Positions 1 through 64,000 of a DNA stretch of 64,000 bases are shown here, piece after piece. The stretch is from an uncultured Mycoplasmatota bacterium. Lineage in GTDB: Bacteria > Bacillota_I > Bacilli_A > RF39 > UBA660. The notes under the pieces are model-generated. The model had not been told where the DNA came from. It made no database searches and worked only from the letters and a program-made list of their open reading frames with translations. How positions within the stretch are numbered: position 1 is the first letter of the stretch; each line of letters opens with the position of its first letter. The stretch lies in contig CAMMMG010000001.1 of the NCBI GenBank assembly GCA_946497925.1, positions 6,192 to 70,191 of the forward strand. Reading direction: 5' to 3'. The position numbers and the translations under genes are program-made.

Positions 1-874
1 TATTTTTTAAGGCTTCTTCTACACCTTTTCTTGCTATTTCTGGAAAATCTTCAGGAAAGTCTTTAAAATCTGCCATATCGTGTAACCATAAACTAATAGA
101 TGGGTTTAGATGTTTCATAAGTCCATCTATATGACCTTTACCACCACCTAATTCAAAAACTAGACTAGGTCCCATAATAGCCCATCTTAATCCTGGCCCA
201 TAAGTAACGGCTTTATCAGCATCTTCTATAGTACATACACCATTCATTACTAGGCTACATACTTCTCTATAAACAGCCATTTGAATACGATTACAGATAA
301 ATCCTAAAGCTTCTTTTTGTAATACTACAGGTTCTTTACCAATTAATTGATAGAAGTCTTTAGCAGTGTTTATGACTTCATCAGTTGTATAATCTCCTTT
401 AGTAAGTTCTACTAATGGTATTAAATGTGGTGGATTATAAGGATGTGCTCCTATGAATCTTTCTTTGTGTTTAGCATCTTTTGCTATTTCTGTAATTAGT
501 AGTCCTGATGTAGATGATGAGATGATTGTGTCTTCTTTAGTATATTTTTCCATTTCTTCAACCATTTTCCTTTTAATATCATAACTTTCAGGACCAGATT
601 CAGTAATAAATTCTACATCTTTAACTGCTTCTTCCATTGAAGTAGTGTAATTAATTCTACTTTCAATTTCGTTAATTTCTTCTTCTGTTACAACATTATT
701 TTTCTTTAAGTTAAGTAGACTTTCGTGAATTCTTTCTTTGGCAAGATTTAAAGCTTCATCAGTTTTATCATAAACATTTACTGATAGTTTTTTTAGAGAA
801 TAATATAAAGCCCAACTATAACCAATTACACCTGCACCAACGCAAGCGACTTTCTTAATATCTTTTGCTTCCAT
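1..874 (-). CDS. 3-hydroxyacyl-CoA dehydrogenase family protein (3-hydroxybutyryl-CoA / L-carnitine dehydrogenase-like); C-terminus runs off the window start
   Basis: Reverse-strand translation from the ATG at 874 gives MEAKDIKKVACVGAGVIGYSWALYY. This is an N-terminal Rossmann fold (GxGxxG) followed by HPYNPPHLIPLVEL, typical of the 3HCDH family. The RBS GGAGGTAG lies upstream. Confidence 0.75.
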   Translation of the reverse strand, partial: MEAKDIKKVACVGAGVIGYSWALYYSLKKLSVNVYDKTDEALNLAKERIHESLLNLKKNNVVTEEEINEIESRINYTTSMEEAVKDVEFITESGPESYDIKRKMVEEMEKYTKEDTIISSSTSGLLITEIAKDAKHKERFIGAHPYNPPHLIPLVELTKGDYTTDEVINTAKDFYQLIGKEPVVLQKEALGFICNRIQMAVYREVCSLVMNGVCTIEDADKAVTYGPGLRWAIMGPSLVFELGGGKGHIDGLMKHLNPSISLWLHDMADFKDFPEDFPEIARKGVEEALKN

Positions 875-1060
875 ATTCTACCTCCACCTTAATTGTAGTT
901 TTTTAGATGGAGAAATGCAAGGCAGTTGACATTATTTGATGTTAAATTTTTGTATAACATCAATTATATTATTGTTATGCTAATTTGAAAAAGTGTTTAG
1001 CTTATGATATAATTTTTTCATTGAAAACTGATATATATATATATATATAAAACAAAGAAA

Positions 1061-1726
1061 GTGAGGAAGGAAAAATATATGAATTTAATATCTTTATTAC
1101 AAAATCGACAGGAATTATTATCTTTTGAACCTTTGGTATCATATTTACAAGAAATAGAAAGGCTTAATCCAGAGATTATTTCCCAAAACAAGAGGTTTTG
1201 CTATTTAAAAGGTGATGAGTATTATTATAAGATTGAATATCGTTTATCAGATGGACCTTTGTTAAGTGATATTGTTAAAATAGGTATTACTGATGTAAAT
1301 TTTTTCTCAGTAAGACATACTACTTTTTCTATTACTAACCCTGATAATAAGCTTAATATTCCTAATATGCCTGAAAAATGTATAAATGATGATTTTTTAG
1401 TCCGCGATGATAGTTCTTGTAATGTTATAAAAAGATTTTATTCTTATGAAAATAACAATATAGAGGTATTATCTAGTAAAGTAATGGAATTATCACTTTC
1501 AGAAATGCAGGAGATTTTTGATCTTAATAATTTTTTTGACTGTGATAGTTTATTAATATTAGACAATGCTAAAAAGAATAATGATAAGATAACAGAGCTT
1601 CTGATGATGATTGATGTAGGTGCTAGTGGTAATGTATTTTCTCGTTTAACATTCGGACCATTAAGACATCGTTTTGTTCCTGAAACCTCAGAAGATAAAA
1701 CATTTACATATACATTAAAAAAGTAA
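1061..1726 (+). CDS. hypothetical protein (221 aa)
   Basis: Track ORF with RBS GTGAGGAAGG 8 nt upstream. No recognisable motif. Confidence 0.5.
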   Translation: MRKEKYMNLISLLQNRQELLSFEPLVSYLQEIERLNPEIISQNKRFCYLKGDEYYYKIEYRLSDGPLLSDIVKIGITDVNFFSVRHTTFSITNPDNKLNIPNMPEKCINDDFLVRDDSSCNVIKRFYSYENNNIEVLSSKVMELSLSEMQEIFDLNNFFDCDSLLILDNAKKNNDKITELLMMIDVGASGNVFSRLTFGPLRHRFVPETSEDKTFTYTLKK

Positions 1727-1771
1727 GTTAGAGCTTGCAAAATAAAAAACATCAATTATGTAAAGATGTTT

Positions 1772-2076
1772 TTATTTGCTTTTTTTTACTTCTATTTCTT
1801 CATAAGTTTCTAATGTTTTTAAAAGAAGCATTCTATATATTTCTAATTTTTCTTTTTTACCAATAAGAGAATCGTGATATTTATTTAAGATAAGTAAATC
1901 TTCAATATCTAAATTAAATCCTTCACTTAGCTTATTTAGTATATTATCAGAGGGATTTTTCTTACCTTTTTCTATTTCATTAATGTATGATTTTGATACT
2001 TGTGATTTTTCAGATAAGTCTTTAGTAGTGAAATCATTTGCTATTCTAGTAACCCTTACTACTTCTCCTATTATAA
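1772..2076 (-). CDS. XRE-family helix-turn-helix transcriptional regulator; start codon ambiguous
   Basis: Minus-strand frame reads ...IGEVVRVTRIANDFTTKDLSEKSQVSKSYINEIEKGKKNPSDNILNKLSEGFNLDIEDLL..., the classic XRE HTH signature (SxSYIxxIExG). A strong RBS AAGGGGAG is followed by ATT/ATA codons but no in-frame ATG, GTG or TTG. The gene is absent from the ORF track for that reason. Confidence 0.6.
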
Positions 2077-2106
2077 TAAAATTTCTCCCCTTGCTTAATT
2101 TGAATA

Positions 2107-2658
2107 TTAATAATATTCATCTGTTTCATAATAATATGAAGTTTCTATACCTTTAAAAATTGTAGTTAAGCTTAAATCATCTGTTAGATTATTTTCGATT
2201 AAAGTTTTAATTTCTAAAGTATTAATTGGGCTTCGTTCCATTGCTTGTAAATATAATCTTTTATCAATGTTTTCCCAATTAACAATTTTATTTAGATTTT
2301 TCTTTAATATTAAATCTAACCAAATTCTTGTGCTTCTACCATTTCCTTCTAAGAAAGGATGAGCGATATTCATTTCTACATATTTATCAATTATTTCATC
2401 TAATGTAGATTCTTTCATTGTTTCTATTTTTTTTAATATATCTTCTAAATATAGAGTGTTAGCAAATCTAAAATTTCCTTTAGAAATGTTTTCTTTTCTG
2501 ATGATACCTGCAAAGTCATATAAACCTTCAAATAGATATTTATGAATTTGTTGTAATCCTTTAACAGTACCTATTTCAATATTGTTAATGTCTCCACTTG
2601 AAAATAATTTCTTGGCATTTTCTAAACTTTTTTTATCAGTTTCACTCATTTGTATCAC
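2107..2658 (-). CDS. fic: Fic/DOC family protein (predicted protein adenylyltransferase)
   Basis: Canonical Fic active-site motif [12 protein letters not shown] (HxFx[D/E]GNGRxxR). GTG start at 2658. Confidence 0.85.
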
Positions 2659-2715
2659 CTTCTTATATGATAATATAAAAAAAGACTCTTATGCAAAGAG
2701 TCTTAAGTTTCTTAA

Positions 2716-2789
2716 TGGCAGGGGCGGAGAGAATCGAACTCCCATCAAAAGTTTTGGAGACTCCTATGCTACCATTATACCACGCCCCT
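2716..2789 (-). tRNA. trnW: tRNA-Trp (anticodon CCA)
   Basis: Reverse complement is AGGGGCGTGGTATAATGGTAGCATAGGAGTCTCCAAAACTTTTGATGGGAGTTCGATTCTCTCCGCCCCTGCCA. It has a 7-bp acceptor stem, an anticodon loop CTCCAAA, a T-arm GGGAG/TTCGATT/CTCTC and an encoded CCA end. It is close to Bacillus tRNA-Trp. Confidence 0.85.
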
Positions 2790-2860
2790 ATGGGTTCTTT
2801 TAAGAACACATTTATTATAGCATAGTTTACTATGATTTGACAATATATTTTTGATTGCGT

Positions 2861-3292
2861 TTAATGCAGTGGAGGGCATACATTTGGATCAGGAGCATAG
2901 AAACAATGATTTTTAAATCTTCCTGCTAGGGCTTGATCATACCAGGTACTAATACAATTATTATTTCTTCCTGGTGCATAGAACCATAATGCATTAGTTG
3001 CAGGATAGTAGTATTCACCTTTTAGGGTTCTTTCTGCTAGTTCTCTTTCTTTGATAGTGGAACCTGAAGTGAATTGGGGACTGTTTATACCAGCGAAACC
3101 TCCTGGATTTTGAAATACCATTTTGGTAATTGTATTTATATTTCTAAATGTATAACAGTTAGCAAGGACTCTATTTACACCAACATTGCCTACCATAAGC
3201 ATACCATAATCTCCTTCACCAACTGCTTCTGCTCGCATTAATCTTGCTAGTAAATCTAATTCTTTACTTGTATATTGAATTAATTGAGACAT
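2861..3292 (-). CDS. SleB-like cell wall hydrolase (Hydrolase_2 family)
   Basis: Motif DLLARLMRAEAVGEGDYGMLMVGNVGVNRV matches the spore cortex-lytic enzyme SleB catalytic domain. Confidence 0.75.
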   Translation of the reverse strand: MSQLIQYTSKELDLLARLMRAEAVGEGDYGMLMVGNVGVNRVLANCYTFRNINTITKMVFQNPGGFAGINSPQFTSGSTIKERELAERTLKGEYYYPATNALWFYAPGRNNNCISTWYDQALAGRFKNHCFYAPDPNVCPPLH

Positions 3293-3374
3293 ATAATCAC
3301 CTAGTATACTTTATGTTTTTTATAATAATTTGTTCTATTAAGTAGTATAAATTTGTGATAAAATTAAAGTAGAG

Positions 3375-4427
3375 GTGGTGCTTGTGAAGAAGAAAAGAAA
3401 AAGAAGAATAGCATTTATTATTTTTATAATTTTATTATTGGCTTTGATAGGAGGAGCTTACTATTATTTTGTTTATCTTGGTAATGATGTGCCTTTGGTA
3501 GAAAAAAAGGAAAAGTTAAATGTTTATGATGTTAATAGTAATAAACGTCCTATTGCTATTATGATTGATAATAATGTTGATAATGATGAACAAGTAGGGT
3601 TACAAGATGCTTATTTAACTTATGAGATAATAGTTGAAGGCGGATTAACTAGAATGATGGCTCTTTATAAAGATGTTGATACTAGTGTAATTGGGCCAGT
3701 TAGAAGTAGTAGACATTACTTTTTAGATTATGCTCTTGAGAATGATGCAATATATGCTCATTATGGATGGAGTACTTATGCAGAGAATGATATAAAGGCT
3801 CTTTCTGTTGATAATATTAATGGACTTTATGATGATGCCTTTTATCGTGATAGTAGTATTGCTGCTCCTCATAATGTTTTTACTAGTATTGATAATTTAT
3901 ATTTAAAAGCAGAAGAGTTAGGTTATGATACTACATCTAGTGATTATGAAAATTTAAATTATGTTAGTAAAAAGGTAGATTTGGAGAAAACTGATAATTC
4001 ATTAAACTGTGATGGGGAGAATTGTAGTTTAGAAGGTAGAAGTTTAACTAGTATTGATATTCCTTATTCAAATAGTGAAGTTAGAAGTTATACTTATGAT
4101 AGTGATAATGGTTATTATCTTCGTTATATGAATGGTATTCCTCATACTGATAGAGATAGTGGAGAACAATATCATTATAAAAATATAATTATTATGAAAG
4201 TAGATAATAGTACTCTTGATGATTATGGTAGACAAGATTTAGATACAGTAGGAACAGGAGTTGGTTATTATATTACTAATGGTTATATGATGCCTATTAC
4301 TTGGGAGAAAGATTCAAGAAGTGGTAAGACTTATTATTCTTATAGTAATGGTGATGAGGTTGAAATTAGTGATGGCAATACTTTTGTACAAGTAATGCCT
4401 AGTGATAGAGATATAGTAATAAGTTAA
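3375..4427 (+). CDS. DUF3048 (YerB-like) family lipoprotein, paralog 1
   Basis: N-terminal lysine-rich segment, then a TM/signal segment, then KRPIAIMIDNN...GLQDAYLTYEIIVEGGLTRMMALY, which resembles YerB/DUF3048. The likely true start is the GTG at ~3384, after the RBS GAGGTGG. Confidence 0.6.
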   Translation: MVLVKKKRKRRIAFIIFIILLLALIGGAYYYFVYLGNDVPLVEKKEKLNVYDVNSNKRPIAIMIDNNVDNDEQVGLQDAYLTYEIIVEGGLTRMMALYKDVDTSVIGPVRSSRHYFLDYALENDAIYAHYGWSTYAENDIKALSVDNINGLYDDAFYRDSSIAAPHNVFTSIDNLYLKAEELGYDTTSSDYENLNYVSKKVDLEKTDNSLNCDGENCSLEGRSLTSIDIPYSNSEVRSYTYDSDNGYYLRYMNGIPHTDRDSGEQYHYKNIIIMKVDNSTLDDYGRQDLDTVGTGVGYYITNGYMMPITWEKDSRSGKTYYSYSNGDEVEISDGNTFVQVMPSDRDIVIS

Positions 4428-4616
4428 AATGTAGTAATAAAGGACTGTCTATATGATAGTCCTTTTTTTGGCAGATAATACTACTTTTTAATTATGCTTA
4501 TAATGTATTATATTTTTTGCTTTATAAATTGTTTATTTTTTGTCAAGTATTTAAAACTTTATGGGAAACGTTTAATTATTCTCTATTGTATGATAAAATT
4601 TAGGTGGGTGGTAGTC

Positions 4617-5693
4617 GTGAGAAAGCTAAAGTCTTTAGGAGAAACTAGAATTAAGCCTAAAAGTAATAAAAAGAAAATAATTATAATTAGTGTTATTAGT
4701 GTAGCAGTACTTTTAATATTTGTTCTTCTTTTCTATTTTTTATTATCTATGAATGATAGTGAATCTAAGAAAAAAGATAAGGTAAAAATAGATGAGGCTA
4801 GTACTGTAGAAAAAAAAGATTTAACTGTTTATGATGTTAATAGTAATAAACGACCTATCGCTATTATGATTGATAATAATGTGGGTAATAATGCTCATGT
4901 AGGATTACAAGATGCTTATTTAACTTATGAAATAATAGTAGAAGGTGGCTTAACTAGAATTATGGCTATCTTTAAAGATGTTAATACTAGTGTAATTGGT
5001 CCAGTTCGTAGTAGTAGGCATTACTTTTTAGATTATGCACTTGAAAGTGATGCTATATATGCTCATTATGGATGGAGTACATATGCTGAAAATGATATTA
5101 GGGCTTTAGGTGTTAATAATATAAATGGACTTTATGATAATGGCTATTATCGTAATTATAATATAGCAGCACCTCATAATGTTTTTACTAGTATAGAAGA
5201 TTTATATAATGTTGCAGGAAGTAAAGGTTATAGTACTACTAGTGATAATTATAGTCTTTTGAATTATACTCCTGATGATGTTAATTTTGATGCTACAAGT
5301 GATTTGTTAACTGCTAATACCATTAGTATGACATATTCTTATAGCCAGGTTAGGAGTTATACTTATGATTCTACTAATAGATATTATTTACGTTATATGA
5401 ATAATAATCCGCATACTGATAAAAGTAGTGGGGTACAATATCATTATAAAAATATAATTATTATGAAAGTAAATAACTATACATTAGATAGTTATGGTAG
5501 ACAAGATTTAGATACTGTAGGTAATGGGGAAGGATATTACATTACTAATGGTTATGCTATACCTATTACTTGGAGTAAAGATTCTAGAAGTGGTAAGACT
5601 CATTATTATTATGGTGGTAATGAGTTAGTTGTTAGTGATGGTAATACGATGATACAAGTAGTACCTGTTAATAGTAGTATTACAATTAGTTAG
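4617..5693 (+). CDS. DUF3048 (YerB-like) family lipoprotein, paralog 2 (tandem duplicate)
   Basis: About 65% identical to the upstream gene over the mature domain. The track ORF starts at 4494 but its first ~40 aa are implausible. The GTG at 4617 is preceded by the RBS AGGTGGGTGG, mirroring paralog 1. Confidence 0.6.
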   Translation: MRKLKSLGETRIKPKSNKKKIIIISVISVAVLLIFVLLFYFLLSMNDSESKKKDKVKIDEASTVEKKDLTVYDVNSNKRPIAIMIDNNVGNNAHVGLQDAYLTYEIIVEGGLTRIMAIFKDVNTSVIGPVRSSRHYFLDYALESDAIYAHYGWSTYAENDIRALGVNNINGLYDNGYYRNYNIAAPHNVFTSIEDLYNVAGSKGYSTTSDNYSLLNYTPDDVNFDATSDLLTANTISMTYSYSQVRSYTYDSTNRYYLRYMNNNPHTDKSSGVQYHYKNIIIMKVNNYTLDSYGRQDLDTVGNGEGYYITNGYAIPITWSKDSRSGKTHYYYGGNELVVSDGNTMIQVVPVNSSITIS

Positions 5694-5701
5694 GGGGACT
5701 T

Positions 5702-8224
5702 ATGAAAAAGTTAAGTAAACATAAAAATGACATTATTAGTGTTTTAACTTTAATTATTATTAGTTTAGTTATCGTTTTAATTCTTGTTAATTTTACTAAT
5801 TTTTTTGGGTCTAAGAAGGACTGGCTTAGTCAGCATATTATGTTTCCTGATTATTTAAGAAAATTATTCTATGATACAGGAGACTTTTTTCCTAACTTTG
5901 CTTTTAATCTTGGTGGAGGACAAAATATCTATAATATCTCTTATTATGGACTTTTTAATCCTATTATTTTAATTTCTTATTTATTACCTTTTGTATCTAT
6001 GATGACTTATATACAGTTTAGTATGATTGTATGTTTAATAGTAAGTATTATTTTGATGTATTATTTCTTGAGAAGAAGATTTGATTCAAAGATATGTTTT
6101 GTTAGTACTTTACTATTTTTAACGGCAGGATGTTTTATTTTCCATTTACATCGCCATATTATGTTTGTAGATTATATGCCTTTTCTACTTATGGCTTTAA
6201 TAGGTGTTGATAAGTATTTTGATAAGAAGAAAATATCTTTATTAGTTATATCTATTTTCCTAATGATTTTAACTAGTTATTACTTTAGTGTTGTAGGATT
6301 AGTTTGTATCTTACTTTATGGTATTTTTAGATATATAGAAGATAAGAAAAATGAGAAAATTACAGTTAAAGATTTCTTTAAAGAAGGATTTAAATATCTT
6401 TTTGTAATGTTTATTCCAGTTCTTATGAGTTGTGTTTTATTACTTCCAACGCTTTATTCTTTACTTGATGGTAGGACTGCTACTAATAAGGATATTTCAT
6501 TACTAGGATTACTTATTCCTAACTTTGATATTTCTAATACTTTATATTCTGCTTATTCTCTTGGATTAAGTGCTATCTTTATAATTGCTTTAATATATGG
6601 AATTATTACTAAAAAAAGGGAAGTTAAAGTAATTAGTATAATCTTTAGTATTTTGTTAGTTTTTCCTGTCTTTGACTATATATTTAATGGGGGAATGTAT
6701 CTAAATGGTAAAGCTTTTATACCAATGTTACCTCTTGCTATTCTCTTAATTAGTTATTTCCTTAAGAATGTTTTTAATAATAAAAATAAGTTAAAGATTA
6801 TTATTATTATCTCTTTAATAGTTGCAATTATTAATCTTCTTGTTTTCCTTTATAAGGAAGAGAGTTTATGTTTATTATTTGTTGTTGATATGGTTCTTTT
6901 GGTTATTGTTATTCTTATTAGTTTTAAGCTAGAGAAAAAATATGTACTTTATGTTTATCTTGGTATTATTTCATTAATTATTGCTATTCCTACTAATTTT
7001 TCTGATATCTTTGTAACTAAAGAGTTTTATGATACTTTAGATTATGAAGAGACTAGTTCTAAAGTAAAACAAGTATTAGATAATGATAATAGTTTTTATA
7101 GAATGAGTGATCAAAGTGTTAAATTAGATAAGTCTAATTATATTTATGATGTAGATTACTATACTGGTAGTATTTATTCTTCTTTATCTAATTCTTATTA
7201 TAAAGATTTCTATAATAATTTAATTAATAATGAGTTTATTTATAGGAGTTATGGAATGCTTACAGGTAATAATAATATTTTCTATAATTTTTATATGGGT
7301 AATAAGTATTTACTTAATAGTAGTAATGGAATAATGGGATATGAAAAGATTTCTGATGGTATTTATAGAAATGAAGATGTTCTACCTATTGGATACAGTA
7401 CTAGTAAGATAATGAGTTTAGATGAGTATAAGAGTCTTAATTATTTTGAGAAGTTAGATGCGTATTTGAATTATGCTATTGTTGATGGGGATTATAGTGA
7501 TAGTTATGTTAAGAAAGTTAAAGATTATGTTCCAGATTATAATGTTTTAGAAAGTAAGAATTTAAGTATAGAAGAGGTTAATGGTAAATATTTTATTAAA
7601 GCTTCTAAAGATAATAAGTTAGTTGTTAAGTTAAATAATGTTAGTGATAGTGATATTGTACTTTTAAGATTTAAGATGCTTTATAATAATAAGTGTAGTG
7701 AAGATGATTCTTATATTACTATTAATGGAGTGAGTAATAAGCTTAGTTGTAGAAGATGGAAGTATCATAATAATAATTATATGTTTGAATATTCTTTGAG
7801 TGGAGATACTTTAGAAATTACTTTTAGTGAAGGTAAGTTTAGATTAACTGACTTTAATATGGCTTTATATGATTATAATGATTTAGCATCTATTAATGAT
7901 GAAATATCTCTTTTTGTTATTGATAGAGATAAGACTAAAGGTGATGTTATAGAAGGTAGTATTGATGTAAAAGAAGATGGTTACTTTAAACTATCTATTC
8001 CTTATGATAAAGGTTTTGAAGTTTATGTAGATGGTGAAAAGACTCCTTATGAAGTTGTTAATAAAAGTTTTATTGGTTTTGATATTAGTAAAGGTAGTCA
8101 TAATATTAAAATAGTTTATACTTCTCCTTTATTTAAAGAGGGATTAGTTATATCTTGTATTGGTTTAGTGTTGTTTGTAGGAACTGTTATTTATTATAGA
8201 AATAGAAAAAGAGAGAAAATATAG
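5702..8224 (+). CDS. YfhO-family polytopic membrane protein (putative glycosyltransferase for cell-envelope polymers)
   Basis: 840 aa with >10 predicted TM helices at the N-terminus, a large extracytoplasmic domain and a C-terminal TM helix. The N-terminal motif ...WLSQHIMFPDYLRKLFYDTGDFFPNFAFNLGGGQNIY... is typical of YfhO. Confidence 0.7.
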   Translation: MKKLSKHKNDIISVLTLIIISLVIVLILVNFTNFFGSKKDWLSQHIMFPDYLRKLFYDTGDFFPNFAFNLGGGQNIYNISYYGLFNPIILISYLLPFVSMMTYIQFSMIVCLIVSIILMYYFLRRRFDSKICFVSTLLFLTAGCFIFHLHRHIMFVDYMPFLLMALIGVDKYFDKKKISLLVISIFLMILTSYYFSVVGLVCILLYGIFRYIEDKKNEKITVKDFFKEGFKYLFVMFIPVLMSCVLLLPTLYSLLDGRTATNKDISLLGLLIPNFDISNTLYSAYSLGLSAIFIIALIYGIITKKREVKVISIIFSILLVFPVFDYIFNGGMYLNGKAFIPMLPLAILLISYFLKNVFNNKNKLKIIIIISLIVAIINLLVFLYKEESLCLLFVVDMVLLVIVILISFKLEKKYVLYVYLGIISLIIAIPTNFSDIFVTKEFYDTLDYEETSSKVKQVLDNDNSFYRMSDQSVKLDKSNYIYDVDYYTGSIYSSLSNSYYKDFYNNLINNEFIYRSYGMLTGNNNIFYNFYMGNKYLLNSSNGIMGYEKISDGIYRNEDVLPIGYSTSKIMSLDEYKSLNYFEKLDAYLNYAIVDGDYSDSYVKKVKDYVPDYNVLESKNLSIEEVNGKYFIKASKDNKLVVKLNNVSDSDIVLLRFKMLYNNKCSEDDSYITINGVSNKLSCRRWKYHNNNYMFEYSLSGDTLEITFSEGKFRLTDFNMALYDYNDLASINDEISLFVIDRDKTKGDVIEGSIDVKEDGYFKLSIPYDKGFEVYVDGEKTPYEVVNKSFIGFDISKGSHNIKIVYTSPLFKEGLVISCIGLVLFVGTVIYYRNRKREKI

Positions 8225-8317
8225 GCTCACTGTAAATAGAGCCCTATTTTTTATTAAAATTAAATTGCAAAAAGAGCGTTTGTGATATATAATATGTAGT
8301 CAAATAGAGGAGGAACT

Positions 8318-9307
8318 ATGGAAACAGTAAGATTTTGTGATACACTTAATTTTGATGATGGAAGTATAGAAATTAAATATAAAGGTGTGCCTTTAAGAGA
8401 AGATAGTAATGAAAATGAAGTAAGACGTATGTTGAGAGATTTTGTAGATAATCATAAGCACGATGATATGTTAGAAAATGTAACAATTTTAAGGACGATA
8501 TTTAGAGATTATATGGAAGTATCACTTGATGTTTATTTTTGTGATAAAAATGGTTCAGAATTTGTTCAATATGATAAGAGTCAACCTTTATTTTTATTTA
8601 AAAAGGTTTATAAAAAGTTTGATGGATATAATACTAAAGAAGTCACAGTTGAGTATAATACTAAAGATGGGATAAGTTTAAATTATAGTCACAGTGATAT
8701 GACAATTGTTTTTCCTAATAAACGTTCAACTGTTACTAAAGAAATAGACAATATTATGCAGTATATTGATACATTATTAACTGAGGTTAAAGCAATTACT
8801 TTAAATGATGATGATAAAGCATTAATAGAAATATATAAGTTATTCTATAAAGAAAATCCTGATTTTAGTAGTAAAGATATTAATGTTAAAGTCCAAACTA
8901 TGATGTCTATATTAGCAGGGTTTAATGTGACTTTGGACTGTGATTATTCTTTTTCTTTAATGACAAAATTAAAAATGCCAGTTTCTTTAAAGCTTGTAGA
9001 GATGGTTAAAAAAATGTATCCATTTGGTGTAGTTAGTGAAGTTGAAGATAATGTTAAATTAGCAGAAGAACCTAAGAAGATAATTGAAATTGTTGGTGAT
9101 AGTATAAGAGATGCAATTTCTTTAGAAGGTGATATGAATGAAGCTTTGATAACTATTAGTAAGGTTATTTATGCAAGTAGGTATAATCTTTCATCTAAGG
9201 CTGACATTAGGGAAATAGCAGAATTTACTAATCGTAGTGTTGATGATGTGGAAGCTAGTGTACAGTTAGTAAAACGTATTGAACATAAAATAAATAAAGA
9301 GAATTAA
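8318..9307 (+). CDS. hypothetical acidic cytoplasmic protein (329 aa)
   Basis: Track ORF with RBS AGAGGAGGAAC upstream. No recognisable motif. Confidence 0.5.
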   Translation: METVRFCDTLNFDDGSIEIKYKGVPLREDSNENEVRRMLRDFVDNHKHDDMLENVTILRTIFRDYMEVSLDVYFCDKNGSEFVQYDKSQPLFLFKKVYKKFDGYNTKEVTVEYNTKDGISLNYSHSDMTIVFPNKRSTVTKEIDNIMQYIDTLLTEVKAITLNDDDKALIEIYKLFYKENPDFSSKDINVKVQTMMSILAGFNVTLDCDYSFSLMTKLKMPVSLKLVEMVKKMYPFGVVSEVEDNVKLAEEPKKIIEIVGDSIRDAISLEGDMNEALITISKVIYASRYNLSSKADIREIAEFTNRSVDDVEASVQLVKRIEHKINKEN

Positions 9308-9623
9308 TTTTTTTGTTGACGTATATATATCTTATCTAGTACACTATTATTACAAGTTATTAACTAATTTTATGAAATTAGATGAAACTTGTGATTATAG
9401 CTTTATATAAAACATAATGTACGGTAGCGACTATCGGAATTTAAGCCTATGGAGAATAGGGAATACTCTATCTATGAAGTAGGAATCCTTGAAGGTAACG
9501 ACAAGGAGAAACAATTTATTTTGTTTTATGTTCAGCGAGAAAAAAATGTTAAATCATTTTTGCAAGGGCACTGTCTTTCGATGGAGCCCTATTTTTCTTT
9601 TGTAATAAATTATATTTAATATA

Positions 9624-9652
9624 GACTTAAATCTTTTGCTTTGATAAAATGT
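9624..9652 (+). promoter_or_regulatory. sigma-A type promoter for pta
   Basis: -35 element TAGACT, a 17-nt spacer, then -10 element TAAAAT just upstream of the RBS AATGGAGATG. Confidence 0.4.
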
Positions 9653-9665
9653 TAATGGAGATGAT

Positions 9666-10673
9666 TTGATGGAATTTATTGATAAAATAAAAGAGAGAGT
9701 TAAAGATGATTTTAAGAAAATCGTTTTACCTGAATCTAATGATGTTAGGGTGTTAGAAGCTGCTTCTACTATAAAAAAAGAAGCTTTCGCTAATATCATT
9801 TTAATAGGTAAGGAAAGTGAGATAGGAAGTCTTGCTAAAGATAATAATATTGATATTAATGGGGTTACTATTATTGATCCTTTGACTTTTAGTGATAGTG
9901 AAAAGTTAATTAATGATTATTATGAACTTAGAAAACATAAAGGTATTAGTTTAGAGCAAGCTAGAGATACTATTTTAAATGATTATGTTTATTTCGCTAA
10001 TATGTTGGTTAAAGATGGATATGCTGATGGTGTAGTTTCTGGAGCGTGTCACAGTACTGCTGATACTTTAAGACCTGCTTTACAAATAATTAAGACTAGT
10101 AAAGATACAAAAGTTGCTTCTGCTTTCTTTTTAATGGTTGTTCCTAATTGTGAATATGGTTCTAATGGAGTATTTGTTTATTCTGATTGTGGAATGATAC
10201 AGAATCCTAGTAGTGAAGAGTTAGTTGAGATTGGAATGATGAGTGCTAATACATTTAGATTATTAGTAGAAGAAGAACCTAATGTAGCTTTCCTTTCTCA
10301 CTCTACTTTTGGATCTTCTAAATGTAGTGATGTTGATAAAGTTGTTAAAGCGGTTGAACTTGCTAGAAAAGAATATCCTGATATTAATTTAGATGGAGAG
10401 TTACAATTTGATGCTGCCGTTGTTCCTCTTGTTGCTAAGAGTAAAGCACCTAATAGTAGTGTAGCAGGTAAAGCTAATGTTTTAATCTTTCCAGATTTAG
10501 ATGCTGGGAACATTGGTTATAAGATTACAGAAAGACTTGCTAAAGCGAAAGCTTATGGCCCTGTTACACAAGGACTTGCTAAACCTGTTAATGATTTGTC
10601 ACGTGGATGTAATGCTAATGATATAGTAGGTGTTGTTGCTATAACTGCTTTACAGGCAATGAATAGTAAGTAG
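9666..10673 (+). CDS. pta: phosphate acetyltransferase
   Basis: 335 aa with the Pta signature region ...DGYADGVVSGACHSTADTLRPALQIIKT... and an overall Pta-like organisation. Confidence 0.9.
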   Translation: MMEFIDKIKERVKDDFKKIVLPESNDVRVLEAASTIKKEAFANIILIGKESEIGSLAKDNNIDINGVTIIDPLTFSDSEKLINDYYELRKHKGISLEQARDTILNDYVYFANMLVKDGYADGVVSGACHSTADTLRPALQIIKTSKDTKVASAFFLMVVPNCEYGSNGVFVYSDCGMIQNPSSEELVEIGMMSANTFRLLVEEEPNVAFLSHSTFGSSKCSDVDKVVKAVELARKEYPDINLDGELQFDAAVVPLVAKSKAPNSSVAGKANVLIFPDLDAGNIGYKITERLAKAKAYGPVTQGLAKPVNDLSRGCNANDIVGVVAITALQAMNSK

Positions 10674-10680
10674 GTGAGGT

Positions 10681-11433
10681 ATGGAAATAGTATCTTTTAA
10701 TGTGGCAGGTTTTAGAGCTTGTTTAAAGAAAGGGTTTGAAGATTTCTTTAAAGAAAGTAATGCTGATATTTATTGTCTACAAGAAGTAAAAGCGATAGAG
10801 AGTGAGATACCCTTTAGACCAGATGAGTATAACTTTTATTTAAATACTGCCGATAAGAAAGGTTATTCTGGAGTAGCAGTTTATTCTAAGGTTAAACCTC
10901 TTGATGTGGCATATGGAATAGATGTTGATATGCACGATCACGAGGGTAGAGTTATAACTTTAGAATATGGTAACTTTTTCTTAGTTTGTGTATATGTTCC
11001 TAATGTCAAGAGAGACTTGTCAAGACTTGATTATCGTATGATTTGGGAAAAGGATTTTCTTAAATATTTACAGAGTCTTGATAAGAAGAAACCTGTTATT
11101 GTTTGTGGAGATTTTAATGTTGCTCATAAAGAAATAGATCTTGCTAATCCTAAAGGTAATGTTGGTAATGCTGGTTTTACTATCGAAGAACGTGATGCTT
11201 TTACAAGACTATTAGATGGAGGTTTTACTGATGTTTATCGTTATCTATATAAAGATAAAGCAGATGCTTATACTTGGTGGAGTTATATGGGGAAAGCTAG
11301 AGAGAAGAATATTGGTTGGAGAATTGACTATTTTCTAGTGTCAAATAGATTTATAGATAGTGTAAAGGATATGAAAATAGACAGTGATGTGTTTGGAAGT
11401 GATCACTGTCCTATAGAGTTAGAAGTTAAGTAA
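10681..11433 (+). CDS. exoA: exodeoxyribonuclease III (AP endonuclease, Xth/ExoA family)
   Basis: 250 aa. Starts MEIVSFNVAGFRA and contains ...CLQEVK..., ...GDFNVAHKEIDL... and ...GSDHCPIELEV, the ExoIII family motifs. Confidence 0.9.
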   Translation: MEIVSFNVAGFRACLKKGFEDFFKESNADIYCLQEVKAIESEIPFRPDEYNFYLNTADKKGYSGVAVYSKVKPLDVAYGIDVDMHDHEGRVITLEYGNFFLVCVYVPNVKRDLSRLDYRMIWEKDFLKYLQSLDKKKPVIVCGDFNVAHKEIDLANPKGNVGNAGFTIEERDAFTRLLDGGFTDVYRYLYKDKADAYTWWSYMGKAREKNIGWRIDYFLVSNRFIDSVKDMKIDSDVFGSDHCPIELEVK

Positions 11434-11519
11434 GATAGTTGTTAATCAACTATTTTTTCTATGAAAGAATAACTTTGTATGTGCTATAATATTAATATAA
11501 TGTTGTTTAGAGGAAGAAA

Positions 11520-12239
11520 GTGATACTAATGGATCAAGAGAAAATTGGTAAATTTATAAAGAAACTTAGGAAAGATAATAACTTAACCCAGGATGAACTT
11601 GCTAAAAAGTTAGGGGTTACTTATCAAGCAGTTAGTAAATGGGAAAATGGTAAGAGTATTCCTGATATTGCTATCCTTAAAACTATTAGTGAGTTATTTA
11701 ATGTTAATATAGATGAATTGTTAGATGGAAGTGTTAAGAACAAGAAAAAATTAAATAAGAAAATATTTATTCCTATAACAATTTTAAGTATTTGTGTGGT
11801 TTGTATTTTTGTATTTTTTGTCGTACATAAAGAAACTTATGAGTTTAAAGTATTAGAGACTGATTCTAATGATTTTGATGTTAGTGGTGTTTTAGCTTTT
11901 TCTCCTGATAAGTCTTCTATTTATATATCTAGTATTAATTATAATAATAGTGATGATGATACTGAATATAAAAGTTTAAGTTGTAATCTTTATGATGTTA
12001 ATGGTGATGCTAAGACAAAGATTAGTAGTTGTGAAAGTGAAAATAGTGATGTAGATACTCTTTCTGGATTACTTAATAGTATTGATTTTACAGTAGATGA
12101 TTATGCTAGTAGTTGTAAAATATTTAAAAATAATCAGTTAGTTTTAGAGATTAATGCTACTAGTCTTGATAATAAGACTATTACTTATGAAGTTCCTTTA
12201 AGTTTTGATGATGATTGTTTTGACTCAACTAATAGTTGA
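11520..12239 (+). CDS. membrane-anchored XRE-family HTH regulator with extracytoplasmic C-terminal domain
   Basis: N-terminal HTH (LTQDELAKKLGVTYQAVSKWENGKSIPDI), a single TM segment (IFIPITILSICVVCIFVFFVV), then an acidic C-terminal domain. Confidence 0.7.
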   Translation: MILMDQEKIGKFIKKLRKDNNLTQDELAKKLGVTYQAVSKWENGKSIPDIAILKTISELFNVNIDELLDGSVKNKKKLNKKIFIPITILSICVVCIFVFFVVHKETYEFKVLETDSNDFDVSGVLAFSPDKSSIYISSINYNNSDDDTEYKSLSCNLYDVNGDAKTKISSCESENSDVDTLSGLLNSIDFTVDDYASSCKIFKNNQLVLEINATSLDNKTITYEVPLSFDDDCFDSTNS

Positions 12240-12294
12240 GTTTTTTCAACTAGTGTTTTATTTACTTACTATAGTTTTATAAAGTAAAATTAAG

Positions 12295-14262
12295 GTGAGT
12301 GGAGGAGATACTATGAAGAAAAAGAAAATTGTTATAATAGTTGTAGTTATTATTTTAATACTTGTTGTTGGTTGCTTACTTGTTTTTAATAATTTAAGTA
12401 CTAATAGTAAAGAAGTGAAAGTTGTTAGTAGTTTAATAGAAAAAGAGAGTAAATTAGAGGATGACTTTCCTACAGAATTAAAAGATATTGATTATGCTGA
12501 TGTAATTGTTAATCCTTATGAGATTTCACCTTTAACTGCTTTAATTATCTTTAAGACTGAAGAGGCAGTTAGTCCTAAAGTTACTATAGAAGGTGATGAT
12601 GAACTTAGTACTTATGAATATACTTTTGATGAAGGAACTGAACATTATTTACCTATATATGGTCTTTATCCTGACAGAGATAATACTGTAGTTGTAGAAT
12701 ATGGTGATGTAAAAAAAGAATTTACTATTACTACTGAAGCATTACCAGATGATTTTATTTTACCTACTTCTGTTGATGCTAATAAAGATGAGTTAAGTAA
12801 TGATTTATATTTCTTTACACCATCTAGTGATGGTTATACTTGTGCCTATGATGTAAATGGCGATGTAAGATGGTATTTAACTATTAATTCTATTTGGGAG
12901 GTTAATAGACTTGATAATGGACATTTGATGTTAAGTACTGAAAGATTAGTTAATAGTCCTTATTATATGACTGGTTTATATGAGATGGATATGTTAGGTA
13001 AAATATATAAAGAGTATAGTTTACCTGGTGGTTATCATCACGATTATTATGAGATGCCTAATGGTAATTTATTAGTCGCTAGTGATAACTTTACTAGTGG
13101 AGATGGTACTGTAGAAGACTATATTGTAGAACTTGATAGAGATACTGGTGAAGTTGTTAAGACTTTTGATTTAAAAGATGTTTTAAATATGGAAGATGGA
13201 AAGAGTGAAAACTGGACAGAGTATGATTGGTTTCATAATAATTCTGTTTGGTATGATGAAGAAACTAATTCTATAACTTTATCTGGTAGACATCAAGATG
13301 CTGTTATTAATATAGATTATGATAGTGGTGAGTTAAACTGGATAATTGGAGACTCTACTAACTGGAGTGAAGAATATCAGAAGTATTTCTTTACACCTAT
13401 GGGAGATGACTTTGAGTGGCAATGGAGTCAACACGCAGCGATGATTACTCCAGAAGGTTATGTATTTATCTTTGATAATGGTAATAATAAATCTAAAAAG
13501 GAAGATGAATATGTTTCTGCAGAAGACAGTTATTCTCGTGGGGTTATGTATAAGATAGATACAGATAAAATGACTATTGAACAGGTATTTGAATATGGTA
13601 AAGAACGTGGTAGTGAGTTTTATTCTCCATATATATCTGATGTTGATTATATAGATAGTGACCATTATATAATTCATTCTGGTGGTATTGTTTATGTAGA
13701 CGGAAAGAATTCTAATCAACCGGCTGGAATTAGTGGGGCAGACCGTCTTGTCAGTGATACTGTAGAATATAAAGATGGCGAAGTTATCTTTGAAATAGTT
13801 TTACCTACTAATAATTATCGAGTTGAAAAGATGAGTTTATATCTTGAAAATGATAGTTTTAAGTTAAGTAAAGCAGAAAGAGTTGGTAGTTTAGGTGAGA
13901 CTGAAGTTACTAATAGTGAGTTAGGCTTTATCTTGAATAGTAAAGATTTTAAAGATATAGAAGAAGAACATAATATTAGTATTACTAAAGAAGTTGATAG
14001 ATTAGTATTTACTGGTAAGTTTAAAAGAGGAACTGACGTTAATGTTATCCTTTATAAAAATGGTATTAAGAATATTTATAATGTTTCTATAAGTAAAAGA
14101 CCTTATACTGCTTTATGTGTTGATATATTTACAGAAGAAGAAACTAAAGAAGGTATTAGTGTTACTAAATATATTAATGAAGATGGCCTTAGTGGAAAGT
14201 ACTCTATTTATGTAGAAGTAGATGGTACTATTTATAATACTAATAGATATGTAGAGTTTTAA
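12295..14262 (+). CDS. secreted/membrane-anchored arylsulfotransferase (ASST)-like beta-propeller protein
   Basis: N-terminal TM/signal segment. Motifs PGGYHHDYYEMPNGNLL and WQWSQHAAMITPEGYVFIFDNGNN resemble the ASST family. This is not verified by search. Confidence 0.45.
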   Translation: MSGGDTMKKKKIVIIVVVIILILVVGCLLVFNNLSTNSKEVKVVSSLIEKESKLEDDFPTELKDIDYADVIVNPYEISPLTALIIFKTEEAVSPKVTIEGDDELSTYEYTFDEGTEHYLPIYGLYPDRDNTVVVEYGDVKKEFTITTEALPDDFILPTSVDANKDELSNDLYFFTPSSDGYTCAYDVNGDVRWYLTINSIWEVNRLDNGHLMLSTERLVNSPYYMTGLYEMDMLGKIYKEYSLPGGYHHDYYEMPNGNLLVASDNFTSGDGTVEDYIVELDRDTGEVVKTFDLKDVLNMEDGKSENWTEYDWFHNNSVWYDEETNSITLSGRHQDAVINIDYDSGELNWIIGDSTNWSEEYQKYFFTPMGDDFEWQWSQHAAMITPEGYVFIFDNGNNKSKKEDEYVSAEDSYSRGVMYKIDTDKMTIEQVFEYGKERGSEFYSPYISDVDYIDSDHYIIHSGGIVYVDGKNSNQPAGISGADRLVSDTVEYKDGEVIFEIVLPTNNYRVEKMSLYLENDSFKLSKAERVGSLGETEVTNSELGFILNSKDFKDIEEEHNISITKEVDRLVFTGKFKRGTDVNVILYKNGIKNIYNVSISKRPYTALCVDIFTEEETKEGISVTKYINEDGLSGKYSIYVEVDGTIYNTNRYVEF

Positions 14263-14309
14263 AGTGTACTTTAGATAGTGCACTTTTCTTTTGACTATAT
14301 GTAACTGGC

Positions 14310-15152
14310 GTGTATAATATAACTACGGGTGATTTTATGCTTAATATTAATAATAAAGATGATATTCCTAAAATGATGCAGTATCATAGGGCAAGAGATA
14401 TGATAAATTTAATGAGGTATTTTCCTTCTCTTAGTCCAATTAGGAATTTAACAATAATAGAGTCTATTGAAGATTATTTAGAAAACTATGATTTATGTAA
14501 AAATTTAGTTGGAGAAAGAAATGATACCTTAATTAGTAAACCTTTTATGGAAAGTGTGGAAAGAAGGGGTATTGATACTGATATTATTAGTACATTTGAA
14601 GAAGTTAAGAAACTTGATTCTGATGGTGTTTTAGTATTATTTGATTTATGTCATCATCCTAGTGAAAGGTATGAAAGATATGCTGGTATATCAGTTGCTG
14701 TTAGTATTAGTAATGGCGTTTATATTGAAACGGTGGGTAAGGGCTTTGATGGAAGAGAGGTTTCTAAAGGTTTAGATGTTCATGAGATATTTTTTATTCC
14801 TTGGTTTGATTTATATAAATGTAATATAGAAAATTTTAGAGATTATAGAACTTATTTAATTTCTAAAGAAGATTATAAAATTAGTAGAGAGAAAAGAATT
14901 TCTTTTTTAGAAAGTTTAAATTTGCCAGTTAAAGATGTATCTAAATATATTCCTGTGGAATATACAGAAATTCCTAATTTTATATGGCTTGATGTTATTA
15001 AAAACTTAATTAAAAAACTTCTTAGTATGGAAGAAGAATTATTGTCAGCTTCATTTAGGGAATTTGCAATTAGTGGCCATACTGAAGGAAGAAGGTTTCT
15101 TCCTTGGCAAATGTTTGATAAAAGTAGATATGAGTTAGTAAAAAGATTATAA
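14310..15152 (+). CDS. hypothetical protein (280 aa)
   Basis: Track ORF with no recognisable motif. Confidence 0.45.
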   Translation: MYNITTGDFMLNINNKDDIPKMMQYHRARDMINLMRYFPSLSPIRNLTIIESIEDYLENYDLCKNLVGERNDTLISKPFMESVERRGIDTDIISTFEEVKKLDSDGVLVLFDLCHHPSERYERYAGISVAVSISNGVYIETVGKGFDGREVSKGLDVHEIFFIPWFDLYKCNIENFRDYRTYLISKEDYKISREKRISFLESLNLPVKDVSKYIPVEYTEIPNFIWLDVIKNLIKKLLSMEEELLSASFREFAISGHTEGRRFLPWQMFDKSRYELVKRL

Positions 15153-15272
15153 TAAATATTTGCATAAATGTAATAATTATGATATGATGTATATGTAAGA
15201 AAAATTTTCATACAATAAAAAAGAGGAACAATTCAATTTGTCGAGTGAATGTCGCCTCCAAAGATTGGTTTT

Positions 15273-15306
15273 GACACTCAAACATATTTGTTGAGTGTCG
15301 TTTTTA
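15273..15306. terminator. rho-independent terminator hairpin (bidirectional)
   Basis: Perfect 9-bp stem GACACTCAA / TTGAGTGTC with an 8-nt loop, followed by a T-run on the plus strand and an A-run (U-run on the minus strand) on the other side. Confidence 0.6.
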
Positions 15307-15396
15307 TATTTTAATGGCTATTACCAATATGGCAAGGCTTAAAATAATAAAAGCAAGAGACTTTAAAAGTCTTAATATAAAAGTTTTGATTTTCAC
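15303..15396 (-). CDS. small hydrophobic peptide (30 aa), candidate small membrane protein or type I toxin
   Basis: Perfect RBS AAAGGAGG sits 8 nt before a GTG. The product is VKIKTFILRLLKSLAFIILSLAILVIAIKI. Repeated GAGTGTCG motifs and inverted repeats flank it. It is not in the ORF track because it is shorter than 60 aa. Confidence 0.4.
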
Positions 15397-15546
15397 TTTT
15401 ATCAAGCCTCCTTTCATAAGTTGGAAGGAGACGACACTCATATTAAAATGTTCCTTATAGATATAGTATCAAATTAATTTCTGTATAGCAAGATAAAAAG
15501 TAATAAATTAGTTACGAATTTTCGTAATATTAGATGTGTTAAGGTA

Positions 15547-16446
15547 GTGATATTTATGATTCTTTTTGTAAGTGGTAGATGTGATATAGTAGCTTTCTAT
15601 ACTCCTTGGTTTATGAATAGATTAAAAGAAGGATATGTTGATGTTAGAAATCCTTTTTATAAGAAGCAGGTTAGTAGAATATACTTTAATGATGTAGATT
15701 TAATTTACTTTTGTACTAAGAATCCAAGACCTATTGTTCCTTACTTAAAAGAGATAAATAAGCTTATATTATTTAATGTTACAATTACTCCTTATAAAGG
15801 AGATATTGAACCTAATGTATTTAATAAAGATAAAATAATTGAAAGTGTTATAGAAATATCTAATATTATTGGTAGTGATAATATTTATGTTAGATATGAT
15901 CCTATATTTTTAAGTGATAAATATAATTTAGATTATCATATTAAAGCATTTGATAGACTTTGTAGTTTACTTAATGGATATGTTAAACATATTATAGTAT
16001 CTTTTATAGATGATTATAAAAATGTAAGGAAGAATATGAATGTTTTAAGAGTTAAACCTTTTACTAGTGATGACTTCAAAGTAATAGGAACATCTTTTAG
16101 TTCTATTACAAGTAAATATAATATGACAGTACAAACTTGTTTTGAAAAGATAAATTTAGTAGAGTATGGTTTTATTAAAGGGGATTGTTTAGGAGTAGAA
16201 CTTGCTAAAAGATTAACTGGTAAAGATAGGTTTAAAAAGAGTAAGGTTAGAAAAGGTGGATTATGTAATTGTGTAGAAATGGTTGATATTGGGTATTATA
16301 ACTCTTGTAAACATTTTTGTAAGTATTGTTATGCTAATTATAGTGAGAGTGAAGTTATTAGTAATACTATGGAACATAATGTAAATTCATCTTTACTTAT
16401 TGGAGAGTTAGAAAAAGATGATATAATAAAGATAAGAAAAAGTTAA
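15547..16446 (+). CDS. DUF1848-like cysteine-rich protein
   Basis: 299 aa with a C-terminal Cys cluster GGLCNCVEMVDIGYYNSCKHFCKYCYANY. The resemblance to DUF1848 is from memory and is not verified. Confidence 0.4.
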   Translation: MIFMILFVSGRCDIVAFYTPWFMNRLKEGYVDVRNPFYKKQVSRIYFNDVDLIYFCTKNPRPIVPYLKEINKLILFNVTITPYKGDIEPNVFNKDKIIESVIEISNIIGSDNIYVRYDPIFLSDKYNLDYHIKAFDRLCSLLNGYVKHIIVSFIDDYKNVRKNMNVLRVKPFTSDDFKVIGTSFSSITSKYNMTVQTCFEKINLVEYGFIKGDCLGVELAKRLTGKDRFKKSKVRKGGLCNCVEMVDIGYYNSCKHFCKYCYANYSESEVISNTMEHNVNSSLLIGELEKDDIIKIRKS

Positions 16447-16474
16447 TGAGTATGAATAATTAGTATAATTTGAG

Positions 16475-17686
16475 GTGATTTTTTTGGATAAGAAGAAAGT
16501 TATTATAATATCTTCTATTGTTATTGTTGTTATCTTAATTATTTCTTTAATATTTTATTTTAATGTGAGAATTGTTGTTGATAATAGTGGCTTTACTTTA
16601 AAAGATGATTTAACTGTTAATGTATATAGTAATGTAAAAGTTAAAGATTTTATTAAAGATATAGATGGTAAAGTAGTAGATAATAATAAAATTGAAACTA
16701 ATGAGTTAGGTAAAGTAGAAGTGGAGTTTATTTATTTAAATAGTGATAATAGAAAAAGAAAAGGTACTTTTGAAGTTAAAGTTAAAGATTTAGAAGAGCC
16801 TTTGATATGGTTATCTAATAGTTATAGTGTTAGAGTTGGTGATGATGTTAATTTAGAGGATGAGATACTCTGTGCCGATAATTATGATAGTAATCCTAGT
16901 TGTAAAATAACAGGTGATTATGATTTAAATACAGCAGGGAACTATTCTTTAGTTTATGAAGCAGAAGATAGTAGTGGTAATAAAGAAAGTGTTGACTTTA
17001 CTTTATATGTTTATGAACCAAGAGAGGTAACTGGTGGTGGTAGTAATAGTGAAGTTACTTATACTGATTTTAAGGAGATAGTTAATAGTCATAAAACTGA
17101 TGATACCTTAATTGGTATTGATGTTTCTAAATGGCAAGGAGCGATAGATTTTGCTAAAGTAAAAGAAGCAGGGGCTGAGTTTGTTATTATTCGTGTAGGG
17201 CATCAAAATGGTGTAGGGGGAGAATATGTTCTTGATCCTTACTTTAAAAGAAATATTAGTGATGCGATAGAGAATGATTTGGATGTTGGTATATACTTTT
17301 ATTCCTATGCAGATAGCAAGAAGGAGGCTAGGAAACAGGCAGAATGGGTAATTAAACAGATAAAAGACTATGATATTACTTTACCTATTGCCTTTGACTT
17401 TGAGTCATTTACATTATTTAATAGTATGAATCTTAGTTTATATCAGTTAAATGAAGTGGCTGAGTCTTACTTTTCTACTTTAGAAGATGCTGGTTATGAT
17501 ACTATGCTTTATGGTAGTAAGAACTATTTAAATGCTATTTGGAAATATAATACTAATAAAGTATGGCTTGCTCATTATACAGATGAAACTGATTATGATA
17601 AAGATTATATGATGTGGCAGTTATGTCAAGATGGGGTTATTGATGGTATCAATGGTTTTGTTGATATAGATATTTTATATAAATAG
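16475..17686 (+). CDS. GH25-family muramidase (lysozyme) with N-terminal TM anchor and Ig-like domains
   Basis: C-terminal GIDVSKWQGAIDFAKVKEAGAEFVIIRVGHQNG...VGIYFYSYA matches the glycoside hydrolase family 25 signature. The N-terminus has a TM segment followed by repeated beta-rich domains. Confidence 0.8.
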   Translation: MIFLDKKKVIIISSIVIVVILIISLIFYFNVRIVVDNSGFTLKDDLTVNVYSNVKVKDFIKDIDGKVVDNNKIETNELGKVEVEFIYLNSDNRKRKGTFEVKVKDLEEPLIWLSNSYSVRVGDDVNLEDEILCADNYDSNPSCKITGDYDLNTAGNYSLVYEAEDSSGNKESVDFTLYVYEPREVTGGGSNSEVTYTDFKEIVNSHKTDDTLIGIDVSKWQGAIDFAKVKEAGAEFVIIRVGHQNGVGGEYVLDPYFKRNISDAIENDLDVGIYFYSYADSKKEARKQAEWVIKQIKDYDITLPIAFDFESFTLFNSMNLSLYQLNEVAESYFSTLEDAGYDTMLYGSKNYLNAIWKYNTNKVWLAHYTDETDYDKDYMMWQLCQDGVIDGINGFVDIDILYK

Positions 17687-17715
17687 TGATATGAGTAAAA
17701 AAGAGGTGATATGTT

Positions 17716-19260
17716 ATGAAAATTGTTGATAATCCATATAAAAAGGAATTTGTATTTGACTTATATAGTCGAATTTATCCTAAATTTAAAGAATATGATA
17801 AGATAACTAGGAAGAAAATGCTTGAAAAGATTATAGAGTTTTATAGTGACTATAATAATATTATTGATATGTGTACTTATAGAGAGATTAAGTTTTTAAA
17901 AAGAATGGCTAATAGAGAAGAGATTAATTATGATGATGAAAGGTTTAAATTTGAGAAAGCCAGTTTAATTAAAAAAATGTTAGTTGGTTATAATGAAAAA
18001 TATGAGTATGATTTTTATGATGAATTAAAAGAGCCTATTTTACTTGCGTTATCTAAAGTAAAAATGAGTGAAGTTAAGAAGAAAACAGAACTTAATGAAT
18101 TTTTAATTGGCTTTTATAAAGTAATGGGAAACTTTTTGATTTATCCTTTAATAAATATAACATCATCTTTATTAAAATTAGATGATAGAGTAGTATTTGA
18201 TCATGTATTTAATAATAAATTATTTAACTATTATGTAATGATATATGATAAATATATGGAAGTTTATGATAAAAAAGTTCCTATTGGTTTATATATTGGT
18301 TATTTTCATTATGAGGAAGAGCTTGATGAAGCGAGAAAAGAATATGCTATTGGTGGTACACAAACTTTTGATTTAGGGGAGTATATAAATATATTTTATG
18401 ATGATTTTAACTTTGATAATAAAATAGTTAAAAAATTTTATAAAGAATTAATGGACTTACCTTTCTTCGGTTTTACAGTATTAAAACCAATTAGAATATT
18501 TGCATTATTAAATAAAGATAGAGAGTCTTTAAAGGATTCTATTAGGAATGTTCCTGCTTTGAAAAATTATCCTTTAGGTGATTTCTTTAAATTAATGGAT
18601 CAAGCGATGGATGAGATGCCTTCAGGGTCTTTAAATGGAATGTGTCCTAGAGAATATAAAGAGAAACTTAAAGAACAAGAAGAATATGAATTTAAAAGAG
18701 AAATGGAATATACAGGTCAAAAGGATGCTTGTTTAGGTGAGATGAAAGCTAAAGGTTTTTACAACTTATATTTTTCATTGTTAGAGTATGTTAATAATAA
18801 ATATCATATTGATACTAGTCTTAAGAAAATTTATAAGCAAGAATCTTTGGATCCTAATCAATTAATGCCAATTATAGAGTATCTATTTAAAGATAAAGAA
18901 AAGATTATAGATGCTTATTTGAAAGATAATCCTCATAATTTTGATAGTGAAGACTTAGAGAAAGTAAGTAAATTTAAACAAGGTATTAGAGAAATGTTTA
19001 CTATTGCTAAATATGAAGAAGATTATACGGCAGTTCTTTCTAGTGATCGTGTTTATATGATTAAGGGGTTAAATTCTAATATAGATGAAGTTATTCCTTG
19101 CCATGATATACCATGTATTGTTACTACTTCTTTATTTCCGTATGATGGGGTAATTGTTTATGATGGGTTACTTTCTACTTATCCTATTAATATGGGAACA
19201 TCTTTTGCTAAGATGGTAGAAAAAGAATATAATGAAGATATGAAATATTATCATTTATAA
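17716..19260 (+). CDS. hypothetical protein (514 aa)
   Basis: Track ORF with the RBS AAGAGGTGATATG upstream. No recognisable motif. Confidence 0.5.
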   Translation: MKIVDNPYKKEFVFDLYSRIYPKFKEYDKITRKKMLEKIIEFYSDYNNIIDMCTYREIKFLKRMANREEINYDDERFKFEKASLIKKMLVGYNEKYEYDFYDELKEPILLALSKVKMSEVKKKTELNEFLIGFYKVMGNFLIYPLINITSSLLKLDDRVVFDHVFNNKLFNYYVMIYDKYMEVYDKKVPIGLYIGYFHYEEELDEARKEYAIGGTQTFDLGEYINIFYDDFNFDNKIVKKFYKELMDLPFFGFTVLKPIRIFALLNKDRESLKDSIRNVPALKNYPLGDFFKLMDQAMDEMPSGSLNGMCPREYKEKLKEQEEYEFKREMEYTGQKDACLGEMKAKGFYNLYFSLLEYVNNKYHIDTSLKKIYKQESLDPNQLMPIIEYLFKDKEKIIDAYLKDNPHNFDSEDLEKVSKFKQGIREMFTIAKYEEDYTAVLSSDRVYMIKGLNSNIDEVIPCHDIPCIVTTSLFPYDGVIVYDGLLSTYPINMGTSFAKMVEKEYNEDMKYYHL

Positions 19261-19300
19261 ATATAATTGTTTGATTTGTGTTATACTAAAATAGGAAAGG

Positions 19301-20686
19301 ATGATTATGTTGAAAGAGAATATTTGGAAGAAGTATGATGCTGTAGAAGTTTCTAAAGTGTTTGAGATGGGTGAAGATTATAAGAAGTTTTTAACTGTTT
19401 CAAAGACAGAAAGAGAATGTAATAAAGAAATTATTAGACGTGCAGAAGAGAAAGGTTTCCACAATATTGTGGATTATATTAAAGAAGAAAGACCATTAAA
19501 GCCAGGAGATAAGATTTATGCTGATAATAGAGGGAAAGCTGTAGTTTTATTTATAATTGGAAAAGATTCTATTACTAAGGGTATGAATATATTAGGAGCA
19601 CATATTGATTCTCCTAGACTTGATTTAAAAGCTAATCCTTTATATGAAGATACAGATTTTGCTTATTTTGATACTCATTATTATGGGGGTATTAAGAAGT
19701 ATCAATGGACTACTATTCCTTTAGCTTTACACGGTGTTATTGTTAAGAAGGATGGTACTAAGATAGATGTTAATATTGGAGAAAGTGATGAAGATCCTGT
19801 ATTTTGTATAACTGATTTACTTCCTCATTTAGCGGGTGAACAGATGAAAAAAGAGGCTTCTAAATTAATTGAGGGTGAAGCTTTAGATGTTTTGATTGGT
19901 AATATGCCTTTAAAAGGTGAAGATAAAGAAGGGGTTAAAGCTAATGTACTTTCTTTATTAAAAGAGAAATATGATATTTCTGAAGATGACTTTTTATCTA
20001 GTGAAATAGAAGTTGTTCCAGCAGGTTCTGCTCGTGATATGGGATTTGATAAGAGTATGGTTTTATCTTATGGTCAAGATGATAGAAGTTGTGCATATTC
20101 ATCATTAATGGCATTTTTAGAGGCAGAAGTTACTGATAAGACTTTATGTTGTATTCTAGTTGATAAAGAAGAGATAGGTAGTGTTGGTTCTACTGGTATG
20201 GGATCTCGTTTCTATGAAAATACTATAGCAGAGGTTTGTCATTTATTAGGTGAAGATAGTTTTGTTGCTGTTAGAAGAGTTTTTTCTAACTCTAAAATGT
20301 TAAGCAGTGATGTTAACGCAGCATATGACCCTCTTTATGCTAGTGTTATGGATAAGCGTAATTCATCATATTTAGCTCGTGGTTTAGTTTTCTGTAAATA
20401 TACAGGTGCTCGTGGTAAGAGTGGTAGTAATGATGCTGATGCTGAATTTATTGCAGAACTTAGAAATATCTTAGATAGTGATAATGTTAGTTATCAAATA
20501 TCAGAGCTTGGTAAAGTAGATGCCGGTGGTGGTGGTACTATTGCCTATATCCTTGCTAATTATGATGTAAAAGTAATTGATGCTGGGGTTGGAGTTTTAA
20601 ATATGCATGCACCTTATGAAGTTACTAGTAAAGTAGATATTTATGAAGCATATAGAGGCTATTTAACATTTTTAATGAAAGCTTAA
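19301..20686 (+). CDS. M18-family aminopeptidase
   Basis: 461 aa. GAHIDSPRLDLKANP resembles the M18 HTDSPCLKVK motif. Glycine-rich metal-binding segments sit near the C-terminus (DAGGGGTIAYIL). Confidence 0.65.
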   Translation: MIMLKENIWKKYDAVEVSKVFEMGEDYKKFLTVSKTERECNKEIIRRAEEKGFHNIVDYIKEERPLKPGDKIYADNRGKAVVLFIIGKDSITKGMNILGAHIDSPRLDLKANPLYEDTDFAYFDTHYYGGIKKYQWTTIPLALHGVIVKKDGTKIDVNIGESDEDPVFCITDLLPHLAGEQMKKEASKLIEGEALDVLIGNMPLKGEDKEGVKANVLSLLKEKYDISEDDFLSSEIEVVPAGSARDMGFDKSMVLSYGQDDRSCAYSSLMAFLEAEVTDKTLCCILVDKEEIGSVGSTGMGSRFYENTIAEVCHLLGEDSFVAVRRVFSNSKMLSSDVNAAYDPLYASVMDKRNSSYLARGLVFCKYTGARGKSGSNDADAEFIAELRNILDSDNVSYQISELGKVDAGGGGTIAYILANYDVKVIDAGVGVLNMHAPYEVTSKVDIYEAYRGYLTFLMKA

Positions 20687-20750
20687 TTTTTAATTGATAA
20701 GATAACTATAATATGTTATCTTATTTTTAGTAGTAAAGGAGAATTGTTGT

Positions 20751-22349
20751 ATGGATATTATTAAAGAATTTAATAAAAATGATAAGATGTTTCAAAAAGA
20801 AGCAGTGGAATATGCTAAAAAGAATAAAGATGAAGTTAGTGATGTTTTGTTAAGTCATTTAAAAGACTTTGTTTCTAATATGGATAAAAATAAAGAATGT
20901 CCTTTTAGTGTTGTATATGCTGTCTTTTTGTTAGCAGAATTTAAAGATAAGCGACTATTTAAAGTAATAATAGATATTTTTAGTAAAGAAGGGTATGATT
21001 TTTATAATTTGTTAGGTGACTGGGCTTATGATAATTTATCTTCTATTATAGTTAGTGTATTTGATGGAGATTTTGATTCTATAAATAAAGTTATTGAAAA
21101 TAAAAATATAGATGAAAATATAAGAGGTTATTTTTTAAAGACATATGTCTATTTCTGTGAAAATGGATTAATAACAAAAGATGTAGTAGAAAAATATTTA
21201 TTAAAACTTCTTGATCTTTATGATTATATAGATGATGAAGATGATATGGATGATATTTATACAGATATTATGGAAGTTATTGCAAGCCTTCATTTATTTT
21301 CTTTAATGAATGAAGTTAAGAAAATGTATTATTATGGAGTTATAAATACTATGATGATAGGTGATTATGATAGTTTTGTTGATTATATATTTAATTATGA
21401 TTATAAATTAGTTAGAATTAAGCCTATTGATGATACAATTAAGTCAATGAGTTGGTGGGCATGTTTTGATAATAGAGAAGATGTTTTTGATGAAGATAAA
21501 GTTTCAAAAATGTTTGAATCTTTTATAGAAGAAGAGACTAAAGCGAATAATATGAAAGATCCTTCTAAAGTAGGCAGAAATGATCCTTGTCCATGTGGAA
21601 GTGGTAAGAAATATAAAAAATGTTGTATTAATAAAGAAAGTAATTTTTTACCATATCAATCTTATATTACTAAGAGTTTAGATGAATATCCTAAAAAGAA
21701 AACTAGTAGTGATGAATATGATTTATATGATTTTTATAAAGAAGAATATATTGAGATAGATAAACTTTTATATAATGTGTTAAAACATAAGGCAATACCT
21801 ATGTTTATTAATAGAGATTATTTAAAGGAAAATAGAATTAATATAGACTATTTAAAAGAAGCTTTTGATAAGATAAAAGTAGTTGTTAAAAATAATTCGT
21901 TTAAAACTATAAATGATTATGATGAAAAAGTATCTATTCATTATAGTTTATATCAATTTTTTGAAAGATATAGTAAATTACTTATGGAAATGATTAATAA
22001 ACATATACCAAAAGAGAAAGAATATTTAGTGTTTTTAGAAGAATTGGTTGATTTCTTTTATGATAGTTTTGATTTAAATGATTCTAACGAAACACTTTTC
22101 TTAAATGTTAAAGATTTCTTATTTAATGCTAAGGGAAAGATAGATGAAGGAATAGAGTATTTTAAAGAAAAATTAAAAACTTGTGATTATAGTGTTAAGT
22201 TTGATGTTTATCAGATGCTTATAGAGTTATATGAAGAGAAAGATTATGACTTAGCATGTGAAAAATTAGAAGAGTATATAGATAAAGAAACTGACAATGA
22301 TTTAAAAGAGTATTTAGAAGAAATGTTAATGGATTATAGGGAGTATTAA
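20751..22349 (+). CDS. hypothetical protein with SEC-C metal-binding motif
   Basis: 532 aa containing [17 protein letters not shown], the SecA C-terminal zinc-binding (SEC-C) motif. It is the first gene of a tightly packed seven-gene operon. Confidence 0.6.
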
Positions 22350-22350
22350 G

Positions 22351-23304
22351 ATGAGTTTTAAATTAATTGCATATTTAGAAGGATTTGAAAAGGAAATTAT
22401 TAGAGAAATTAATGTTAATAGTAATATAAATTTACAGATGTTTTGTGAGAATATTATTTTATCTATGAATGGAGAATGTAAACATTTATATCAATTAGTT
22501 GTTAATGATTCATATGCATATTTAGGACCTGGTTGTGAGGTTTTTGATCCTGATGTTGAAGAGATGATGAGTGATGATATGACTTTTGGACATTTATTTC
22601 TTTATGTAGGTGATGAACTATTACTAAATTATGATTTTAGATGTGACTATGATATTCGTATTAAAGTTGTAAGAGCATTTGATAATAAGAAGTTTGATAA
22701 AGATTTTTATGTTGTTTCTGGTAAAGGTTTAGGATTAATAGAAGGAGAAGTTTCATTTGTTCTTAGAATGTTAATTAATTCTCGTAAGCCTATACCTTAT
22801 GATATTAATGCTTTTGATAAAGATAAGATTAATAATAAGATAGATAATTATTTATTAGAAAGAGATAGTATTAAACCTAAACATTATATATTAAATATAG
22901 ATTTAGAAGATATGGATAAAGAGTTTAAAAGACAAATATCTATAGACAGTGATATTAGTATTCATACTTTGTGTGATGCAGTTATATTGTCAGTGAATGG
23001 AAAACTTAATGATGATTATAAAGTTAAGATAAGGAGAAATTATTTAGAAGATGAAGATATTAATAAAGATATGAATTATTTGAAATTAAAAGAGAATCAA
23101 AAATTTAAAATCATTTATGAAGATAAATTTATCTTTAATGTAAGAGTTAGTAAGGCTTTAGATAATTATGGACTAAAAAGATGTTATGTTGTAAAGGGTA
23201 AAGGGAAGATAGATGAGTTAAGTAAAGATGATTTTGATTTAGATAAGGTTAATTTTAATATTGATAATATATTGTTTAGTATATTTAATCTAGGTGAGAT
23301 ATGA
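22351..23304 (+). CDS. two-domain protein, PRiA4b ORF-3-like family (paralog of 24556..25551)
   Basis: An internal tandem repeat of an ~150-aa module, each ending in a VVSGKGLGLIEGE / VVKGKGKIDE glycine-rich patch. It is a paralog of the gene at 24556. Confidence 0.5.
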   Translation: MSFKLIAYLEGFEKEIIREINVNSNINLQMFCENIILSMNGECKHLYQLVVNDSYAYLGPGCEVFDPDVEEMMSDDMTFGHLFLYVGDELLLNYDFRCDYDIRIKVVRAFDNKKFDKDFYVVSGKGLGLIEGEVSFVLRMLINSRKPIPYDINAFDKDKINNKIDNYLLERDSIKPKHYILNIDLEDMDKEFKRQISIDSDISIHTLCDAVILSVNGKLNDDYKVKIRRNYLEDEDINKDMNYLKLKENQKFKIIYEDKFIFNVRVSKALDNYGLKRCYVVKGKGKIDELSKDDFDLDKVNFNIDNILFSIFNLGEI

Positions 23305-23798
23305 GTAAAATATTTTTAATTGCAGATACACATTTTAATCATAGTAATATTATCAAATATTGTAATAGACCTTTTAGTGATATAGATGATATGAATAATA
23401 CTATTATTAATAATTGGAATAGGGTAGTAGATAGTGAAGATATTGTTTATCATTTAGGAGATTTTTTGTTAGGTGATAATATAGAATCTTTTCTTAAAAG
23501 ACTTAATGGTAAGATTTATTTAATTAGAGGGAATCATGATGGTAAGTCAATTAACTTTTATAATAAAGTAGGGTTAGAAGTTTTACCAACAAAGACTAAG
23601 TTAGATGAATATAAAATTATATTATCTTATAGACCTTTAGAGGATAGAGGGATATCTAATGGTTATATTAATGTACATGGACATATTCATAATGGCAAGT
23701 TAGATAGTTCTTTTGATCCTAGTAAACATAAATGTGTATCAGTTGAGATGATTGATTATAAACCGGTAGAAATAAATAAGGTTAAGAAAGAGGTATAG
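23301..23798 (+). CDS. small metallophosphoesterase (calcineurin-like)
   Basis: MSKIFLIADTHFNHSN...YHLGDF...RGNHDG...HGHIH gives the complete set of MPE metal-binding motifs. Confidence 0.8.
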   Translation: MSKIFLIADTHFNHSNIIKYCNRPFSDIDDMNNTIINNWNRVVDSEDIVYHLGDFLLGDNIESFLKRLNGKIYLIRGNHDGKSINFYNKVGLEVLPTKTKLDEYKIILSYRPLEDRGISNGYINVHGHIHNGKLDSSFDPSKHKCVSVEMIDYKPVEINKVKKEV

Positions 23799-23800
23799 TT

Positions 23801-24547
23801 ATGAATAAAGAACAATTATTTGCAGATGATATGAGGAATATAATGCTTAATATGAGGAAACATATGTTAAATAGAAAATCTTATATTAAGAAATATAATA
23901 AATATAGGAAGATTCATGCTGATATTTTAGAGAGTATGGCTTCTTATATTCTTGATGGTAAATATGATTTTGGAAAATATATTAGAGAAATAAATAAAGA
24001 TAGGGATACTAGTAAGATTGAGAAATTAAAGGCTTTTGATCTTTCTTCTGATAATCCTGATGATGTTTCTATAATGATTGAACTTTTTGCCTATAAAAAT
24101 TTAAAAGAAGTACCTTCTGTTACAGAGATATACTTAGAAAAAAACAAATTTAAAAATGAAGATAAAGTTAAATTATTAAAGGCAATGAATGAGTCTTATG
24201 TAGGATTATTTAAAGTAGTTGATATAGATTTTGATAATGCTTATGTTACTTATGAAGATGTATTTACTAAAAAGAGATTTAAAGTAATAGATATATCTAT
24301 GAGTACTTTTTCTGAAGTAGATAAAAATAGTCCTATTTATCTTTATAATAGAGTTATTACTGTTGATGGTATATCTTTTGGTACTGGCATTCATTGTAAT
24401 ATTAATTATAAGAATAAAGAATTTAAGAAATTTCTTAAAGAACATGATTATGAGAATGGTACAGATTTTTATAGATGTCTAGTGTTATATGAGATTTCTA
24501 AGAATGAGAAGAATAATAGGGTTAGATATAATATTAATTATAGGTAG
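23801..24547 (+). CDS. hypothetical protein, family D (paralog of 26505..27275)
   Basis: About 45% identical to the 26505 ORF. Shared blocks include KKYNKYRKI...ILDGKYD... and ...PSVTEIYLEKNK..., VTYEDVFTKKRFKVIDI and DGISFGTGIHC. Confidence 0.55.
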   Translation: MNKEQLFADDMRNIMLNMRKHMLNRKSYIKKYNKYRKIHADILESMASYILDGKYDFGKYIREINKDRDTSKIEKLKAFDLSSDNPDDVSIMIELFAYKNLKEVPSVTEIYLEKNKFKNEDKVKLLKAMNESYVGLFKVVDIDFDNAYVTYEDVFTKKRFKVIDISMSTFSEVDKNSPIYLYNRVITVDGISFGTGIHCNINYKNKEFKKFLKEHDYENGTDFYRCLVLYEISKNEKNNRVRYNINYR

Positions 24548-24555
24548 GTTATGTT

Positions 24556-25551
24556 ATGAGAATAGTATTTAATGTTTATGTTGATAATTTAGAAAAAGTT
24601 ATTAATAGAAAGATAGAAGTTAGTTCATCAATAAAATTAGATGATTTTTGTGAATATATTATAGTTTCTTTGAATGGTTATAAAACTTATAGTTATTTTT
24701 TAGATGATGATGATTATGAATATTATAAAACTAAAGAGGATGATGTTATAAGTTTAAAGGATTTAGATATAACTAAAGAAAGTAAATTTGTTTTATTTTA
24801 TGATTTAGATTCAACTTATTATATTAATATTGATGTTATTGATATTGTAGAAGAAGATAATAGTGATATTTTTAAAGTAATAGATGGTAAAGGTTATGGG
24901 ATCCTTGAAGGTTATAGGTATAAACTTGTTGGATATTTTAATTATAGTCTTAAAGATAGAAAAAAATTCTTGGAGCGTTTTTCTAAAAGCTTTTTAGAAT
25001 TTATTAATAAAAAGTTTGATTTAGATGAATGTAATAATAGAGTATTTAGTTATATGGATGAAAAAAAAGAAAGGATAAAGCCTAAGACTTATATATTTAA
25101 TATATCTTTAGAAGGGTTTGCAAGAGAGATTAAAAGAAAGATTGCTGTTAATAATGATATTTCTATTGATGACTTTTGTATGAAAGTTGTTTTGTCTATG
25201 AGAGGGGATTTATTTCATTGTTATGGTTTAAAAGTAGGTAAGGAAATGTTAGATGAGGAGTTAGGTGATATGGAACTTAATTCAGTAGTTTTAAAAGATA
25301 AAGCGAAATTTAAAGTTATTTATGATTTTGGAGATAACTGGATTATTAATGTTTCTTTAAGTAAAATTGTTGATGGTTATAGTGAATCTTGTTTTTCAGT
25401 TTTATCTGGTAAAGGTTATGGACTTGTTGATGATTGTGGTGGACCATATTATTTAAATAGAATATTTAATGGTGAAAATGAGATGTGGGAGAAGGTTGAT
25501 ATTAACGATTTTGATTTAGATGAATGTAATAGAGTTGTTGGTAATAAATAA
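24556..25551 (+). CDS. two-domain protein, PRiA4b ORF-3-like family (paralog of 22351..23304)
   Basis: A tandem repeat of the same module as the 22351 ORF. It contains ...KVIYDFGDNWIINVSLSKI... and ...VLSGKGYGLVDDCGGPYY. Confidence 0.5.
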   Translation: MRIVFNVYVDNLEKVINRKIEVSSSIKLDDFCEYIIVSLNGYKTYSYFLDDDDYEYYKTKEDDVISLKDLDITKESKFVLFYDLDSTYYINIDVIDIVEEDNSDIFKVIDGKGYGILEGYRYKLVGYFNYSLKDRKKFLERFSKSFLEFINKKFDLDECNNRVFSYMDEKKERIKPKTYIFNISLEGFAREIKRKIAVNNDISIDDFCMKVVLSMRGDLFHCYGLKVGKEMLDEELGDMELNSVVLKDKAKFKVIYDFGDNWIINVSLSKIVDGYSESCFSVLSGKGYGLVDDCGGPYYLNRIFNGENEMWEKVDINDFDLDECNRVVGNK

Positions 25552-25562
25552 TAGAGGTTTGT

Positions 25563-26429
25563 ATGAAAAGGGAATTTAAAGTATTTGGATTTAGTATGAT
25601 TATAAATTTATTTATATCTATTATTAAGATAAGTGGAGGAGTTTATTTTAATTTTGCATCTTTAATATCAGATGGAATGCAGACATTGAGTGATTTTATT
25701 ACTGATATTGTTTCTTTTATTGGAATAAAAGTATCTAAAAAACGTCCTACTAAAAGTCATCCTTTTGGTTTTGGTAAGATGGAGTATATTATAAATTTAG
25801 TAATAGGAGTTATATTATTACTATTATCTATTTTTATAGTAGTTAATGGCTTTATTAGTAAATGGCATATTCCATCACTTCTAGTATTATTAATCTTATT
25901 TATAGCTTTAATACTTAAGATAATAACTTTGTTTTTTCTTTATTCAGTTGGGAAAAAGATAAATAGTCAGTTACTAATTACATCTTATCAAGAATCAAAG
26001 ATGGATTTATATTCTTCTATAGGAGTTATTGTGGCGACTATTTTATTACAATTTTCAGATGATATTGTTATATTTAGATATGTTGATGTAGTAGTTGCAC
26101 TTGTAATGGGATTTGTTGTATTTAAAACAGCTTTTAATATTTTAAAAGATAATTCTATGAATTTAATAGGTAAGGTTGAAGATAATTTAGAACTTTATAA
26201 GAAAATAGAAGAGTTTTTATTAGATATAAAAGGAGTAGAGAAAGTTAAATTTTATTTAATACGTTATGGTAAATATTATAAGATTCAATTAATGGTAGAG
26301 ATGGATGCTAATCTTACACTTAGACAAGTTACAAGATTAGAAGAGAAAATTAAAAAAGAATTAGTTTCTCATAGAAGCTTTGGAGTTAAGTATCCTACTA
26401 TATATGTTACATCTAATCTTGATGATTAG
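25563..26429 (+). CDS. cation diffusion facilitator (CDF) family divalent-cation efflux transporter
   Basis: Six TM helices with the CDF signature SLISDGMQTLSDFITDIVSFIG...HPFGFGKMEY and a C-terminal cytoplasmic domain. Confidence 0.8.
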   Translation: MKREFKVFGFSMIINLFISIIKISGGVYFNFASLISDGMQTLSDFITDIVSFIGIKVSKKRPTKSHPFGFGKMEYIINLVIGVILLLLSIFIVVNGFISKWHIPSLLVLLILFIALILKIITLFFLYSVGKKINSQLLITSYQESKMDLYSSIGVIVATILLQFSDDIVIFRYVDVVVALVMGFVVFKTAFNILKDNSMNLIGKVEDNLELYKKIEEFLLDIKGVEKVKFYLIRYGKYYKIQLMVEMDANLTLRQVTRLEEKIKKELVSHRSFGVKYPTIYVTSNLDD

Positions 26430-26504
26430 GAAGATATATTTTATAATCTAGTATAGATAAATTTATTTTTATAGTATAATTTGTTAAAAAAGAGGTAAAA
26501 AATT

Positions 26505-27275
26505 ATGGATGATGTTTTAGAAAGAATACTTGCTAATTTTAGTGAAGAAGATAGAGCTAGACTTTTCTTTAATGCAAGACAGTATCAATTAAATAGAAAG
26601 GCTCATATTAAAAAGTATAATAAATTTAGAAAATTACAGAGTGAAGTTATTGATAGTATGGAAAACTATATTTTAGATGGTAAATATGATATAAATAAAT
26701 ATCTTAAAGATATGACTAGTAAAGTTAATTTTGATAAATTAAAAGATAAGAGATTTTTTAATTTCGATTATGATGATCCTGATGATAGAACAATATTAGA
26801 CGAACTATTTATATATAAAAATATTGAAGGTATACCTTCAGTAACTGAGATATATTTGGAGAAGAATAAACTTAGAAATGAAGATAAAGTTAAGATGTTA
26901 AATGCTATGAATAATTCTTATGTAAGTCTATTTAAAATAGTCGGTGTTGATAGAGAAGATGCTTATGTAATATATGAGGATGTTTTTACTAAAAAGAGAT
27001 ATAAGATTATAGATATTGCTATGAGTGGTTCTGTTGTAATAGATAAGAAAAGACCAATATATTATTATAATAGAATAATTACTATTGATGGTATATCTTA
27101 TGGTACTGGTATTCATTGTATTATGACTGGTGATAATAAAGAGTTAATTAATTTTATTAAGAAACATGATTATAAAAAGAGTCCTGATTTTTATAGATGT
27201 TTAATGTTATATGCTATATCTAAAAAAGAAGAAAATATGGAAGTTAGTTATAATAATAGGTATGGTTATAGATAG
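26505..27275 (+). CDS. hypothetical protein, family D (paralog of 23801..24547)
   Basis: See the 23801 ORF. The last gene of the operon. A terminator hairpin follows at 27278-27307. Confidence 0.55.
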   Translation: MDDVLERILANFSEEDRARLFFNARQYQLNRKAHIKKYNKFRKLQSEVIDSMENYILDGKYDINKYLKDMTSKVNFDKLKDKRFFNFDYDDPDDRTILDELFIYKNIEGIPSVTEIYLEKNKLRNEDKVKMLNAMNNSYVSLFKIVGVDREDAYVIYEDVFTKKRYKIIDIAMSGSVVIDKKRPIYYYNRIITIDGISYGTGIHCIMTGDNKELINFIKKHDYKKSPDFYRCLMLYAISKKEENMEVSYNNRYGYR

Positions 27276-27277
27276 AA

Positions 27278-27307
27278 AGATACATTTTGATAAAGTATCT
27301 TTTTTTA
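27278..27307 (+). terminator. rho-independent terminator
   Basis: Stem AGATAC / GTATCT followed by the run TTTTTTTT. Confidence 0.5.
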
Positions 27308-27522
27308 AAATTTCTAAATAAAAAACTATTGCTTACTGGTGCAACAGTTAAAACCTCTATAAGTCCCAGACTATAAGTAAAGGACTAAGTTGATAAATAT
27401 GATACAAGATAAAATTTAGCTTGTCAAGATATTCATAATTATGATATGTTTTCTTTAATAAAAATATACTATATAATAAAAAATGGGTAATATTAATATA
27501 TTAAAATAATACAAGATAGGAG

Positions 27523-28608
27523 TTGTTATTAATGGCACATTATAATTCTTATGAAAGTTTTAAAACTAAAAAGAGTATGGATAAAAAGAAAAGAGCAAAG
27601 GGAAAAACATTAGGAAAGAAAAATAATAAAACAGATGATTTTGTTATTAAAAGTAGTGATAAATATGGAATAGTAATTGAGGTTAGATATAAAGATGCAT
27701 ATGTTTTATATGATGAAGAAGTAGTTTTAGCAAAGCTTAGAAATGATATAAATATGGTATGTAATCAAGTCATTTTTCCTGGTGATAAGGTTGTATTAAA
27801 TAAAAATGGTAATACTTATTTTATAATTAATATGTTAGAAAGAACATCTTTATTGTCTCGAGTTAAAAAGGATAGTACAAGACTTGATGATGTCGGTTTA
27901 ATAAAAAATATAGCTGCTAATGTTGATATAGCAGTAATTGTTGTTGCAGCTAAGGAACCACCTCTTCATCCAAAATTTATAGATAGGTATTTAATGATTT
28001 TACAAAATAGTAATATTAAAGCTTTAATTTGTTTAAATAAATGTGATTTTAAAACTAATAAAGAAGAAAAAATTCTAAATACTTATAGAGAACTTAATAT
28101 TCCTGTTATTTATACTTCAACATATCAAAATATTGGTATTGATGATTTAAAAAAATATTTATTTGGTAAGCAAGCTATAATGGTTGGTAATAGTGGTGTT
28201 GGGAAATCATCACTTACTAATGCAATTATGAATGATGATGAAATTAAAACTGGTCATATTAGTGGTAAAAGTAAACGTGGTCGTCATACTACTACATCTT
28301 CTAAATATTATATATGGGAGGGAAACTCATCTATTATAGATACTCCAGGTATAAGAAGTCTTGATGTTTCGTCATTTAGTCCAATAGAAATTCAAGATTA
28401 TTTTCCTGAATTTAATAATTTTAAAGAGAAATGTAAGTATCGTGACTGTTTACATTATAATGAACCATATGATTCTTGCATTGTTAAACAAGATGTTACT
28501 AGTGGATTAATTAATATTAATAGGTATGAAAGTTATTTGAGAATTATGAGTGATGTTTTAAATGATAATAATTATGAAGATATTTTAGATGATATTAAAA
28601 GCAGGTAG
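27523..28608 (+). CDS. rsgA: ribosome small-subunit-dependent GTPase A
   Basis: G-motifs in the circularly permuted order typical of RsgA: LNKCD, then GNSGVGKSSL, then DTPG. The C-terminal zinc finger is CKYRDCLHYNEPYDSCIV. The N-terminal ~60-aa lysine-rich extension is atypical. Confidence 0.85.
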   Translation: MLLMAHYNSYESFKTKKSMDKKKRAKGKTLGKKNNKTDDFVIKSSDKYGIVIEVRYKDAYVLYDEEVVLAKLRNDINMVCNQVIFPGDKVVLNKNGNTYFIINMLERTSLLSRVKKDSTRLDDVGLIKNIAANVDIAVIVVAAKEPPLHPKFIDRYLMILQNSNIKALICLNKCDFKTNKEEKILNTYRELNIPVIYTSTYQNIGIDDLKKYLFGKQAIMVGNSGVGKSSLTNAIMNDDEIKTGHISGKSKRGRHTTTSSKYYIWEGNSSIIDTPGIRSLDVSSFSPIEIQDYFPEFNNFKEKCKYRDCLHYNEPYDSCIVKQDVTSGLININRYESYLRIMSDVLNDNNYEDILDDIKSR

Positions 28609-28741
28609 TAGTTCATAATAGACTTTTATTGATGATAGTGTGCTTATTTATAATAGTGATTCTAGTGAATTAGAAATATTTGGTAATGTTTTAACTTTTG
28701 CTCCTAAAGATAAATGATTATGTTTGATATATGGAGGTTAA

Positions 28742-29167
28742 TTGATGGAAAAAAGAGTTAGTGTTAGAGGTATTATTATTGATGGTGATAAAGTATATGC
28801 TATATTTAGAAGAAGAGTTAATGATGATGGAACTTTTAAAGAATATTATGTTATACCTGGTGGAGGATTAGAAAAAGGGGAAACTTTAGAAGAAACATTA
28901 ATACGAGAGTTGAAGGAAGAACTATCGATAGATGTTGATATTATTGGTTATTTAGGATTTGATGAGGATGATACTTCTATTGCTCATTTTTTTAAATGTA
29001 AAATACTTAATGGTATTCCTATTCTTGGAGGAGAAGAATTAGAAAGATGTTCTAGTGATAATTATTATGAAATTAGAAAAGTAAATATTTGTGACTTATA
29101 TAGTATTGATATACTGGCTAAAGATATGATAATGAAAGCTTATAATGATGAGTTTATAGAATTATAA
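28742..29167 (+). CDS. NUDIX hydrolase
   Basis: Nudix box GGGLEKGETLEETLIRELKEELSID (GX5EX7REUXEEXGU). Confidence 0.85.
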   Translation: MMEKRVSVRGIIIDGDKVYAIFRRRVNDDGTFKEYYVIPGGGLEKGETLEETLIRELKEELSIDVDIIGYLGFDEDDTSIAHFFKCKILNGIPILGGEELERCSSDNYYEIRKVNICDLYSIDILAKDMIMKAYNDEFIEL

Positions 29168-29216
29168 TAGTAGCAAAAAAGGGCTTTTTACATATTTTAA
29201 TGTAGAGGTGAATATT

Positions 29217-29263
29217 ATGAATGAGCGAATAGTGACAGGTGTTGTTGTAGATGCCGGTCATGG
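29217..29263 (+). pseudogene. N-terminal fragment (15 codons) of an interrupted N-acetylmuramoyl-L-alanine amidase (Amidase_3) gene
   Basis: RBS AGAGGTG precedes ATG AAT GAG CGA ATA GTG ACA GGT GTT GTT GTA GAT GCC GGT CAT GG, giving MNERIVTGVVVDAGHG. This is the canonical Amidase_3 start (VVIDAGHGG). The frame then runs into element DNA and stops after 8 codons. Confidence 0.85.
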
Positions 29264-29375
29264 AGGAATGGGAGTATCCCAAAAATAGGGAAATGACTAT
29301 GAATACTGATAAATACAAGTAAAAGAGATACTTTAGTGAGAAAAGTGTCTTTTTTAGTGATATAATAGCTTTTAG

Positions 29376-30038
29376 GTGAGAAGTATTGTGAAAGATGAAA
29401 ATAAATATAAAACAAAGAAAGAAATTGTTAAAGAATTTGATAATATATTTAATGCATATAAATATTATCTTTATAATGAGTATAAGATTACAGATACATT
29501 TAATTATAAAAATATTTTAATAACTAGCATTTTGAATAGAAGTTTGGCTTTAATAGAGGCTTATAAAAGACTATTGCCAAGTAATAATATAATGGTTTTA
29601 AATTCTTTGATTAGACTTCAATTAGATAATTGCATTTTTGTGTATGCAATGCATATGCTAGTTGATGCTGGTTATAATATAGATGATTTGGGCGAAAATA
29701 TTATACATAAAAATAGAAAATTAAGTTCTTATAAAATAGGAAAGCAAAAAATGACAGATTTTTATTTGATAAGCAAAATTGATGAAAAATATGGGAATAA
29801 AATAAAAGAAATGTATAATTTTTATTGTAGGTTTGTTCATTTTTCTGATAGTGCTTTGATTTCTTCTTCACAATTAGTTGGTAATAATGGCTTATCAATT
29901 GGCATTACTAAAGACTATACTAGGTTTAAAAAACATATTATTGTGAATGCCAATTCATTTGTTAATTTATGCAAATTTTTGTTGATTTTGATTAGAAAAG
30001 AGTGGAAAGATATACCGAATGGTAAAAATTTAGTTTAA
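29376..30038 (+). CDS. hypothetical protein (220 aa), first gene of element 1
   Basis: GTG start after an extended -10 element TGATATAAT. No recognisable motif. Confidence 0.5.
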   Translation: MRSIVKDENKYKTKKEIVKEFDNIFNAYKYYLYNEYKITDTFNYKNILITSILNRSLALIEAYKRLLPSNNIMVLNSLIRLQLDNCIFVYAMHMLVDAGYNIDDLGENIIHKNRKLSSYKIGKQKMTDFYLISKIDEKYGNKIKEMYNFYCRFVHFSDSALISSSQLVGNNGLSIGITKDYTRFKKHIIVNANSFVNLCKFLLILIRKEWKDIPNGKNLV

Positions 30039-30039
30039 T

Positions 30040-31365
30040 ATGTTTGTTGTGAAAAATGTAAGTATGAAATTAATGATTATTAAAGTGAGGTGGATATTTA
30101 TAAATTTAAATTATGCAATATTTAGAAGTGAACCTATTTTTACATTGAATGATTTAGCACAGATAGGTTCTCATAATAAAAGGGAGAAGAAAGCTTATAA
30201 TTCTAATCCTGATATAAATAAAAATTTAAGTAAAAATAATATAGAATTAGTACCCTTGACAGATAAGTATGTTAAGGGTTTTTATAATTTAACTAAAGAA
30301 TATAAAAAAGAACATGATGAGAGAATGAAAACAGAACGTGAAGATAGAAAGAAAACTTTTAAACAGATGTTAGATAAGTCAAGAAATGTAGTTGCAGATG
30401 AATTATTATTTACTGCTACATCTGAATTTTTTGATAATATGACAATAGATGATATAAAAGAGTGGGCTAATACTTGTATGGAGTTTGTTTATGAAGATTT
30501 GGGTTATAAAAAAGAACAAGTTTTACATAGTGTAATTCATTTAGATGAAAAGACACCACATATTCATTGTGTAGTTGTTCCTTTAGTTAGAAAGTTTGAT
30601 AATAGAACTAAAACAGAGAGATATACTATATCTAAGAAACAATATATTAAAGATAATATTCATTTATCAGAATTACAAGATAAATATCATAAAAGATTAA
30701 TAGATAAAGGTTATGATTTGGAACGTGGTATTAAAGGTAGTGATAGAAAGCACATTAAGATTAAAGAATATAAGAATATTAATAAAAAATTAGAACAGAA
30801 CTTAAATACTAGAAATGAAAGATTAGATAAGGCTATGAATAAGTTAGAAGAACAAATGAAAACTACTAAAACTATTCCTTTTGATAAGAAACATATTGTT
30901 GTTGAAAAAGATACTTTTGATACTATGAATATGGTTATTATGGAAACTAAAAAGGTTAAAGAGTTACAGCCTAAAATAGAGCAAGTATTTAATGATATTG
31001 ATAGTTATGTAAATAGTTATAATTCTTTAGATAAAGAAAACAAAAAATATCAAAGAGAAATAAAGTCTCTTAAAACTAGAAATAGTAACCTTATAATAGA
31101 GAATAATAAGTTAAGAGATTATATTAATGCTATTTTGAAGGCGATAAAGACATTTTTTAGAAAGTTATTACAAATTGGTAATGAAATTACAAAAGAGAAT
31201 GTTACAAGCGAAATAAAAGACTATTATGATAATAATGACTTTAATCAAGATGATGTTTATGATATTGCTAATAATACTAGTAAAGAAGATGAACTATTTG
31301 ATTATGTAGGTATAAATTATAATGACAACTATGATATATCTAACGATGATGAATTAAGTTTATAA
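30040..31365 (+). CDS. mob: MobV-family relaxase (Mob_Pre plasmid recombination/mobilisation enzyme)
   Basis: The N-terminal block NYAIFRSEPIFTLNDLAQIGSHNKRE matches MobV motif I (SYAVxR...HNxR). HLDEKTPHIHCVVVP is the HxDE...PHxH metal-binding motif III. The C-terminus is coiled-coil. The true start is probably downstream of the track ATG. Confidence 0.8.
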   Translation: MFVVKNVSMKLMIIKVRWIFINLNYAIFRSEPIFTLNDLAQIGSHNKREKKAYNSNPDINKNLSKNNIELVPLTDKYVKGFYNLTKEYKKEHDERMKTEREDRKKTFKQMLDKSRNVVADELLFTATSEFFDNMTIDDIKEWANTCMEFVYEDLGYKKEQVLHSVIHLDEKTPHIHCVVVPLVRKFDNRTKTERYTISKKQYIKDNIHLSELQDKYHKRLIDKGYDLERGIKGSDRKHIKIKEYKNINKKLEQNLNTRNERLDKAMNKLEEQMKTTKTIPFDKKHIVVEKDTFDTMNMVIMETKKVKELQPKIEQVFNDIDSYVNSYNSLDKENKKYQREIKSLKTRNSNLIIENNKLRDYINAILKAIKTFFRKLLQIGNEITKENVTSEIKDYYDNNDFNQDDVYDIANNTSKEDELFDYVGINYNDNYDISNDDELSL

Positions 31366-31421
31366 TAAAACTAGCATGCTTTTATAGATGCTAGTTATAG
31401 AAAGTAGGATGTATATTAATT

Positions 31422-31997
31422 TTATCTACTACAATTAATTGTCTGTTTTGGTAAACAGTGATATATAACAGATAGTTTTAGAACTATCCATATGAGTACT
31501 CTTATAATATCATTATCTTTTATATTACTACTAATGCAGTAGGATTTTAAAAATGTAATTTTTATAGGTAATTCTATATTTCTATCATTAACATTAGTTA
31601 CTTTTGAATATAGATTACTTGCGATATTTTCTGCTTCTTCAATAATAGAACAATAGTCTATGTTATCTTTTAAATCGTCTTTATGAAAATTGAAAAAGTC
31701 AATTATATCATTAACTTGTTTTGATATTTCTTTTAAAGAAATTTGAGATTTAAGACTTTTTATTTCTGTTAGATAGTAGTTAATTAGTTCTTCCAAAATT
31801 AACTCTTTATCTTTTTCTTTTAAATTGTTAAATTTAGTAGTAAGTAATTTATCTAAGTAATAATGATATTCAATATCTTTAATTTTTAAGATGGTATTAT
31901 TAAAGTTATTTGTAATAGTCGATATATAGTTATTTAACTCATTATTTTTTTGCATATCTTTCCTTTCTTTTCCTACTTTCTTGGCACTATTCGTCAT
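31422..31997 (-). CDS. hypothetical protein (191 aa)
   Basis: Track ORF with an upstream RBS. No recognisable motif. Confidence 0.45.
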   Translation of the reverse strand: MTNSAKKVGKERKDMQKNNELNNYISTITNNFNNTILKIKDIEYHYYLDKLLTTKFNNLKEKDKELILEELINYYLTEIKSLKSQISLKEISKQVNDIIDFFNFHKDDLKDNIDYCSIIEEAENIASNLYSKVTNVNDRNIELPIKITFLKSYCISSNIKDNDIIRVLIWIVLKLSVIYHCLPKQTINCSR

Positions 31998-32105
31998 TTC
32001 TCTCTTTTCTTTTTTATTAATATGTAATTATAACTTACTACATAGTTAGTATGGTTTAAAGAATATAAACTTATTACAATGTTAGTAAGTTAATAAAGAA
32101 AAGAT

Positions 32106-32378
32106 GTGATGGTTATTAAGAGTAAACATTATGAGAATCAAGCTCGTAAAATATTAGCGAATAATATAGTTTATTTTAGACTTAAAAAGAATTGGTCTCA
32201 AGAAGATTTTGCAGATGAACTTGGGACTACTCCTACTTATGTTTCTAATATAGAAAATGCTAAACGTAATACGAGAATAGATTATATTGGACATATTGCT
32301 GATACTCTTGGAGTATCTTTAGAACAATTATTTGTAGAAAGAACTCCAGTTGTTAATCATCGTATTCCAAGACGATAA
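32106..32378 (+). CDS. XRE-family HTH transcriptional regulator
   Basis: WSQEDFADELGTTPTYVSNIENAKRN is an HTH_3 signature. Confidence 0.7.
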   Translation: MMVIKSKHYENQARKILANNIVYFRLKKNWSQEDFADELGTTPTYVSNIENAKRNTRIDYIGHIADTLGVSLEQLFVERTPVVNHRIPRR

Positions 32379-32513
32379 GAATATGCTATATATTCTTTTT
32401 TTGTGCCACTTTAATTATATCATTAATTATTTACTTTTCAATACATTAATTGCGCGAATATGTGGCTATTTTAAAAACTCTAAAATGTCATAATTAAATG
32501 AGAGGGTGGTAAA

Positions 32514-32822
32514 ATGGCTATTCATAGTTTTCAAGAGTTACAAGATTTATTACAAAATGTAAATAAAGAAGAAATGTATGTTAATATTTGTAGAAATATT
32601 AAGAAGTTTCGTTTAGAAAAATATAATGAATTTAAGAAACAAAACTTAAATACATCTATTAATCCATATTCTACTGAGAATATTTCAGCACTTTTAGATT
32701 ATAATCATAATCATTATAAGAGATTTGAAAGTGAGAATGATAGTACTAAGATGATACCTTTAGAAAAGCTAGTTAAATTATCTATTATTTTAGATAAAAG
32801 ATTAGATGATTTTATTAGGTAA
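32514..32822 (+). CDS. hypothetical protein (102 aa)
   Basis: RBS GAGGGTGG upstream. No recognisable motif. Confidence 0.45.
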   Translation: MAIHSFQELQDLLQNVNKEEMYVNICRNIKKFRLEKYNEFKKQNLNTSINPYSTENISALLDYNHNHYKRFESENDSTKMIPLEKLVKLSIILDKRLDDFIR

Positions 32823-32968
32823 CTATTTGTTAAAAAAAGTTTTAAAAAAAGTTTTGACTTTCAAGGAAAAAAATGGTAAGATATGCCTCGAAAAGAGGAG
32901 TATCATTAACAAATTTAAAATTACTAAAATCTTCTTTTTAATATTTTAAATGAAAAGGAGGCAATAAT

Positions 32969-33613
32969 GTGTTTGAAACGGAGGTTAGATTTTATTTTAA
33001 TAAAAATGAATCTACAAAAATTATATCTTATTTAAAGGATATAGATTCGCTTTCTTTTGATGGTAGATTTTATGAGGTAACTCAGCAATTTGATCATCCA
33101 GAAATTTCTAAGTCTTTTTATTCATTGCAAGTTGACGGCAGATTTAGAATTAGATTGTCAAAATGTGAATCGTTTAGTAAGTTAAAAGTATCATGGAAAC
33201 AGCGTTTAAAAAAAGATAAAATTGATAATAAAATTCATAAGGAAAGGGAAGTTGAAATTAATTTAAATCCAAATGAGTATAATAATTTAATGTATATATT
33301 GAATGAAGTTATTGGTATGAGACTTGTAGAGAGTTATGAAAGATATAGGAGTGTTTTTTCTAATAAAGAAGTAGAAATAGTTGTGGATGAGTATCCATTT
33401 GCTACAGCTATTGAGATTGAAAGCAAAACTGATGACTCTATATCATTAAATTGGTGGATAGACAGGTTGGGTTTAAAATTAGAAGATGCTTATAGTTTAT
33501 CTTGGGATGATAAATATAATGAATTATGTAAAGAACAAGGGAAAACAGCAACTAAGTTCGTTACATTTGAATCTGATATGCCGGAGTTAAAAAATTGTAT
33601 TTTTGGAGAGTAA
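32969..33613 (+). CDS. CYTH-domain protein (triphosphate tunnel metalloenzyme / CyaB-like)
   Basis: The N-terminal MFETEVRFYF (ExExK/R pattern) opens a ~200-aa fold with alternating charged beta-strand residues, typical of CYTH. It is the first gene of a 7-gene operon with overlapping stops and starts. Confidence 0.55.
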   Translation: MFETEVRFYFNKNESTKIISYLKDIDSLSFDGRFYEVTQQFDHPEISKSFYSLQVDGRFRIRLSKCESFSKLKVSWKQRLKKDKIDNKIHKEREVEINLNPNEYNNLMYILNEVIGMRLVESYERYRSVFSNKEVEIVVDEYPFATAIEIESKTDDSISLNWWIDRLGLKLEDAYSLSWDDKYNELCKEQGKTATKFVTFESDMPELKNCIFGE

Positions 33614-34484
33614 AATGGAAAGCATAAAGAAAATTGAAAATGGTAATCTTAATGATGTATATAAATTAGTTATAAATAATAAAAAGTATATTTTAAGAAT
33701 GACAGAATTTAATAATGATTGTGAGATAAATACATTGCTAATTTTAAAAAAATATAATTTGAACGTGCCAAATCTGTTAGCTCATTTTAGTGTTTATAAT
33801 AAAAATGTAATGTTATTAGATTATATTGAGGGAAGTAATCCTTTGGAAATTGATATTAAATTTATTACTGAACTTTTAAAACAGTTAAAAAAACTTCATA
33901 ATATTCCATATGAAGATTTGGAAGAAAAATCAATAAATACAATAGAAAATTTTGAAAGATTGAGTAAATATTATGTTGTAAGTAAAAAATCAAATTTTTT
34001 AAAGCAAAAAATTCATTTAATTAATTCGATTTTGGAAGATGTTAAAGATATACCTTTTGATAAAATGCCAAAATGTATAGTGCATTCTGACATAAAAAAA
34101 GAGAATGTACTAGTAAATAATAATACTGTTTATATAATTGATTTTGGAAATAGTTATATAGGAAATAGGCTAATAGATTTAGTTAGAATAATTATGTGGT
34201 TTTTTTTGAAAAACAATGATTTTAATATTGAAGAAATAGAAAACTGTTTTAAAGTTTATTTTGAAAATAATCATCTTATTGATTTAGAATATAATAGTCT
34301 TGGTAAAATAATAAAATTTTGTGTTATTTATAATTTAATTAAAGATGTTTATTTGTTTGAAAAAGGATTCTTATCTGAAAATTATGTTGTTAAAAATGAT
34401 ACAAAATGGTTAAATGTATTGGAAAACGAACAATTATTAGAGAAAGTAAAGGAGGCTTTAAATAATGCTAGTAGATATTCATAA
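33603..34484 (+). CDS. aminoglycoside phosphotransferase (APH)/choline kinase-like small-molecule kinase
   Basis: Catalytic loop VHSDIKKENVLV (HxDxxxxN) and IIDFGNS (a DFG-equivalent metal-binding motif). The N-terminal lobe is nucleotide-binding. Confidence 0.7.
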   Translation: MESKMESIKKIENGNLNDVYKLVINNKKYILRMTEFNNDCEINTLLILKKYNLNVPNLLAHFSVYNKNVMLLDYIEGSNPLEIDIKFITELLKQLKKLHNIPYEDLEEKSINTIENFERLSKYYVVSKKSNFLKQKIHLINSILEDVKDIPFDKMPKCIVHSDIKKENVLVNNNTVYIIDFGNSYIGNRLIDLVRIIMWFFLKNNDFNIEEIENCFKVYFENNHLIDLEYNSLGKIIKFCVIYNLIKDVYLFEKGFLSENYVVKNDTKWLNVLENEQLLEKVKEALNNASRYS

Positions 34485-35256
34485 AAATAAAGATTTAAGG
34501 AATATAGAGGTTAATAATATAGGAATTTGTGATTATAAATTGCCAATAATATTTAAAAATAAGAACAATATTTTTCCTACTATTGCAACTATTACTTCTA
34601 CAGTAGTTTTAGATAGGAACTTAAAAGGTGCTCACTTGAGTAGAATTTCTGAAGTCATTAATGATTCATTAATAAACAAAAATATTTCATTGGGTGATAT
34701 TAATGATATAACTAAAGAAGTTGCAGAAAGATCAGAAACTAAAGGTGCTAATTTAATATTATCATTCGATTTAATTAACAAAAGATTAACACCTATATCT
34801 AAAAAGGATTCTTATTTATCTTCTAAAATTACAATAATTAGTGATATTATTGATAAAAGTGTTAGTAATAAATTGATTGTAGAAACTGTTGGTACAATGC
34901 TTTGCCCATGTTCAAAAGCAATTTCTAAGTATGGTGCACATAATCAAATATGTAATTTAAAAGTTTCGTTAACAGGTAATATTGAAAGTATAGATGTTGA
35001 AAAAATTATTGATATTATGGAACATCAATTTAGTTCACCTGTTTATAGTACTGTTAAAAGAGAAGATGAGCAATACATTACTGAAAAGGCTTATGAAAAT
35101 CCTAAGTTTTCAGAAGACTTAATTAGAGATACTATAATAGCTATTCATAATTATTATTCTGTTGGAGATATAAGGGTAGAATTAGTAAACAATGAATCAA
35201 TTCATCAACATAATGTTTATTCAATGGGAGAGCTAAATGCAGATCTTAACTCATAA
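34465..35256 (+). CDS. folE2: GTP cyclohydrolase I type 2 (FolE2/MptA family)
   Basis: LKGAHLSRISEV (KGtHMSRF-like) and MLCPCSKAISKYGAHNQICNLKV (CPCS...GAHNQRS-like) are the two FolE2 signature blocks. Confidence 0.65.
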   Translation: MLVDIHKNKDLRNIEVNNIGICDYKLPIIFKNKNNIFPTIATITSTVVLDRNLKGAHLSRISEVINDSLINKNISLGDINDITKEVAERSETKGANLILSFDLINKRLTPISKKDSYLSSKITIISDIIDKSVSNKLIVETVGTMLCPCSKAISKYGAHNQICNLKVSLTGNIESIDVEKIIDIMEHQFSSPVYSTVKREDEQYITEKAYENPKFSEDLIRDTIIAIHNYYSVGDIRVELVNNESIHQHNVYSMGELNADLNS

Positions 35257-36085
35257 AGAATTGTATGACAGATATTTAATCAATGTTGGTGATGACTCTA
35301 AAAAGGAAATTAAATCTATATTAACAGCTATGGAAAAACATGGCTATTCTAGTTTAGTAAAACAAAAAATTAACATGAATGAAGAAAAGTTTTATTATTT
35401 ATATTCTTTGTTAATAAAATTAAAAGAAATATTTGATACAAGATATAACGATAGAAATGATTTAGAAATCTTTTTTGATTATGTATTACAAAGTATTGAT
35501 GGGATTCCAATTAACTTTTATGCTATTTTTTGTCCTGGTTATAATGATGATGGATACAAAGATAGGTTAGGTAAAACTACTACTATTAAAATACAAAAAC
35601 TTTTTCAAATGAAACAATTACTAGATAAGGAGAATATTTTACATAATATTCATTGTTTATATGCAGATATTTTTTTAGAGAATTGTGATGAACTTAAAAA
35701 TCCAAATTGGGAAAAGGAATTAGAGGTTAATAAAAATCTATTTAAGGAATATGCCATTAAATATTTGGAATGTGCAGATATTGATTTTTTATCAAGTTAT
35801 TTTCCTGATAGTAAATATCAGAGAGGATTTGTTGATTCTAGTATTATTAATGGTAATAATTATGAGTCATTTAGAAAATATAATAATAATTTTTATATGA
35901 AAATGGGCTGGGATGATGCTAAAGCAAAAGAACGTAATGATAAGTTATATACAATTTATAATATAATTGCTGAATATATTATCAATACAAAATCAAATGG
36001 TATTTATTTACCAATGGAGAATATGTATGCACGAACTAAAGTGTTTACTAAGAAAAAAGTAGGTTCAATGTATTTTAAATTGTAG
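35237..36085 (+). CDS. hypothetical protein (282 aa) in the cargo operon
   Basis: Translationally coupled to its neighbours by a 20-nt overlap. No recognisable motif. Confidence 0.5.
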   Translation: MQILTHKELYDRYLINVGDDSKKEIKSILTAMEKHGYSSLVKQKINMNEEKFYYLYSLLIKLKEIFDTRYNDRNDLEIFFDYVLQSIDGIPINFYAIFCPGYNDDGYKDRLGKTTTIKIQKLFQMKQLLDKENILHNIHCLYADIFLENCDELKNPNWEKELEVNKNLFKEYAIKYLECADIDFLSSYFPDSKYQRGFVDSSIINGNNYESFRKYNNNFYMKMGWDDAKAKERNDKLYTIYNIIAEYIINTKSNGIYLPMENMYARTKVFTKKKVGSMYFKL

Positions 36086-36097
36086 GGGGTAGTAAAT

Positions 36098-38110
36098 ATG
36101 AATTATAAAGAAAAAGGTAATCTGTTTTGTAAAGAAATAAATCAATTATTAGCAAATAAAAACGAATATTATGCTTTGGTTACTGGTGGTGGATTTGCTT
36201 ATGATTCTGTAAAGTATTCGGATACTATACAAGGTGATTATGATTTTATGATAGTATATAAAGATGTTGAGCAATTAGATTCTTTAATAGAGGAATTAGA
36301 AAAAATTCCATTTGATTTTGAAAAGAAATATTTAGTTTCTGATTTACATTTATTAAAAAGTAAAGTAATAGATATTATAAGATTATGTGGTAAATATCGT
36401 GGCACCAAGAGTACTATTAACTTAGTAAATATAGAGTTAATTAAAAGAATAGCAAATTTGGAAACAAGAATCCCTTTAAAGAAAATTGCCCATAATAGAA
36501 ATACTGGTTTGTTTTTTGCATATGGTTCTGATAATAGCAGAATAATTGTAAACTTTTTATCGCCATCATTTGTTAGTGGTGATGGCGAAGATCACTATAT
36601 TCATTTAGATTTCTCTAATATTATTGTAGATAATAACATTTATTTTGGTATATTAGCAGATGCTATTTTAAAAGGTTTTAATAGTAATTATGATAATATA
36701 GGTTTTAAAGAAGTGCGTCAAAAGATGATAAAAAATATTAATAACTTTTTTAAAAATAATAAAATCGATAATAGTAATTATCTAAACTTGTATGCTAACA
36801 ATATATATTTTCCAGAAAATTTAAAAAGACAATTACTTGATGAATTCAATAAATATGGTAAAAATGTTTTTGAAGAAAAAAATACTACATCTAATACAAA
36901 ATATCCAATTATTTTTGCTGTTGATAATCCAATTAATAGAAAAATGAATCCATTTAATTTTATAAATAATAAAAGTTATAGATGTTCTTTTGATGATTAT
37001 ATTAATGAAATGCAAAAAAATGAATATGATAGACAATATTTGCTAGACGCATTAGCTAAATTGTTTGGATATGTTGCTTTTTCGAATAGTAAAATAGAAG
37101 ATGATAGTTATATAGAAAATATCATATCTAAATTTAGTGTATATGGTAATAACGATTTGTATTTTGAAGGAATTGAAAAATATTCTGTTAATACTATTTT
37201 TGGTTCATTTATTAATGATTTAAAAGTAAATAGATTTAAATATAACCCTATTTTATATAAAAATTATTTGCTAATGTTGTTAAGTTTTTTGTCATTTTAT
37301 AATAATAAAAATATTTTTGATATGTCTTTAAAATATGAAGTTAATGTTCAAGAATTGGTTAAACCTGAATTAGATAATACTAAAATGAATAGTGAAGTAA
37401 TATTAAAGTTGTCTAATTTTGATGATATAGGTATGTATCATAATTATACATCAAAGGTTATGCCTGGATATACACAAACAGAATGTGATTTTTTAGAAAA
37501 AGTATTTATAGAAAAAAAAGAGCCTGTTTTAGATGTTATGTGTGGATATGGAAGAATAGCTAATGAATTAGTTAAAAGAAATTATAAAAATGTGTATGGC
37601 GTTGATTTTTCTGACTATTCTTTTTTGAATGTAGATAAGGATTTTATTTTTTCTAAAGATGATTTCTTTCATTATCGACCAGGTATATTATTTAAATATT
37701 TATATAGCTTATATAATTGTTATGAAAATAAAGAATATTTGAGAAAAGTAATTGCTAAAATGACAGAATTGTCTGCTGATAATGCTTTTGTTATTTTAGA
37801 TGTTTTTAACAAAGAATGGCGAGATAAAATAGATTCTGAATTTTATAAATTGCTTTTTGATAGTTCTCCTGTAAAATTAGAAATTAGTAGACATTATGAT
37901 GATGAAACTGGTATTGAAACAACTAAATATTTAAAAACAATGTCTGATGATGAACAAGAAGAATATAGTTTTTCTCAAAAGTTTTTTACACAGGCTGAGA
38001 TAGAGGAGTCTATAGATTATAAAAAATGGGATATAGATTTTTTAACATCTGATGTGGTTGGATCAAGAAATAATAATCAGAAAAGAATTTTGGTTTTAAA
38101 GAGGCGGTAA
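36098..38110 (+). CDS. fusion protein: N-terminal pol-beta-type nucleotidyltransferase domain plus C-terminal class I SAM-dependent methyltransferase domain
   Basis: The N-terminus VTGGGFAYDSVKYSDTIQGDYDFMIV fits hG[GS]...DhDh. The C-terminus LDVMCGYGRIANELVKRNYKNVYGVDFSD fits MTase motif I (hhDhGxGxG) plus an acidic post-I residue. Confidence 0.6.
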   Translation: MNYKEKGNLFCKEINQLLANKNEYYALVTGGGFAYDSVKYSDTIQGDYDFMIVYKDVEQLDSLIEELEKIPFDFEKKYLVSDLHLLKSKVIDIIRLCGKYRGTKSTINLVNIELIKRIANLETRIPLKKIAHNRNTGLFFAYGSDNSRIIVNFLSPSFVSGDGEDHYIHLDFSNIIVDNNIYFGILADAILKGFNSNYDNIGFKEVRQKMIKNINNFFKNNKIDNSNYLNLYANNIYFPENLKRQLLDEFNKYGKNVFEEKNTTSNTKYPIIFAVDNPINRKMNPFNFINNKSYRCSFDDYINEMQKNEYDRQYLLDALAKLFGYVAFSNSKIEDDSYIENIISKFSVYGNNDLYFEGIEKYSVNTIFGSFINDLKVNRFKYNPILYKNYLLMLLSFLSFYNNKNIFDMSLKYEVNVQELVKPELDNTKMNSEVILKLSNFDDIGMYHNYTSKVMPGYTQTECDFLEKVFIEKKEPVLDVMCGYGRIANELVKRNYKNVYGVDFSDYSFLNVDKDFIFSKDDFFHYRPGILFKYLYSLYNCYENKEYLRKVIAKMTELSADNAFVILDVFNKEWRDKIDSEFYKLLFDSSPVKLEISRHYDDETGIETTKYLKTMSDDEQEEYSFSQKFFTQAEIEESIDYKKWDIDFLTSDVVGSRNNNQKRILVLKRR

Positions 38111-38112
38111 AT

Positions 38113-38649
38113 ATGTCAATTATAGCAATTGAAGGAACTAACTGTAGTGGAAAATCAACATTGATAGATTATTTAGTTAAATATTATAATTTTAAAGCTT
38201 CAAAATCAGTACCTGAGTGGTTTAGACCATATATACCTTTTGCAAGAGAGTTACAACCTCAATTACAACGAAAAATATATGAGATAGGACATATTGCAGC
38301 GTACTATGATGCACTAAAAGAAAAAAGTTGTACTATTTTTGATCGTTGTTATTTTTCAACATATATTCGATTATCATATCAAGAAAGTAAAACTGTAAAT
38401 GAGTGTGTAGATCAAATTGCTTCTTTTCACTATAAACCTGATTTAATAATTATTCTAACTGTTCCTAAAGAAATTATAGAGCAAAGGTTGGTAGAAAGAA
38501 ATGAACAGTTTAATCAGGATTTTTTTGAATATGAAAATTCTGTTTATTTACAATTATCATTCAAATATGATAACATTATATTAGTTGATAATAGTAAAGA
38601 CATAAAATTTTGTACAAATGAAATATTGAGAAAAATAAAAAGGAGATAA
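38113..38649 (+). CDS. P-loop deoxynucleoside/thymidylate kinase-family kinase
   Basis: IAIEGTNCSGKSTL is the Walker A motif of dNK/TMPK. FDRCYFS is DRY/ERS-like. The LID region is also present. Confidence 0.55.
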   Translation: MSIIAIEGTNCSGKSTLIDYLVKYYNFKASKSVPEWFRPYIPFARELQPQLQRKIYEIGHIAAYYDALKEKSCTIFDRCYFSTYIRLSYQESKTVNECVDQIASFHYKPDLIIILTVPKEIIEQRLVERNEQFNQDFFEYENSVYLQLSFKYDNIILVDNSKDIKFCTNEILRKIKRR

Positions 38650-38652
38650 GTT

Positions 38653-39591
38653 ATGAATGATGTAAGAGAACAATTGAAATATGTAGTGGAGAATAGTGAT
38701 TATGTAAAAATTAATTATACTCAATTAGATAGTTTTATAAAGAGTTTAGGGAAGCCAAATTATCAACATTGGTATAATTTTACTTCTTTAAATTTAAACG
38801 AAAAGGAAAAAATTATTTTAGCTTTTATAATAGAAAGTTTAAATTTTTGTTTTTGGCAAAAGCCAAAATTTAAAATTGAATATAAAGGTAATATTATAAA
38901 AGGGTCTGAGGCTTTATTTTATTCAATTATAAGAGAAGTAGAATCTAATAAAGACTTTTTAGATATAGAATTTTTAAATAAATTAACAAAAGATGATTTT
39001 GAAAAAATATTTTATTCGCCTGATAGTAAAATACCTTTATTTGATTTAAGATATGATCTTTTTAAAGATACTGTTAAAACAATGTATAATAAAGGCCAGA
39101 GTTTTTTTGATGAATTGTTTAATAAGAAATCAGATGTTGATTTATTAAAGTATATTGTGTCAGAATTTAAGTATTTTGATGATAGTAGTATCTATAAAGG
39201 TAAAAGAATAGAGTTTAATAAACGTGCTACTTTACTTGTTAATGACTTATATTATATGTCATCTACAATACATAATAATTTAAAAAATGTTGATAATTTA
39301 ACAGGTTGTGCTGATTATGGTATACCAAGGACTTTAAGGACGTATGGGATTTTAGAATATAATGAGGAATTATCTAACATAATTGATAATGAGATAGAGT
39401 TAAAGCATGATAGTAATATGGAAATTGAAATTAGAGCTAATATGCTTTATGTATTAGAATTAATTAGAGAAAAATTAGAAAATGAAGGTATTAAAATTAA
39501 TTCTGTAGAATTAGATAATGTTATTTGGCAGATGGGAACGAAGAAGAAAAATGTAAATCCATATCATCATACAATTACAATATTTTATTAG
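38653..39591 (+). CDS. hypothetical protein (312 aa), last gene of the cargo operon
   Basis: Track ORF in the same operon. A hairpin terminator lies downstream at ~39740-39778. Confidence 0.5.
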   Translation: MNDVREQLKYVVENSDYVKINYTQLDSFIKSLGKPNYQHWYNFTSLNLNEKEKIILAFIIESLNFCFWQKPKFKIEYKGNIIKGSEALFYSIIREVESNKDFLDIEFLNKLTKDDFEKIFYSPDSKIPLFDLRYDLFKDTVKTMYNKGQSFFDELFNKKSDVDLLKYIVSEFKYFDDSSIYKGKRIEFNKRATLLVNDLYYMSSTIHNNLKNVDNLTGCADYGIPRTLRTYGILEYNEELSNIIDNEIELKHDSNMEIEIRANMLYVLELIREKLENEGIKINSVELDNVIWQMGTKKKNVNPYHHTITIFY

Positions 39592-39768
39592 ATTCTATTA
39601 TAAACTAACTTTTAGACAAGTTAGTAACCCACTACGATATTGGCAGAGCCAATAACGAATGTGGGCAAAGATAGTTTCCTTTTGAAACCCCAATTAGCGA
39701 CAAATTGTGAATCGTTACAATATAATATTGTTGCATAAAAATAGCCTTATTGCTAAAAAGCAAAAAGG

Positions 39769-40362
39769 CTATTTTTCTTTATCTGTAAATTTTCCTACAA
39801 GTGTATTTAATTTAGTATTGGTATTAATTTCCATTTTAGGAAATACACCTCTATCAAATTTAGGATATTTTGCTTTATCAAATTTTTCTAAGTTAGGTTT
39901 TATTGTTGTTAATATTTCATTTAGGCTTTCTAATATTTCATCATTAGAAATTCCTTTATTTTCTATTTTTCCTATTAAATCAGTTATTATTCCTTTACAA
40001 GCAAAGTCGTTTTTACGTCTTTGTTCTATATCATCTAAAACATCAAAATAAAACTTTTCATAAGATTTTATTTGTGCTTGGTAGTCAGCAGTAGAACGTC
40101 TATCACTAAAATCTTTTCCCCAATTTATTTCTACATCATTATAACTAGCTAATTTCATTAATTTTACTAAACTTAATCCTAATGTTTCAGAAATTCCTTT
40201 TAAATATAAGATGTTAGGTTTCTTTCTTTTCCCAGATTCAATACGTGATACTTCAGCACAGTCCATATTAGATTTACGAGCAAGTTCTCTTTGAGAAATA
40301 CCAACTTTTTCTCTAGCTTCACTTATATATTTACCTAGTTCAGTAGTGTTTTTCTTCGCCAT
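39769..40362 (-). CDS. XRE-family repressor-like HTH regulator (197 aa), divergent from the element's HTH/replication genes
   Basis: LGKYISEAREKVGISQRELARKSNMDCAEVSRIESGKR is an HTH_3 domain. The C-terminal domain resembles a phage repressor. Confidence 0.7.
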   Translation of the reverse strand: MAKKNTTELGKYISEAREKVGISQRELARKSNMDCAEVSRIESGKRKKPNILYLKGISETLGLSLVKLMKLASYNDVEINWGKDFSDRRSTADYQAQIKSYEKFYFDVLDDIEQRRKNDFACKGIITDLIGKIENKGISNDEILESLNEILTTIKPNLEKFDKAKYPKFDRGVFPKMEINTNTKLNTLVGKFTDKEK

Positions 40363-40440
40363 TAAATTACACCTCTTTTTCTTGATAAGAAAATTATAAC
40401 ATATAATGATGTAAAAATCAACAAAAAAGTAATTATGTTG

Positions 40441-40497
40441 TTGACAAACTCAATACTTAATGTTATAGTATTAGTAAATTGATGTAAAACTCATCAA
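40441..40497 (+). promoter_or_regulatory. sigma-A promoter plus palindromic operator
   Basis: TTGACA, a 17-nt spacer, then TATAGT. The perfect inverted repeat TTGATG-N7-CATCAA follows at 40479-40497, between the promoter and the RBS of the 40518 gene. Confidence 0.5.
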
Positions 40498-40517
40498 AGA
40501 AAGGAGGAAACATATGA

Positions 40518-40775
40518 ATGATTAAGAGTCAGCTTAGAGTAGTACAAGCGATTTGGAAGGATAAATCTATTCCAAAAGAAGCTAAGTACATTTATGCTTA
40601 TATTTATTCTAAAGGGTATAATAGATACTTTACAGATATAAATGTAGGCGAGATACAACAGACTGTTAGAATTACTAATAAGGGTTTGAGAAAAAATCTT
40701 GAAAAACTAGAACAGGGAAAATATCTAGTATATCAAGAGTATGATAACGGTATGTACACCGTAAAACTTAACTAA
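40518..40775 (+). CDS. small HTH-domain protein (85 aa)
   Basis: The pattern ...AKYIYAYIYSKG...INVGEIQQTVRITNKGLRKNLEKLEQGKYL is a winged-helix pattern shared with the 40901 and 43818 ORFs. Confidence 0.5.
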   Translation: MIKSQLRVVQAIWKDKSIPKEAKYIYAYIYSKGYNRYFTDINVGEIQQTVRITNKGLRKNLEKLEQGKYLVYQEYDNGMYTVKLN

Positions 40776-40900
40776 AGGGTCTAAAGACGTTAGTTAAGAG
40801 GTACAGTAAGATTAGAGGCTTATGTTAGTACCTTTTCTATAAGAGATATAGAATAAATAATAATGGTTAAAGAAAGTCCCTATATTAAGAAAGGGAAACT

Positions 40901-41386
40901 ATGCAATTAGATTGTACTTTTAGCATAACTCCAAGAATAGTATTAAGTGATAAGAACTTATCAAGTACAGAAAAATTACTTATGGGGCTTATCGTGTCAC
41001 TTGCCTTAAAAAATAACTATTGTTTTGCTAGTAATAAGTATTTTGCAGATAACCTAAATATATCAGTTAGAACAGTAACTCTTGCTTTATCTAAATTGAA
41101 ATTAGAGGAGTATATATTTGTTAGAACTGATAATGGAAGAAGAAAAATATATCTAAATAAGGAAAAGATACCAACAAAAACTTCTAATAGAGTAGCAGAA
41201 ACTTACGATGTATCTATAGAAAGTAATTGCTATCATAAAATAAATAATAATTATAAGAAAAATAATAATAAATATAAAAATAAAGAAATTATTCCTGTTT
41301 GGTTAGAACAGAAAGAAATGTGTAATAGTCTTAGTGCAACTAAAGAGGAAATAGAAGAAATGAATGAACTATTAAAAGATTTATAG
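40901..41386 (+). CDS. HTH-domain protein (161 aa) of ICE/IME type, paralog family of 43818
   Basis: LSSTEKLLMGLIVSLALKNNYCFASNKYFADNLNISVRTVTLALSKLKLEEYI is the same architecture as the 43818 ORF (LSLKAKGLLSIMLSLPDSWNYSTLGLASICIESRDTIRKILNELKANRYL). Confidence 0.55.
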   Translation: MQLDCTFSITPRIVLSDKNLSSTEKLLMGLIVSLALKNNYCFASNKYFADNLNISVRTVTLALSKLKLEEYIFVRTDNGRRKIYLNKEKIPTKTSNRVAETYDVSIESNCYHKINNNYKKNNNKYKNKEIIPVWLEQKEMCNSLSATKEEIEEMNELLKDL

Positions 41387-41448
41387 AAAGAGAGATGATT
41401 TAATGAGGAGGAATATTTTATAACTAATAATAAAAGGGGGTTAGATAA

Positions 41449-41592
41449 ATGGAGGTAAAATATAATATAAAATATAGGTTTAAATGTGATGCTAAAACGA
41501 ATGAAGAATTAAAAGATATATTTAATAAAAAATGGTTAAATATTATACTTATTTTAGAAAACAATAATACTTCTAGTTTAAATAGAGTTTAA
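41449..41592 (+). CDS. small ORF (47 aa) immediately upstream of the recombinase; candidate excisionase/RDF
   Basis: Strong RBS AAGGGGGT precedes the ATG. The product is MEVKYNIKYRFKCDAKTNEELKDIFNKKWLNIILILENNNTSSLNRV. It is not in the track because it is shorter than 60 aa. Confidence 0.3.
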   Translation: MEVKYNIKYRFKCDAKTNEELKDIFNKKWLNIILILENNNTSSLNRV

Positions 41593-41655
41593 AATGAGTT
41601 ATAATGTGTTTGTATTTAAAAGTGTTTGTAGTCATTCTTTAAAGAAATTGGAGGA

Positions 41656-43251
41656 ATGGCTATGATAGAAAAGGTAGGTGTATATTGTAGATTATCTGAT
41701 GAAGATAGGTTTAAAGCTAATAAGAATGATGATAGTGATAGCATTGTAAATCAAAAGAGTATGTGTATTAAATATGCTCTTAAGCAAGGCTGGGATGTTG
41801 TAGATATTTATTCTGATGATGATTTCTCTGGGGCAGGTACTTATAGACCTGAATTTGAAAGATTAATTAAAGATTGTGAAAGTGGTAGAATTAATTTAGT
41901 TTTATGTAAAACACAATCTAGGTTTTCAAGAGACATGGAGATAATAGAAAAATACTTACATAATAAGTTCATCGAATGGAATGTTAGATTTGTTAGTATT
42001 GTAGATAATGCTGATACTAATATTGAATCTAATAAGAAATCAAGACAAATTAATGGACTAATAAATGAGTGGTATTTGGATGACTTATCACAGAACATTA
42101 AGAAATCATTAAAGAATAAAAGAGAAGATGGCTTATTTATGGGTAGCTTTGCTCCTTATGGTTATATGAGAAGTAGTGAAGATAAACATAAGTTAGTTAT
42201 TGATCCTGTTGCTAGTAAAGTTGTAAAAGATATTTTTAAAATGTATGAGAATGGTTATGGATATTATAAGATAAGCGAATATTTAAATAATGCTAACGTC
42301 TTAACACCAGCTTTATATAAAAAGCAAAATGGTAGTAAGTATGTATCTGGGACTTGTGATTATGATAATGTACGTTGGACTAGTGATACAATTGCAAAAA
42401 TTCTTAGGAATGAAGTTTATATTGGCAATTTAGTACAAGGTAAAAAAACATCTTTAGGGTATAAAGTTCATAAGTTTAAAACTGTACCTAAAAAGGATTG
42501 GTGTCTAATTGAAAATGCTCATGAGGCTATTATTTCTAAAGATACTTGGGAAAAGGTCCAGAAAAGACTTGCTAGTCATGAATGTCCTGTTAAATCAGGA
42601 GAAATACATTTCTTAAGTAAAAAAGTGTATTGTCTTAATTGTAAAAAGGTATTTATGAGAAATGTTTATAATGTAAAGGATGGTAAAAGAGCATATTTAC
42701 AATGTAAGGGTGTTAGAAGATTACATAATTGTTGTAATAATAAAGCGATAAGGTTAGATGAGTTAGAAGAAGTCTTATTAAATGCTATTAATGATTTACT
42801 AGATAACTATTATGATAAAGAAAAGCTAGAAAATGAATATAACATCAGAGAATCTAAAAATACAAATGATGAAGGAATTCAGATACTAGAACAAGAAAAG
42901 GTTTTACTTAATAAGAAAATAGAAGAAGAGAAAATATATTATAGAAAACTTTATGAAGATAAGGCTAATCTTGTAATAACTGAAGATATGTTTAAGATGT
43001 TATCAAGTGATTATACTAAAGAAATAGAAGAAATGAATAGAAGAGTTTCTATAATAGATGAAGAAATAGAATCTTTAAAGAAAATAACTGAAAATAAGAA
43101 ACAAGCAAAAGATATTTTAAAGAAATATAAGCATATAAGTAAGTTAAATAAAGTAATAGTAGATGAATTTATTGATAAAGTTTATATAGGAGTTTATGAT
43201 AAAGAAACGAAATCAAGAGATATTGAAATAGAATGGAACTTTGAATTTTAG
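41656..43251 (+). CDS. large serine recombinase (element 1 integrase)
   Basis: The N-terminal resolvase domain VGVYCRLSDEDR contains the catalytic Ser. A recombinase domain and zinc-ribbon follow (CLNCKKV...LQCKG), then a coiled-coil C-terminus. The stop lies 40 nt before attR. Confidence 0.9.
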   Translation: MAMIEKVGVYCRLSDEDRFKANKNDDSDSIVNQKSMCIKYALKQGWDVVDIYSDDDFSGAGTYRPEFERLIKDCESGRINLVLCKTQSRFSRDMEIIEKYLHNKFIEWNVRFVSIVDNADTNIESNKKSRQINGLINEWYLDDLSQNIKKSLKNKREDGLFMGSFAPYGYMRSSEDKHKLVIDPVASKVVKDIFKMYENGYGYYKISEYLNNANVLTPALYKKQNGSKYVSGTCDYDNVRWTSDTIAKILRNEVYIGNLVQGKKTSLGYKVHKFKTVPKKDWCLIENAHEAIISKDTWEKVQKRLASHECPVKSGEIHFLSKKVYCLNCKKVFMRNVYNVKDGKRAYLQCKGVRRLHNCCNNKAIRLDELEEVLLNAINDLLDNYYDKEKLENEYNIRESKNTNDEGIQILEQEKVLLNKKIEEEKIYYRKLYEDKANLVITEDMFKMLSSDYTKEIEEMNRRVSIIDEEIESLKKITENKKQAKDILKKYKHISKLNKVIVDEFIDKVYIGVYDKETKSRDIEIEWNFEF

Positions 43252-43293
43252 AATAATATTTAATATTTGGGACTTTCTGCTTCCTTCACATGG

Positions 43294-43561
43294 TGGTGCT
43301 GATCCTGGTGCTGTTAGTGGTGGTTTACAAGAGAAAGACTTTACATTAGATGCATCTTTATATATGTATGAAAGGTTACAACAGTTAGGTATACCTGCTG
43401 TTTTAACAAGAGATTCTGATGAAAACTTAAGTAGAACGGAAAGACTTAGACGGGCTAATGAAGCTTTTGGTGGTAGTAGTAATGCTATACTTATATCAAA
43501 TCATATAAATGCTGGAGGACAGGACGCGTATTATGTGGTTAATTCTAGGCATAGTGTATAA
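43294..43561 (+). pseudogene. middle fragment of the interrupted Amidase_3 gene
   Basis: In frame: GGADPGAVSGGLQEKDFTLDASLYMYERLQQLGIPAVLTRDSDENLSRTERLRRANEAFGGSSNAILISNHINAGG, the central Amidase_3 block. The bacterial sequence ends at 43518 and the frame continues into element 2 to a stop at 43561. Confidence 0.85.
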
Positions 43562-43640
43562 CTTTAATAAGCTTCTTATTTTACTGGATATGATGGTATA
43601 ATAGATATATCAAATTACTTTAAAGGTGAGAGGTGAAAAA

Positions 43641-43703
43641 ATGTTATATATAACTGGTGATACTCATGGTGACTTTTACAGATTTTGTCATTTATGGATT
43701 TAA
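43641..43703 (+). pseudogene. remnant of a metallophosphoesterase gene (first 20 codons only)
   Basis: MLYITGDTHGDFYRFCHLWI then a stop. ITGDTHGD is the MPE motif I. No continuation in any frame. Confidence 0.5.
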
Positions 43704-43817
43704 TGATGTTAATTATAAACCTAATTGTCCTAAAGAATTATAAAAAGTTTAGTAGTTGCAGAGAGTCTGTTTTAAAGATAGGCTCTTTTATTATGGAAAA
43801 AGAAAGGATATGAGAAT

Positions 43818-44114
43818 ATGAAAATAAAAACAAATAGAGAAGAAGGATATATAGTTATGGGTAATTATCATTTAAAAGATAGAAAATTAAGCTTAAAAGC
43901 AAAGGGATTATTGTCAATAATGTTATCTTTACCAGATAGTTGGAATTATTCAACATTAGGGTTAGCCAGTATTTGTATTGAAAGCAGAGATACTATACGA
44001 AAAATATTGAATGAATTGAAAGCAAATAGATATTTAAAAATTATTGAAAATAGAGATAAAAATGGTAGATTTAATTGTGACTATATAATTTATGAAAAAC
44101 CATACGAAAATTAA
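43818..44114 (+). CDS. small HTH-domain protein (98 aa), same family as 40901
   Basis: See the 40901 ORF. Confidence 0.55.
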   Translation: MKIKTNREEGYIVMGNYHLKDRKLSLKAKGLLSIMLSLPDSWNYSTLGLASICIESRDTIRKILNELKANRYLKIIENRDKNGRFNCDYIIYEKPYEN

Positions 44115-44341
44115 TCCAGGTGATTATTACGGGTATATGGATTTCCGTATATGGTTTTTAAAACATAATAAATTATTTAAAATAATTATTAAAACAAATA
44201 GATAAAGTCGATAAAGAAAAAACTCAATAAAATTAGGGATTCAATTTATGTCGAATCATAGTAAATAATAAAGATTTATTGTATAATATTTATATAAGAA
44301 ATTTTAAGTATTACTTTATATAATTAGGAGGTGATCATGTA

Positions 44342-45313
44342 ATGTTTAATGAACTAGTTGATATTAAAGAAGAGAATTTATTACAGGCAAACAATGAAAT
44401 TTTATCTACTTTGCTTTTTGATAATACTACAAAAAAAAATATTATATGGGCTTCTGATAATTATGAAGGATATGGAGATGGATTTAGCTTTTCTCAAGAA
44501 ATAACAATTGATAAAATTACAGGTAAATATGATGGTGTAATAAAACCTCGTTCAAGAAAAACATCAAATGAGAAGTTGAAAAGAATTAAGGACAATGGAG
44601 AAGTTTTTACTCCATCATGGATATGTAATGAACAAAACAATCTAGTAGATGATGCGTGGTTTGGTAAAAAAAATGTATTTAATGTATCAGAACAAAAAAA
44701 ATGGATAGCTAACGAGTCAAAAATTGAATTTACAAAAGATAAAACATGGCAAGATTATGTAAAAAGTTTAAGATTAGAAATTTCTTGTGGAGAGGCTCCT
44801 TATCTCGTAAGTAGGTATGATACTGTTACGGGAAAAAGTATTAAAATCAGTGATAGAATTGGTTTATTAGATAGAAAATTGAGAGTGTTATCTGAAAATG
44901 TAGATTTAGAAAATGAATGGATAGATTGGTCAATTGTTGCTGTAAAAAGTATATATGGATATGATTTACAAGGCGATAATATTTTACTTGCAAGAGAAAA
45001 TATTTTATATACTTATATAGATTATTACAAAGATAAATTTAATAAAAAACCATCTCTTGATTTAATTAAGGAAATAGCCAAAATTATTAGTTGGAATATT
45101 TGGCAAATGGATGGTTTAAAATTCGTAATACCTAGAAGTTGTAAAAATGAAATAATTAAAGAATATACATTGTTCGGAGATATTGAAACAAAAACAGAAT
45201 GTACTGGGTGCAAAACGAACAATTATAAAGATCATAATGGCATTTACTGTAAAATAATGAATTGGGAAAAAAATAAAACCGTTAAATTTTATACATTAGT
45301 AAACAAAAAGTGA
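44342..45313 (+). CDS. methyltransferase-like protein carrying only the N-terminal gamma-class MTase motifs (X and a glycine-poor motif I); no catalytic motif IV
   Basis: GEVFTPSWICNEQNNLV fits the FTP motif X of Eco57I/PglX-type N6-MTases. RLEISCGEAPYLV aligns to motif I (LEPSCGxGxFL) with two of its three glycines replaced. No (N/D)PP(Y/F) is present. Confidence 0.5.
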   Translation: MFNELVDIKEENLLQANNEILSTLLFDNTTKKNIIWASDNYEGYGDGFSFSQEITIDKITGKYDGVIKPRSRKTSNEKLKRIKDNGEVFTPSWICNEQNNLVDDAWFGKKNVFNVSEQKKWIANESKIEFTKDKTWQDYVKSLRLEISCGEAPYLVSRYDTVTGKSIKISDRIGLLDRKLRVLSENVDLENEWIDWSIVAVKSIYGYDLQGDNILLARENILYTYIDYYKDKFNKKPSLDLIKEIAKIISWNIWQMDGLKFVIPRSCKNEIIKEYTLFGDIETKTECTGCKTNNYKDHNGIYCKIMNWEKNKTVKFYTLVNKK

Positions 45314-45323
45314 GGTGAGATAG

Positions 45324-48300
45324 ATGGAGAATAAAGAATTATTAGATAAAATAATTGTTGGAAGAGTAGAACCACATATTTATGCTTTTACAACAAATAC
45401 AATACCTAATTATTTGAAAGTAGGAGATACTTATAGACCTGTATCAGTAAGACTTAATGAATGGAAAGAAGTGTATCCTGAATTAAAAAAAGAGTATGAA
45501 AAGAAAGCGATGGTTGACGAAAATATTTTCTTTAGAGATTATGCAGTTCATCATTATTTAGAAAATGATTTAAATAAAGAGCGAATAAATCCTAATGACT
45601 TTTCTAATATATATGTTTCAAATGAATTTTTTAAGGAAACTTCTGTTATAGATGTGGAATCTGCGATAGAAGATATTCAAAAAAGTTATGAAGAAAACTT
45701 GATGAAGTATCAATATTACAATGCAAATAGTAGATTAAGAACAATCGAAAGATATGTTTCAACAGGCTATTGGAAACCAAGACCAAATCAACAAACTGTT
45801 ATTGATAAATTTGTAGAGGCATATAAAAAAGGTAGAAATAATTTGTTAATGTACGCTATTATGCGTTTTGGAAAGAGTTTTACATCAATGTGTTGTGCAT
45901 TAGAGATGGATGCAAATATAGTTGTCATCGTGTCGGCAAAAGCAGATGTTAAAGAAGAATGGAAAAAAACGGTTGAAAGTGCAGAAAATTTTAATGAATA
46001 TGATTTTTTAACAAGTGAAGATTTACTTGATGAAAATATAATTAAAAATAAAAGAAGAGAAAATAGAAGATTAGCAATATTTTTAACTCTTCAGGATTTA
46101 CAGGGGACTGAAATAAAAGAAAAACATAAAGAATTATTCAATAATCAGATAGATTTATTATTAATTGATGAAACTCATTTTGGTGTAAGAGCCGACAAAT
46201 ATGGTGCTGTGCTTAGAGCTGGATTCAAAGATGTTAATGAGACTAGGGAAGATGGATTTGTTGATTTTGAGGATGCTAATAATCAAGTAAAGGCTTTGAA
46301 TTCAAAAATAAGAATTCATTTATCTGGAACACCATATAGAATTCTAATGGGAAGTGAATTTTCACATGATGATATTATAGCATTTTGCCAATTTTCTGAC
46401 ATTGTAAGCGAGCAAGAGAAGTGGGATAATGAACACTTTAAAGATATCGAAAATGGTGTAATAAACGATGAAACGGGTAAACCTTATGAAGAGTGGGATA
46501 ATCCATATTTTGGATTTCCACAAATGATAAGATTTGCTTTTAATCCAAATGAATCTGTAAGGAGAAGGCTAGAAAAATTGAAAAATAATGGAAACTTTTA
46601 TGCATTTTCCGAGTTGCTTAGAACGAATTCAATTAGACAAAATTCAAATGGTGAACATAAAAAATTTATTTATGAAAGTGAAGTGTTAGATTTATTAGAA
46701 GTTATTGATGGTACTAAGGATGATGTAAATGTATTAGGTTTTTTGGATTATGATAAAATTAAAGAAGGGAAAATGTGTCGCCATATCGTAATGGTATTAC
46801 CTTATCGTGCTTCATGTGATGCTTTAGAAGAATTAATAAAAAATAATAGTGATAAATTTAAAAATTTAAATGAATATGAGATTATAAATATATCAGGTGT
46901 TGATAAGCCTAATTTATATAAAAATGTTAAAGATATAAAAAATAAAATTAAAGATTATGAAAAGGAAAATAAGAAAACCTTAACATTAACAGTCAATAGA
47001 ATGCTTACTGGTAGTACTGTGGAAGAATGGGACACGATGATATATTTAAAGGATACATCATCTCCACAAGAATATGATCAAGCAATTTTCAGGTTGCAGA
47101 ATCAATATGTCAAAGATTATTTATCTAGTAATGGGGATTTAATTAAATATAATAAGAAGCCGCAAACATTATTAGTTGATTTTGATCCAAATAGAATGTT
47201 TATAATGCAAGAAACAAAAGCTATGATATATAACGCAAATGTTGATAAATCTGGAAATAGTAAATTAGAAGAAAGAATTAGAAATGAGTTAAATATATCT
47301 CCAATAATTGTATTAAATAAAAACAAGATTCAGAAAATACAAGCCATTGATATTATGAATGCAATAAGTAACTATTCTAAAGACAGGGGAGTTTTTGAAG
47401 AAGCTGGTGATATCCCAGTGGATTTATCTCTTATTGCTGTTCCAGAAATATTTGAAGTTATTTCAAAACAAGGAGAATTTGGAACAAGACAAGGATTTAG
47501 AGTTAATAATACAGATACTGATAGTGATGATAATGATTCTTTTGACTTTGGAGAATTAAGCGAGACTTTATTTGATTATCCACAAGATACCGAGATTGAA
47601 AGTCAAACAGGAACGTCAAGCAATCAAAAAGAGAAGAATGATATAAAAAGTAATTTAACAAAACAATTTAGAACTTATTATGCTAGAATTTTGTTCTTTG
47701 CAATATTAACAAAAGATTCCGTATCGTCATTAGAAGATATAATTAATGTAATTAACCAAGGAGAAAATAAAAGAATTGCAAATCATTTAGGATTGAGCAA
47801 AGAAGTTTTGTTTTTGATTAATAAAGAGATAGATATATTCATTTTAAGACAGCTTGATTATAAGATTCAAAATATAAATAGTTTATCAAATGATGATTCA
47901 CTATCTGAGATTGAAAGAGCTACTATTGCTATTAATAAATTTGATAAACTATCTGACTCTGAAGTTATAACTCCACAAAATGTATGTAGAGATATGCTAG
48001 AAATGATAGGAAAAGATAAGATTGTTGATATTATTAATAATAAAGGTAATATTTTAGATATTGCAAGCAAAGAAGCAGAATTTATGTTATCATTAGTTAA
48101 TATTTTAAAAGAAAATAATGTTTCCAATGAAAGATATAAAAATAATCTATATTCAATTCCAACTTCAGGTGTTGCTTATGAATTTACCAGAAAGATATAC
48201 GAAATATTAGGATTAAATATAAGCAATATTTCCGAAAAATTTGATTCTTATGATTTATTAAATGTTAAAACAGATGATAATATAGATTATGAAAAAATTG

Positions 48301-49415
48301 TTAATTATATAACGCAAACACAAACGTTTTCAGATATAGAATTAGATGATAATTTATTTAGTAATATGAAAGGAGATGAAAGAATGCACTTTGATATTGT
48401 TGTTGGTAATCCTCCATATCAAGAAGCTGATGGTGGTGCAGGAGCGAGTGCTAGACCTATATACAATTATTTTGTAAATCTTTCTAAAAAATTAGATCCT
48501 AAATTTGTTTCACTAATTATACCTTCTCGTTGGTATGTTGGCGGGAAAGGATTAGATGAGTTTAGAAAAGATATGGTCAATGATATACATATAAAGGAAT
48601 TACATGATTGCTTAACACCCGATGATATTTTTCCAAATACTAATAATCGTGGTGGAATTTGCTATTGGTTATGGGACAAAAGTTATAATAATAAAGAAAA
48701 TTCTGTTAAAGTAATAACCCATTCCAATAATAAAGTAGTAGATGAAATGATTAGACCTTTGAAATTGTATGATGAAGATATATTTATTAGAGATAGCAGA
48801 GCAAAGACTATTTTAGATAAAATTGTAACAAAAGATTTTAAATCCTTTAGTGAGATAGTATCGTCAAGAAAACCGTTTGGACTTGATGGAAATTTTGCCA
48901 GAAGTAACAAAATAACAAATGAAAAAACAAAAGAAAATACTGTTATTTGCTATATTAAGGGTAAGAAAAAAGTATTTGTTAATTTAAAATCAATTTTATG
49001 TCATGGTGATTGGGTTGATAGTTGGAAAGTATTTATTCCTAGAGCAAATAATATTGGTACTGAATTAAATGATGATAATATGAATTCTTTTGTTGGTGAA
49101 CCAAATACAATATGTACTGAATCATATTTAGTTGTTGGAGCAGATTTATCATTAAATCAGGAAACATCTAAAAATTTAGCTAAATACTTGCAAACAAAAT
49201 TCTTGAGATATTTACATAGTTTATTAAAAAGTAGTCAAGATGCTACTTCTAAAACTTTTAGTTATGTACCAATAGAAGATTTTGGTGAAAATTCAAGCAT
49301 TGATTGGTCGAAATCAGTTTCTGAAATAGATATGCAATTATATGAAAAATACAGTCTTGAAAAAGAAGAAATAAATCATATTGAAGAAAAAATTAAGCCA
49401 ATGGAGCAATTATGA
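45324..49415 (+). CDS. 1363-aa multidomain protein: N-terminal T5orf172/GIY-YIG-like domain, SF2 (Res/SNF2-like) helicase, and C-terminal N6-adenine DNA methyltransferase-like domain plus a possible target-recognition region
   Basis: The N-terminus GRVEPHIYAFTTNTIPNYLKVGDTYRPVSVRLNEW resembles the T5orf172 module. Helicase motifs are RPNQQTVI (Q), AIMRFGKSFT (I), LLLIDETHFG (II, DExH), LSGTPYR (III), and V/VI-like LTGSTV and QAIFRLQN. The MTase has motif IV FDIVVGNPPYQEADGG preceded by a degenerate motif I, ILDIASKEAEF. Confidence 0.75.
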   Translation: MENKELLDKIIVGRVEPHIYAFTTNTIPNYLKVGDTYRPVSVRLNEWKEVYPELKKEYEKKAMVDENIFFRDYAVHHYLENDLNKERINPNDFSNIYVSNEFFKETSVIDVESAIEDIQKSYEENLMKYQYYNANSRLRTIERYVSTGYWKPRPNQQTVIDKFVEAYKKGRNNLLMYAIMRFGKSFTSMCCALEMDANIVVIVSAKADVKEEWKKTVESAENFNEYDFLTSEDLLDENIIKNKRRENRRLAIFLTLQDLQGTEIKEKHKELFNNQIDLLLIDETHFGVRADKYGAVLRAGFKDVNETREDGFVDFEDANNQVKALNSKIRIHLSGTPYRILMGSEFSHDDIIAFCQFSDIVSEQEKWDNEHFKDIENGVINDETGKPYEEWDNPYFGFPQMIRFAFNPNESVRRRLEKLKNNGNFYAFSELLRTNSIRQNSNGEHKKFIYESEVLDLLEVIDGTKDDVNVLGFLDYDKIKEGKMCRHIVMVLPYRASCDALEELIKNNSDKFKNLNEYEIINISGVDKPNLYKNVKDIKNKIKDYEKENKKTLTLTVNRMLTGSTVEEWDTMIYLKDTSSPQEYDQAIFRLQNQYVKDYLSSNGDLIKYNKKPQTLLVDFDPNRMFIMQETKAMIYNANVDKSGNSKLEERIRNELNISPIIVLNKNKIQKIQAIDIMNAISNYSKDRGVFEEAGDIPVDLSLIAVPEIFEVISKQGEFGTRQGFRVNNTDTDSDDNDSFDFGELSETLFDYPQDTEIESQTGTSSNQKEKNDIKSNLTKQFRTYYARILFFAILTKDSVSSLEDIINVINQGENKRIANHLGLSKEVLFLINKEIDIFILRQLDYKIQNINSLSNDDSLSEIERATIAINKFDKLSDSEVITPQNVCRDMLEMIGKDKIVDIINNKGNILDIASKEAEFMLSLVNILKENNVSNERYKNNLYSIPTSGVAYEFTRKIYEILGLNISNISEKFDSYDLLNVKTDDNIDYEKIVNYITQTQTFSDIELDDNLFSNMKGDERMHFDIVVGNPPYQEADGGAGASARPIYNYFVNLSKKLDPKFVSLIIPSRWYVGGKGLDEFRKDMVNDIHIKELHDCLTPDDIFPNTNNRGGICYWLWDKSYNNKENSVKVITHSNNKVVDEMIRPLKLYDEDIFIRDSRAKTILDKIVTKDFKSFSEIVSSRKPFGLDGNFARSNKITNEKTKENTVICYIKGKKKVFVNLKSILCHGDWVDSWKVFIPRANNIGTELNDDNMNSFVGEPNTICTESYLVVGADLSLNQETSKNLAKYLQTKFLRYLHSLLKSSQDATSKTFSYVPIEDFGENSSIDWSKSVSEIDMQLYEKYSLEKEEINHIEEKIKPMEQL

Positions 49416-50419
49416 ATAATGAAGTAGAATTAATTAATCTATATAAGAAATTGGAATCACTTCCTAAAATTAAAAAGTGTTTGTATCCAGACAAAGAACA
49501 TTGCAAAGGAAAAATCAAAAGAGCTCATACTATACAAAATAATAAAATTTTGATAAGTGTTTCTGATAATGGGAATCTAATTGCATTAAATGGCAAAACA
49601 ACTCTAGGATTTCAAGATTATGAAAAACAAGGAAGAGGAGTAGCAAGTACTTTTTGGGGATTTTGTGATTATCATGATACTGTTGTTTTTGAACCTATTG
49701 AAAATTATGATTATGATAAATCTTTAAAACAAACATTTTTATATACATACAGAACTTTTTCGTGGCATTATTATTTAAAAGAGATGCAATTAAATAAAAA
49801 TAATTATTTACAAGAGAAAATTCCTGTTAATATGGAAAGTAATGAGTATTTTTTAGGTACTTCGCTAGGAATTAGTGATAATAAAAAATTGAAAGAAAAA
49901 TTTGATAAAGCAATTTTGAGTAATAATTATGACATAATAAAATATTATGTTTGGGAAATTCCATTTAAAATAGAGTTTTGCTGTTGTGGTATGGTGCAAT
50001 TATTTAAAGATTTACGAGGAAATGATATTAATAATTACGAGGGTTTAGCAAATATTAATAAACCAATGAAAAATCTTTTTATAAATATATTTCCAGAAAA
50101 AAATAAATCATATTGCATTTTTTCATGGATGGTTGATGATTTTGAATACGAAAATTTTACTCTTCAATTTTCAAAATTGACTTTTAAAAACAAGATAAAT
50201 TATATGAATAATATGCTACCAAAGGAAACTGATAAAATTTTTATTAATCCAAAATTATGGAATAAATGGGGAAATGGTATTCAACAGTCATTTATTGAAT
50301 GGGCAAATGTCAGTATGTTGCTTAATGCAATGCAAGCAGAATCACATAAACGAATAAAATGGAAGTATTCGTTTGTTCCATGGAATTTATTTGATTGTTC
50401 TGAAAAATTAAAGAAGTAA
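49412..50419 (+). CDS. hypothetical protein (335 aa), translationally coupled (ATGA overlap) to the giant helicase-MTase gene
   Basis: Track ORF with a 4-nt overlap with the upstream stop. No recognisable motif. Cys/His-containing, including a CCCG stretch. Confidence 0.5.
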   Translation: MNNEVELINLYKKLESLPKIKKCLYPDKEHCKGKIKRAHTIQNNKILISVSDNGNLIALNGKTTLGFQDYEKQGRGVASTFWGFCDYHDTVVFEPIENYDYDKSLKQTFLYTYRTFSWHYYLKEMQLNKNNYLQEKIPVNMESNEYFLGTSLGISDNKKLKEKFDKAILSNNYDIIKYYVWEIPFKIEFCCCGMVQLFKDLRGNDINNYEGLANINKPMKNLFINIFPEKNKSYCIFSWMVDDFEYENFTLQFSKLTFKNKINYMNNMLPKETDKIFINPKLWNKWGNGIQQSFIEWANVSMLLNAMQAESHKRIKWKYSFVPWNLFDCSEKLKK

Positions 50420-50432
50420 GAGGTGAAGTTTT

Positions 50433-52937
50433 TTGAATCAAAAATGGTTATTATGTGATTTACATATGCATTCACAATATTCAAAAATAAATAAACCAGG
50501 TGATAAAAGTAGAGTAAAAGATATGGTAGCTAGTGAATTTGTTGATATACTTAATCAGTCAGGTGTTGAATTATTTAGTATAACTGATCATAATTATTTT
50601 TCTGATGTTTACTATGATGAAATCGATAAATATATTACCGATAATGATTTAAATATGAAAATTATAAATGGTGTTGAATTAGATGCATATGTTGAATTAA
50701 AAGATGGAACAAAGGATAGTATTCATATTTGTATATATTTTTCAGATAGTACTGATAGAAAAAAGCTTAATAAAGTAATTTATTCATTATACAGAGATAA
50801 CAACGATAATATGTTAGAACCTTTATTTATGGAAATAATAAATAAATTGACTGAACTCAATACAAAGTTTATCATAATTCCTCATGGAGATAAGCATAAG
50901 GGACTATTTAAAATAATTAAAAATTTAAATAGTGAAGATGCCGTTGATTTTTATAAGTATTCAATGTATAAAATATTTAATGCATTTGATGTGAGACCAG
51001 GATTTTATAGTGTAAGCGAATCATTTTGGGCTACAAATTTTTACGAAAAAACTAAGTCATTTGATAAAATTCTGTCAAATTATGATGATGATAAATTAGA
51101 AAATTTGAAGAGTAATATTTCAAATAAAATAAAGGATGATACTTACGAGTTAACGGAAGAAGAACTGGAGATATATAGATATATATTAGATTATGGAAGT
51201 TATTTTGCATATTTCACTTTTTCTGATTGGCATAATAAAGAAGATTACAAACCAGAAATAAATAATTTCGTATTTGGAACACTTGAATATGGCTTTGAAG
51301 CAGTAGAATTAGCAACATTAGATCCTAAATCGCGAATAGAACAATCTCATGATAAATATATTGCAATTCCTTCTACATTATTAAAAAAAGTTGAATTTAA
51401 AATAAAAGATGATAAGAAAGAAATTTATTTTTCCCCTGGATTAAATGCTATTGTTGGTAAAAGAGGCAGTGGTAAGTCACTATTATTATCTGTTATAAAA
51501 AATTTAGTAGAAAAAGACGCAGAAGATGGTGCATTAAATAAGTATAAAAAGTTAGAAATTTCAGATATTATTGGACAAAATCGCGATAATATTAACATTT
51601 CTTTAGGCAGTTTAAGTTCTGTAGCGTTCTTGAATCAAGATCAAATTAAAGAGATATTTGAAAATCCAGAAAACGCACAAGAAAATATATCTAAAAATTT
51701 TAAGGAAATTAAGAATTTAAATTTAAATGATTTGATAAATATATCTGATGTAGCTAGTAAACTTAAGCCATATAATAAAAATTATAAAAATCTAACATCG
51801 AATATTATTTCAATAAAGAAAATTGATGATTATAATTTAAGTGCATATGAAGAACTTGATAATGTTAATTTTAAAAAATATTTTAGTGATAGTATTAACT
51901 CTTTGAGACTTGCCATAAATGAATTAGAAAATTTGGGATTAGATAGTAGTAAATTAGAAATAGAACTTTCTAATTTATATAAATATCAAAAATATTATTT
52001 AAAAATGATTGAATTATACAATACAATTATTAATAAGAATAATGCAGTTATTAATGATATTAATTCAAAGAAATCAGCAAATGAGATAACAATAAAGCAG
52101 AATATAAATACTATAAATAGTACGATTAAAGAATTAAAAAATAATTTTACAATCCAATTAAACTATGAAAAATTAAAATTATTAATTAACAATTTTAGTT
52201 TTGACAATCCTCCTGTTGAAGTGTCGATTAAGGGTAAATATTTATTTGTAACATATTATGATATACCTACAAATATGAGAGATATAATATTAGATAAAAT
52301 TACAGATACAATTATTCGTTCAAAAGAATTCGGAGATATTGAAAATTATCTTTCGGGTGATAAGAATAAGCAATTGAAGTCGGGAAAGAAGAATCTTTCT
52401 GAAGAATTAGATAAATATATAAAGAGTGATACATTCAAATCAAAAAAAGAATTTTATGAAATAATAGATGCATCTATTGATTATAAGAAACAAATAAGTA
52501 GTATGAACGAATTAGAAGATTACTTAAAACAAAATAAAATAAGAAATTTAACGGACGCATCACCTGGTATGAAAAGTGTAGCGTATTTGGATATGTTGTT
52601 TGATTTAGATGAGACAATTCTGATTTTAGATCAACCAGAAGATAATATAGATAATGACTATATAAGTAAATATTTAGTTCCTAATATTAAGGGTAAAAAG
52701 AAGATTAAACAATTAATATTTGTAACTCATAATCCGTCTGTTGCTGTATATGGCGATTCATTTAACTATGTGTATGTAGAAAATAACAATAAAATAAATT
52801 ACACAAATTATTTAATAGAGAGAAAAGAAGATAAGGATAAGTTGATAAATATTTTAGAAGGTGGAAAGAATAGTTTCTCAAATAGAAATAAAAAATTTGG
52901 AAATGTATTAGGAGATGAAGAATATGGAAATTATTAA
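50433..52937 (+). CDS. fusion of an N-terminal PHP-domain metal-dependent phosphoesterase/nuclease with an ABC/AAA_21-type ATPase separated by a long coiled-coil/insert
   Basis: PHP motifs are LCDLHMHSQYS and ITDHNYFS. Walker A is SPGLNAIVGKRGSGKSLL (about residue 340). Walker B/D-loop is ILILDQPEDNIDNDY (about residue 735), then FVTHNP (H-loop-like). Confidence 0.7.
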   Translation: MNQKWLLCDLHMHSQYSKINKPGDKSRVKDMVASEFVDILNQSGVELFSITDHNYFSDVYYDEIDKYITDNDLNMKIINGVELDAYVELKDGTKDSIHICIYFSDSTDRKKLNKVIYSLYRDNNDNMLEPLFMEIINKLTELNTKFIIIPHGDKHKGLFKIIKNLNSEDAVDFYKYSMYKIFNAFDVRPGFYSVSESFWATNFYEKTKSFDKILSNYDDDKLENLKSNISNKIKDDTYELTEEELEIYRYILDYGSYFAYFTFSDWHNKEDYKPEINNFVFGTLEYGFEAVELATLDPKSRIEQSHDKYIAIPSTLLKKVEFKIKDDKKEIYFSPGLNAIVGKRGSGKSLLLSVIKNLVEKDAEDGALNKYKKLEISDIIGQNRDNINISLGSLSSVAFLNQDQIKEIFENPENAQENISKNFKEIKNLNLNDLINISDVASKLKPYNKNYKNLTSNIISIKKIDDYNLSAYEELDNVNFKKYFSDSINSLRLAINELENLGLDSSKLEIELSNLYKYQKYYLKMIELYNTIINKNNAVINDINSKKSANEITIKQNINTINSTIKELKNNFTIQLNYEKLKLLINNFSFDNPPVEVSIKGKYLFVTYYDIPTNMRDIILDKITDTIIRSKEFGDIENYLSGDKNKQLKSGKKNLSEELDKYIKSDTFKSKKEFYEIIDASIDYKKQISSMNELEDYLKQNKIRNLTDASPGMKSVAYLDMLFDLDETILILDQPEDNIDNDYISKYLVPNIKGKKKIKQLIFVTHNPSVAVYGDSFNYVYVENNNKINYTNYLIERKEDKDKLINILEGGKNSFSNRNKKFGNVLGDEEYGNY

Positions 52938-53199
52938 AAAGAATGAGGCTATACAATTAGTTGAAAATCAAAAAATTATTGAGGAATATAAGTTTGATAA
53001 TGAAATTAATTTTTCAAAATTAATGGAATATTTATTATCATTAAACTTATCTAAAAAAATCACATTAGACGATAAAGTCTCTAATAAAAAATTGGAAGAA
53101 GAAAATTTGTTAAAAATAATAACTAATATTATAAATGACTACAATAATAAAACAGAGGAATTAGAGACTTTTAAGAAGGAAATAGAGAATAAAGATTAA
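52915..53199 (+). CDS. small acidic/coiled-coil protein (94 aa), overlaps the end of the PHP-ATPase gene
   Basis: Track ORF with a 23-nt overlap with the upstream gene. Possible operon member. Confidence 0.4.
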   Translation: MKNMEIIKKNEAIQLVENQKIIEEYKFDNEINFSKLMEYLLSLNLSKKITLDDKVSNKKLEEENLLKIITNIINDYNNKTEELETFKKEIENKD

Positions 53200-53454
53200 T
53201 GATATATAATAAATAGCTGATAGATAAAAATGTAGATTGTGTCCGGTGACTGTCCTAATATTTTGTGTTAAAATGATAATATAGGAAAGTTGTAAGGGGA
53301 TAGCAATAATTTGTATTTTTGCAAATTATTTTTTCTTCCACATATCCTTATTTTATAACGAATTGTGAAGCATTTAATGGAAATTGTGCCATTGCAATTC
53401 CTATTATTTTGTGGTATTATGGTAATATAGGGTAATTATAAAAAGGGGCTATTT

Positions 53455-53479
53455 GAGAGATTTTTTATCTCTCTTTTTT
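53455..53479 (+). terminator. rho-independent terminator closing the element-2 operon
   Basis: Stem GAGAGAT / ATCTCTC followed by TTTTTT. Confidence 0.5.
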
Positions 53480-53727
53480 CATGCCCATTTTTATTTTTAT
53501 CAAAAGAAAGAGGGTGAGTTATATTTTTAAAAATTGATAATGAATTTTATAAAATAGTTGAAATATTAAATGAAATTTTGATTTAAAAACTCCTAAACTG
53601 TCGGAGACTATTAGTGGGTTTTAGGGATATTCTCTAACAAGCTAGATAGGTGTGTATACACCATGCTTGATATATTGTATTATACGGATATGTAACCTCA
53701 AAATAGGATTTAATTGTAACCTAAAAT

Positions 53728-54324
53728 GTGGTAGAAAATGAAAGGAGAAATATGGAGTTTAAATCAATGGAAAAGTGGCGCGTTTTACAGAAGTTTAATA
53801 TGAGTGAAAAGCAGTATAAGAGACTAGTGAAAAGATTAGAAAGAAGACATCCTAATGAAAGATGGATTGATGAACATTTTGCTCAGAATGGTGAAAGAGT
53901 AGTATATCTAAAATTGGAACTTGTAGAATGGATAGAAGAAGTTTATTTAAATAACAATCTATTTTATTTAGATGCTGAAATTGTTTTCTTTAAAAAACAA
54001 ATATTAAGATTAGAAGACGAGCTTAATTTTCCTCATAATGAATTTGAATATAAAGATATATCTTTATATGATTTAAGAAGTTATTTTAATAGAAGTAAAA
54101 ATGTTATTGGTGTTGCAGTTAATAGAATGGAAAAAAGAAATAATCAATTATTTAAGTATTTAAAAGATGGTAAAGTAATAATTTCTAAAGAAGGCGTTAA
54201 ATGGTTAAGTGAAAACTATTTCCGTAAAGATTATTTAAAAAAACTAGAATTTTACAAATTAGAACTTCAAAATGTTAAGCGAAAACGAAATAGATTAAAA
54301 GAATATAATATTTTCTATTACTAG
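53728..54324 (+). CDS. hypothetical basic protein (198 aa) of element 2
   Basis: RBS AAAGGAGAAATATG upstream. Lys/Arg-rich. Possibly a DNA-binding or regulatory protein. Confidence 0.45.
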   Translation: MVENERRNMEFKSMEKWRVLQKFNMSEKQYKRLVKRLERRHPNERWIDEHFAQNGERVVYLKLELVEWIEEVYLNNNLFYLDAEIVFFKKQILRLEDELNFPHNEFEYKDISLYDLRSYFNRSKNVIGVAVNRMEKRNNQLFKYLKDGKVIISKEGVKWLSENYFRKDYLKKLEFYKLELQNVKRKRNRLKEYNIFYY

Positions 54325-54574
54325 ATTAGTTTGAAATATAACTAATTTTTTTATGCTCTAATTTTGATAATAAAGTCTTATAGTCGTTCTTATTTCATAA
54401 AATAAAAGGAGAGGTGTAGATTAGTGAACATAACTGAAACTTTCGATAAAGATAAAAACTTGGTTGATTTAATAGAGGAGTACTTAAAATTGATGTTAGA
54501 AAATAGTAAGCAGTAAAAGTTTGTGGTATAATGATATTGCTTATTGAAGTTATGCACATTGGAAGGAGTAGTAA

Positions 54575-56200
54575 GTGTATAACAATATAATACAAGCACC
54601 AAGTTTTTATAGAGTAGGTTTATATATCAGATTATCAGAAAGTGATGAAGATAAAACTTATGAGTCAGAGAGTGAAAGTATAATCAATCAAAGAAATTTA
54701 TTAATGGATTATGTAAAAATGAGTGGATATACTTTGGTTGATGAATATGTAGATGATGGATTTACTGGAACTAACTTTGATAGACCTTCTTTTCAAAGAT
54801 TATTAAAAGATATTGAAAGTGGTCGAATCAATTGTGTAATCACGAAAGACTTATCAAGATTAGGTAGAGATTACATTCAATGTGGTTATTATGTAGAACA
54901 ATATTTTCCACAAAAGAAAATTAGATATATTTCTATACTAGATCAAGTTGATACATTTCTAGAAAGCGCTAATAATGACATTGCTCCATTTAAAGCTTTG
55001 TTTAATGATATGACTAGTAAAGATACTTCTAAGAAGATTCGTTCAATACTAAAAAATAAAAAAGAACAAGGTAAATTTATAGGTAGTAAACCTTGTTATG
55101 GATATATGAGAGATCCACTTGATAAAGGACATTTAATACCCGATCCAGAAGTTGCTCCCGTTGTTAAAAAGATATTTAAAATGGCTCATTCTGGAACTGG
55201 AGTAAGCGACATAGTATCATACTTAAATGATAATAAGATATTAAGTCCTAGTATGTATAAAAATACTAAATCATCTTCAAGACAAAAAGTGAACGTATGG
55301 ACAATATCCTCAGTAAATAAATTATTAAAAAATAGAATGTATACAGGGGATATGGTACAAAATGTTCAAACAAAATTAAGCTATAAATCTCAAAAGAAAG
55401 TTGCTTTAGAAAAAGAGTTTTGGATAATAGTAGAAAACACTCATGAACCTCTAGTTAGTAAGACAGTATTTGAAGCAATACAAAATGCTCCTGCAAGAGT
55501 AAGAACAACTCATTGTAATAGAGAAAAAAGATTATTAGAAAATCTACTTGTATGCAAAGAATGCGGCAATTCTTTAAGTGTTCTTTATAGAAAAAATAAA
55601 AACTATAAGGATGGAAAATATTGGAGTGTTAATTGCAATAAATATGCAAGAGATCCAAGAAGACATTTGTGTTATCCACATTTCTTTCCTTATGATAAAC
55701 TAGAAGAAAAAATAATGAGTGTTATTAAAACTACTTGTCAAAAATATTTAGATAGTTTAAATATCAAAGAGTTATCTGAAAGAGTATTACAAGATAGAAC
55801 AAAGGAAAAGAATGATAGGCAAAAGGAAAAGCAACAATTATTAAATGAGATTGATGAATTAAAAAGAAAATCTGATGCTTTATATGATGACAAATTTAAT
55901 GGGATAATAAGTGTTGGTACTTATACAAGAATCTCTACGCAAACTGAAAAACAAATATCAGCCTTAAATTATAGAATTTATGAAATAGATAATGAAGAAA
56001 ATCAGATTAAAGAAGATACAAAAGAAATAGCTAAACATGAAGAACAAATAAAATCACTTTTAAATTTAGATGAACCCAACAGAGAACTCATAAAAACTTT
56101 AGTAAAAAATATTTATATTGATAAAGATAGAAATATAGAAATTCAATACAGATTTAAGATGCTAGATGATATAAAAACTAATTATGAAGAAATAAATTAA
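54575..56200 (+). CDS. large serine recombinase (element 2 integrase)
   Basis: YRVGLYIRLSESDEDK is the resolvase catalytic domain. A recombinase domain, a zinc ribbon (CKECGNS...CNKYAR) and a coiled coil follow. It is about 40% identical to the element-1 recombinase. Confidence 0.9.
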   Translation: MYNNIIQAPSFYRVGLYIRLSESDEDKTYESESESIINQRNLLMDYVKMSGYTLVDEYVDDGFTGTNFDRPSFQRLLKDIESGRINCVITKDLSRLGRDYIQCGYYVEQYFPQKKIRYISILDQVDTFLESANNDIAPFKALFNDMTSKDTSKKIRSILKNKKEQGKFIGSKPCYGYMRDPLDKGHLIPDPEVAPVVKKIFKMAHSGTGVSDIVSYLNDNKILSPSMYKNTKSSSRQKVNVWTISSVNKLLKNRMYTGDMVQNVQTKLSYKSQKKVALEKEFWIIVENTHEPLVSKTVFEAIQNAPARVRTTHCNREKRLLENLLVCKECGNSLSVLYRKNKNYKDGKYWSVNCNKYARDPRRHLCYPHFFPYDKLEEKIMSVIKTTCQKYLDSLNIKELSERVLQDRTKEKNDRQKEKQQLLNEIDELKRKSDALYDDKFNGIISVGTYTRISTQTEKQISALNYRIYEIDNEENQIKEDTKEIAKHEEQIKSLLNLDEPNRELIKTLVKNIYIDKDRNIEIQYRFKMLDDIKTNYEEIN

Positions 56201-56332
56201 GTAATGAAAATAGGGTGGTAAAATTTGTTAATCACACAATCTCACCATCCCCTATACTATTTTTAGAAAAAATGAAAATGCAGTAAAATCAAGGAAAAAT
56301 GATAGCCTAATCACATAAAATCTTTCCGGAGG

Positions 56333-57692
56333 TGGAGAAGGTGCAGAAGTTATTTATGCTTTACGTAATAATTCTACTTTAGCTCAGTCTATCTTAGAAG
56401 AGATAGGTAGTGAAGGGCAAATTATGCGTAAGTATTATCAAAGAAGACTTCCTGAAGATCCATCTAAAGACTATTATTATATTATTAGAGAGACTGCTCC
56501 TATGCAATCATTACTTGTAGAATATGGATTTATTGATAATGCTAATGATAGGGTTAAGTTGCAAAATGATTTATTAAATTATGTAGAAGCAGTTGTTAGA
56601 GCGATTGCAGGGTATGCTGGTGTTCCTTATACTCCACCTGAAGGAAGTGGTACTAACTTTTATACTGTAGTTAAAGGTGATAGCCTTTGGAGTATAGCTC
56701 GTAAATTTGGTGTTACAGTACAGGCTTTGAGAGATGCTAATAACTTAAAAAGTGATACTCTTACTGTTGGTCAACTTCTTAGAATTCCTACTAGTGGTGG
56801 TACTGATAATGGAACTGGTGGTAATGTTACTTATACTGTGCAAAGAGGAGATAGTCTATGGAGTATTGCAAGTCGTTATGGAATAAGTGTTAATGATTTA
56901 AGACGTGCTAACAATTTAACTAGTGATACTCTTAGTATAGGACAAGTTTTAATTATTCCTGGTGTTGGTAATGGTAATGAGGGTAATGATAATATAACAG
57001 GACCTTCTACTACCTATACAGTACAAAGAGGAGATAGTTTATGGAGTATTGGTAATAGATTTGGTGTAACAGTTCAACAACTTAGGGATGCTAATAATTT
57101 AACAAGTGATGTTTTAAGTGTAGGACAAGTCTTAACTATTCCTGGTGTTAGTGGAGATGAAGATACTGGTGATAATAATGGAACAGTATTCTATTACACA
57201 GTAGAACGAGGAGATAGTCTTTGGAGTATAGCAAGACGTTTTGGTGTTACGGTACAAGAAATAAGAGATGCTAATGATTTAGTTAGTGATACTTTAAGTG
57301 TTGGACAATCTTTAATAATCCCTGGTCTTAGTGCAGATGAAGACTTAGAAGATGATAATAATAATGAAACTACTCCTTCTACTTATACTGTACAATCAGG
57401 TGACAGTCTATGGAGTATTGCTAATAAATTCGGTATTACTGTCAATGACTTAAAGAATGCTAATGGATTAACATCTAATCTTCTTTCTATAGGACAAGTA
57501 CTAATTATTCCTAATTCTAATACTAATAATCCAACTAATCCTAGTTATACAACCTACACAGTACAAAGAGGAGATAGTCTTTGGAGTATAGCTAATAACT
57601 TTGGTGTTACTGTTGATGCTATTAAGACGTTAAACAATTTGACATCTAATTTACTTTCTGTTGGTCAAGTATTACAAATACCTAATAATTGA
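56333..57692 (+). pseudogene. C-terminal part of the interrupted N-acetylmuramoyl-L-alanine amidase: end of the Amidase_3 domain plus six LysM repeats (track ORF 56424..57692 is the portion from an internal ATG)
   Basis: In frame from 56333: GGEGAEVIYALRNNSTLAQSILEEIGSEGQIMRKYYQRRLPEDPSKDYYYIIRETAPMQSLLVEYGFIDNANDRVKLQNDL. This is the Amidase_3 C-terminal block (vLrettmPAvLvElGFisN). Six YTVxxGDSLWSIAxxFGVTVxxLxxxNxL repeats follow, which are LysM. Confidence 0.85.
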
Positions 57693-57789
57693 TGTAAAAA
57701 TCAGTAAAAACCATTGATTTAGAAAGGCTTTCATGCTATCCTTAATATGTAAGCAAGATAAATGCTTAATTATATAGGAGGTTTTATAA

Positions 57790-58065
57790 ATGAAAAAAGT
57801 AGAATTAGTAGAAGCTGTTGCAGAAAAAGCTGGTTTAACTAAAGCTGATGCAACTCGTGCTATTGATGCATTTTGCGAAACTGTAACTGAAACATTAGCT
57901 AAAGGAGATAAAATCCCACTAGTTGGATTTGGTACATTTAGTGTTTCAGAAAGAGCTGCTCGTGAAGGACGTAATCCTAGAACTGGTGCAACTGTTCAAA
58001 TCGCAGCAAGAAAGGCTGTTTCATTTAAAGCAGGATCTGCTCTTAAAGATGCAGTAAACGAATAA
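57790..58065 (+). CDS. hup: DNA-binding protein HU
   Basis: 91 aa with [28 protein letters not shown]...[21 protein letters not shown], canonical HU. Confidence 0.95.
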
Positions 58066-58086
58066 GCCAGCAATGGCTTTTTTTCT
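58064..58086 (+). terminator. rho-independent terminator after hup
   Basis: Stem AAGCCA / TGGCTT followed by a T-run. Confidence 0.6.
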
Positions 58087-58088
58087 TT

Positions 58089-58331
58089 ATGTTAATCTAT
58101 TTAATTATAATTAATACTTTTACCTTTATTATTTATGGAGTAGATAAATTTTTTGCTTGCCATAATTACTACAGAATCAGTAAAAAACTTCTATATTTAT
58201 TTAGTATATTTGGGGGAGCTTTAGGAGCATTACTTGGAATGTTTTTCTTTAGACATAAGACCTTAAAATTAAGTTTTTATCTTGTTAATGTTATATCTTT
58301 AATACTATGGAGCGTGATATTATGGAAATGA
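58089..58331 (+). CDS. DUF1294-family small membrane protein
   Basis: The pattern YGVDKFFA...RISKKLL...FGGALGALLGMFFFRHKT is the DUF1294 pattern. Confidence 0.55.
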   Translation: MLIYLIIINTFTFIIYGVDKFFACHNYYRISKKLLYLFSIFGGALGALLGMFFFRHKTLKLSFYLVNVISLILWSVILWK

Positions 58332-58666
58332 TTATACATTTAGATAGCGATGTATTTGATGTAGTTAAAAATGGAAAGAAAGATGTTGAAGTTAGAGTAA
58401 ATGATTTAAAAAGAAGAAAGTTAAAGATAGGAGATACTTTGATATTTCTTAAAAGGCCTAATGATGATGAAGAGATAAGAGCAGAAGTTATGAAATTAGA
58501 TTATTATGATACCTTTAATTCTTTGGTTAATAATTATGAGATGGAAAGGCTTTATTTAGATAAATTTAGTAAAGATGAATGGTTAAATCTTATGGAAAGA
58601 TTTTATACAAAAGATGAACAAAAACTATGGGGAGTTGTAGCAATTACTTTTAAAAAACTTAATTAA
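58307..58666 (+). CDS. ASCH-domain protein (start uncertain, likely MEMIIHL at ~58322)
   Basis: About 110 aa with a beta-barrel-like pattern ...VKNGKKDVEVRVND...IGDTLIF..., as in YqfB/ASCH proteins. Confidence 0.45.
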   Translation: MERDIMEMIIHLDSDVFDVVKNGKKDVEVRVNDLKRRKLKIGDTLIFLKRPNDDEEIRAEVMKLDYYDTFNSLVNNYEMERLYLDKFSKDEWLNLMERFYTKDEQKLWGVVAITFKKLN

Positions 58667-58695
58667 ATGATAAAATATATATGGTGATATAAATA

Positions 58696-59835
58696 ATGTT
58701 AGAAACTGCTTTAAAAGTCTTAAATATAATAGAAGATAATTCTTATGAAGCATATATTGTAGGGGGATTTGTTCGGGATTATGTAATGGGTATTAAATCT
58801 AATGATGTTGATATTACTACTAATGCTAGGCCTAAAGATTTAATTAAAATATTTCCTAATGCTAATATAGATAATGAAATGTATGGTAGTGTTACTGTTT
58901 ATTTAAATAATATTAGATTTGAAATAACTACTTATAGAGATGATGGTAATTATTTAGATAATAGACATCCTGATACTATTAACTATGTTAATGATTTAAA
59001 GACTGATTTAAAAAGAAGAGATTTTACTATAAATACTATTTGTATGGATAAAGCTCTTAATATTGTTGATTTACTTAGTTGTAGAAGTGATATAGATAAG
59101 AAAATAATTAAGACTGTTATTAATCCATTAACATCTTTTAAAATAGATTCTCTTAGAATATTAAGAGCGATTAGATTTGCAACTACACTTGATTTTGAAC
59201 TTGCTAAAGAGGTAAAAGAAGCGATTATACAGTCTAAATATTTACTTAAGGATTTATCTATTAATAGAAAAAAAGAAGAGTTAGATAAGATATTTAGTAG
59301 TCCTAATATAGAAAAGGGAATTATGTTAATAAAAGAGTTAGGATTAATAGATGTGTTATTTTTAGAAAATATTAATAAAGTAATACCATGTAGTCAGGTA
59401 ATTGGTATATGGATGATGTTAGAAGTAGATGAAATTTATCCTTTTACTAGAAATGAGTTAAATCTAATGAAAGATATAAGAAATGCTATTAAAAATAATC
59501 CTTTAGATTATACTACTCTTTATTACTATGATTTATATCCATGTATAGTAGCAGGAGAGATTATAGGTATTTCTAAAAAAGAGATTATGGATAACTATAA
59601 TTCTATGCCTATTCATAAGAGAGGTGATATAGTAGTTGATAGTTATGATTTAATTGATTATTTAAATATAGAAGATGGTCCTATTATGAGTAAATTATGG
59701 AAGGAGTTAGAACTTAATATATTAAATTTAGAAGTCAGTAATACTAAAGAAGACCTTTTAAATCTTGCTAAAAAGATATATACTAGTATTAATTTAGTTA
59801 AGGAGGAGTGTAATGAAACAGAAACAACTGGTTAG
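58696..59835 (+). CDS. cca: CCA-adding tRNA nucleotidyltransferase (PolyA_pol head-domain family)
   Basis: YIVGGFVRDYVMGIKSNDVDITT plus ...RRDFTINT... are nucleotidyltransferase class II motifs. Confidence 0.85.
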   Translation: MLETALKVLNIIEDNSYEAYIVGGFVRDYVMGIKSNDVDITTNARPKDLIKIFPNANIDNEMYGSVTVYLNNIRFEITTYRDDGNYLDNRHPDTINYVNDLKTDLKRRDFTINTICMDKALNIVDLLSCRSDIDKKIIKTVINPLTSFKIDSLRILRAIRFATTLDFELAKEVKEAIIQSKYLLKDLSINRKKEELDKIFSSPNIEKGIMLIKELGLIDVLFLENINKVIPCSQVIGIWMMLEVDEIYPFTRNELNLMKDIRNAIKNNPLDYTTLYYYDLYPCIVAGEIIGISKKEIMDNYNSMPIHKRGDIVVDSYDLIDYLNIEDGPIMSKLWKELELNILNLEVSNTKEDLLNLAKKIYTSINLVKEECNETETTG

Positions 59836-60475
59836 TTTATTAGAAAATAAAAGTATAGTAGTACCTCTTCTTTTTTTTAAAGAGTATAAGAAATTAAATA
59901 TAAGTTTAGAAGAGTTTATGTTTTTAATGTATTTAAAAGATAAGGGTAATACTTTTACCTTTGATCCTAAGGAAATGAGTGAAGAGTTAGGTCTTAGTGT
60001 TAAAGATATATTAGTGTTAATTTCTTCTCTTACTGATAAGAAATTACTTATGATAGATACATATAAAAACGATAAAGGAATAGGGGAGGAGAAGGTAGAT
60101 ATATCTTTATTCTATGAAAAAATAGCTTCTATTATTAGTGATGAGGTTATTAAAGATAATGAAGATGTGCTTGATACTAGTATCTTTTCTACAATTGAAA
60201 AAGAGTTTGGTAGAACTCTTAATTCTAGTGAGATAGAGTTTATTAAAGCTTGGGCTAGTACATTTGATAATGGTGTTATTATTGAGGCTGTTAAGGAAGC
60301 AGTACTTAATGGAGTATCTAGTATTAGATATATAGATAAGATTTTATATGAATGGGATAAGAAGGGAATAAAGACTAGTGAAGATGTTAGGCATTTTCTT
60401 AATAGTAAAAATAAAGAGAATAAAGAACCTGTAGAGGTTTTCGATTATGATTGGTTTGATGATGAAGATGAGTAA
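59813..60475 (+). CDS. dnaD: DnaD-domain replication initiation/membrane attachment protein
   Basis: C-terminal EFGRTLNSSEIEFIKAWASTFDNGVIIEAVKEAVLNGVSSIRYIDKILYEWDKKGIKT is the DnaD/DnaB_2 domain. Its position upstream of nth matches Bacillus synteny. Confidence 0.8.
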   Translation: MKQKQLVSLLENKSIVVPLLFFKEYKKLNISLEEFMFLMYLKDKGNTFTFDPKEMSEELGLSVKDILVLISSLTDKKLLMIDTYKNDKGIGEEKVDISLFYEKIASIISDEVIKDNEDVLDTSIFSTIEKEFGRTLNSSEIEFIKAWASTFDNGVIIEAVKEAVLNGVSSIRYIDKILYEWDKKGIKTSEDVRHFLNSKNKENKEPVEVFDYDWFDDEDE

Positions 60476-61094
60476 AGTTGAGATTATAGAAGACTATTTA
60501 AATGAATTATTTGAAGAACCTAAATGTGAACTTAATTATAATAATGATTATGAACTTTTAATTGCTATTGTTCTTAGTGCTCAGACTACTGATAAAAGGG
60601 TTAATAGTGTTACACCTATTTTGTTTGGTAAGTATGATAGTATAGAGAAGTTAATGAATGCTGATATTAAAGATATAGAAGATATTTTAAGACCTCTTGG
60701 TTCTTTTAGAAAAAAAGCTCTTTATGTTAAAGAGATTGCAAGAATATTATTCTTAGATTATGATGGTAAAGTTCCTATTAAAAGGAAAGAATTAGAGGCA
60801 ATGCCTGGAGTTGGAAGAAAGACTGTTAATGTGTTTTTAGGAGAGTTTTATAATATTCCTACTATTGCTGTTGATACTCATGTAGAAAGAGTTTCTAAGA
60901 GGTTAGGACTTGCTAAAGATATTGATGATGTAAGAGGAGTAGAGGAGAAGTTAAAAAGGAAATTTAAAAGAGAAGACTGGGCTAAAAGACATTTACAGCT
61001 TGTATTATTTGGTAGGTATCATTGTAAGGCAGTATCTCCAAATTGTGATGCTTGTAAGTTAAATAGTATTTGTAAGTATAAGAAAAGAAGCTAG
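60447..61094 (+). CDS. nth: endonuclease III (DNA glycosylase/AP lyase)
   Basis: The HhH-GPD motif is LPGVGRKTVNVFL. The C-terminal [4Fe-4S] cluster loop is CKAVSPNCDACKLNSICKY. The true start is probably MSKVEII (~60471). Confidence 0.9.
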   Translation: MIGLMMKMSKVEIIEDYLNELFEEPKCELNYNNDYELLIAIVLSAQTTDKRVNSVTPILFGKYDSIEKLMNADIKDIEDILRPLGSFRKKALYVKEIARILFLDYDGKVPIKRKELEAMPGVGRKTVNVFLGEFYNIPTIAVDTHVERVSKRLGLAKDIDDVRGVEEKLKRKFKREDWAKRHLQLVLFGRYHCKAVSPNCDACKLNSICKYKKRS

Positions 61095-61114
61095 GATTTA
61101 GCTTCTTTTTAGGT

Positions 61115-63982
61115 TTATGGAGTAGGTGTAGTTTCGTTACCACTATCTCCTTCATCTCCACCGCCACCTGTATTAGTTCCAGTGACAGTTACTGTAATAC
61201 TTCCTGTTTCTTTTGTTTCTCCATCATAGGTAAATCGATATCGTAAGGTGTAAGTTCCTGCTTCTGTTAGAGTGGAGACCGATGTACTAGTAACTGGTCC
61301 TGATATACTTGATAAGGTCCAATTGCTAGTTTCACTTGTTACATCTGTTGAACCATTATAGACGGTTACATAATTTGTTATATCACTTATATTAAATGTT
61401 GGTACATTAATAGTACTTGCTGTTATTCTTAGATTAGCACTTTGTTTTTCTAATGTGTAAGTAGCAGCTTCACTATTTAATCCATCATATTTTTGGAAGG
61501 TTGCAATTACTCTATAAGTACCATAAGGGTTACTTGGATTATTAATAGTATAACTTGTGTTAGTAGTAAATCCTAGTAGTGTATTATTAAAGTAAACATT
61601 ATATCCAAAGTCACCATAAGATGAATCTGTATTACCTGGATTAACTGCATTCCATGATAGTTTAACATTACCATTAGAATATGTTGCAGTTAAACCTGTA
61701 GGTGTTGCTAAATTACTTGTTTCGGCATTTCCTTTAGGTTCATGGTCTTTTTTGAAATATTCATAAAGAATACTACCTGAGTATCCTGTTCCAGCTACTT
61801 TTGCTGTAGAGCTTCCAGATACTAATGGTACTCTAACAACACTCTCTGGCATTTTAAATTCTTCTTTATTATCTTCAAAAACTTCATTAGCAATGGCTGT
61901 AAATAATCTATCACGTTGTACTGTTCCAGCTAGGTTGTGATAGTAGTAACCTTGAGCAACAGATTCAGCATTGGTATCTTTATATCCATACCACATAGCT
62001 ATTGTTGTTTTTGTTGTATATCCTACAACCCAAGAGTCTCTAATTGCATCATCAGCCATACCTAATTTTTTACGGTAATTTTCATCAAAGTTAGTAGTAC
62101 CAGTTTTCATAGCAACATTATCCATAGCACCACCACCAGTTATACTAGTGTCATCTAATATACTTGTAATCATGTATGCAGTTGAATCTTCCATAGCTTT
62201 AGTTTTTTCACTTTCATGGGTATATTCTTCACCTGTATTAGTAATAATTATTTTATTAACGGAGTAAGGTTCATTGTAATATCCTCCATTAGAGAAAGCA
62301 GAGTATGCAGCAGCCATTTGTAAAGGATTTACACCATCGAATGCTCCTAAAGCATGGGCTTCATGTATTTTTCCGTTATCTATTTCTGGTTCTATACCTA
62401 ATTTTTGAACGAATTCTAATATTTTAGAATTATCTACTTGTTGGAATGCCTTTAATGCTGGAATATTTCTTGATAATGATAATGCTCTTCTTGTTGTCAT
62501 ATTACCCATAAATTTACCATCCCAGTTATTTATTTCTTGACCTGTGCTATATGAGTAAGGTTCATCTACAAACATTTTGTAATTATCATTACCATCATTA
62601 TATCCAAATGTAGAAGCATTATTATATTCAATTAGTGGTCCATAATCAAATAATGGTTTAGCGGTTGAACCAGGTTGTCTTACCATATCTGTAGCATAGT
62701 TGAATTGATTAACTCCAGTTTTATTTCTACCTGCACCAATTGCTAGTATTTTTCCTGTTTCACTATCTAGGACAGCTACTCCGCTTTGAATTACATCATT
62801 AATCCAACTGTAACTTTCTCCATTCATTACTCTATTTAGTCCATCTTGTTTTTCAGTATCTAGATTAGTATATATTTTCATTGGTGTTGTATATGGGTTT
62901 TTTCCTACTTTTTCTTGTACTTCTGCAACAACTGTATCAATATATCCTTGATATTCACTATTTCCACTTGTATCTGCTTCAACATTATAATTAACAAGAC
63001 TTTCAATACTGATTGAACTAGCTAAGTTTCTTTCTTCTTCAGTAATATAACCATGACGTTCCATTAAATATAAAACAGTATCACGTCTTTTAGTAACGGC
63101 TTCCAAATTTTCTTCTTCTACTGGTCGATAGGCATTAGGAGCTTGGAACATTCCTGCTATAATACTAGCTTCTGCTAAGTTTAAATCTTGTACGTCTTTA
63201 TTAAAGTAAACTCTAGCAGCTTGACTAACACCATAGACATTACCACCTAAGTTATGGTTATTAACATAAAACTCTATAATTTGTTCTTTTGTATAATTTT
63301 TTTCTAGTTTAAATATTGATAAATAAATGTCTTGGAACTTTCTAATAACACCATCAAGTCCTGTAGCGATACTAGATGTTAAGCTATTTTTAACAACTTG
63401 CATTGATAGAGTAGAAGCTCCACCGGCATCTGAGTTACCAAATACTTGACCAATTGATGCTCTTAAAAATCTTGGGGCATCAAAACCATTATGTTGGAAG
63501 AATCTTGAATCTTCTGTAGCGATTATAGCATCTACTAGTACTTCTGGTAATTCATCGTATGTAACTTTATCACGCATTTCACTACCTAGTTTAGCAAATT
63601 CTTCACCATTTGCATCATATAAAATAGTTGGTTCACTACTATCTAGTTTTTCAGCATCAAATTTAGGATTAGATGATATTGCAATATAAATCATAAAGAC
63701 AATACCTGCTAGCATTACTAATATACCAAGTGATAGTATAATAATTAAAATTGTATTGACTACCTTTTTCTGTTTTGGTTTATTTTTTACACTATCTACT
63801 AATTTAGCAATTCCTGCTATTATTAGTATTCCAACTCCCATAAAGACTGTGAATAATAATCCTAGGACAAAATATCCTACAATCATTAAAATAATAAATA
63901 AGCCTGCAAAAATCATAAATAAGTTATTATTTTTTTTAGGTCTTCTAGTTTTACTAGATTTACTTTTCTTTGTTTTTGCCAT
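61115..63982 (-). CDS. ponA: class A penicillin-binding protein (PBP1A; transglycosylase-transpeptidase) with C-terminal Fn3/Ig-like domain
   Basis: N-terminal TM. GT51 motifs are EDSRFFQHNGFD and RKFQD. Transpeptidase motifs are STAKP, SxN (FSNGG) and KTGT. A C-terminal Fn3-like segment and a G/T-rich tail follow. Confidence 0.9.
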   Translation of the reverse strand: MAKTKKSKSSKTRRPKKNNNLFMIFAGLFIILMIVGYFVLGLLFTVFMGVGILIIAGIAKLVDSVKNKPKQKKVVNTILIIILSLGILVMLAGIVFMIYIAISSNPKFDAEKLDSSEPTILYDANGEEFAKLGSEMRDKVTYDELPEVLVDAIIATEDSRFFQHNGFDAPRFLRASIGQVFGNSDAGGASTLSMQVVKNSLTSSIATGLDGVIRKFQDIYLSIFKLEKNYTKEQIIEFYVNNHNLGGNVYGVSQAARVYFNKDVQDLNLAEASIIAGMFQAPNAYRPVEEENLEAVTKRRDTVLYLMERHGYITEEERNLASSISIESLVNYNVEADTSGNSEYQGYIDTVVAEVQEKVGKNPYTTPMKIYTNLDTEKQDGLNRVMNGESYSWINDVIQSGVAVLDSETGKILAIGAGRNKTGVNQFNYATDMVRQPGSTAKPLFDYGPLIEYNNASTFGYNDGNDNYKMFVDEPYSYSTGQEINNWDGKFMGNMTTRRALSLSRNIPALKAFQQVDNSKILEFVQKLGIEPEIDNGKIHEAHALGAFDGVNPLQMAAAYSAFSNGGYYNEPYSVNKIIITNTGEEYTHESEKTKAMEDSTAYMITSILDDTSITGGGAMDNVAMKTGTTNFDENYRKKLGMADDAIRDSWVVGYTTKTTIAMWYGYKDTNAESVAQGYYYHNLAGTVQRDRLFTAIANEVFEDNKEEFKMPESVVRVPLVSGSSTAKVAGTGYSGSILYEYFKKDHEPKGNAETSNLATPTGLTATYSNGNVKLSWNAVNPGNTDSSYGDFGYNVYFNNTLLGFTTNTSYTINNPSNPYGTYRVIATFQKYDGLNSEAATYTLEKQSANLRITASTINVPTFNISDITNYVTVYNGSTDVTSETSNWTLSSISGPVTSTSVSTLTEAGTYTLRYRFTYDGETKETGSITVTVTGTNTGGGGDEGDSGNETTPTP

Positions 63983-64000
63983 TATCTTTTACCTCCAAAA

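Follow-up and report, generated by a model that had tools for sequence, protein, structure and literature searches.

Why should a single gene for a cell-wall amidase lie in three pieces, separated by two blocks that each carry their own recombinase? The question is raised by the window, a 64,000-nucleotide stretch of contig CAMMMG010000001.1 from an uncultured Mycoplasmatota bacterium. A first-pass annotation had offered two options, a link to sporulation and an insertion hotspot.

The anatomy of the split gene is solid. All three pieces are on the forward strand. Piece 1 (29217..29263) encodes MNERIVTGVVVDAGH plus 2 nt and ends directly past the first zinc-ligand His, piece 2 (43294..43518) encodes GADPGAV...ISNHINAGG, and piece 3 (56333..57692) starts with GEGAEV and supplies the remaining zinc ligand and the catalytic Glu, followed by the LysM region. 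Joining 29217-29263, 43294-43518 and 56333-57692 gave 1632 nt, i.e. 543 codons and a stop with no frameshift. The earlier description of one gene in three in-frame pieces therefore holds, as does the prediction that deleting both blocks yields a 543-aa Amidase_3-LysM protein. Pfam returned one full-length Amidase_3 domain for the spliced protein (residues 9-182, profile positions 1-172 of 174, E 3e-32) and six LysM repeats. The set GHGG, HxNA, GxE and the catalytic Glu in (V)E.gFi is complete only after splicing. Since no fragment has a complete active site, the gene should be off in the window chromosome.

The best solved relative of the amidase is the Clostridium difficile autolysin Cwp6 (5j72), with an alignment spanning DPGHGG, SIHYNA, GVEIYY and VECAFIDN. 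The spore cortex amidase CwlD was considered and ruled out, the score against NCBIfam TIGR02883 (80.9 bits) being far under the equivalog cutoff of 221.6 bits. The amidase has no signal peptide, and there is no room for one because the Amidase_3 domain begins at residue 9.

The strongest control on the junctions is a near-identical sister strain, L001 (CALVUX010000008.1), in which the amidase gene is uninterrupted, both sites are empty and the flanks are 99.4% identical to the window. Positions 7272-12268 of L001 correspond, end to end and in order, to window segments 26489-29266, 43288-43518 and 56307-58323. The spliced amidase aligns colinearly with an uninterrupted orthologue, as had been anticipated, with 99% amino-acid identity in the catalytic domain and 93-99% DNA identity along the gene. 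For element 1, the attL1 core (29259..29266, + strand) is CATGGAGG and the attR1 core (43289..43296, +) is CATGGTGG, compared with ACATGGAGGTGC in attB1 of L001; the common core is CATGG(A/T)GG. For element 2, attL2 (43514..43518, +) and attR2 (56328..56332, +) share GGAGG. These comparisons confirmed the CATGG and GGAGG cores proposed initially. The L001 attB sites share cores of 5-8 nt with the window attL and attR sites, and no nucleotide was lost or gained. Such anatomy, a short common core with hybrid attL and attR, is that of recombination by a large serine recombinase (LSR), which probably made both insertions. Imperfect inverted-repeat arms around the cores, also proposed earlier, do exist (ATaTTTGGGA and TAAtCACATAA), but they do not exceed shuffled controls, of which 141/500 and 51/500 scored as high. 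'Tandem' was likewise loose wording for two independent elements 225 bp apart, because they sit at two different att sites rather than at one.

Element 1 (29264..43293, +; 14,030 bp) is absent from L001. It encodes a Mob_Pre relaxase (30040..31365, +; Pfam PF01076, E 1e-27) and, by Pfam, a cargo operon for nucleotide metabolism (32969..39591, +) comprising CYTH, an APH-type kinase, the GTP cyclohydrolase FolE2, a 282-aa protein with no assigned family, a 670-aa methyltransferase-like protein, a dNK/thymidylate-kinase-like protein and Q_salvage. Three of the cargo proteins were run through PADLOC, which gave no system match and weak kinase-domain similarity only. A conserved non-coding block with a terminator hairpin (39620..39790, +; alignments A1 and A3), for which Rfam returned no family match, separates this variable cargo from a conserved regulation and integration module. 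The latter contains an HTH_3 (cI-like) regulator (39769..40362, -; Pfam), an HTH_36 DNA-binding protein (40901..41386, +; Pfam), a 47-aa small ORF that is a candidate accessory factor (41449..41592, +) and, directly downstream of it, LSR1 (41656..43251, +). L009, L012 and L013 carry the rightmost 3.9 kb of the element at this same site with 96-97% identity. A scan of 17 of the 18 listed element 1 ORFs, all except a 114-aa overlapping ORF, found no family of type IV secretion or coupling proteins. With its own LSR, a Mob_Pre relaxase and no conjugative pore, element 1 would be classed as an integrative mobilisable element.

Element 2 (43519..56332, +; 12,814 bp) is absent from L001 and from L008-L013. 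It carries a Type II methyltransferase (44342-45313, +; PADLOC MTase_II, E 4e-122), a 1363-aa Type IIG restriction-methylase (45324-49415, +; PADLOC REase_MTase_IIG, 1506 bits; Pfam Eco57I and ResIII) and an 834-aa AAA/SMC-type ATPase similar to the PADLOC Ppl model (50433..52937, +; E 1e-20). A 30-aa small ORF (54424..54516, +), preceded by CATAAAATA and a ribosome-binding site, lies upstream of LSR2 (54575..56200, +), which has a sigmaA-like -10 element, TGgTATAAT, upstream. The PADLOC matches mark element 2 as a predicted anti-phage defence island, and neither a relaxase nor phage structural genes were found in it.

Each block thus ends in its own large serine recombinase gene, as had been noted at first reading, with LSR1 ending 42 nt before junction 1 and LSR2 132 nt before junction 2. 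Both proteins have the Pfam domains Resolvase, Recombinase and Zn_ribbon_recom that define the class, LSR1 with a DUF4368 tail in addition; the two N-termini are VGVYCRLSDED and VGLYIRLSESDE. In NCBIfam the top match of the LSRs was CcrB, at about 100 bits against a cutoff of 900, and XisF came second for both, far under its cutoff. Assignment of LSR1 to TndX/TnpX was rejected despite the DUF4368 tail: full-length identity to TndX is 32%, which makes it a relative. The LSR genes have sigmaA-like promoters. A small ORF lies upstream of every LSR, with a motif loosely shared among these ORFs, and the order HTH_36, small ORF, LSR is common to element 1 and site-2 elements.

Among Candidatus Onthousia-like genomes the amidase gene contains three fixed att sites, each with its own LSR clade and variable cargo. 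Site 1 is DAGH|GG, past the zinc-ligand His; site 2 is within NHINAGG|GEGAEV; site 3 is within the LysM GD(S/T)L motif. Sites 1 and 2 encode the most conserved catalytic motifs of the enzyme. At site 1, full-length LSR1 orthologues of 97-99% amino-acid identity occur in L009, L012 and L013, and partial C-terminal matches in L011 (96%) and L008 (81%), whereas the flanking genes of the carriers of LSR1 orthologues are just 58-92% identical; this difference points to recent horizontal spread. Site 2 holds, at the identical codon, at least four further LSR lineages with 45-53% amino-acid identity to LSR2, whose elements carry HpaII and MutH/Dcm restriction-modification, nSTAND, Fic and a group II intron. 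The site 3 clade has an internal amino-acid identity of 88-96%. Strains with zero, one and two elements were all found among related genomes, as had been expected. The hotspot option is strengthened by the number of att sites and of LSR clades, three of each, and by the many variants of cargo.

This survey also bears on whether the double insertion could be an assembly chimera, in which the 225-bp piece 2, common to two strains, had bridged element 1 of one and element 2 of the other. That piece is short, and public metagenomes do contain, side by side, strains in which site 1 alone or site 2 alone is occupied. However, double occupancy recurs on independent contigs from other samples: sites 1 and 2 are both filled in L103 and L104 as in the window, with differing site-2 elements, sites 1 and 3 in L012 (about 760 bp apart) and sites 2 and 3 in P0051 (more than 1 kb apart), so that every pair of the three sites has been seen doubly occupied. 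We regard a chimera as very improbable.

A dead-end inactivation is a more serious alternative. The amidase would be dispensable, its motifs merely convenient att sites, and carriers would live without the enzyme. The gene is indeed split in most close relatives, insertion-made fragments accounting for 25 of the 27 close protein clusters inspected (at least 84% identity) in the protein collection. Paralogous amidases occur in some relatives (L026 and L029), and L016 retains a 5'-truncated copy with no LSR nearby, which shows that the gene can be lost. Against this reading, all fragments seen have open frames and sequences close to uninterrupted orthologues, and the gene and its promoter are kept across orthologues down to 58% amino-acid identity. 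In four relic loci from which the recombinase module has gone (L003, L004, L002 and L015) the promoter and 5' end have been duplicated and the amidase is intact. Such rebuilding, which took place at least four times, argues for selection for an intact gene once excision was lost. On balance we find inactivation conceivable, though the odds are somewhat against it.

The promoter suggests when the enzyme would be used. A putative sigmaK/E-type promoter, GC-N16-CATATTTTA, lies at 29173..29199 (+), followed by the ribosome-binding site AGAGGTG (29204-29210, +) and the ATG at 29217. The sigmaK consensus has AC at -35 and CATA at -10 (PMC3789822). A promoter of this type (AC-N16-CATAnnnTA) is kept in 29 amidase orthologues, with GC rather than AC at -35 in the window genus; of 27 distinct upstream regions from orthologues, all have CATAnnnTA and 93% have C at -17, while neighbouring positions vary. 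CATAnnnTA precedes 2 of the 57 window genes, roughly the chance level, and the promoter argument rests for that reason on conservation and geometry. The gene at 2861-3292 (-), annotated initially as a SleB-like spore cortex hydrolase, proved to encode a 143-aa CwlJ orthologue (Pfam Hydrolase_2; 44% identity to Bacillus subtilis CwlJ). Its promoter region (3307-3333, -; AAC-N16-CATAAAGTA-tact-AGGTGA-ttat-ATG) has the same geometry, and over 20 related genomes have the CwlJ orthologue beside the amidase. The sporulation option gains from all three observations, and the missing signal peptide, the conserved sigmaK-type promoter and a cwlJ with the same promoter make it probable that the amidase gene is expressed in the mother cell during sporulation, like the genes that skin and SPbeta interrupt. 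In B. subtilis, CwlC and CwlH act late, as hydrolases that lyse the mother cell (PMC517825).

Amidase_3 with LysM and no signal peptide is, on the other hand, a common endolysin layout, and the amidase could be a vegetative autolysin or a domesticated prophage endolysin, the insertions then modulating autolysis. The relationship to the autolysin Cwp6 and the CwlD score (81 against a cutoff of 222 bits) would fit this. We consider it improbable: the neighbours are stable housekeeping genes across genera (RsgA, NUDIX / HU, CCA enzyme, DnaD, Nth, PBP1A), no phage genes are found near the locus, the conserved promoter is of the CATA type, not the sigmaA type, and the gene pairs with cwlJ.

The explanation that we favour overall, and believe likely to be right, is that a late sporulation amidase gene serves as a landing pad with three sites, two of which are filled here. 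By this account the host is a low-GC gut bacterium, uncultured, that belongs to the class Bacilli and is a near relative of Candidatus Onthousia. Literature predictions on sporulation in RFN20 conflict: spore formation has been predicted for the peptidoglycan-containing families (PMC10868615), and the SpoMAG score for an RFN20 MAG was 0% (PMC12536801). The enzyme would be a cytoplasmically made N-acetylmuramoyl-L-alanine amidase, encoded by a conserved chromosomal gene under a sigmaK-type mother-cell promoter, and its most likely role is that of a lysin late in sporulation, as for CwlC. The gene offers three short attB stretches, one for each LSR clade, and the carriers of these LSRs are integrative elements of non-phage type with a variable cargo, for the most part restriction-modification or other defence genes. 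In the window, site 1 holds a mobilisable element (TndX-like LSR and Mob_Pre) and site 2 a defence island (LSR and Type IIG). We infer that the amidase is mother-cell specific, that the split is tolerated because the enzyme is not needed in growth and that function is regained through excision. Serine recombinases break and reseal DNA at a fixed dinucleotide, and removing both elements would for this reason give back the exact 543-codon ORF.

The landing-pad explanation can be extended, without being excluded, by a programmed rearrangement, in which excision in the mother cell rebuilds the amidase when needed and the spore chromosome keeps the elements. The promoter and missing signal peptide of the amidase suit this, as does precedent: all the LSR elements tested so far that interrupt a mother-cell gene excise in the mother cell (PMC4191935, PMC5595907, PMC5025042). 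The sigmaA-like LSR promoters resemble those of systems timed by a separate directionality factor, for which the small ORFs could be candidates; the arrangement of CATAAAATA and a ribosome-binding site occurs three times in the window, before cwlJ, the amidase and the small ORF ahead of LSR2. That small-ORF promoter has no acceptable -35, however, and it may be conserved because the sequence is coding. The LSR-less relics always have a restored amidase, except L016. Against programming, searches of IMG/VR and JGI metagenomes gave neither an attP junction nor an excised circle; the lone match was a high-GC contig that is unrelated to the window and lacks blastn similarity to it. No sporulation genes other than cwlJ were found in the window, nor any in 1.6 Mb of related loci with four B. 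subtilis queries. TndX-type recombinases are reported to excise without a partner. Since the elements are recent, move horizontally and vary in presence from strain to strain, and element 1 has a relaxase, excision for transfer suffices to explain the recombinases. A developmental programme is thus a tentative reading, one we would sooner doubt than adopt.

The closest parallels are skin in sigK (SpoIVCA) and SPbeta in spsM (SprA/SprB) of B. subtilis, with vfbin (spoVFB), vrin (spoVR) and gin (gerE) as further comparators. As in these systems, an LSR element lies inside an ORF, here one with a putative mother-cell promoter, the recombinase gene sits at the end of the element and exact removal puts the ORF back in frame (here in silico). 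The window elements would resemble intervening elements of sporulation genes. Like gin, they are non-phage (PMC5595907). Unlike in these systems, three att sites with their own recombinase clades lie in one gene, two elements occur together, the cargo consists of defence and mobilisation genes, the elements are strain-variable and horizontally moving, and the host, uncultured and with a reduced genome, is a member of the Bacilli. The target gene, an amidase, is also new.

With its DUF4368-tailed LSR and Mob_Pre and no conjugation machinery, element 1 recalls the clostridial mobilisable transposons Tn5397 (TndX) and Tn4451/Tn4453 (TnpX with the Mob/Pre protein TnpZ). It differs in its low identity, its strict use of a single site (the same codon in six species), its 14 kb length, its cargo and its HTH_3/HTH_36 regulatory module. 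The nifD, fdxN/XisF and hupL elements of heterocyst cyanobacteria are also recombinase-bearing interruptions, in genes that only a terminally differentiated cell requires, and several elements in one gene have been reported there; phylum, cell type and target differ. SCCmec-type islands (Ccr at rlmH/orfX) share LSR-driven, site-specific insertion of exchangeable cargo into one conserved gene, but SCC integrates at the 3' end and leaves the gene active, whereas the window insertions destroy the active site. The wall-binding module of CwlC and CwlH consists of SPOR repeats, in place of which the window amidase has its six LysM repeats. In other respects the amidase appears to be built like these mother-cell lysis enzymes (PMC517825), with an N-terminal Amidase_3 domain, no signal peptide, C-terminal wall-binding repeats and a putative late mother-cell type promoter.

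The amidase gene lies in three pieces (29217-29263, 43294-43518 and 56333-57692), as the first-pass annotation had proposed. These stretches give the translations attributed to them, and the spliced ORF of 1632 nt (543 codons and a stop) gives one product with a complete Amidase_3 domain (residues 9-182, profile positions 1-172 of 174) and six LysM repeats in a Pfam search. Alignment to the solved amidase Cwp6 placed the end of piece 1 directly 3' of the first zinc-ligand histidine (DAGH|GG, site 1) and the end of piece 2 inside NHINAGG|GEGAEV (site 2). None of the fragments holds the complete active site by itself. The spliced catalytic domain was used for a genome scan, which gave 80 loci from uncultured gut Bacilli, several of them named Candidatus Onthousia.

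An uninterrupted orthologue was found in the near-identical sister strain L001 (CALVUX010000008.1), in which the gene is intact (544 aa) and the flanks are 99.4% identical to the window; window segments 26489-29266, 43288-43518 and 56307-58323 align head to tail on this contig. The empty sites (attB) were compared with the element ends (attL and attR), giving the cores CATGG(A/T)GG for element 1 and GGAGG for element 2, with no base gained or lost. Because the cores are so preserved and the L001 gene is intact, the elements are two independent, precise insertions. As also predicted, each intervening block ends in a large serine recombinase (LSR) gene on the + strand (LSR1, 41656-43251; LSR2, 54575-56200). 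The inverted-repeat arms described earlier are present, but they are short and no better than those of shuffled sequence, and attB1 and attB2 show little dyad symmetry (8/20 positions). The finding is real and richer than first described.

Some general features of the region were recorded. Both elements are oriented as the host genes, nearly all genes at 3.3-61 kb being on the + strand, and the window (1-64000) has a GC content of about 25% and a strongly positive GC skew. A second strain-variable region separates window 20686-23300 from L001 3474-4393 (532-aa SEC-C/SWIM-motif protein, PRiA4_ORF3-family protein).

Element 1 (29264-43293, 14,030 bp) carries a Mob_Pre relaxase gene, followed by a seven-gene operon (32969-39591) encoding a CYTH protein, an APH-type kinase, a FolE2 GTP cyclohydrolase, a 282-aa protein without an assigned family, a 670-aa methyltransferase-like protein, a dNK/TMK-like kinase and a Q_salvage (queuosine-salvage, DUF2419) protein. 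The operon resembles a module for 7-deazapurine or nucleoside modification/salvage; PADLOC, run on three of its proteins, matched no system. Next comes a conserved non-coding block (39620-39790, about 170 nt) with two hairpins and a strong terminator, and the right-hand genes encode an HTH_3 regulator, an HTH_36 protein, a 47-aa ORF and LSR1 with its DUF4368 tail. LSR1 is 32% identical to TndX of Tn5397 over the full length and 33% identical to LSR2. From the likeness to TndX and the gene content, element 1 is an integrative mobilisable element whose nearest type is the clostridial mobilisable transposons. The non-coding block recurs in related loci (L002 9615-9795, L005 338-520, L003 6136-6320, L004 9725-9900, and L009 and L013 near 6330-6560), where, as in the window, it separates the variable cargo from the regulation/integration module; in several genomes it also immediately precedes the amidase promoter. 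With no Rfam family and three covarying pairs only, it does not qualify as an RNA gene.

Element 2 (43519-56332, 12,814 bp) carries genes for a methyltransferase, a 1363-aa Type IIG restriction-methylase, a Ppl-like ATPase, a small replication-initiator-like DNA-binding protein and LSR2. A phage origin was rejected for both elements, neither of which gave PHROG structural or lysis matches.

Both sites are occupied repeatedly in related genomes. Site 1 is filled in loci L008-L013 by LSR1 orthologues, which show 97-99% identity along their whole length in L009, L012 and L013 and partial C-terminal matches in L011 (96%) and L008 (81%). The neighbouring host genes are only 58-92% identical, which indicates recent horizontal spread. 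In L081-L093 the insertions at site 2 hit the identical codon. Their LSRs belong to no fewer than four additional lineages (45-53% identity to LSR2), and their cargo includes HpaII and MutH/Dcm restriction-modification, nSTAND, Fic and group II intron reverse transcriptase genes. The reverse transcriptase and Fic genes lie between the LSR and the junction (L086 3855-5126, L087 5932-7203, L088-L093); the reverse transcriptase ORF is split in two in some contigs. An AATCAC/TAC/TAA motif is common to the element-side arms of these insertions and is found in the left arm of attB2 too.

A third site, absent from the first-pass annotation, was located in the LysM motif YTVxxGD(T/S)|L of the same gene (L012 3560-3640; L020 10780-10810 and 18661; L021 10620-10650 and 16499; L028 10600; L095 6984). 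The ORF halts within a LysM repeat as ...GD(T/I)(I/L)FMGN.. in L012, L020, L021, L028 and L095-L102, and likewise in the collection proteins P0002, P0003, P0005 and P0051, with the terminus ...IFMGN(N/S)E*; it resumes immediately after the LSR in L020 and L021. The repeat that is hit differs between genomes. The LSRs at site 3 make up a clade of their own, the third, with 88-96% identity among its members, and the cargo in L095 is a restriction-modification set (DpnII and two methylases). Each site is thus served by its own recombinase clade.

Every pair of sites is co-occupied somewhere: sites 1 and 2 in the window, L103 and L104 (the latter two with other site-2 elements), sites 1 and 3 in L012, and sites 2 and 3 in P0051. 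No record was found for the piece-2 fusion ORF; searches with LSR1 did reveal the doubly occupied contigs. Among the close protein clusters inspected, 25 of 27 are fragments made by insertion. At greater distance (about 60-70% identity), almost every orthologue is uninterrupted. The probable sporulation amidase gene is a three-slot attachment locus for mostly defence-carrying LSR elements, two slots being filled here.

The amidase was considered as a possible prophage lysin. This reading was rejected on its housekeeping neighbours (RsgA, NUDIX / HU, DUF1294, CCA enzyme, DnaD, Nth, PBP1A, RecU), which are stable across genera, and the amidase is therefore a host gene. The catalytic domain begins at residue 9, so a signal peptide is absent. 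Upstream of 29 orthologues, down to 58% identity, the pattern xAC-N16-CATAnnnTA-N4-(A)GGTG-N4-6-ATG is found. The final T and A of the -10 element are invariant and C at -17 occurs in 93% of the sequences, with no constraint evident in the spacer or at the three inner positions; the -35 element in the window's genus is GC. Judged by its sequence, this motif is the published sigmaK pattern (-35 AC, -10 CATA...), from which sigmaE differs by ATA at -35 (PMC3789822). Among window genes, CATAnnnTA stands upstream of 2 of 57, the chance expectation, so the count was dropped as evidence of enrichment.

A 143-aa Hydrolase_2 gene (2861-3292, - strand; region 2861-3333) has an amidase-like promoter (AC-N16-CATA), and its product is 44% identical over the whole length to Bacillus subtilis CwlJ. 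In the window this CwlJ orthologue and the amidase are 26 kb apart. In more than 20 related genomes it lies directly downstream of the amidase, convergent and with a CATA-type upstream motif (L022-L025, L029, L031, L033, L036, L037 and others, near 11200-11950). The late mother-cell hydrolases CwlC and CwlH serve spore release in B. subtilis (PMC517825). The sigmaK-type promoter, the pairing with CwlJ and the role of CwlC and CwlH lead us to read the amidase as a probable mother-cell lysin.

The CwlJ-type gene was the sole sporulation gene found among the window ORFs in Pfam and NCBIfam scans. SpoIIID, Spo0A, SpoVT and SpoIVA queries gave no tblastn match in 1.6 Mb of amidase-neighbourhood loci, a result that is uninformative given the coverage. 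Sporulation predictions for RFN20-type Bacilli conflict (PMC10868615 versus PMC12536801). Three points keep the mother-cell role at the level of an inference: the motif count by itself shows no enrichment, no second sporulation gene turned up in the window or these loci, and the predictions disagree.

Support for rebuilding of the amidase by excision was weighed. The open frames retained by all fragments fit such rebuilding; the elements are, on the other hand, young, mobile and strain-variable, and element 1 must excise for mobilisation regardless. Exact junctions of the excised elements were reconstructed, and neither attP1 nor attP2 had a match in IMG/VR; attP1 was also not found in JGI metagenomes. 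A single further match, to attP2 (L094), was discarded as a chance 21-mer in a dense-ORF, high-GC contig in which blastn found nothing similar to the window.

TGnTATAAT elements of sigmaA type precede the LSR2-family genes, and the CATAAA motif before the small upstream ORF is without a proper -35 element and may be coding-constrained in some elements; a sporulation-type promoter was rejected for recombinases and small ORFs alike. With sigmaA-like promoters on the recombinase genes, any timing of excision would have to be set by a partner protein, an arrangement compatible with rebuilding. Also speaking for rebuilding, every LSR of the three clades is immediately preceded by a small ORF of 30-65 aa (window 41449-41592 and 54424-54516; L081 7171-7266; L087 2398-2490; L082 7988-8146; L086 7310-7423; L020 16893-17090; L095 11892-12071). 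These ORFs share a loose motif, (V)KY.I..FK.D.K...E.I.E.L, and are candidate recombination directionality or accessory factors, the similarity being too weak for certainty.

Loci without an LSR bear on rebuilding from both sides. In the relics (L003 6440-6520 and 9974; L004 2403-2480 and 9974; L002 9718-9925; L015 5604-5759) the layout is the old promoter with codons 1-16 and attL1, cargo genes, a second promoter and an intact amidase. In L003 and L004 the recombinase module is gone and the intact amidase stands behind a duplicated promoter and 5' end; L002 retains a remnant of the HTH_3 gene, and in L015 a decayed piece 2 remains, its end precisely at NHINA. Since the amidase is restored in these relics, they suggest selection for an intact gene where excision can no longer occur. 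They further suggest that cargo was repeatedly fixed and the gene restored by duplication, possibly via recombination at the conserved non-coding block. Against rebuilding stands L016 (9900-10050), in which the amidase lacks its promoter and first 13 codons, is joined to ...AGCACATGG|CGG and has no recombinase within 10 kb. The junction looks like a trace of attR1, and the truncated gene is probably a deletion scar. Upstream of it are ordinary host genes (dltA/dltC-like, PrsW-like).

A fuller scenario, which we consider possible and on the whole doubtful, is that the amidase would be a late mother-cell lysin used as a multi-slot 'safe harbour'. The enzyme would be required in the dying mother cell alone, so that the germ-line copy of its gene could hold up to three independent LSR elements, mostly defence islands. 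In the mother cell all of them would have to excise, each through its own recombinase with a small partner protein, rebuilding the enzyme and releasing the spore. Such a system, if real, would amount to a multi-lock developmental DNA rearrangement, and the gut lineage concerned has a reduced genome and a disputed ability to sporulate. Developmental excision would make it the first multi-element rearrangement of one sporulation gene in Bacillota, show how spore-formers can bear defence islands cheaply and give indirect evidence that uncultured Mollicutes-like gut Bacilli still sporulate. The locus also supplies three families of natural recombinase, attB and attP sets with short defined targets, which could serve as orthogonal genome-engineering tools.

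Intervening LSR elements have been described in a few sporulation genes of cultured Bacillus and Clostridium species, as a rule one to a gene. The window elements work like these intervening elements of spore-formers; they are not counted as members of the class, since two of its defining features, a sporulating host and excision in the mother cell, are here only possible. New here are a peptidoglycan amidase gene as the class of target; a single gene with three att sites, each matched by its own recombinase clade; natural strains with two elements simultaneously; and a cargo of defence systems, not prophage remnants.

Follow-up and report, generated by a model that had tools for sequence, protein, structure and literature searches.

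The analysed window (the whole stretch of 64,000 nucleotides) contains a LysM-amidase gene, encoding an Amidase_3 domain and six LysM repeats, that lies in three pieces and is interrupted by one 14.0-kb and one 12.8-kb element, each with a large serine recombinase gene at its end (Table 1). Once both elements are removed, the three gene fragments join in frame. The rebuilt protein covers positions 1-172 of the 174 positions of Pfam Amidase_3 and shows 92% identity to the intact proteins P0241 and P0242 across 100% of the length. The two target sites as rebuilt in a preliminary description of this DNA, attB1 and attB2, are confirmed by the intact genes of close relatives, in which they occur unbroken (L101 carries gatgctggaCATGGTGGTGCTGAT and aatgctGGAGGTGGAGAAGGT). 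Both insertions truncate the amidase. Occupancy of the sites is polymorphic among related loci: site 1 alone is filled in L001, L003, and L036, site 2 alone is filled in L092, both are occupied in L007, and both are empty in L100 and L101. It is from this polymorphic occupancy that we infer the elements to be still mobile; we found neither excised circles nor RDF genes for these elements.

Table 1. Features of the interrupted amidase gene, the two elements, and the decoy site (positions are those of the window)
Feature	Position	Strand	Evidence or remark
Unoccupied decoy site in M18 peptidase gene, agatgccggtGGtggtggtact	20518..20539	+	Outside the elements; negative control
Amidase N-terminal fragment	29217..29260	+	MNERIVTGVVVDAG plus CA of the His codon; read directly
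attL1 central dinucleotide CA (element 1 crossover)	29259..29260	+	attP1 dyad, CAC hosts, reverse insertions
Element 1, 14,030 bp centre to centre	29261..43288	+	Bounds from attL1 and attR1, content from Pfam matches
Mob_Pre relaxase, element 1	30040..31365	+	PF01076, E = 9.6e-28
Int1, 531 aa, large serine recombinase (predicted)	41656..43251	+	Resolvase, Recombinase, Zn ribbon, and DUF4368 (Pfam)
attP1-derived left arm in attR1, TTGGGAC-N15-CA	43265..43290	+	
Amidase middle fragment, HGGADPGAV...ISNHINAGG	43289..43518	+	
attL2 central dinucleotide GG (element 2 crossover)	43517..43518	+	attP2 dyad; overlap in L092
Element 2, 12,814 bp centre to centre	43519..56330	+	PADLOC and Pfam matches; bounds from att junctions
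Restriction-modification cargo	44342..49415	+	MTase_II, 323 aa, and REase_MTase_IIG, 1363 aa
Int2, 541 aa, large serine recombinase (predicted)	54575..56200	+	Resolvase, Recombinase, and Zn ribbon (Pfam)
attP2-derived left arm in attR2	56305..56332	+	AATCACATAA, then aatctttccgga, then GG
Amidase C-terminal fragment	56331..57692	+	Remaining catalytic domain and six LysM repeats

Element 1 contains the Mob_Pre relaxase, HTH regulators, a cargo cluster for nucleotide metabolism, and Int1. No transfer genes for a conjugation apparatus were seen in element 1, and no oriT was identified. An integrase and a relaxase without a conjugation apparatus are the features of a mobilisable element, and element 1 is predicted to be one. 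Element 2 carries a type II methyltransferase, a type IIG restriction-modification enzyme, a Ppl-like PHP/ATPase protein, and Int2 (PADLOC scores for the cargo: PDLC03390, E = 4e-122; PDLC03626, 1506 bits), and its gene content is that of a predicted restriction/defence island. Neither Pfam nor PADLOC finds a relaxase in element 2, which consequently does not show the features of a mobilisable element.

Pfam agrees with the preliminary description that the two recombinase ORFs are homologous in their resolvase, recombinase, and zinc-ribbon domains. The resolvase domain (PF00239) is detected with E values of 9.6e-23 in Int1 and 2.4e-19 in Int2, the Y-x-R-L-S motif is visible in both (VGVYCRLSDED and VGLYIRLSESD, respectively), and the Recombinase and Zn_ribbon_recom domains (PF07508 and PF13408) lie C-terminal to the catalytic domain. 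The attP sites are imperfect inverted repeats about a non-palindromic 2-bp crossover common with attB, with no further target duplication. By their domains, attP sites, and crossovers, Int1 and Int2 are large serine recombinases with predicted catalytic activity. The top PDB match of both is the catalytic domain of TnpX (2mhc; E = 1.5e-30 for Int2). BLASTP gives 33% identity between Int1 and Int2 (257 bits, E = 2e-83), lower than the earlier estimate of about 40%, and TndX of Tn5397 is 32% identical to Int1 and 33% identical to Int2 (265-271 bits). DUF4368 (PF14287) is detected in Int1 (E = 7.2e-6) and not in Int2 at E <= 1e-3, though the alignment of Int2 with TndX reaches the C-terminus. These similarities assign Int1 and Int2 as putative new members of the TnpX/TndX-like group, on different branches. 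Lineages that are 41-49% identical to Int1, and are thus nearer to it than Int2, target the signature codons of ABC ATPases, the genes of Mn-catalase and P-loop ATPases, and others. In an NJ tree, which is crude, lacks bootstrap support, and includes two mis-extracted sequences, the lineages targeting ABC ATPase, Mn-catalase, and P-loop ATPase genes fall between the Int1 and Int2 clades.

The preliminary description placed both crossovers at GG|TGG, at Gly-Gly codons. At element 1, the block CATGG is common to positions 29259-63 and 43289-93, and the crossover lies within the His codon (DAG-H-GG), on CA, 3 bp to the left of that proposal. The attP1 dyad has CA at its centre and 16/24 matches, and only 2e-4 of window positions give a dyad as good. 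The host His codon is CAC in L002 and L036, so that the identity between attP and attB is reduced to CA alone. In L004 and L009, whose integrases are 72% identical to Int1, TG replaces CA at the same spacing from a TCGGGAT motif, and these elements lie in the opposite orientation at the same codon of the amidase, as expected if the orientation of insertion is set by the central dinucleotide alone. The motif TTGGGAY-N15-CA of the attP1 left arm is retained in L001, L002, L003, L005, L007, L008, and L036, and L006 has TTGGAC-N16.

At element 2, the staggered cut falls on the GG directly before TGG, within the second Gly codon (NAG-G-GE). The identity block between positions 43514-18 and 56328-32 of the window is GGAGG, that of L092 is GGTGGA, and their overlap is GG only; to the left of GG the sequence differs by integrase lineage, and to the right it differs by host. 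The attP2 dyad is centred on GG with 15/24 matches, a level reached by 1.1e-3 of window positions. The attP2 left arm is retained as taatcacataWWWtYYttYYnga-GG in 14 related loci and is mirrored by TTATGTG, 12 nt to the right of GG in attL2 (43531-43537). The inner attP arms of the Int2 family vary, reading ccgga, cccgg, ccaga, or cccga on the left and acagga versus tggaac on the right.

Each integrase lineage keeps to its own site across hosts. All 11 Int1 orthologs (at least 67% identity) lie at the GHGG site, and 15 of the 16 Int2 orthologs (at least 80%) with readable flanks lie at the NAGGGE site. The Int1 orthologs keep to the GHGG His codon in amidases only 28-54% identical to that of the window, the range for the Int1 clade overall being 28-93%. 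Among the orthologs examined, we found neither Int1-type elements at site 2 nor Int2-type elements at site 1. This strict site-specificity of each lineage is explained by the location of attB on conserved catalytic-motif codons. The recurrence of Amidase_3 motifs as insertion sites, which the preliminary description suggested checking, is thus borne out for each lineage at its own motif (GHGG for one, NAGG|GE for the other). The Int1 and Int2 clades share neither the insertion into many unrelated targets nor the GA crossover dinucleotide of the TnpX/TndX-like clade, as Int1 uses CA and Int2 uses GG.

Our main reading, to which we assign a probability of roughly 80%, is that two independent integrative islands entered one LysM-amidase gene by attP x attB recombination, mediated by large serine recombinases of different branches that read different DNA. 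Int1 would exchange strands at CA in the catalytic His codon of D-A-G-H-G-G and thereby insert element 1, a Tn4451-like mobilisable island, and Int2 would exchange strands at GG in the second Gly codon of N-A-G-G-G-E and insert element 2, the restriction/defence island. Judged from one attP-right arm for Int1 and from two for Int2 (those of the window and L092), the sequence read by Int1 may be chiefly the right half of attB1 (TGGnGG ... GATCC, the HGGxDP codons), and that read by Int2 may be chiefly the left half of attB2 (AATCATATAA, the NHIN codons). For both integrases, the distance from the outer motif to the centre would be 4 bp shorter in attB than in attP.

Selection of the target gene itself is a possible, though rather unlikely, explanation. 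The LysM-amidase would then be a favoured landing pad for unrelated integrases, its loss or switching being harmless or useful or its restoration being ensured by regulated excision of the comK or sigK type, and the likeness of the attB cores would be a by-product. Other genomes (L081, L003) have a third integrase lineage in a LysM repeat of this gene, at an S-G-D site with a GG centre, and three lineages at three sites in one gene are consistent with such selection, as is the double occupancy in L007. Related lineages in the Mn-catalase (CotJC-like) gene, the common convergence of distant LSRs on the same genes (PMC10083194), and the coding of the TndX target DNA for a Fic domain (PMC4430133) point in the same direction. 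However, the coexistence of intact and interrupted alleles equally fits neutral polymorphism, and the junctions fail to rebuild the reading frame, which in L005 and L007 meets a stop just upstream of the His codon. A further reading, which is doubtful, makes the gene a dedicated landing pad for at least three convergent lineages (GHGG, NAGGGE, and LysM S-G-D); interruption of the autolysin or its restoration through excision would then be functional, and the attB core likeness would reflect a convergent inner-site preference of unrelated integrases. In that case, the insertions could serve to switch the autolysin reversibly or could protect the cells that carry the islands.

The preliminary description called the two targets near-identical and attributed them to one recombinase family with an inherited specificity for the GGxGG codons of Amidase_3, any member of which could find at least two sites per amidase. 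Both integrases are indeed TnpX-like, both sites lie within one gene on [D/N]-A-G-x-G-[G/E] codons, and in each site the first two positions of the fourth codon are taken by the central dinucleotide. When the arms of attB1 and attB2 are aligned on the corrected centres, they match at 13/20 (15/24), a likeness that favours a common specificity and that near-identity overstates. A whole-window control makes 13/20 look rare (about 5e-4); an in-frame control in codon register reaches it at 39 of 10,906 positions (0.36%), and inside the amidase catalytic domain it is reached at 7 of about 190 positions (about 3.7%). The core likeness (ATGCnGGn-NN-TGGnG) arises from the encoding of the same [D/N]-A-G-x-G-[G/E] pattern at both sites in a glycine-rich gene, not from a common recognition code; similar inner-site preferences may contribute to it, the match still being uncommon at these two frequencies.

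Several results oppose a single inherited specificity. The identity of 33% between Int1 and Int2 equals their distance to TndX, and the nearer relatives of Int1 insert at unrelated genes, an outcome that the preliminary description itself had named as speaking against its proposal. The attP1 and attP2 arms are unrelated, with 7/24 matches, a chance level met by 35% of window positions, and their outer motifs are unlike (TTGGGAY-N15-CA versus CACATAA-N12-GG). The central dinucleotides are CA versus GG, and the sites are therefore not exchangeable. The decoy in the M18 peptidase gene, with GG at its centre, matches the attB1 arms at 19/20, better than attB2 does, yet carries no insertion; each lineage strictly uses one site. 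The single-family reading is already largely refuted and is very improbable, the idea of two sites for one specificity fails, and no new targeting principle is revealed. That the three-part gene is an artefact of metagenomic contigs wrongly joined at short repeats has a negligible probability: the genome was probably assembled from a metagenome and the repeats at the junctions measure just 2-5 bp, but at least 8 independent assemblies contain the same attR1 junction and at least 14 the same attR2 junction, the attP halves give significant dyads only with both ends joined, and the gene fragments rejoin in frame.

Under the main reading of two independent insertions, the locus provides two natural pairs of serine integrase and att sites, or three with the LysM-site integrase, with crossovers at CA, GG, and GG. 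Together with tens of orthologs and natural attB variants, they are raw material for studying how attB and attP are read, and the TG centre of L004 and L009 is a natural orientation flip that illustrates the central-dinucleotide rule. TnpX/TndX-like integrases in uncultured gut Bacilli appear to anchor islands of defence and cargo genes on conserved catalytic-motif codons (Amidase_3 GHGG, ABC LSGG-QRV, Mn-catalase, and LysM), extending the precedent of TndX and Fic.

Serine-integrase elements that split genes include A118 in comK, SPbeta in spsM, and skin in sigK, where precise excision rebuilds the frame. As in those systems, a large serine recombinase element lies within a coding sequence that can be rebuilt in frame. 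Excision there is tied to development or infection; the junction ORFs here leave the amidase unrestored, and the interrupted gene belongs to an uncultured gut bacterium of the class Bacilli. The mobilisable transposons Tn4451 and Tn4453 of clostridia are closer in content: TnpX is the top structure match, and a large serine recombinase and Mob_Pre occur together in element 1, just as TnpX and TnpZ do in Tn4451. TnpX exchanges strands at GA, and its insertion sites resemble the transposon ends; in contrast, the targets here are fixed gene motifs, and the cargo consists of nucleotide-metabolism and defence genes. TndX of Tn5397 aligns over its full length with Int1 and Int2 at 32-33%, and DUF4368 is found in Int1. 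TndX prefers DNA encoding the conserved Fic domain, has GA as its central dinucleotide, and inserts promiscuously when the preferred site is missing (PMC4430133). The targets here are likewise DNA coding for a conserved domain, namely the Amidase_3 motif codons, whereas Int1 and Int2 use CA and GG, both are site-faithful among the orthologs examined (15/16 readable for Int2), and the cargo comes without a Tn916-like conjugation module. Durrant et al. (2022; PMC10083194) linked DUF4368 to multi-targeting, yet Int1 has this domain and behaves as site-specific. They also reported that many distant LSRs converge on one gene cluster or conserved site, such as a Mg-chelatase-like gene or prolyl isomerase, and Amidase_3 is not mentioned in the accessible portions of their text and supplements. 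Two lineages here, and three elsewhere, similarly converge on one amidase gene, but they occupy different sites within it.

The N-acetylmuramoyl-L-alanine amidase (Amidase_3) gene of the window, in a region of ~25% G+C, lies in three pieces separated by element 1 and element 2 (see table). Rejoining the pieces yields a protein with six LysM repeats and a Pfam Amidase_3 match over positions 1-172 of 174. The rebuilt amidase is 92% identical across the full catalytic domain to two intact amidases, P0241 and P0242, and in the genes of these proteins (L100 and L101) both predicted sites, attB1 and attB2, are uninterrupted. In the closest public genome, the Candidatus Onthousia excrementipullorum MAG (L001), the Int1 recombinase is 99% identical to that of element 1, and only the first insertion is present, with site 2 intact. 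Close relatives have neither site, one of the two or both filled, and this varying occupancy suggests recent mobility of the elements. We also considered a TTG-started ORF (43241-43561; MNFRIIFNIWDFLLPSHGG...), which overlaps the int1 stop codon and continues across attR1 into the second piece of the amidase gene, as the source of a surrogate amidase N-terminus. The idea was rejected because L005 and L007, which hold Int1 relatives, have in-frame stops 1-5 codons before the His codon, and the ORF, which is not conserved in relatives, is probably meaningless.

Coordinates of the interrupted amidase gene, the two elements and insertions in other loci (window positions unless a locus is named)
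Feature	Position or loci	Remark
Amidase_3 gene, piece 1	29217-29260	
Amidase_3 gene, piece 2	43289-43518	
Amidase_3 gene, piece 3	56331-57692	
Element 1	29261-43288	14,030 bp centre to centre
Element 2	43519-56330	12,814 bp centre to centre
Int1	41656-43251	in element 1
Int2	54575-56200	in element 2
LysM-site junctions in L081	12245-12260 and 15625-15640	integrase 14051-15616
LysM-site junction in L003	about 3600-3615	integrase fragment 8714-9226
ABC ATPase insertions, reverse	L011, L013, L016, L017, L032, L033	just downstream of integrase
ABC ATPase insertions, forward	L012, L023, L025, L028, L029, L037	just downstream of integrase

The block common to the left and right junctions is CATGG in element 1 and GGAGG in element 2, and the attP circle junctions of the two elements, as rebuilt, are ttccttcaCAtggaggaat and ctttccggaGGacaggacg. 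Once rebuilt, attP1 forms an imperfect inverted repeat about the CA of CATGG; its arms agree at 16/24 positions, a score equalled at only 2e-4 of window positions. The host His codon in L002 and L036 is CAC, the junction reads ttcaCAcggggg, and only CA is common to attP and attB. In L004 and L009, whose integrases are 72% identical to Int1, the insertion at the amidase His codon is reversed and adjoins the N-terminal amidase fragment; the reversed junctions, read shortly after the integrase stop codon (about 11605-11650), show TG, the complement of CA, at unchanged spacing from the outer TCGGGAT motif, with an inverted attP core ccacca-TG. The central dinucleotide fixes the insertion orientation of serine integrases, and the TG centre together with the reversed insertion is the behaviour expected of them. 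These two loci offer a natural example of a central dinucleotide setting orientation. For attP2, the dyad (15/24 matches) has the final GG of GGAGG at its centre. In 14 related loci, the sequence to the left of this GG depends on the lineage of the integrase (ccgga, cccgg, ccaga, cccga, tctgga) and the sequence to the right on the host (tgg or cgg, and onward). The junction identity block of L092 is GGTGGA, which overlaps the GGAGG of the window at GG only. From these attP dyads and variant junctions, we place the crossover of element 1 at CA, within the His codon of DAG-H-GG, and that of element 2 at the GG immediately preceding TGG, within the second Gly codon of NAG-G-GE. A preliminary description had put both crossovers at GG|TGG, the right edge of the common block; the dyad, the CAC hosts and the reversals move that of element 1 to CA, and for element 2 the position is retained as the GG before TGG.

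Int1 and Int2 both contain Resolvase, Recombinase and Zn-ribbon domains, with DUF4368 also in Int1, and the best solved-structure match of both is the TnpX catalytic domain. Their identity, earlier put at about 40%, is 33% as measured (257 bits), compared to 33% between Int2 and TndX (271 bits) and 32% between Int1 and TndX (265 bits); the three proteins are mutually equidistant. The arms of attP1 and attP2 match at 7/24 positions, a level reached by 35% of random window positions, and the outer motifs are TTGGGAY-N15-CA/TG-N15-RTCCCAA in attP1 and CACATAA-N12-GG-N12-TTATGTG in attP2. By these comparisons, the two attP sites are unrelated.

Relatives of Int1 at 45-49% identity have inserted at the LSGG-x-x-QRV signature of ABC ATPase genes. 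In one orientation the junction coincides with the CA of the Gln codon; in the other it lies about 8 bp beyond, which may reflect two attB registers or two sub-lineages. Relatives at 41-43% identity have entered a Mn-catalase (CotJC-like) gene, at gatCATGG, or P-loop ATPase genes in Clostridium and Caloramator, or lie beside small genes. The ABC ATPase, Mn-catalase and P-loop ATPase lineages fall between the Int1 and Int2 clades in a rough NJ tree, a crude one in which L028 and L063 were entered as very short mis-extracted peptides, so that this placement is based chiefly on the pairwise identities. The preliminary description had proposed one recombinase family with a common amidase target. 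This proposal is not sustained: relatives closer to Int1 insert at these other targets, TndX is equally near, and attP1 and attP2 are unrelated.

Two further observations concern these relatives. L069, L073, L077 and also L054 have an Int1-like element in the Mn-catalase gene at Y-Y-T-D-H-G and an Int2-like integrase gene just upstream of the start codon, making this another gene targeted by two integrase lineages. In L034, L035, L044 and others of the 41-43% group, a small gene (MADVKQRMIDIVNSVPEDYFDGLEPTEMV...) lies at the flank; in most of these loci the integrase is followed by a promoter-like stretch plus ~25 codons from the start of the gene, and the flank of L051 starts inside the gene. 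Such an element may supply its target with a new 5' end.

Recurrence at Amidase_3 codons, which had been suggested as a check, is observed lineage by lineage. All Int1 relatives at >=67% identity (the window, L001, L002, L003, L005, L006, L007, L008 and L036, and the reversed L004 and L009) occupy the GHGG His codon, in amidases 28-93% identical to that of the window. Int2 relatives at >=80% identity, sampled from the best 120 protein matches listed, all of which are at that level, lie at NAGG|GE in 15/16 readable cases; below that level, the sample consists of second integrases that happened to lie in the loci examined. The exception is L093 (1884-2000; 81% identity to Int2), where the junction ttctggaGGtggtgag is followed by non-amidase sequence that has gtattaagacggctRtatttaRac in common with the site-2 element of L007. 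L093 may be a tandem or nested insertion.

We compared the two targets in an alignment anchored on the independently fixed centres. attB1 (gatgccggt CA tggtggtgct) and attB2 (aatgctgga GG tggagaaggt) match at 13/20 arm positions, or 15/24 over longer arms, and both encode [D/N]-A-G-x-G-[G/E]; in each, the crossover occupies codon positions 1-2 of the fourth codon. This match level is rare among all window positions (about 5e-4), a control that was replaced by an in-frame one because it takes no account of codon periodicity or of how rich in Gly the gene is. Among in-frame positions of long ORFs, 39/10,906 (0.36%) reach the level, 7 of them within the ~190-codon amidase catalytic domain. The earlier term near-identical overstates the similarity of the targets. 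In the M18 aminopeptidase gene (window 20518-20539), agatgccggtGGtggtggtact (VDAGGGGT) matches the attB1 arms at 19/20 positions around a GG centre, and no insertion is present at this site. The empty site is a natural negative control for core-sequence targeting. Given the in-frame counts and this empty 19/20 site, core similarity at this level is neither necessary nor sufficient for target use. Outside the core, attB2-left has AATCATATAA 8 nt from the centre, mirroring the attP2 motif at 12 nt, and attB1-right has GATCC 11 nt from the centre, mirroring ATCCCAA at 15 nt in attP1. attB1-right and attB2-left are the halves predicted to be strong, an assignment based on few attP-right arms. The 4-bp inward shift of the outer motif in attB is close to the offset of the serine-integrase zinc-ribbon motif. 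The inner arms of attP differ freely among members of the Int2 family, and the positions important for recognition seem to lie in these outer motifs, not in the attB core.

A further cut in the same amidase gene, within a LysM repeat (YTVKSG|D), is present in L081 and L003. At this cut, L081 holds a small element with a third integrase (521 aa, 40% identical to Int2), and the integrase fragment in L003 is 55% identical to Int2. The third-lineage attP, cataaaaattgtatca-GG-tgatacgatttttattg, has a strong dyad (16/22) centred on GG and has the outer motif ACATAAAA in common with attP2. Each gene offers several candidate targets of this kind in its LysM repeats. L007 has two amidase paralogs on one contig (1-60 and 5092-5330). 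One holds an Int1 relative at site 1 and, at site 2, another element with a different attP arm (gcagga-GG-acatacttagctc); the second starts exactly at CATGG, at the contig start, which suggests an assembly break at a second element copy and hence targeting of several paralogs. Because of the third site in LysM and the filling of both sites in L007, the LysM-amidase gene is a repeated landing place for several lineages.

Element 1 also carries a Mob_Pre relaxase and HTH regulators. Its cargo (32969-39591) encodes a CYTH domain, an APH-like kinase, a FolE2 GTP cyclohydrolase, a 282-aa protein without assigned function, a protein of 670 aa that gives a weak methyltransferase signal, a dNMP-kinase-like protein and a queuosine-salvage (Q_salvage) protein. 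The cluster is unusual and operon-like in layout, and as a system it has no match in PADLOC. It may represent a nucleotide or 7-deazapurine-related pathway on a mobile element. The cargo of element 2 (44342-52937) is a defence island, comprising a type II methyltransferase, a type IIG restriction-modification enzyme of 1363 aa (ResIII and Eco57I), a 335-aa protein without assigned function and an 834-aa Ppl-like PHP/ATPase protein. A scan with Int2 found no relatives in viral contigs, and a phage nature of element 2 is therefore unsupported. BLAST against phages and plasmids returned relatives at <=38% identity only, with no annotated close kin.

We found no specific report of Amidase_3 or amidase genes as a target of large serine recombinases. 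The convergence of distantly related recombinases of this type on one gene is a documented pattern (PMC10083194), and TndX of Tn5397 prefers Fic-domain coding DNA, with a GA centre (PMC4430133). Int1 and Int2 join the TnpX/TndX-like group as new members whose att sites are new and well defined; they do not constitute a new kind of system.

What the first reader, a model, noticed from the sequence alone, without database searches (positions are those of the whole stretch)
32969..39591. Element-1 cargo: tightly coupled 7-gene operon combining CYTH, APH-like kinase, FolE2 GTP cyclohydrolase I, NTase-MTase fusion and a dNK/TMPK-like kinase, a candidate nucleotide- or pterin-derived small-molecule pathway
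Seven ORFs have overlapping or abutting boundaries (overlaps of 11, 20, 20, then gaps of 12, 2, 3 nt). Five have predicted nucleotide-handling chemistry. FolE2 opens the imidazole ring of GTP, the entry step to pterins and 7-deazapurines. CYTH is a triphosphate tunnel metalloenzyme. There are two different kinases. There is a minimal nucleotidyltransferase fused to a SAM MTase. Two proteins are unknown. I do not recognise this combination as folate, queuosine, a standard toxin-antitoxin, CBASS or a known DNA-hypermodification cluster. It is carried on a mobilisable element. It could make a modified nucleotide or pterin used for signalling, defence, nucleoside-antibiotic production or resistance, or DNA modification.
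Basis: partly seen in the sequence, partly recalled or inferred. Interest (0 to 1): 0.65.

Follow-up and report, generated by a model that had tools for sequence, protein, structure and literature searches.

The report
Mobile operon tailoring a GTP derivative
A tightly packed seven-gene operon on a mobilisable element of an uncultured gut Firmicute, kept gene-for-gene in distant relatives, joins a GTP ring-opening enzyme to kinases, a triphosphatase, a methyltransferase fusion, a queuine-salvage-like glycosidase and two unannotated protein families. It most likely makes or processes an unknown GTP-derived small molecule and matches no described pathway.

Summary
All seven ORFs sit at the stated coordinates, are translationally coupled, and end at a strong hairpin terminator.

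The gene order APH-kinase / FolE2 / g4 / g5 / TMPK-like kinase / (NUDIX) / Qng1-like recurs at 36-62% protein identity. It is seen in at least nine different chromosomal or mobile contexts of gut Bacilli and Clostridia, so it is a real functional unit.

- The last 'unknown' is a Qng1/DUF2419 homologue. It keeps the catalytic residues but has a remodelled 7-substituent pocket.
- The other 'unknown' (g4) has a class-I aaRS / isonitrile-synthase-like fold.
- The C-terminus of g5 is a small-molecule N-methyltransferase.
- The 445-aa N-terminus of g5 is a very rare domain (41 representatives among 1.84 billion). It has only motif-level resemblance to Pol-beta nucleotidyltransferases.
- CYTH is optional.

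Two more distant cassettes reuse the parts: FolE2-NDK-NTL-unk380-NUDIX and FolE2-CYTH-g4-like-ADK. The invariant core is therefore FolE2 + NTP phosphohydrolase + nucleotide kinase.

I found no match to known folate, queuosine, defence, phage or plasmid systems, no riboswitch, and no literature. Best reading (about 0.4): a horizontally mobile pathway that turns GTP into a tailored, phosphorylated and N-methylated pterin- or guanine-type metabolite. The product is unknown.

The parts
32969..33613 (+). g1: CYTH / triphosphate-tunnel metalloenzyme-like protein (214 aa). Optional member of the cassette.
   Evidence: Pfam PF01928 at 9e-6, 26.0 bits against a cut-off of 23.2. N-terminal E-T-E-V-R matches the ExExK-type motif. 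Homologous (BLASTP 9e-7) to the Pfam-annotated CYTH of the distant FolE2-CYTH-g4-like-ADK cassette in L033. Present only in the window clade, L012 and L009/L010.
33603..34484 (+). g2: APH-family small-molecule kinase (probable start ATG 33615).
   Evidence: Pfam APH 4e-19. The best NCBIfam similarities (homoserine kinase II, CotS, APH(3')) are all far below their cut-offs. The Brenner motif H161-x-D163-x4-N168 and D180-F-G are invariant in 7 orthologues. In distant relatives of g5 an APH domain is fused to the NTL domain.
34465..35256 (+). g3: GTP cyclohydrolase IB (FolE2).
   Evidence: Pfam GCHY-1 1e-63. NCBIfam FolE2 gives 188.9 bits, below its 215 equivalog cut-off. 3e-48 to N. gonorrhoeae FolE2 (3D2O), with CPCSK..GAHNQ, KR.DE.Y.TEKAYENPKF.ED and ESIH.H conserved. 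A FolE2 gene is present in every related cassette type.
35237..36085 (+). g4: unannotated family with a class-I aminoacyl-tRNA-synthetase-like (HUP Rossmann) fold.
   Evidence: No Pfam/NCBIfam/PADLOC/PHROG hit. Only 63 clusters in 5.8 billion proteins. AF2 pLDDT 91. Foldseek PDB best hits are the TyrRS catalytic domain, isonitrile synthases PIsnA/PvcA and CDPS, at E 4e-6 to 1e-3 and TM 0.45-0.51. Invariant motifs AIFCPGY..GYK, ADIFLEN, RNDKLYTIY, YLPME.MY.R. The remote homologue P0152 (hhalign 98.6%) lies in a FolE2-CYTH-g4-like-ADK operon.
36098..37432 (+). g5 N-terminal 445 aa ('NTL' domain): rare domain with a Pol-beta-NTase-like motif followed by a helical region.
   Evidence: Invariant S37...D47-x-D49 and D92. 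The AF2 model is confident (pLDDT 91). No PDB sequence hit even at E=10. Only 41 hits among 1.84 billion representatives. hhalign to kanamycin NTase aligns exactly the GS..DxE motif, but E=0.4. One of 17 distant members gives a weak ANT(2'') Pfam hit. Stand-alone forms lie beside FolE2, NDK and NUDIX; other forms are fused to APH.
37433..38110 (+). g5 C-terminal domain: class-I SAM-dependent small-molecule N-methyltransferase.
   Evidence: Foldseek PDB top hits are CcbJ, CypM, TylM1/DesVI, CalS10, NmbA and glycine N-MTase (4e-10 to 1e-7, TMt 0.63-0.72). Motif I LDVMCGYGR and D503 are invariant. Homologous over 205 aa (5e-12) to the separate MTase gene in the distant cassette L020.
38113..38649 (+). 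g6: thymidylate-kinase-like P-loop nucleoside-monophosphate kinase.
   Evidence: Pfam Thymidylate_kin 1e-14 and dNK 1.5e-7. NCBIfam dTMP kinase gives 50.6 bits, below its 83 cut-off. 9e-11 to Aquifex TMPK 5XBH. Replaced by NDK or an ADK-like kinase in the distant cassettes.
38653..39591 (+). g7: Qng1/DUF2419-like nucleotide N-glycosidase with a diverged specificity pocket.
   Evidence: PF10343 3e-55. 1e-37 to S. thermophilus Qng1 structures. K199, D231, Y232, F75, N72, D298, W302 and the C-terminal Tyr are kept. Y93->S, W94->E/N, W299->N, K233->G and Q306->T. G84, S85 and G223 are invariant and the N at the W299 position is kept in 7 of 8 operon orthologues. Absent from the two most divergent operons, L011 and L018.
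39737..39776 (.). Bidirectional intrinsic-terminator-like hairpin closing the operon and the convergent HTH gene.
   Evidence: MFE -19.3 kcal/mol, z = -5.64, 0 of 200 shuffles as stable, followed by UUUUUCUUU.
32585..39760 (+). Extent of the transferable operon block shared with Clostridium sp. CAG:417.
   Evidence: blastn: 95.8% identity over 7178 nt to L012, which has unrelated housekeeping flanks (rpoD, trmK, ppdK / MazG-like, MatE).
29153..43251 (+). Carrier: mobilisable integrative element. It holds Mob_Pre relaxase 30040-31365, HTH 32106-32378, convergent HTH repressor 39769-40362 (-), HTH_36 40901-41386 and large serine recombinase 41656-43251.
   Evidence: Pfam. Near-identical copies in six metagenome contigs. 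The left boundary is estimated from where L003 stops matching (window 29153) and the right boundary from the recombinase stop, which abuts the Amidase_3 fragment. The ends were not mapped precisely.

Best explanation
The operon is a self-contained, horizontally mobile pathway that commits guanine nucleotide to a specialised GTP-derived small molecule. It is not housekeeping folate or queuosine synthesis.

Proposed flow, with each step marked as shown or inferred:
1. FolE2 (g3) opens the imidazole ring of GTP to give 7,8-dihydroneopterin triphosphate. This is shown only at the level of conserved catalytic motifs.
2. An NTP phosphohydrolase resets the phosphate tail, or removes released tri/pyrophosphate. 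CYTH (g1) does this here and NUDIX does it in sister operons. Inferred.
3. An APH-type kinase (g2) and a TMPK-like monophosphate kinase (g6) re-phosphorylate a hydroxyl and a monophosphate of the intermediate. Inferred.
4. The rare NTL domain of g5 couples a phospho-intermediate to a nucleotide or phospho-group. Inferred from its NTase-like motif, its fusion to APH elsewhere and its constant pairing with NDK/TMPK.
5. The fused methyltransferase of g5 N-methylates an amine. The fold is shown; the substrate is inferred.
6. g4, an aaRS/isonitrile-synthase-like enzyme, performs an ATP- or amine-dependent tailoring step. Inferred.
7. The Qng1 paralogue (g7) cleaves the N-glycosidic bond of a guanine-type 5'-nucleotide whose 7/8 region differs from queuosine. 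This either releases a free base as product or recycles a side product. Catalytic competence is shown by residues; the substrate is inferred.

The end product is unknown. My working guess is a phosphorylated or nucleotidylated, N-methylated neopterin-type compound.
For: - Tight coupling, a single terminator and a strong Shine-Dalgarno.
- Collinear conservation of g2-g7 at 36-62% identity in at least nine unrelated contexts.
- FolE2 motifs are intact.
- APH catalytic motifs are intact.
- g5's C-terminus has the fold of small-molecule N-MTases and an intact SAM motif.
- Rosetta-stone links: NTL is fused to MTase here and to APH in P0123/P0125/P0127/P0128. The MTase is a separate but homologous gene in L020.
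- Distant cassettes reuse the parts: FolE2-NDK-NTL-unk380-NUDIX (L020, L031), NDK-NTL (L021, L029, L023), and FolE2-CYTH-g4-like-ADK (L033/L034). The recurring core is FolE2 + NTP phosphohydrolase + nucleotide kinase, and both unknown families are tied to FolE2.
- g7 keeps the Qng1 catalytic and purine-face residues but has a family-specific altered pocket exactly where Qng1 contacts the 7-substituent.
- No QueD/E/C, TGT or FolB/K/P in any cassette.
- No hit in PADLOC, phages, plasmids or viral contigs.
Against: - No product, substrate or phenotype is known; every step after FolE2 is inference.
- A pterin product has no N-glycosidic bond, so g7 fits only as an accessory. It is indeed absent from L011, L018 and the distant cassettes.
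- Dedicated NMP/NDP kinases would make more sense if the intermediate remained a true nucleotide.
- The NTase assignment of NTL is not statistically supported.
- g4's fold match is moderate (TM about 0.5).
- g3 scores below NCBIfam's FolE2 equivalog cut-off.
- Several loci lie next to restriction, TA or recombinase genes, which would also suit a defence role.
Confidence: 0.4

Rival explanations
1. A 7-deazaguanine/queuosine-related cassette. FolE2 supplies the first step towards preQ0-type bases, with the remaining steps done by host QueD/E/C or by the unknown proteins. Alternatively the kinases convert salvaged queuosine-type nucleosides to 5'-nucleotides, and the Qng1-like enzyme then hydrolyses these to a queuine-like base for tRNA or export. 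The N-MTase would methylate the aminomethyl or secondary amine of the side chain.
For: - FolE2 and Qng1 are the only two proteins with precise family assignments, and both belong to 7-deazaguanine metabolism.
- Qng1's true substrate is the 5'-monophosphate made by an unidentified kinase (PMC9881137), and two kinases sit in the operon.
- g7 is the best-conserved protein of the operon (55-62% identity).
- The hosts are gut bacteria, where Q salvage is common. The MTase fold is that of amine N-methyltransferases.
Against: - No QueD/E/C/F, TGT, QueA or Q transporter in any of the cassettes or in the 64-kb window.
- No preQ1 riboswitch.
- The cyclopentenediol pocket of Qng1 (Y93, W94, W299) is replaced by S, E/N, N.
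- g7 is missing from L011, L018 and from both distant cassette types, whereas FolE2 is always kept.
- Salvage would not need FolE2.
Confidence: 0.2
2. An anti-phage or anti-MGE defence (or counter-defence) module. On infection it either drains GTP through FolE2, or makes a non-canonical guanine-derived nucleotide that blocks replication or transcription. The kinases and the NTP pyrophosphatase would set the analogue's phosphorylation state, as in prokaryotic viperin operons or the T4 dNTP-modification logic.
For: - It is cargo of a Mob_Pre/serine-recombinase element inserted at a hotspot. That hotspot also holds an Eco57I/ResIII element in the window and a YobI-ATPase element in L001.
- A recombinase lies directly downstream in L013 and L025.
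- An MmeI-like R-M system follows the distant cassette in L020. MazEF + patatin and an MvaI/BcnI endonuclease lie near L007 and L009.
- The distribution is patchy and HGT-like.
- 'NTP pyrophosphatase + NMP kinase (+NDK)' is the classic signature of modified-nucleotide pools.
Against: - No significant PADLOC hit for any protein apart from generic kinase/P-loop similarity.
- No sensor or effector domain (nuclease, TIR, SIR2, pore).
- Many copies lie among housekeeping genes: rpoD/ppdK, ProRS, YidC, FtsW, the ribosomal-protein operon.
- Absent from phages and viral contigs.
- The defence-island association rests on a handful of loci and was not tested statistically.
Confidence: 0.13
3. A non-orthologous replacement of the early folate/pterin-cofactor steps. 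FolE2 acts as FolE, CYTH/NUDIX as FolQ/NudB, g4 as a FolB-like step, and APH + TMPK-like kinases do a two-step substitute for the FolK pyrophosphokinase. The cassette would give reduced-genome gut bacteria a pterin-pyrophosphate supply, or give antifolate tolerance when acquired on a mobile element.
For: - FolE2 + NUDIX is the known FolE/FolQ pairing (established folate biochemistry).
- P-loop NMP-kinase folds can phosphorylate non-nucleotide monophosphates (my own knowledge: animal phosphomevalonate kinase).
- The minimal distant cassette FolE2-CYTH-g4-like-ADK has the right number of steps.
- The hosts are small-genome gut Bacilli.
Against: - No FolP/FolC/FolA nearby in any locus.
- The NTL-MTase fusion and Qng1 have no role in folate synthesis.
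- N-methylation is not part of the folate pterin moiety.
- g4's fold is unrelated to known aldolases or HPPKs.
- No THF riboswitch.
Confidence: 0.12
4. A cap-like or nucleotide-conjugate modification of a macromolecule. A TTM triphosphatase (CYTH), an NTase-like enzyme and a methyltransferase would build a methylated guanine-derived 5' adduct, and NUDIX would remove it.
For: The domain triad TTM + NTase-like + MTase, with NUDIX in sister operons, parallels eukaryotic and viral capping/decapping logic. The best matches to g5 in the viral structure library are giant-virus capping enzymes and cap N7-MTases (1e-6 to 1e-5).
Against: - Those viral matches have TM 0.2-0.26 and rmsd up to 24 A, and reflect the generic MTase fold.
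- PDB matches to small-molecule N-MTases are much better.
- NTL lacks the KxDG motif of capping guanylyltransferases.
- CYTH is optional in the operon.
- The idea explains neither FolE2, g4 nor the kinases.
Confidence: 0.04
5. Unrelated housekeeping genes that happen to be adjacent.
For: None beyond the fact that FolE2 and TMPK-like genes can be housekeeping.
Against: The same order recurs at 36-62% identity in many unrelated flanks. The genes are translationally coupled. The block transfers as a 7.2-kb unit. Domain fusions link the parts.
Confidence: 0.01

Closest known systems
preQ0/queuosine pathway and Qng1 (DUF2419) queuine salvage
   Same: It starts from GTP cyclohydrolase I (FolE2 type). 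It contains a Qng1 homologue with the catalytic Asp/Lys, the ribose- and purine-face residues and the C-terminal Tyr. Kinases that could make the 5'-monophosphate substrate are present.
   Different: No QueD, QueE, QueC, QueF, TGT, QueA/G/H or Q-precursor transporter, and no preQ1 riboswitch. The Qng1 pocket for the cyclopentenediol side chain is replaced. Qng1 is dispensable in divergent operons whereas FolE2 is not.
Early folate pathway operons (FolE/FolE2 - FolQ/NudB - FolB - FolK), e.g. the Lactococcus folKE-folP-folQ-folC cluster
   Same: FolE2 together with an NTP pyrophosphohydrolase (NUDIX in sister operons, CYTH here), with phosphoryl-transfer steps after it.
   Different: No FolB, FolK, FolP, FolC or FolA. 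It has extra NTL-MTase, APH, aaRS-like and Qng1-like proteins that have no place in folate synthesis.
Kinase + nucleotidyltransferase activation modules (LicA/LicC/LicD, AmgK/MurU, HldE) and TylM1/DesVI-type N-methylation of nucleotide-linked amines
   Same: An APH-fold kinase is genetically and physically (by fusion) coupled to an NTase-like domain. The fused MTase has the fold of enzymes that N-methylate small amines, several of them on dTDP-sugars.
   Different: The NTL domain has no significant similarity to any characterised NTase. No glycosyltransferase, sugar-modifying enzyme or acceptor pathway is present. The module is always tied to FolE2.
Modified-nucleotide pool logic (phage T4 dCTPase / dCMP hydroxymethylase / dNMP kinase; prokaryotic viperin operons with nucleotide kinases)
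   Same: Co-occurrence of an NTP phosphohydrolase, an NMP or NDP kinase and base-modifying enzymes in one operon. HGT-prone, sometimes near defence genes.
   Different: No radical-SAM viperin and no ThyA-like hydroxymethylase. Not found in any phage collection. The base-modifying enzyme is a GTP cyclohydrolase, which destroys the purine rather than decorating it.
Isonitrile synthases PvcA/IsnA (DIT1_PvcA), cyclodipeptide synthases and the TyrRS catalytic domain (for g4)
   Same: Overall class-I aaRS-like Rossmann fold (Foldseek E 4e-6 to 1e-3).
   Different: TM only 0.45-0.51 and 10-13% identity. No Pfam DIT1_PvcA or tRNA-synt hit. No HIGH/KMSKS motifs; it has its own invariant CPGY..GYK, LEN, RND and ME..Y.R motifs.
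Tn4451/Tn4453-type mobilisable transposons of clostridia (large serine recombinase TnpX + Mob/Pre TnpZ) - the carrier, from my own knowledge of that family
   Same: A ~14-kb element with a Mob_Pre relaxase at one side, a DUF4368-bearing large serine recombinase at the other and cargo between them. It is inserted in a chromosomal gene.
   Different: The cargo is this operon instead of an antibiotic-resistance gene. The ends and excision were not examined.

Membership tests
GTP cyclohydrolase IB (FolE2) | Match to the PF02649/FolE2 profile over the full length | tested here: met
   Pfam 1.2e-63, residues 2-253 on profile positions 1-260. 3e-48 to 3D2O.
GTP cyclohydrolase IB (FolE2) | NCBIfam equivalog score cut-off (215 bits) | tested here: not met
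   188.9 bits: a divergent subfamily, or simply a low-GC lineage.
GTP cyclohydrolase IB (FolE2) | Conserved metal/catalytic motifs (CPCSK..GAHNQ, E in TEKAYENPKF, ESIHxH) | tested here: met
   Residue-by-residue alignment to N. gonorrhoeae FolE2. The assignment of roles to these motifs is from my knowledge of the family.
GTP cyclohydrolase IB (FolE2) | Converts GTP to H2NTP | not testable with these tools
   Needs an enzyme assay.
Qng1 / DUF2419 queuosine-5'-monophosphate N-glycosidase | PF10343 profile match | tested here: met
   2.7e-55. 1.3e-37 to 7UK3/7U07.
Qng1 / DUF2419 queuosine-5'-monophosphate N-glycosidase | Catalytic D231 and K199, Y232, F75, D298/W302, free C-terminal Tyr | tested here: met
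   The alignment mapped onto residues listed in PMC9881137. All are conserved and invariant in 8 operon orthologues.
Qng1 / DUF2419 queuosine-5'-monophosphate N-glycosidase | Hydrophobic pocket for the cyclopentenediol side chain (Y93, W94, W299) and phosphate contacts K233, Q306 | tested here: not met
   Y93->S85, W94->E/N, W299->N (S in one of the eight orthologues), K233->G223, Q306->T/K. W48/P46/H53 could not be aligned.
Qng1 / DUF2419 queuosine-5'-monophosphate N-glycosidase | Releases queuine from Q-5'-MP and not from GMP | not testable with these tools
   Needs an enzyme assay.
Canonical preQ0/queuosine biosynthesis or salvage locus | QueD, QueE, QueC (or TGT, QueA, Q transporters) in or near the cluster | tested here: not met
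   None in the operon, in the flanks of the related loci examined, or among the 35 window ORFs scanned against Pfam. The rest of the host genome is unseen.
Folate biosynthesis operon | FolB, FolK, FolP (and FolC/FolA) clustered with FolE | tested here: not met
   Absent from all cassettes and the flanks examined.
CYTH / triphosphate tunnel metalloenzymes (g1) | PF01928 match above the gathering score and an N-terminal ExExK motif | tested here: met
   26.0 vs 23.2 bits, a marginal pass. The motif is E3-x-E5-x-R7, with Arg in place of Lys. The homologue in L033 carries a confident CYTH hit.
Pol-beta-superfamily nucleotidyltransferase (g5 N-terminus) | hG[GS]-x9-13-Dh[DE]h motif plus a third acidic residue | tested here: met
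   S37, D47-Y-D49 and D92 are invariant in 24 sequences, and the corresponding S...D-x-D is invariant in 17 distant ones.
Pol-beta-superfamily nucleotidyltransferase (g5 N-terminus) | Statistically significant sequence or structure match to a known NTase | tested here: inconclusive
Small-molecule SAM-dependent N-methyltransferases (CcbJ/TylM1/DesVI/CypM type) | Class-I MTase fold with SAM motif I, closest to amine N-MTases | tested here: met
   Foldseek PDB 4e-10, TMt 0.63-0.72. DVMCGYGR and D503 are invariant. The atom methylated is not testable here.
APH / eukaryotic-like small-molecule kinases (g2) | PF01636 match plus HxDxxxxN and DFG motifs | tested here: met
   4.3e-19. H161, D163, N168 and D180-F-G are invariant. 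No NCBIfam equivalog cut-off is reached, so the substrate is unknown.
Thymidylate kinase (g6) | Equivalog-level match to dTMP kinase | tested here: not met
   Pfam family match 1.3e-14, but NCBIfam TIGR00041 gives 50.6 bits against a cut-off of 83. It is a TMPK-like NMP kinase of unknown substrate.
Isonitrile synthase (DIT1_PvcA) / class-I aaRS / CDPS (g4) | Family profile match or signature motifs (HIGH, KMSKS) | tested here: not met
   No Pfam hit. The profile finds no PDB sequence. The motifs are absent on inspection of the alignment.
Isonitrile synthase (DIT1_PvcA) / class-I aaRS / CDPS (g4) | Shared fold | tested here: inconclusive
   Foldseek probability 1.0 but TM 0.45-0.51 and rmsd 5-6 A: the same broad HUP Rossmann architecture, not demonstrably the same family.
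Known anti-phage defence systems (PADLOC 2.0) | Significant match of any component to a defence-system model | tested here: not met
   Only generic kinase-loop hits (PD-T4-6, 1e-5) and P-loop hits (PDC-M51B 5e-9, VakA 2e-8). Nothing for g1, g3, g4, g5 or g7.
Phage 7-deazaguanine / DNA hypermodification clusters | DpdA/TGT-like transglycosylase, QueCDE; presence in phage genomes | tested here: not met
   No such genes. No homologues of g4, g5 or g7 in INPHARED phages, and none of g5 in IMG/VR.
mRNA-capping triad | Covalent guanylyltransferase (KxDG) plus cap N7-MTase | tested here: not met
   The NTL motif is of Pol-beta type, not KxDG. Viral capping-enzyme matches have TM about 0.2.
Tn4451-like mobilisable transposon (carrier element) | Large serine recombinase plus Mob_Pre relaxase flanking cargo | tested here: met
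   PF00239+PF07508+PF13408+DUF4368 at 41656-43251 and PF01076 at 30040-31365. The ends and circular intermediate were not tested.

The most novel reading that the evidence does not exclude
The window operon and its two distant cousins may define a previously undescribed branch of GTP metabolism. The cousins are FolE2-NDK-NTL-unk380-NUDIX and FolE2-CYTH-g4-like-ADK. In this reading FolE2-type ring opening feeds new enzyme families (g4, NTL, unk380). These families would rebuild or decorate the 7/8 region of guanine at the nucleotide level, independently of QueD/E/C. The result would be a new queuine-like base, pterin-nucleotide conjugate or antimetabolite that gut bacteria exchange on mobile elements. 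The Qng1 paralogue would be the dedicated base-releasing enzyme.
Probability: 0.15. Interest if true: 0.85.

Novelty: new variant of a known kind. Interest (0 to 1): 0.62.

Why it matters
GTP cyclohydrolase I is the gateway to folate, biopterin, queuosine/archaeosine and the 7-deazapurine antibiotics. A fourth, uncharacterised set of downstream enzymes attached to it would add a branch to textbook pterin/purine metabolism.

Two protein families here have no annotation anywhere and a sharply restricted distribution: g4 (63 clusters) and the NTL domain (41 representatives in 1.84 billion proteins). Yet they give confident structure models and clear genomic partners, which makes them tractable targets for function discovery.

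The Qng1 paralogue shows that the queuine-salvage fold has been re-tooled for another 7/8-modified guanine nucleotide. The unidentified kinase that feeds Qng1 in eukaryotes may have a bacterial counterpart here.

The cassette moves on mobilisable elements among common animal and human gut Firmicutes. Whatever it makes is therefore a transferable trait of the microbiome: a micronutrient, an antimetabolite or a defence.

Tried and rejected
- Megablast of the operon against PLSDB plasmids and INPHARED phages: no match.
- tblastn of g5 against plasmids, and of g4, g5 and g7 against phages: no match.
- IMG/VR scan with the g5 alignment: none.
- PADLOC and PHROGs: nothing specific.
- Rfam at gathering threshold on the window and four loci, and at E<=1 on three operon leaders: no riboswitch.
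- The promoter/terminator consensus scan was uninformative in 24% GC DNA. The terminator was found by eye and folding.
- Profile searches of the NTL domain and of g4 against PDB sequences: nothing.
- hhalign of NTL against kanamycin NTase: motif in register but not significant.
- Pfam at E<=10 over 17 distant NTL proteins: no recurrent family.
- hhalign of the unk380 partner against g4, APH and g5: unrelated. L020's 384-aa protein against g4: unrelated.
The 6-sequence version mostly returned more window-type operons.
- Literature searches found no description: DUF2419+FolE2; Qng1+kinase+cluster; GTP cyclohydrolase+defence; CYTH+dihydroneopterin triphosphate; Q_salvage; GTP cyclohydrolase+CYTH+NTase+MTase.
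- Zallot 2014 (PMC4136680) is not held.
- Rejected ideas: phage DNA hypermodification (no transglycosylase, not in phages); a classical aminoglycoside/lincosamide resistance trio APH+ANT+MTase (it is always linked to FolE2 and g4 and is chromosomally conserved); chance adjacency.

Full report
**1. The observation**

The mechanical ORF list reproduces all seven ORFs at exactly the reported coordinates on the + strand. Junctions are -11, -20, -20, +12, +2 and +3 nt.

Reading the DNA refines two starts. Gene 1 begins at GTG 32969, 6 nt after an AAAGGAGG Shine-Dalgarno. Gene 2 most likely begins at ATG 33615, behind GGAGAG and 1 nt after the gene-1 stop, rather than at TTG 33603. Independent gene calls on six other contigs give that 289-aa product.

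The operon ends at a 40-nt hairpin at 39737-39776. Its energy is -19.3 kcal/mol, z = -5.6, and it is followed by a U-run. It also serves the convergent HTH gene.

**2. What the seven proteins are**

Family searches:
- g1: CYTH, marginally above Pfam's cut-off, with an N-terminal ExExR motif.
- g2: an APH-fold kinase with intact HxDxxxxN and DFG motifs. It matches no substrate-specific model.
- g3: FolE2. It scores 1e-63 in Pfam and 3e-48 to the N. gonorrhoeae enzyme, with all signature motifs conserved. It lies slightly under NCBIfam's equivalog cut-off.
- g6: a thymidylate-kinase-like NMP kinase (9e-11 to Aquifex TMPK), below the dTMP-kinase equivalog cut-off.
- g7: Q_salvage/DUF2419 at 3e-55.

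I mapped g7 onto the S. thermophilus Qng1 structures, using the residues described in PMC9881137.
- Kept: catalytic D231 and K199; ribose residues F75 and Y232; N72; the purine-face pair D298/W302; the catalytically required free C-terminal Tyr.
- Changed: three of the pocket residues that hold queuosine's cyclopentenediol side chain (Y93, W94, W299; W48/P46/H53 could not be aligned) are S, E/N and N. Two phosphate contacts also differ (K233->G, Q306->T).
- S85 and G223 are invariant and the other replacements are largely conserved in eight operon orthologues.

So g7 is a catalytically competent Qng1 paralogue. It is built for a guanine-like 5'-nucleotide with a different 7/8 region.

**3. The two proteins without annotation**

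g5 (670 aa) gave an AlphaFold model with pLDDT 91.
- Its C-terminal ~225 residues match small-molecule amine N-methyltransferases: CcbJ, CypM, TylM1/DesVI, CalS10, NmbA and glycine N-MTase, at 4e-10. The SAM motif is intact.
- Its N-terminal 445 residues ('NTL') carry an invariant S37...D47-x-D49...D92 pattern, like the Pol-beta NTase signature.
- Beyond the motif there is no significant match: no Pfam hit, nothing in PDB sequences, and hhalign E=0.4 to kanamycin NTase although the motif aligns in register.
- In 1.84 billion representative proteins the domain has only 41 hits.

g4 (282 aa; pLDDT 91) has a class-I aaRS-like Rossmann fold.
- Its best matches are the TyrRS catalytic domains, the isonitrile synthases PIsnA/PvcA and cyclodipeptide synthases (E 4e-6 to 1e-3, TM 0.45-0.51).
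- It has none of their sequence motifs. It has its own invariant CPGY..GYK, LEN, RND and ME..Y.R motifs.
- The family has 63 clusters in 5.8 billion proteins, all unnamed.

**4. Co-conservation**

Homologues of g5 down to 36% identity were located on contigs and genomes. A tblastn/phmmer census shows the order g2-g3-g4-g5-g6 in every locus long enough to tell.
- g7 follows in all but the two most divergent loci (L011, L018).
- A NUDIX gene is inserted before g7, or ends the operon, in L009/L010/L011.
- CYTH is present only in the window clade, L012 and L009/L010.

The flanks differ in each lineage: SRP54/spore-coat genes, FTHFS/HemN, U32 peptidase/sigma factor, ProRS, YidC, FtsW and a radical-SAM gene. 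The cassette is thus an autonomous unit.

The carriers are Clostridium sp. CAG:417, bacterium D16-56 and uncultured gut Bacilli/Erysipelotrichaceae-type MAGs from human, rabbit, rumen and chicken samples.

**5. Mobility**

In the window the operon lies inside a ~14-kb element.
- Mob_Pre relaxase at 30040-31365.
- Two HTH regulators and an HTH_36 protein.
- A DUF4368-type large serine recombinase at 41656-43251, which abuts a split Amidase_3-LysM gene.

The element recurs at 99-100% identity in six metagenomes.

Only the block 32585-39760 is shared (95.8%) with Clostridium sp. CAG:417. There it sits among rpoD, trmK and ppdK on one side and a MazG-like gene and MatE on the other. The element therefore captured a pre-existing operon.

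Versions at 48-50% identity in L013 and L025 also have a serine recombinase directly downstream. No homologue was found in plasmid, phage or viral-contig collections.

**6. Distant cousins constrain function**

Stand-alone NTL proteins lie in a second cassette type.
- L020: Ldh_2 - PEP_mutase-like - MTase - FolE2 - NDK - NTL - unk384 - NUDIX.
- L031: FolE2 - NDK-like - NTL - unk378 - NUDIX.
- L021 and L029: NDK directly upstream of NTL.
- L023: NDK divergent from an NTL-APH fusion.
- L032: MTase - SDR - NTL - unk378 - RpiB.

The L020 MTase is homologous to g5's MTase domain over 205 residues (5e-12). Four distant NTL proteins carry a C-terminal APH domain.

A remote g4 homologue (P0152, hhalign 98.6%) sits in a four-gene operon: FolE2 - CYTH - g4-like - adenylate-kinase-like. 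That CYTH is homologous to g1 and that FolE2 to g3 (9e-41).

Both unknown families are therefore tied to FolE2. The recurring core across the three cassette types is FolE2 + an NTP phosphohydrolase (CYTH or NUDIX) + a nucleotide kinase (TMPK-like, ADK-like or NDK). The window operon looks like a composite of a 'g4 module' and an 'NTL-MTase-APH module', with a Qng1 paralogue appended.

**7. Mechanism**

Shown:
- The operon is a conserved unit.
- FolE2, APH, MTase and Qng1-like catalytic motifs are intact.
- Fusion and neighbourhood links join the kinase, NTL, MTase and FolE2.

Inferred:
- FolE2 converts GTP to dihydroneopterin triphosphate.
- CYTH/NUDIX trims the triphosphate, or hydrolyses released PPPi/PPi.
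- APH and the NMP-type kinase re-phosphorylate.
- NTL transfers a nucleotidyl or phospho group onto the kinase product.
- The fused MTase N-methylates an amine.
- g4 performs an ATP- or amine-dependent tailoring step.
- g7 cleaves a 7/8-modified guanine-type nucleotide, as a release or recycling step.

I put about 0.4 on this 'specialised GTP-derived metabolite' reading. My weak preference is for a neopterin-phosphate-type product, because FolE2 looks fully canonical and g7 is dispensable.

The main tension is that dedicated NMP/NDP kinases, three kinds of NTP pyrophosphatase and an N-glycosidase would fit better if the intermediate stayed a true nucleotide.

**8. Rivals**

- (a) Queuosine/7-deazaguanine salvage or synthesis (0.2). 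It is favoured by the FolE2 + Qng1 pairing and the kinases. It is weakened by the absence of every other Q gene, the remodelled Qng1 pocket, the absence of a riboswitch and the dispensability of g7.
- (b) Defence or antiviral nucleotide (0.13). It is favoured by mobile-element cargo status and by neighbouring R-M/TA genes in some loci. It is weakened by empty PADLOC results, the lack of sensor or effector domains, and many housekeeping contexts.
- (c) Non-orthologous early folate steps or antifolate tolerance (0.12). The four-gene cousin fits numerically, but NTL-MTase and Qng1 have no role and FolP is never nearby.
- (d) Cap-like macromolecule modification (0.04). The TTM + NTase-like + MTase + NUDIX parallel is suggestive. 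The best viral-library matches to g5 are capping enzymes, but these reflect the generic MTase fold.
- (e) Chance adjacency is refuted.

**9. Novelty and verdict**

No paper in the searchable library describes this combination. Every public name for these proteins is 'hypothetical', 'unknown' or a generic methyltransferase label on fragments.

The parts belong to known superfamilies, so I class it as a new variant of a known kind: a nucleotide/pterin tailoring operon. It does contain two or three unannotated enzyme families and a re-tooled Qng1.

Interest 0.62. It is a real, rare, mobile and experimentally tractable pathway hanging off a central metabolic gateway, but its product and phenotype are still unknown.

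Noticed in passing
window 43241-57692: A chromosomal Amidase_3-LysM cell-wall hydrolase gene is split: the N-terminal fragment is at 43241-43561 and the C-terminal part, with six LysM repeats, at 56424-57692. Between them lies a second element carrying a 1363-aa ResIII + Eco57I-type restriction-modification fusion (45324-49415), an 834-aa AAA/SMC-like ATPase (50433-52937) and its own large serine recombinase (54575-56200). Two serine-recombinase elements sit in tandem at one hotspot.
   Followed up: partly
L001 13140-18008 (matches the window up to 43519): In another metagenome the same element-1 is followed, at the same amidase site, by different cargo: a 1173-aa YobI-ATPase protein instead of the window's R-M element. 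The site appears to be a swap-in hotspot for defence-like cargo.
   Followed up: no
L020 3964-14579; L031 403-4782; L032 141-5396: A distant cassette type, FolE2-NDK-NTL-unk~380-NUDIX. In L020 it is preceded by Ldh_2, a PEP_mutase-family protein and an MTase, and followed by HTH + an MmeI-like R-M enzyme. In L032 it is combined with an SDR and RpiB. The ~380-aa partner (motifs DHVYGSPPIRL.DSH, HFGNDFGF) has no family and is unrelated to g4, APH or g5.
   Followed up: partly
L033 8606-11567 and L034 1495-4456: A minimal four-gene operon, FolE2-CYTH-g4-like-adenylate-kinase-like, lies between greA and the L11-L1-L10-L12/NusG ribosomal cluster of an unidentified environmental bacterium. Its FolE2 has CPASK instead of CPCSK.
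   Followed up: partly
L011 26-1847 and L018 12576-13298: The two most divergent window-type operons, which both lack the Qng1 gene, lie next to Peptidase_U32 genes. In L011 there is also a Methyltransf_3 gene, reminiscent of the yrrM/yrrN/yrrO tRNA-U34 hydroxylation/methylation genes. This may be lineage synteny or a hint of a tRNA link.
   Followed up: no
L012 14387-14686; L017 8854-9558: Further phosphate-handling neighbours: a MazG-like NTP pyrophosphohydrolase ~900 nt downstream of the operon in Clostridium sp. CAG:417, and a ComB-type 2-phosphosulfolactate phosphatase immediately downstream in L017.
   Followed up: no
window 20751-25551: A run of a DUF1186 + SEC-C-motif protein (532 aa) and two PRiA4_ORF3-like proteins upstream of a cation-efflux gene. 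These domains are often plasmid- or MGE-associated, so this may be the remnant of another element.
   Followed up: no
window 39707-40051 (+): A 114-aa GTG ORF lies entirely antisense to the HTH repressor gene (39769-40362, -). Its sequence is low-complexity and hydrophobic, so it is almost certainly not a gene.
   Followed up: no
window 1-64000: Very low GC (22-34%). GC skew is strongly positive from ~3 kb to ~61 kb, where almost all genes are on the + strand. The sign flips at both ends, where genes are on the - strand (tRNA at 2719-2789 -, PBP1 at 61115-63982 -).
   Followed up: no
window 32106-32822: An 89/90-aa HTH_3/HTH_19 protein and a 102-aa ORF with no family precede the operon inside the element. 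They are absent from the chromosomal homologues apart from a partial trace in L012. They probably regulate the element or the cargo, together with the convergent 197-aa HTH repressor downstream.
   Followed up: partly
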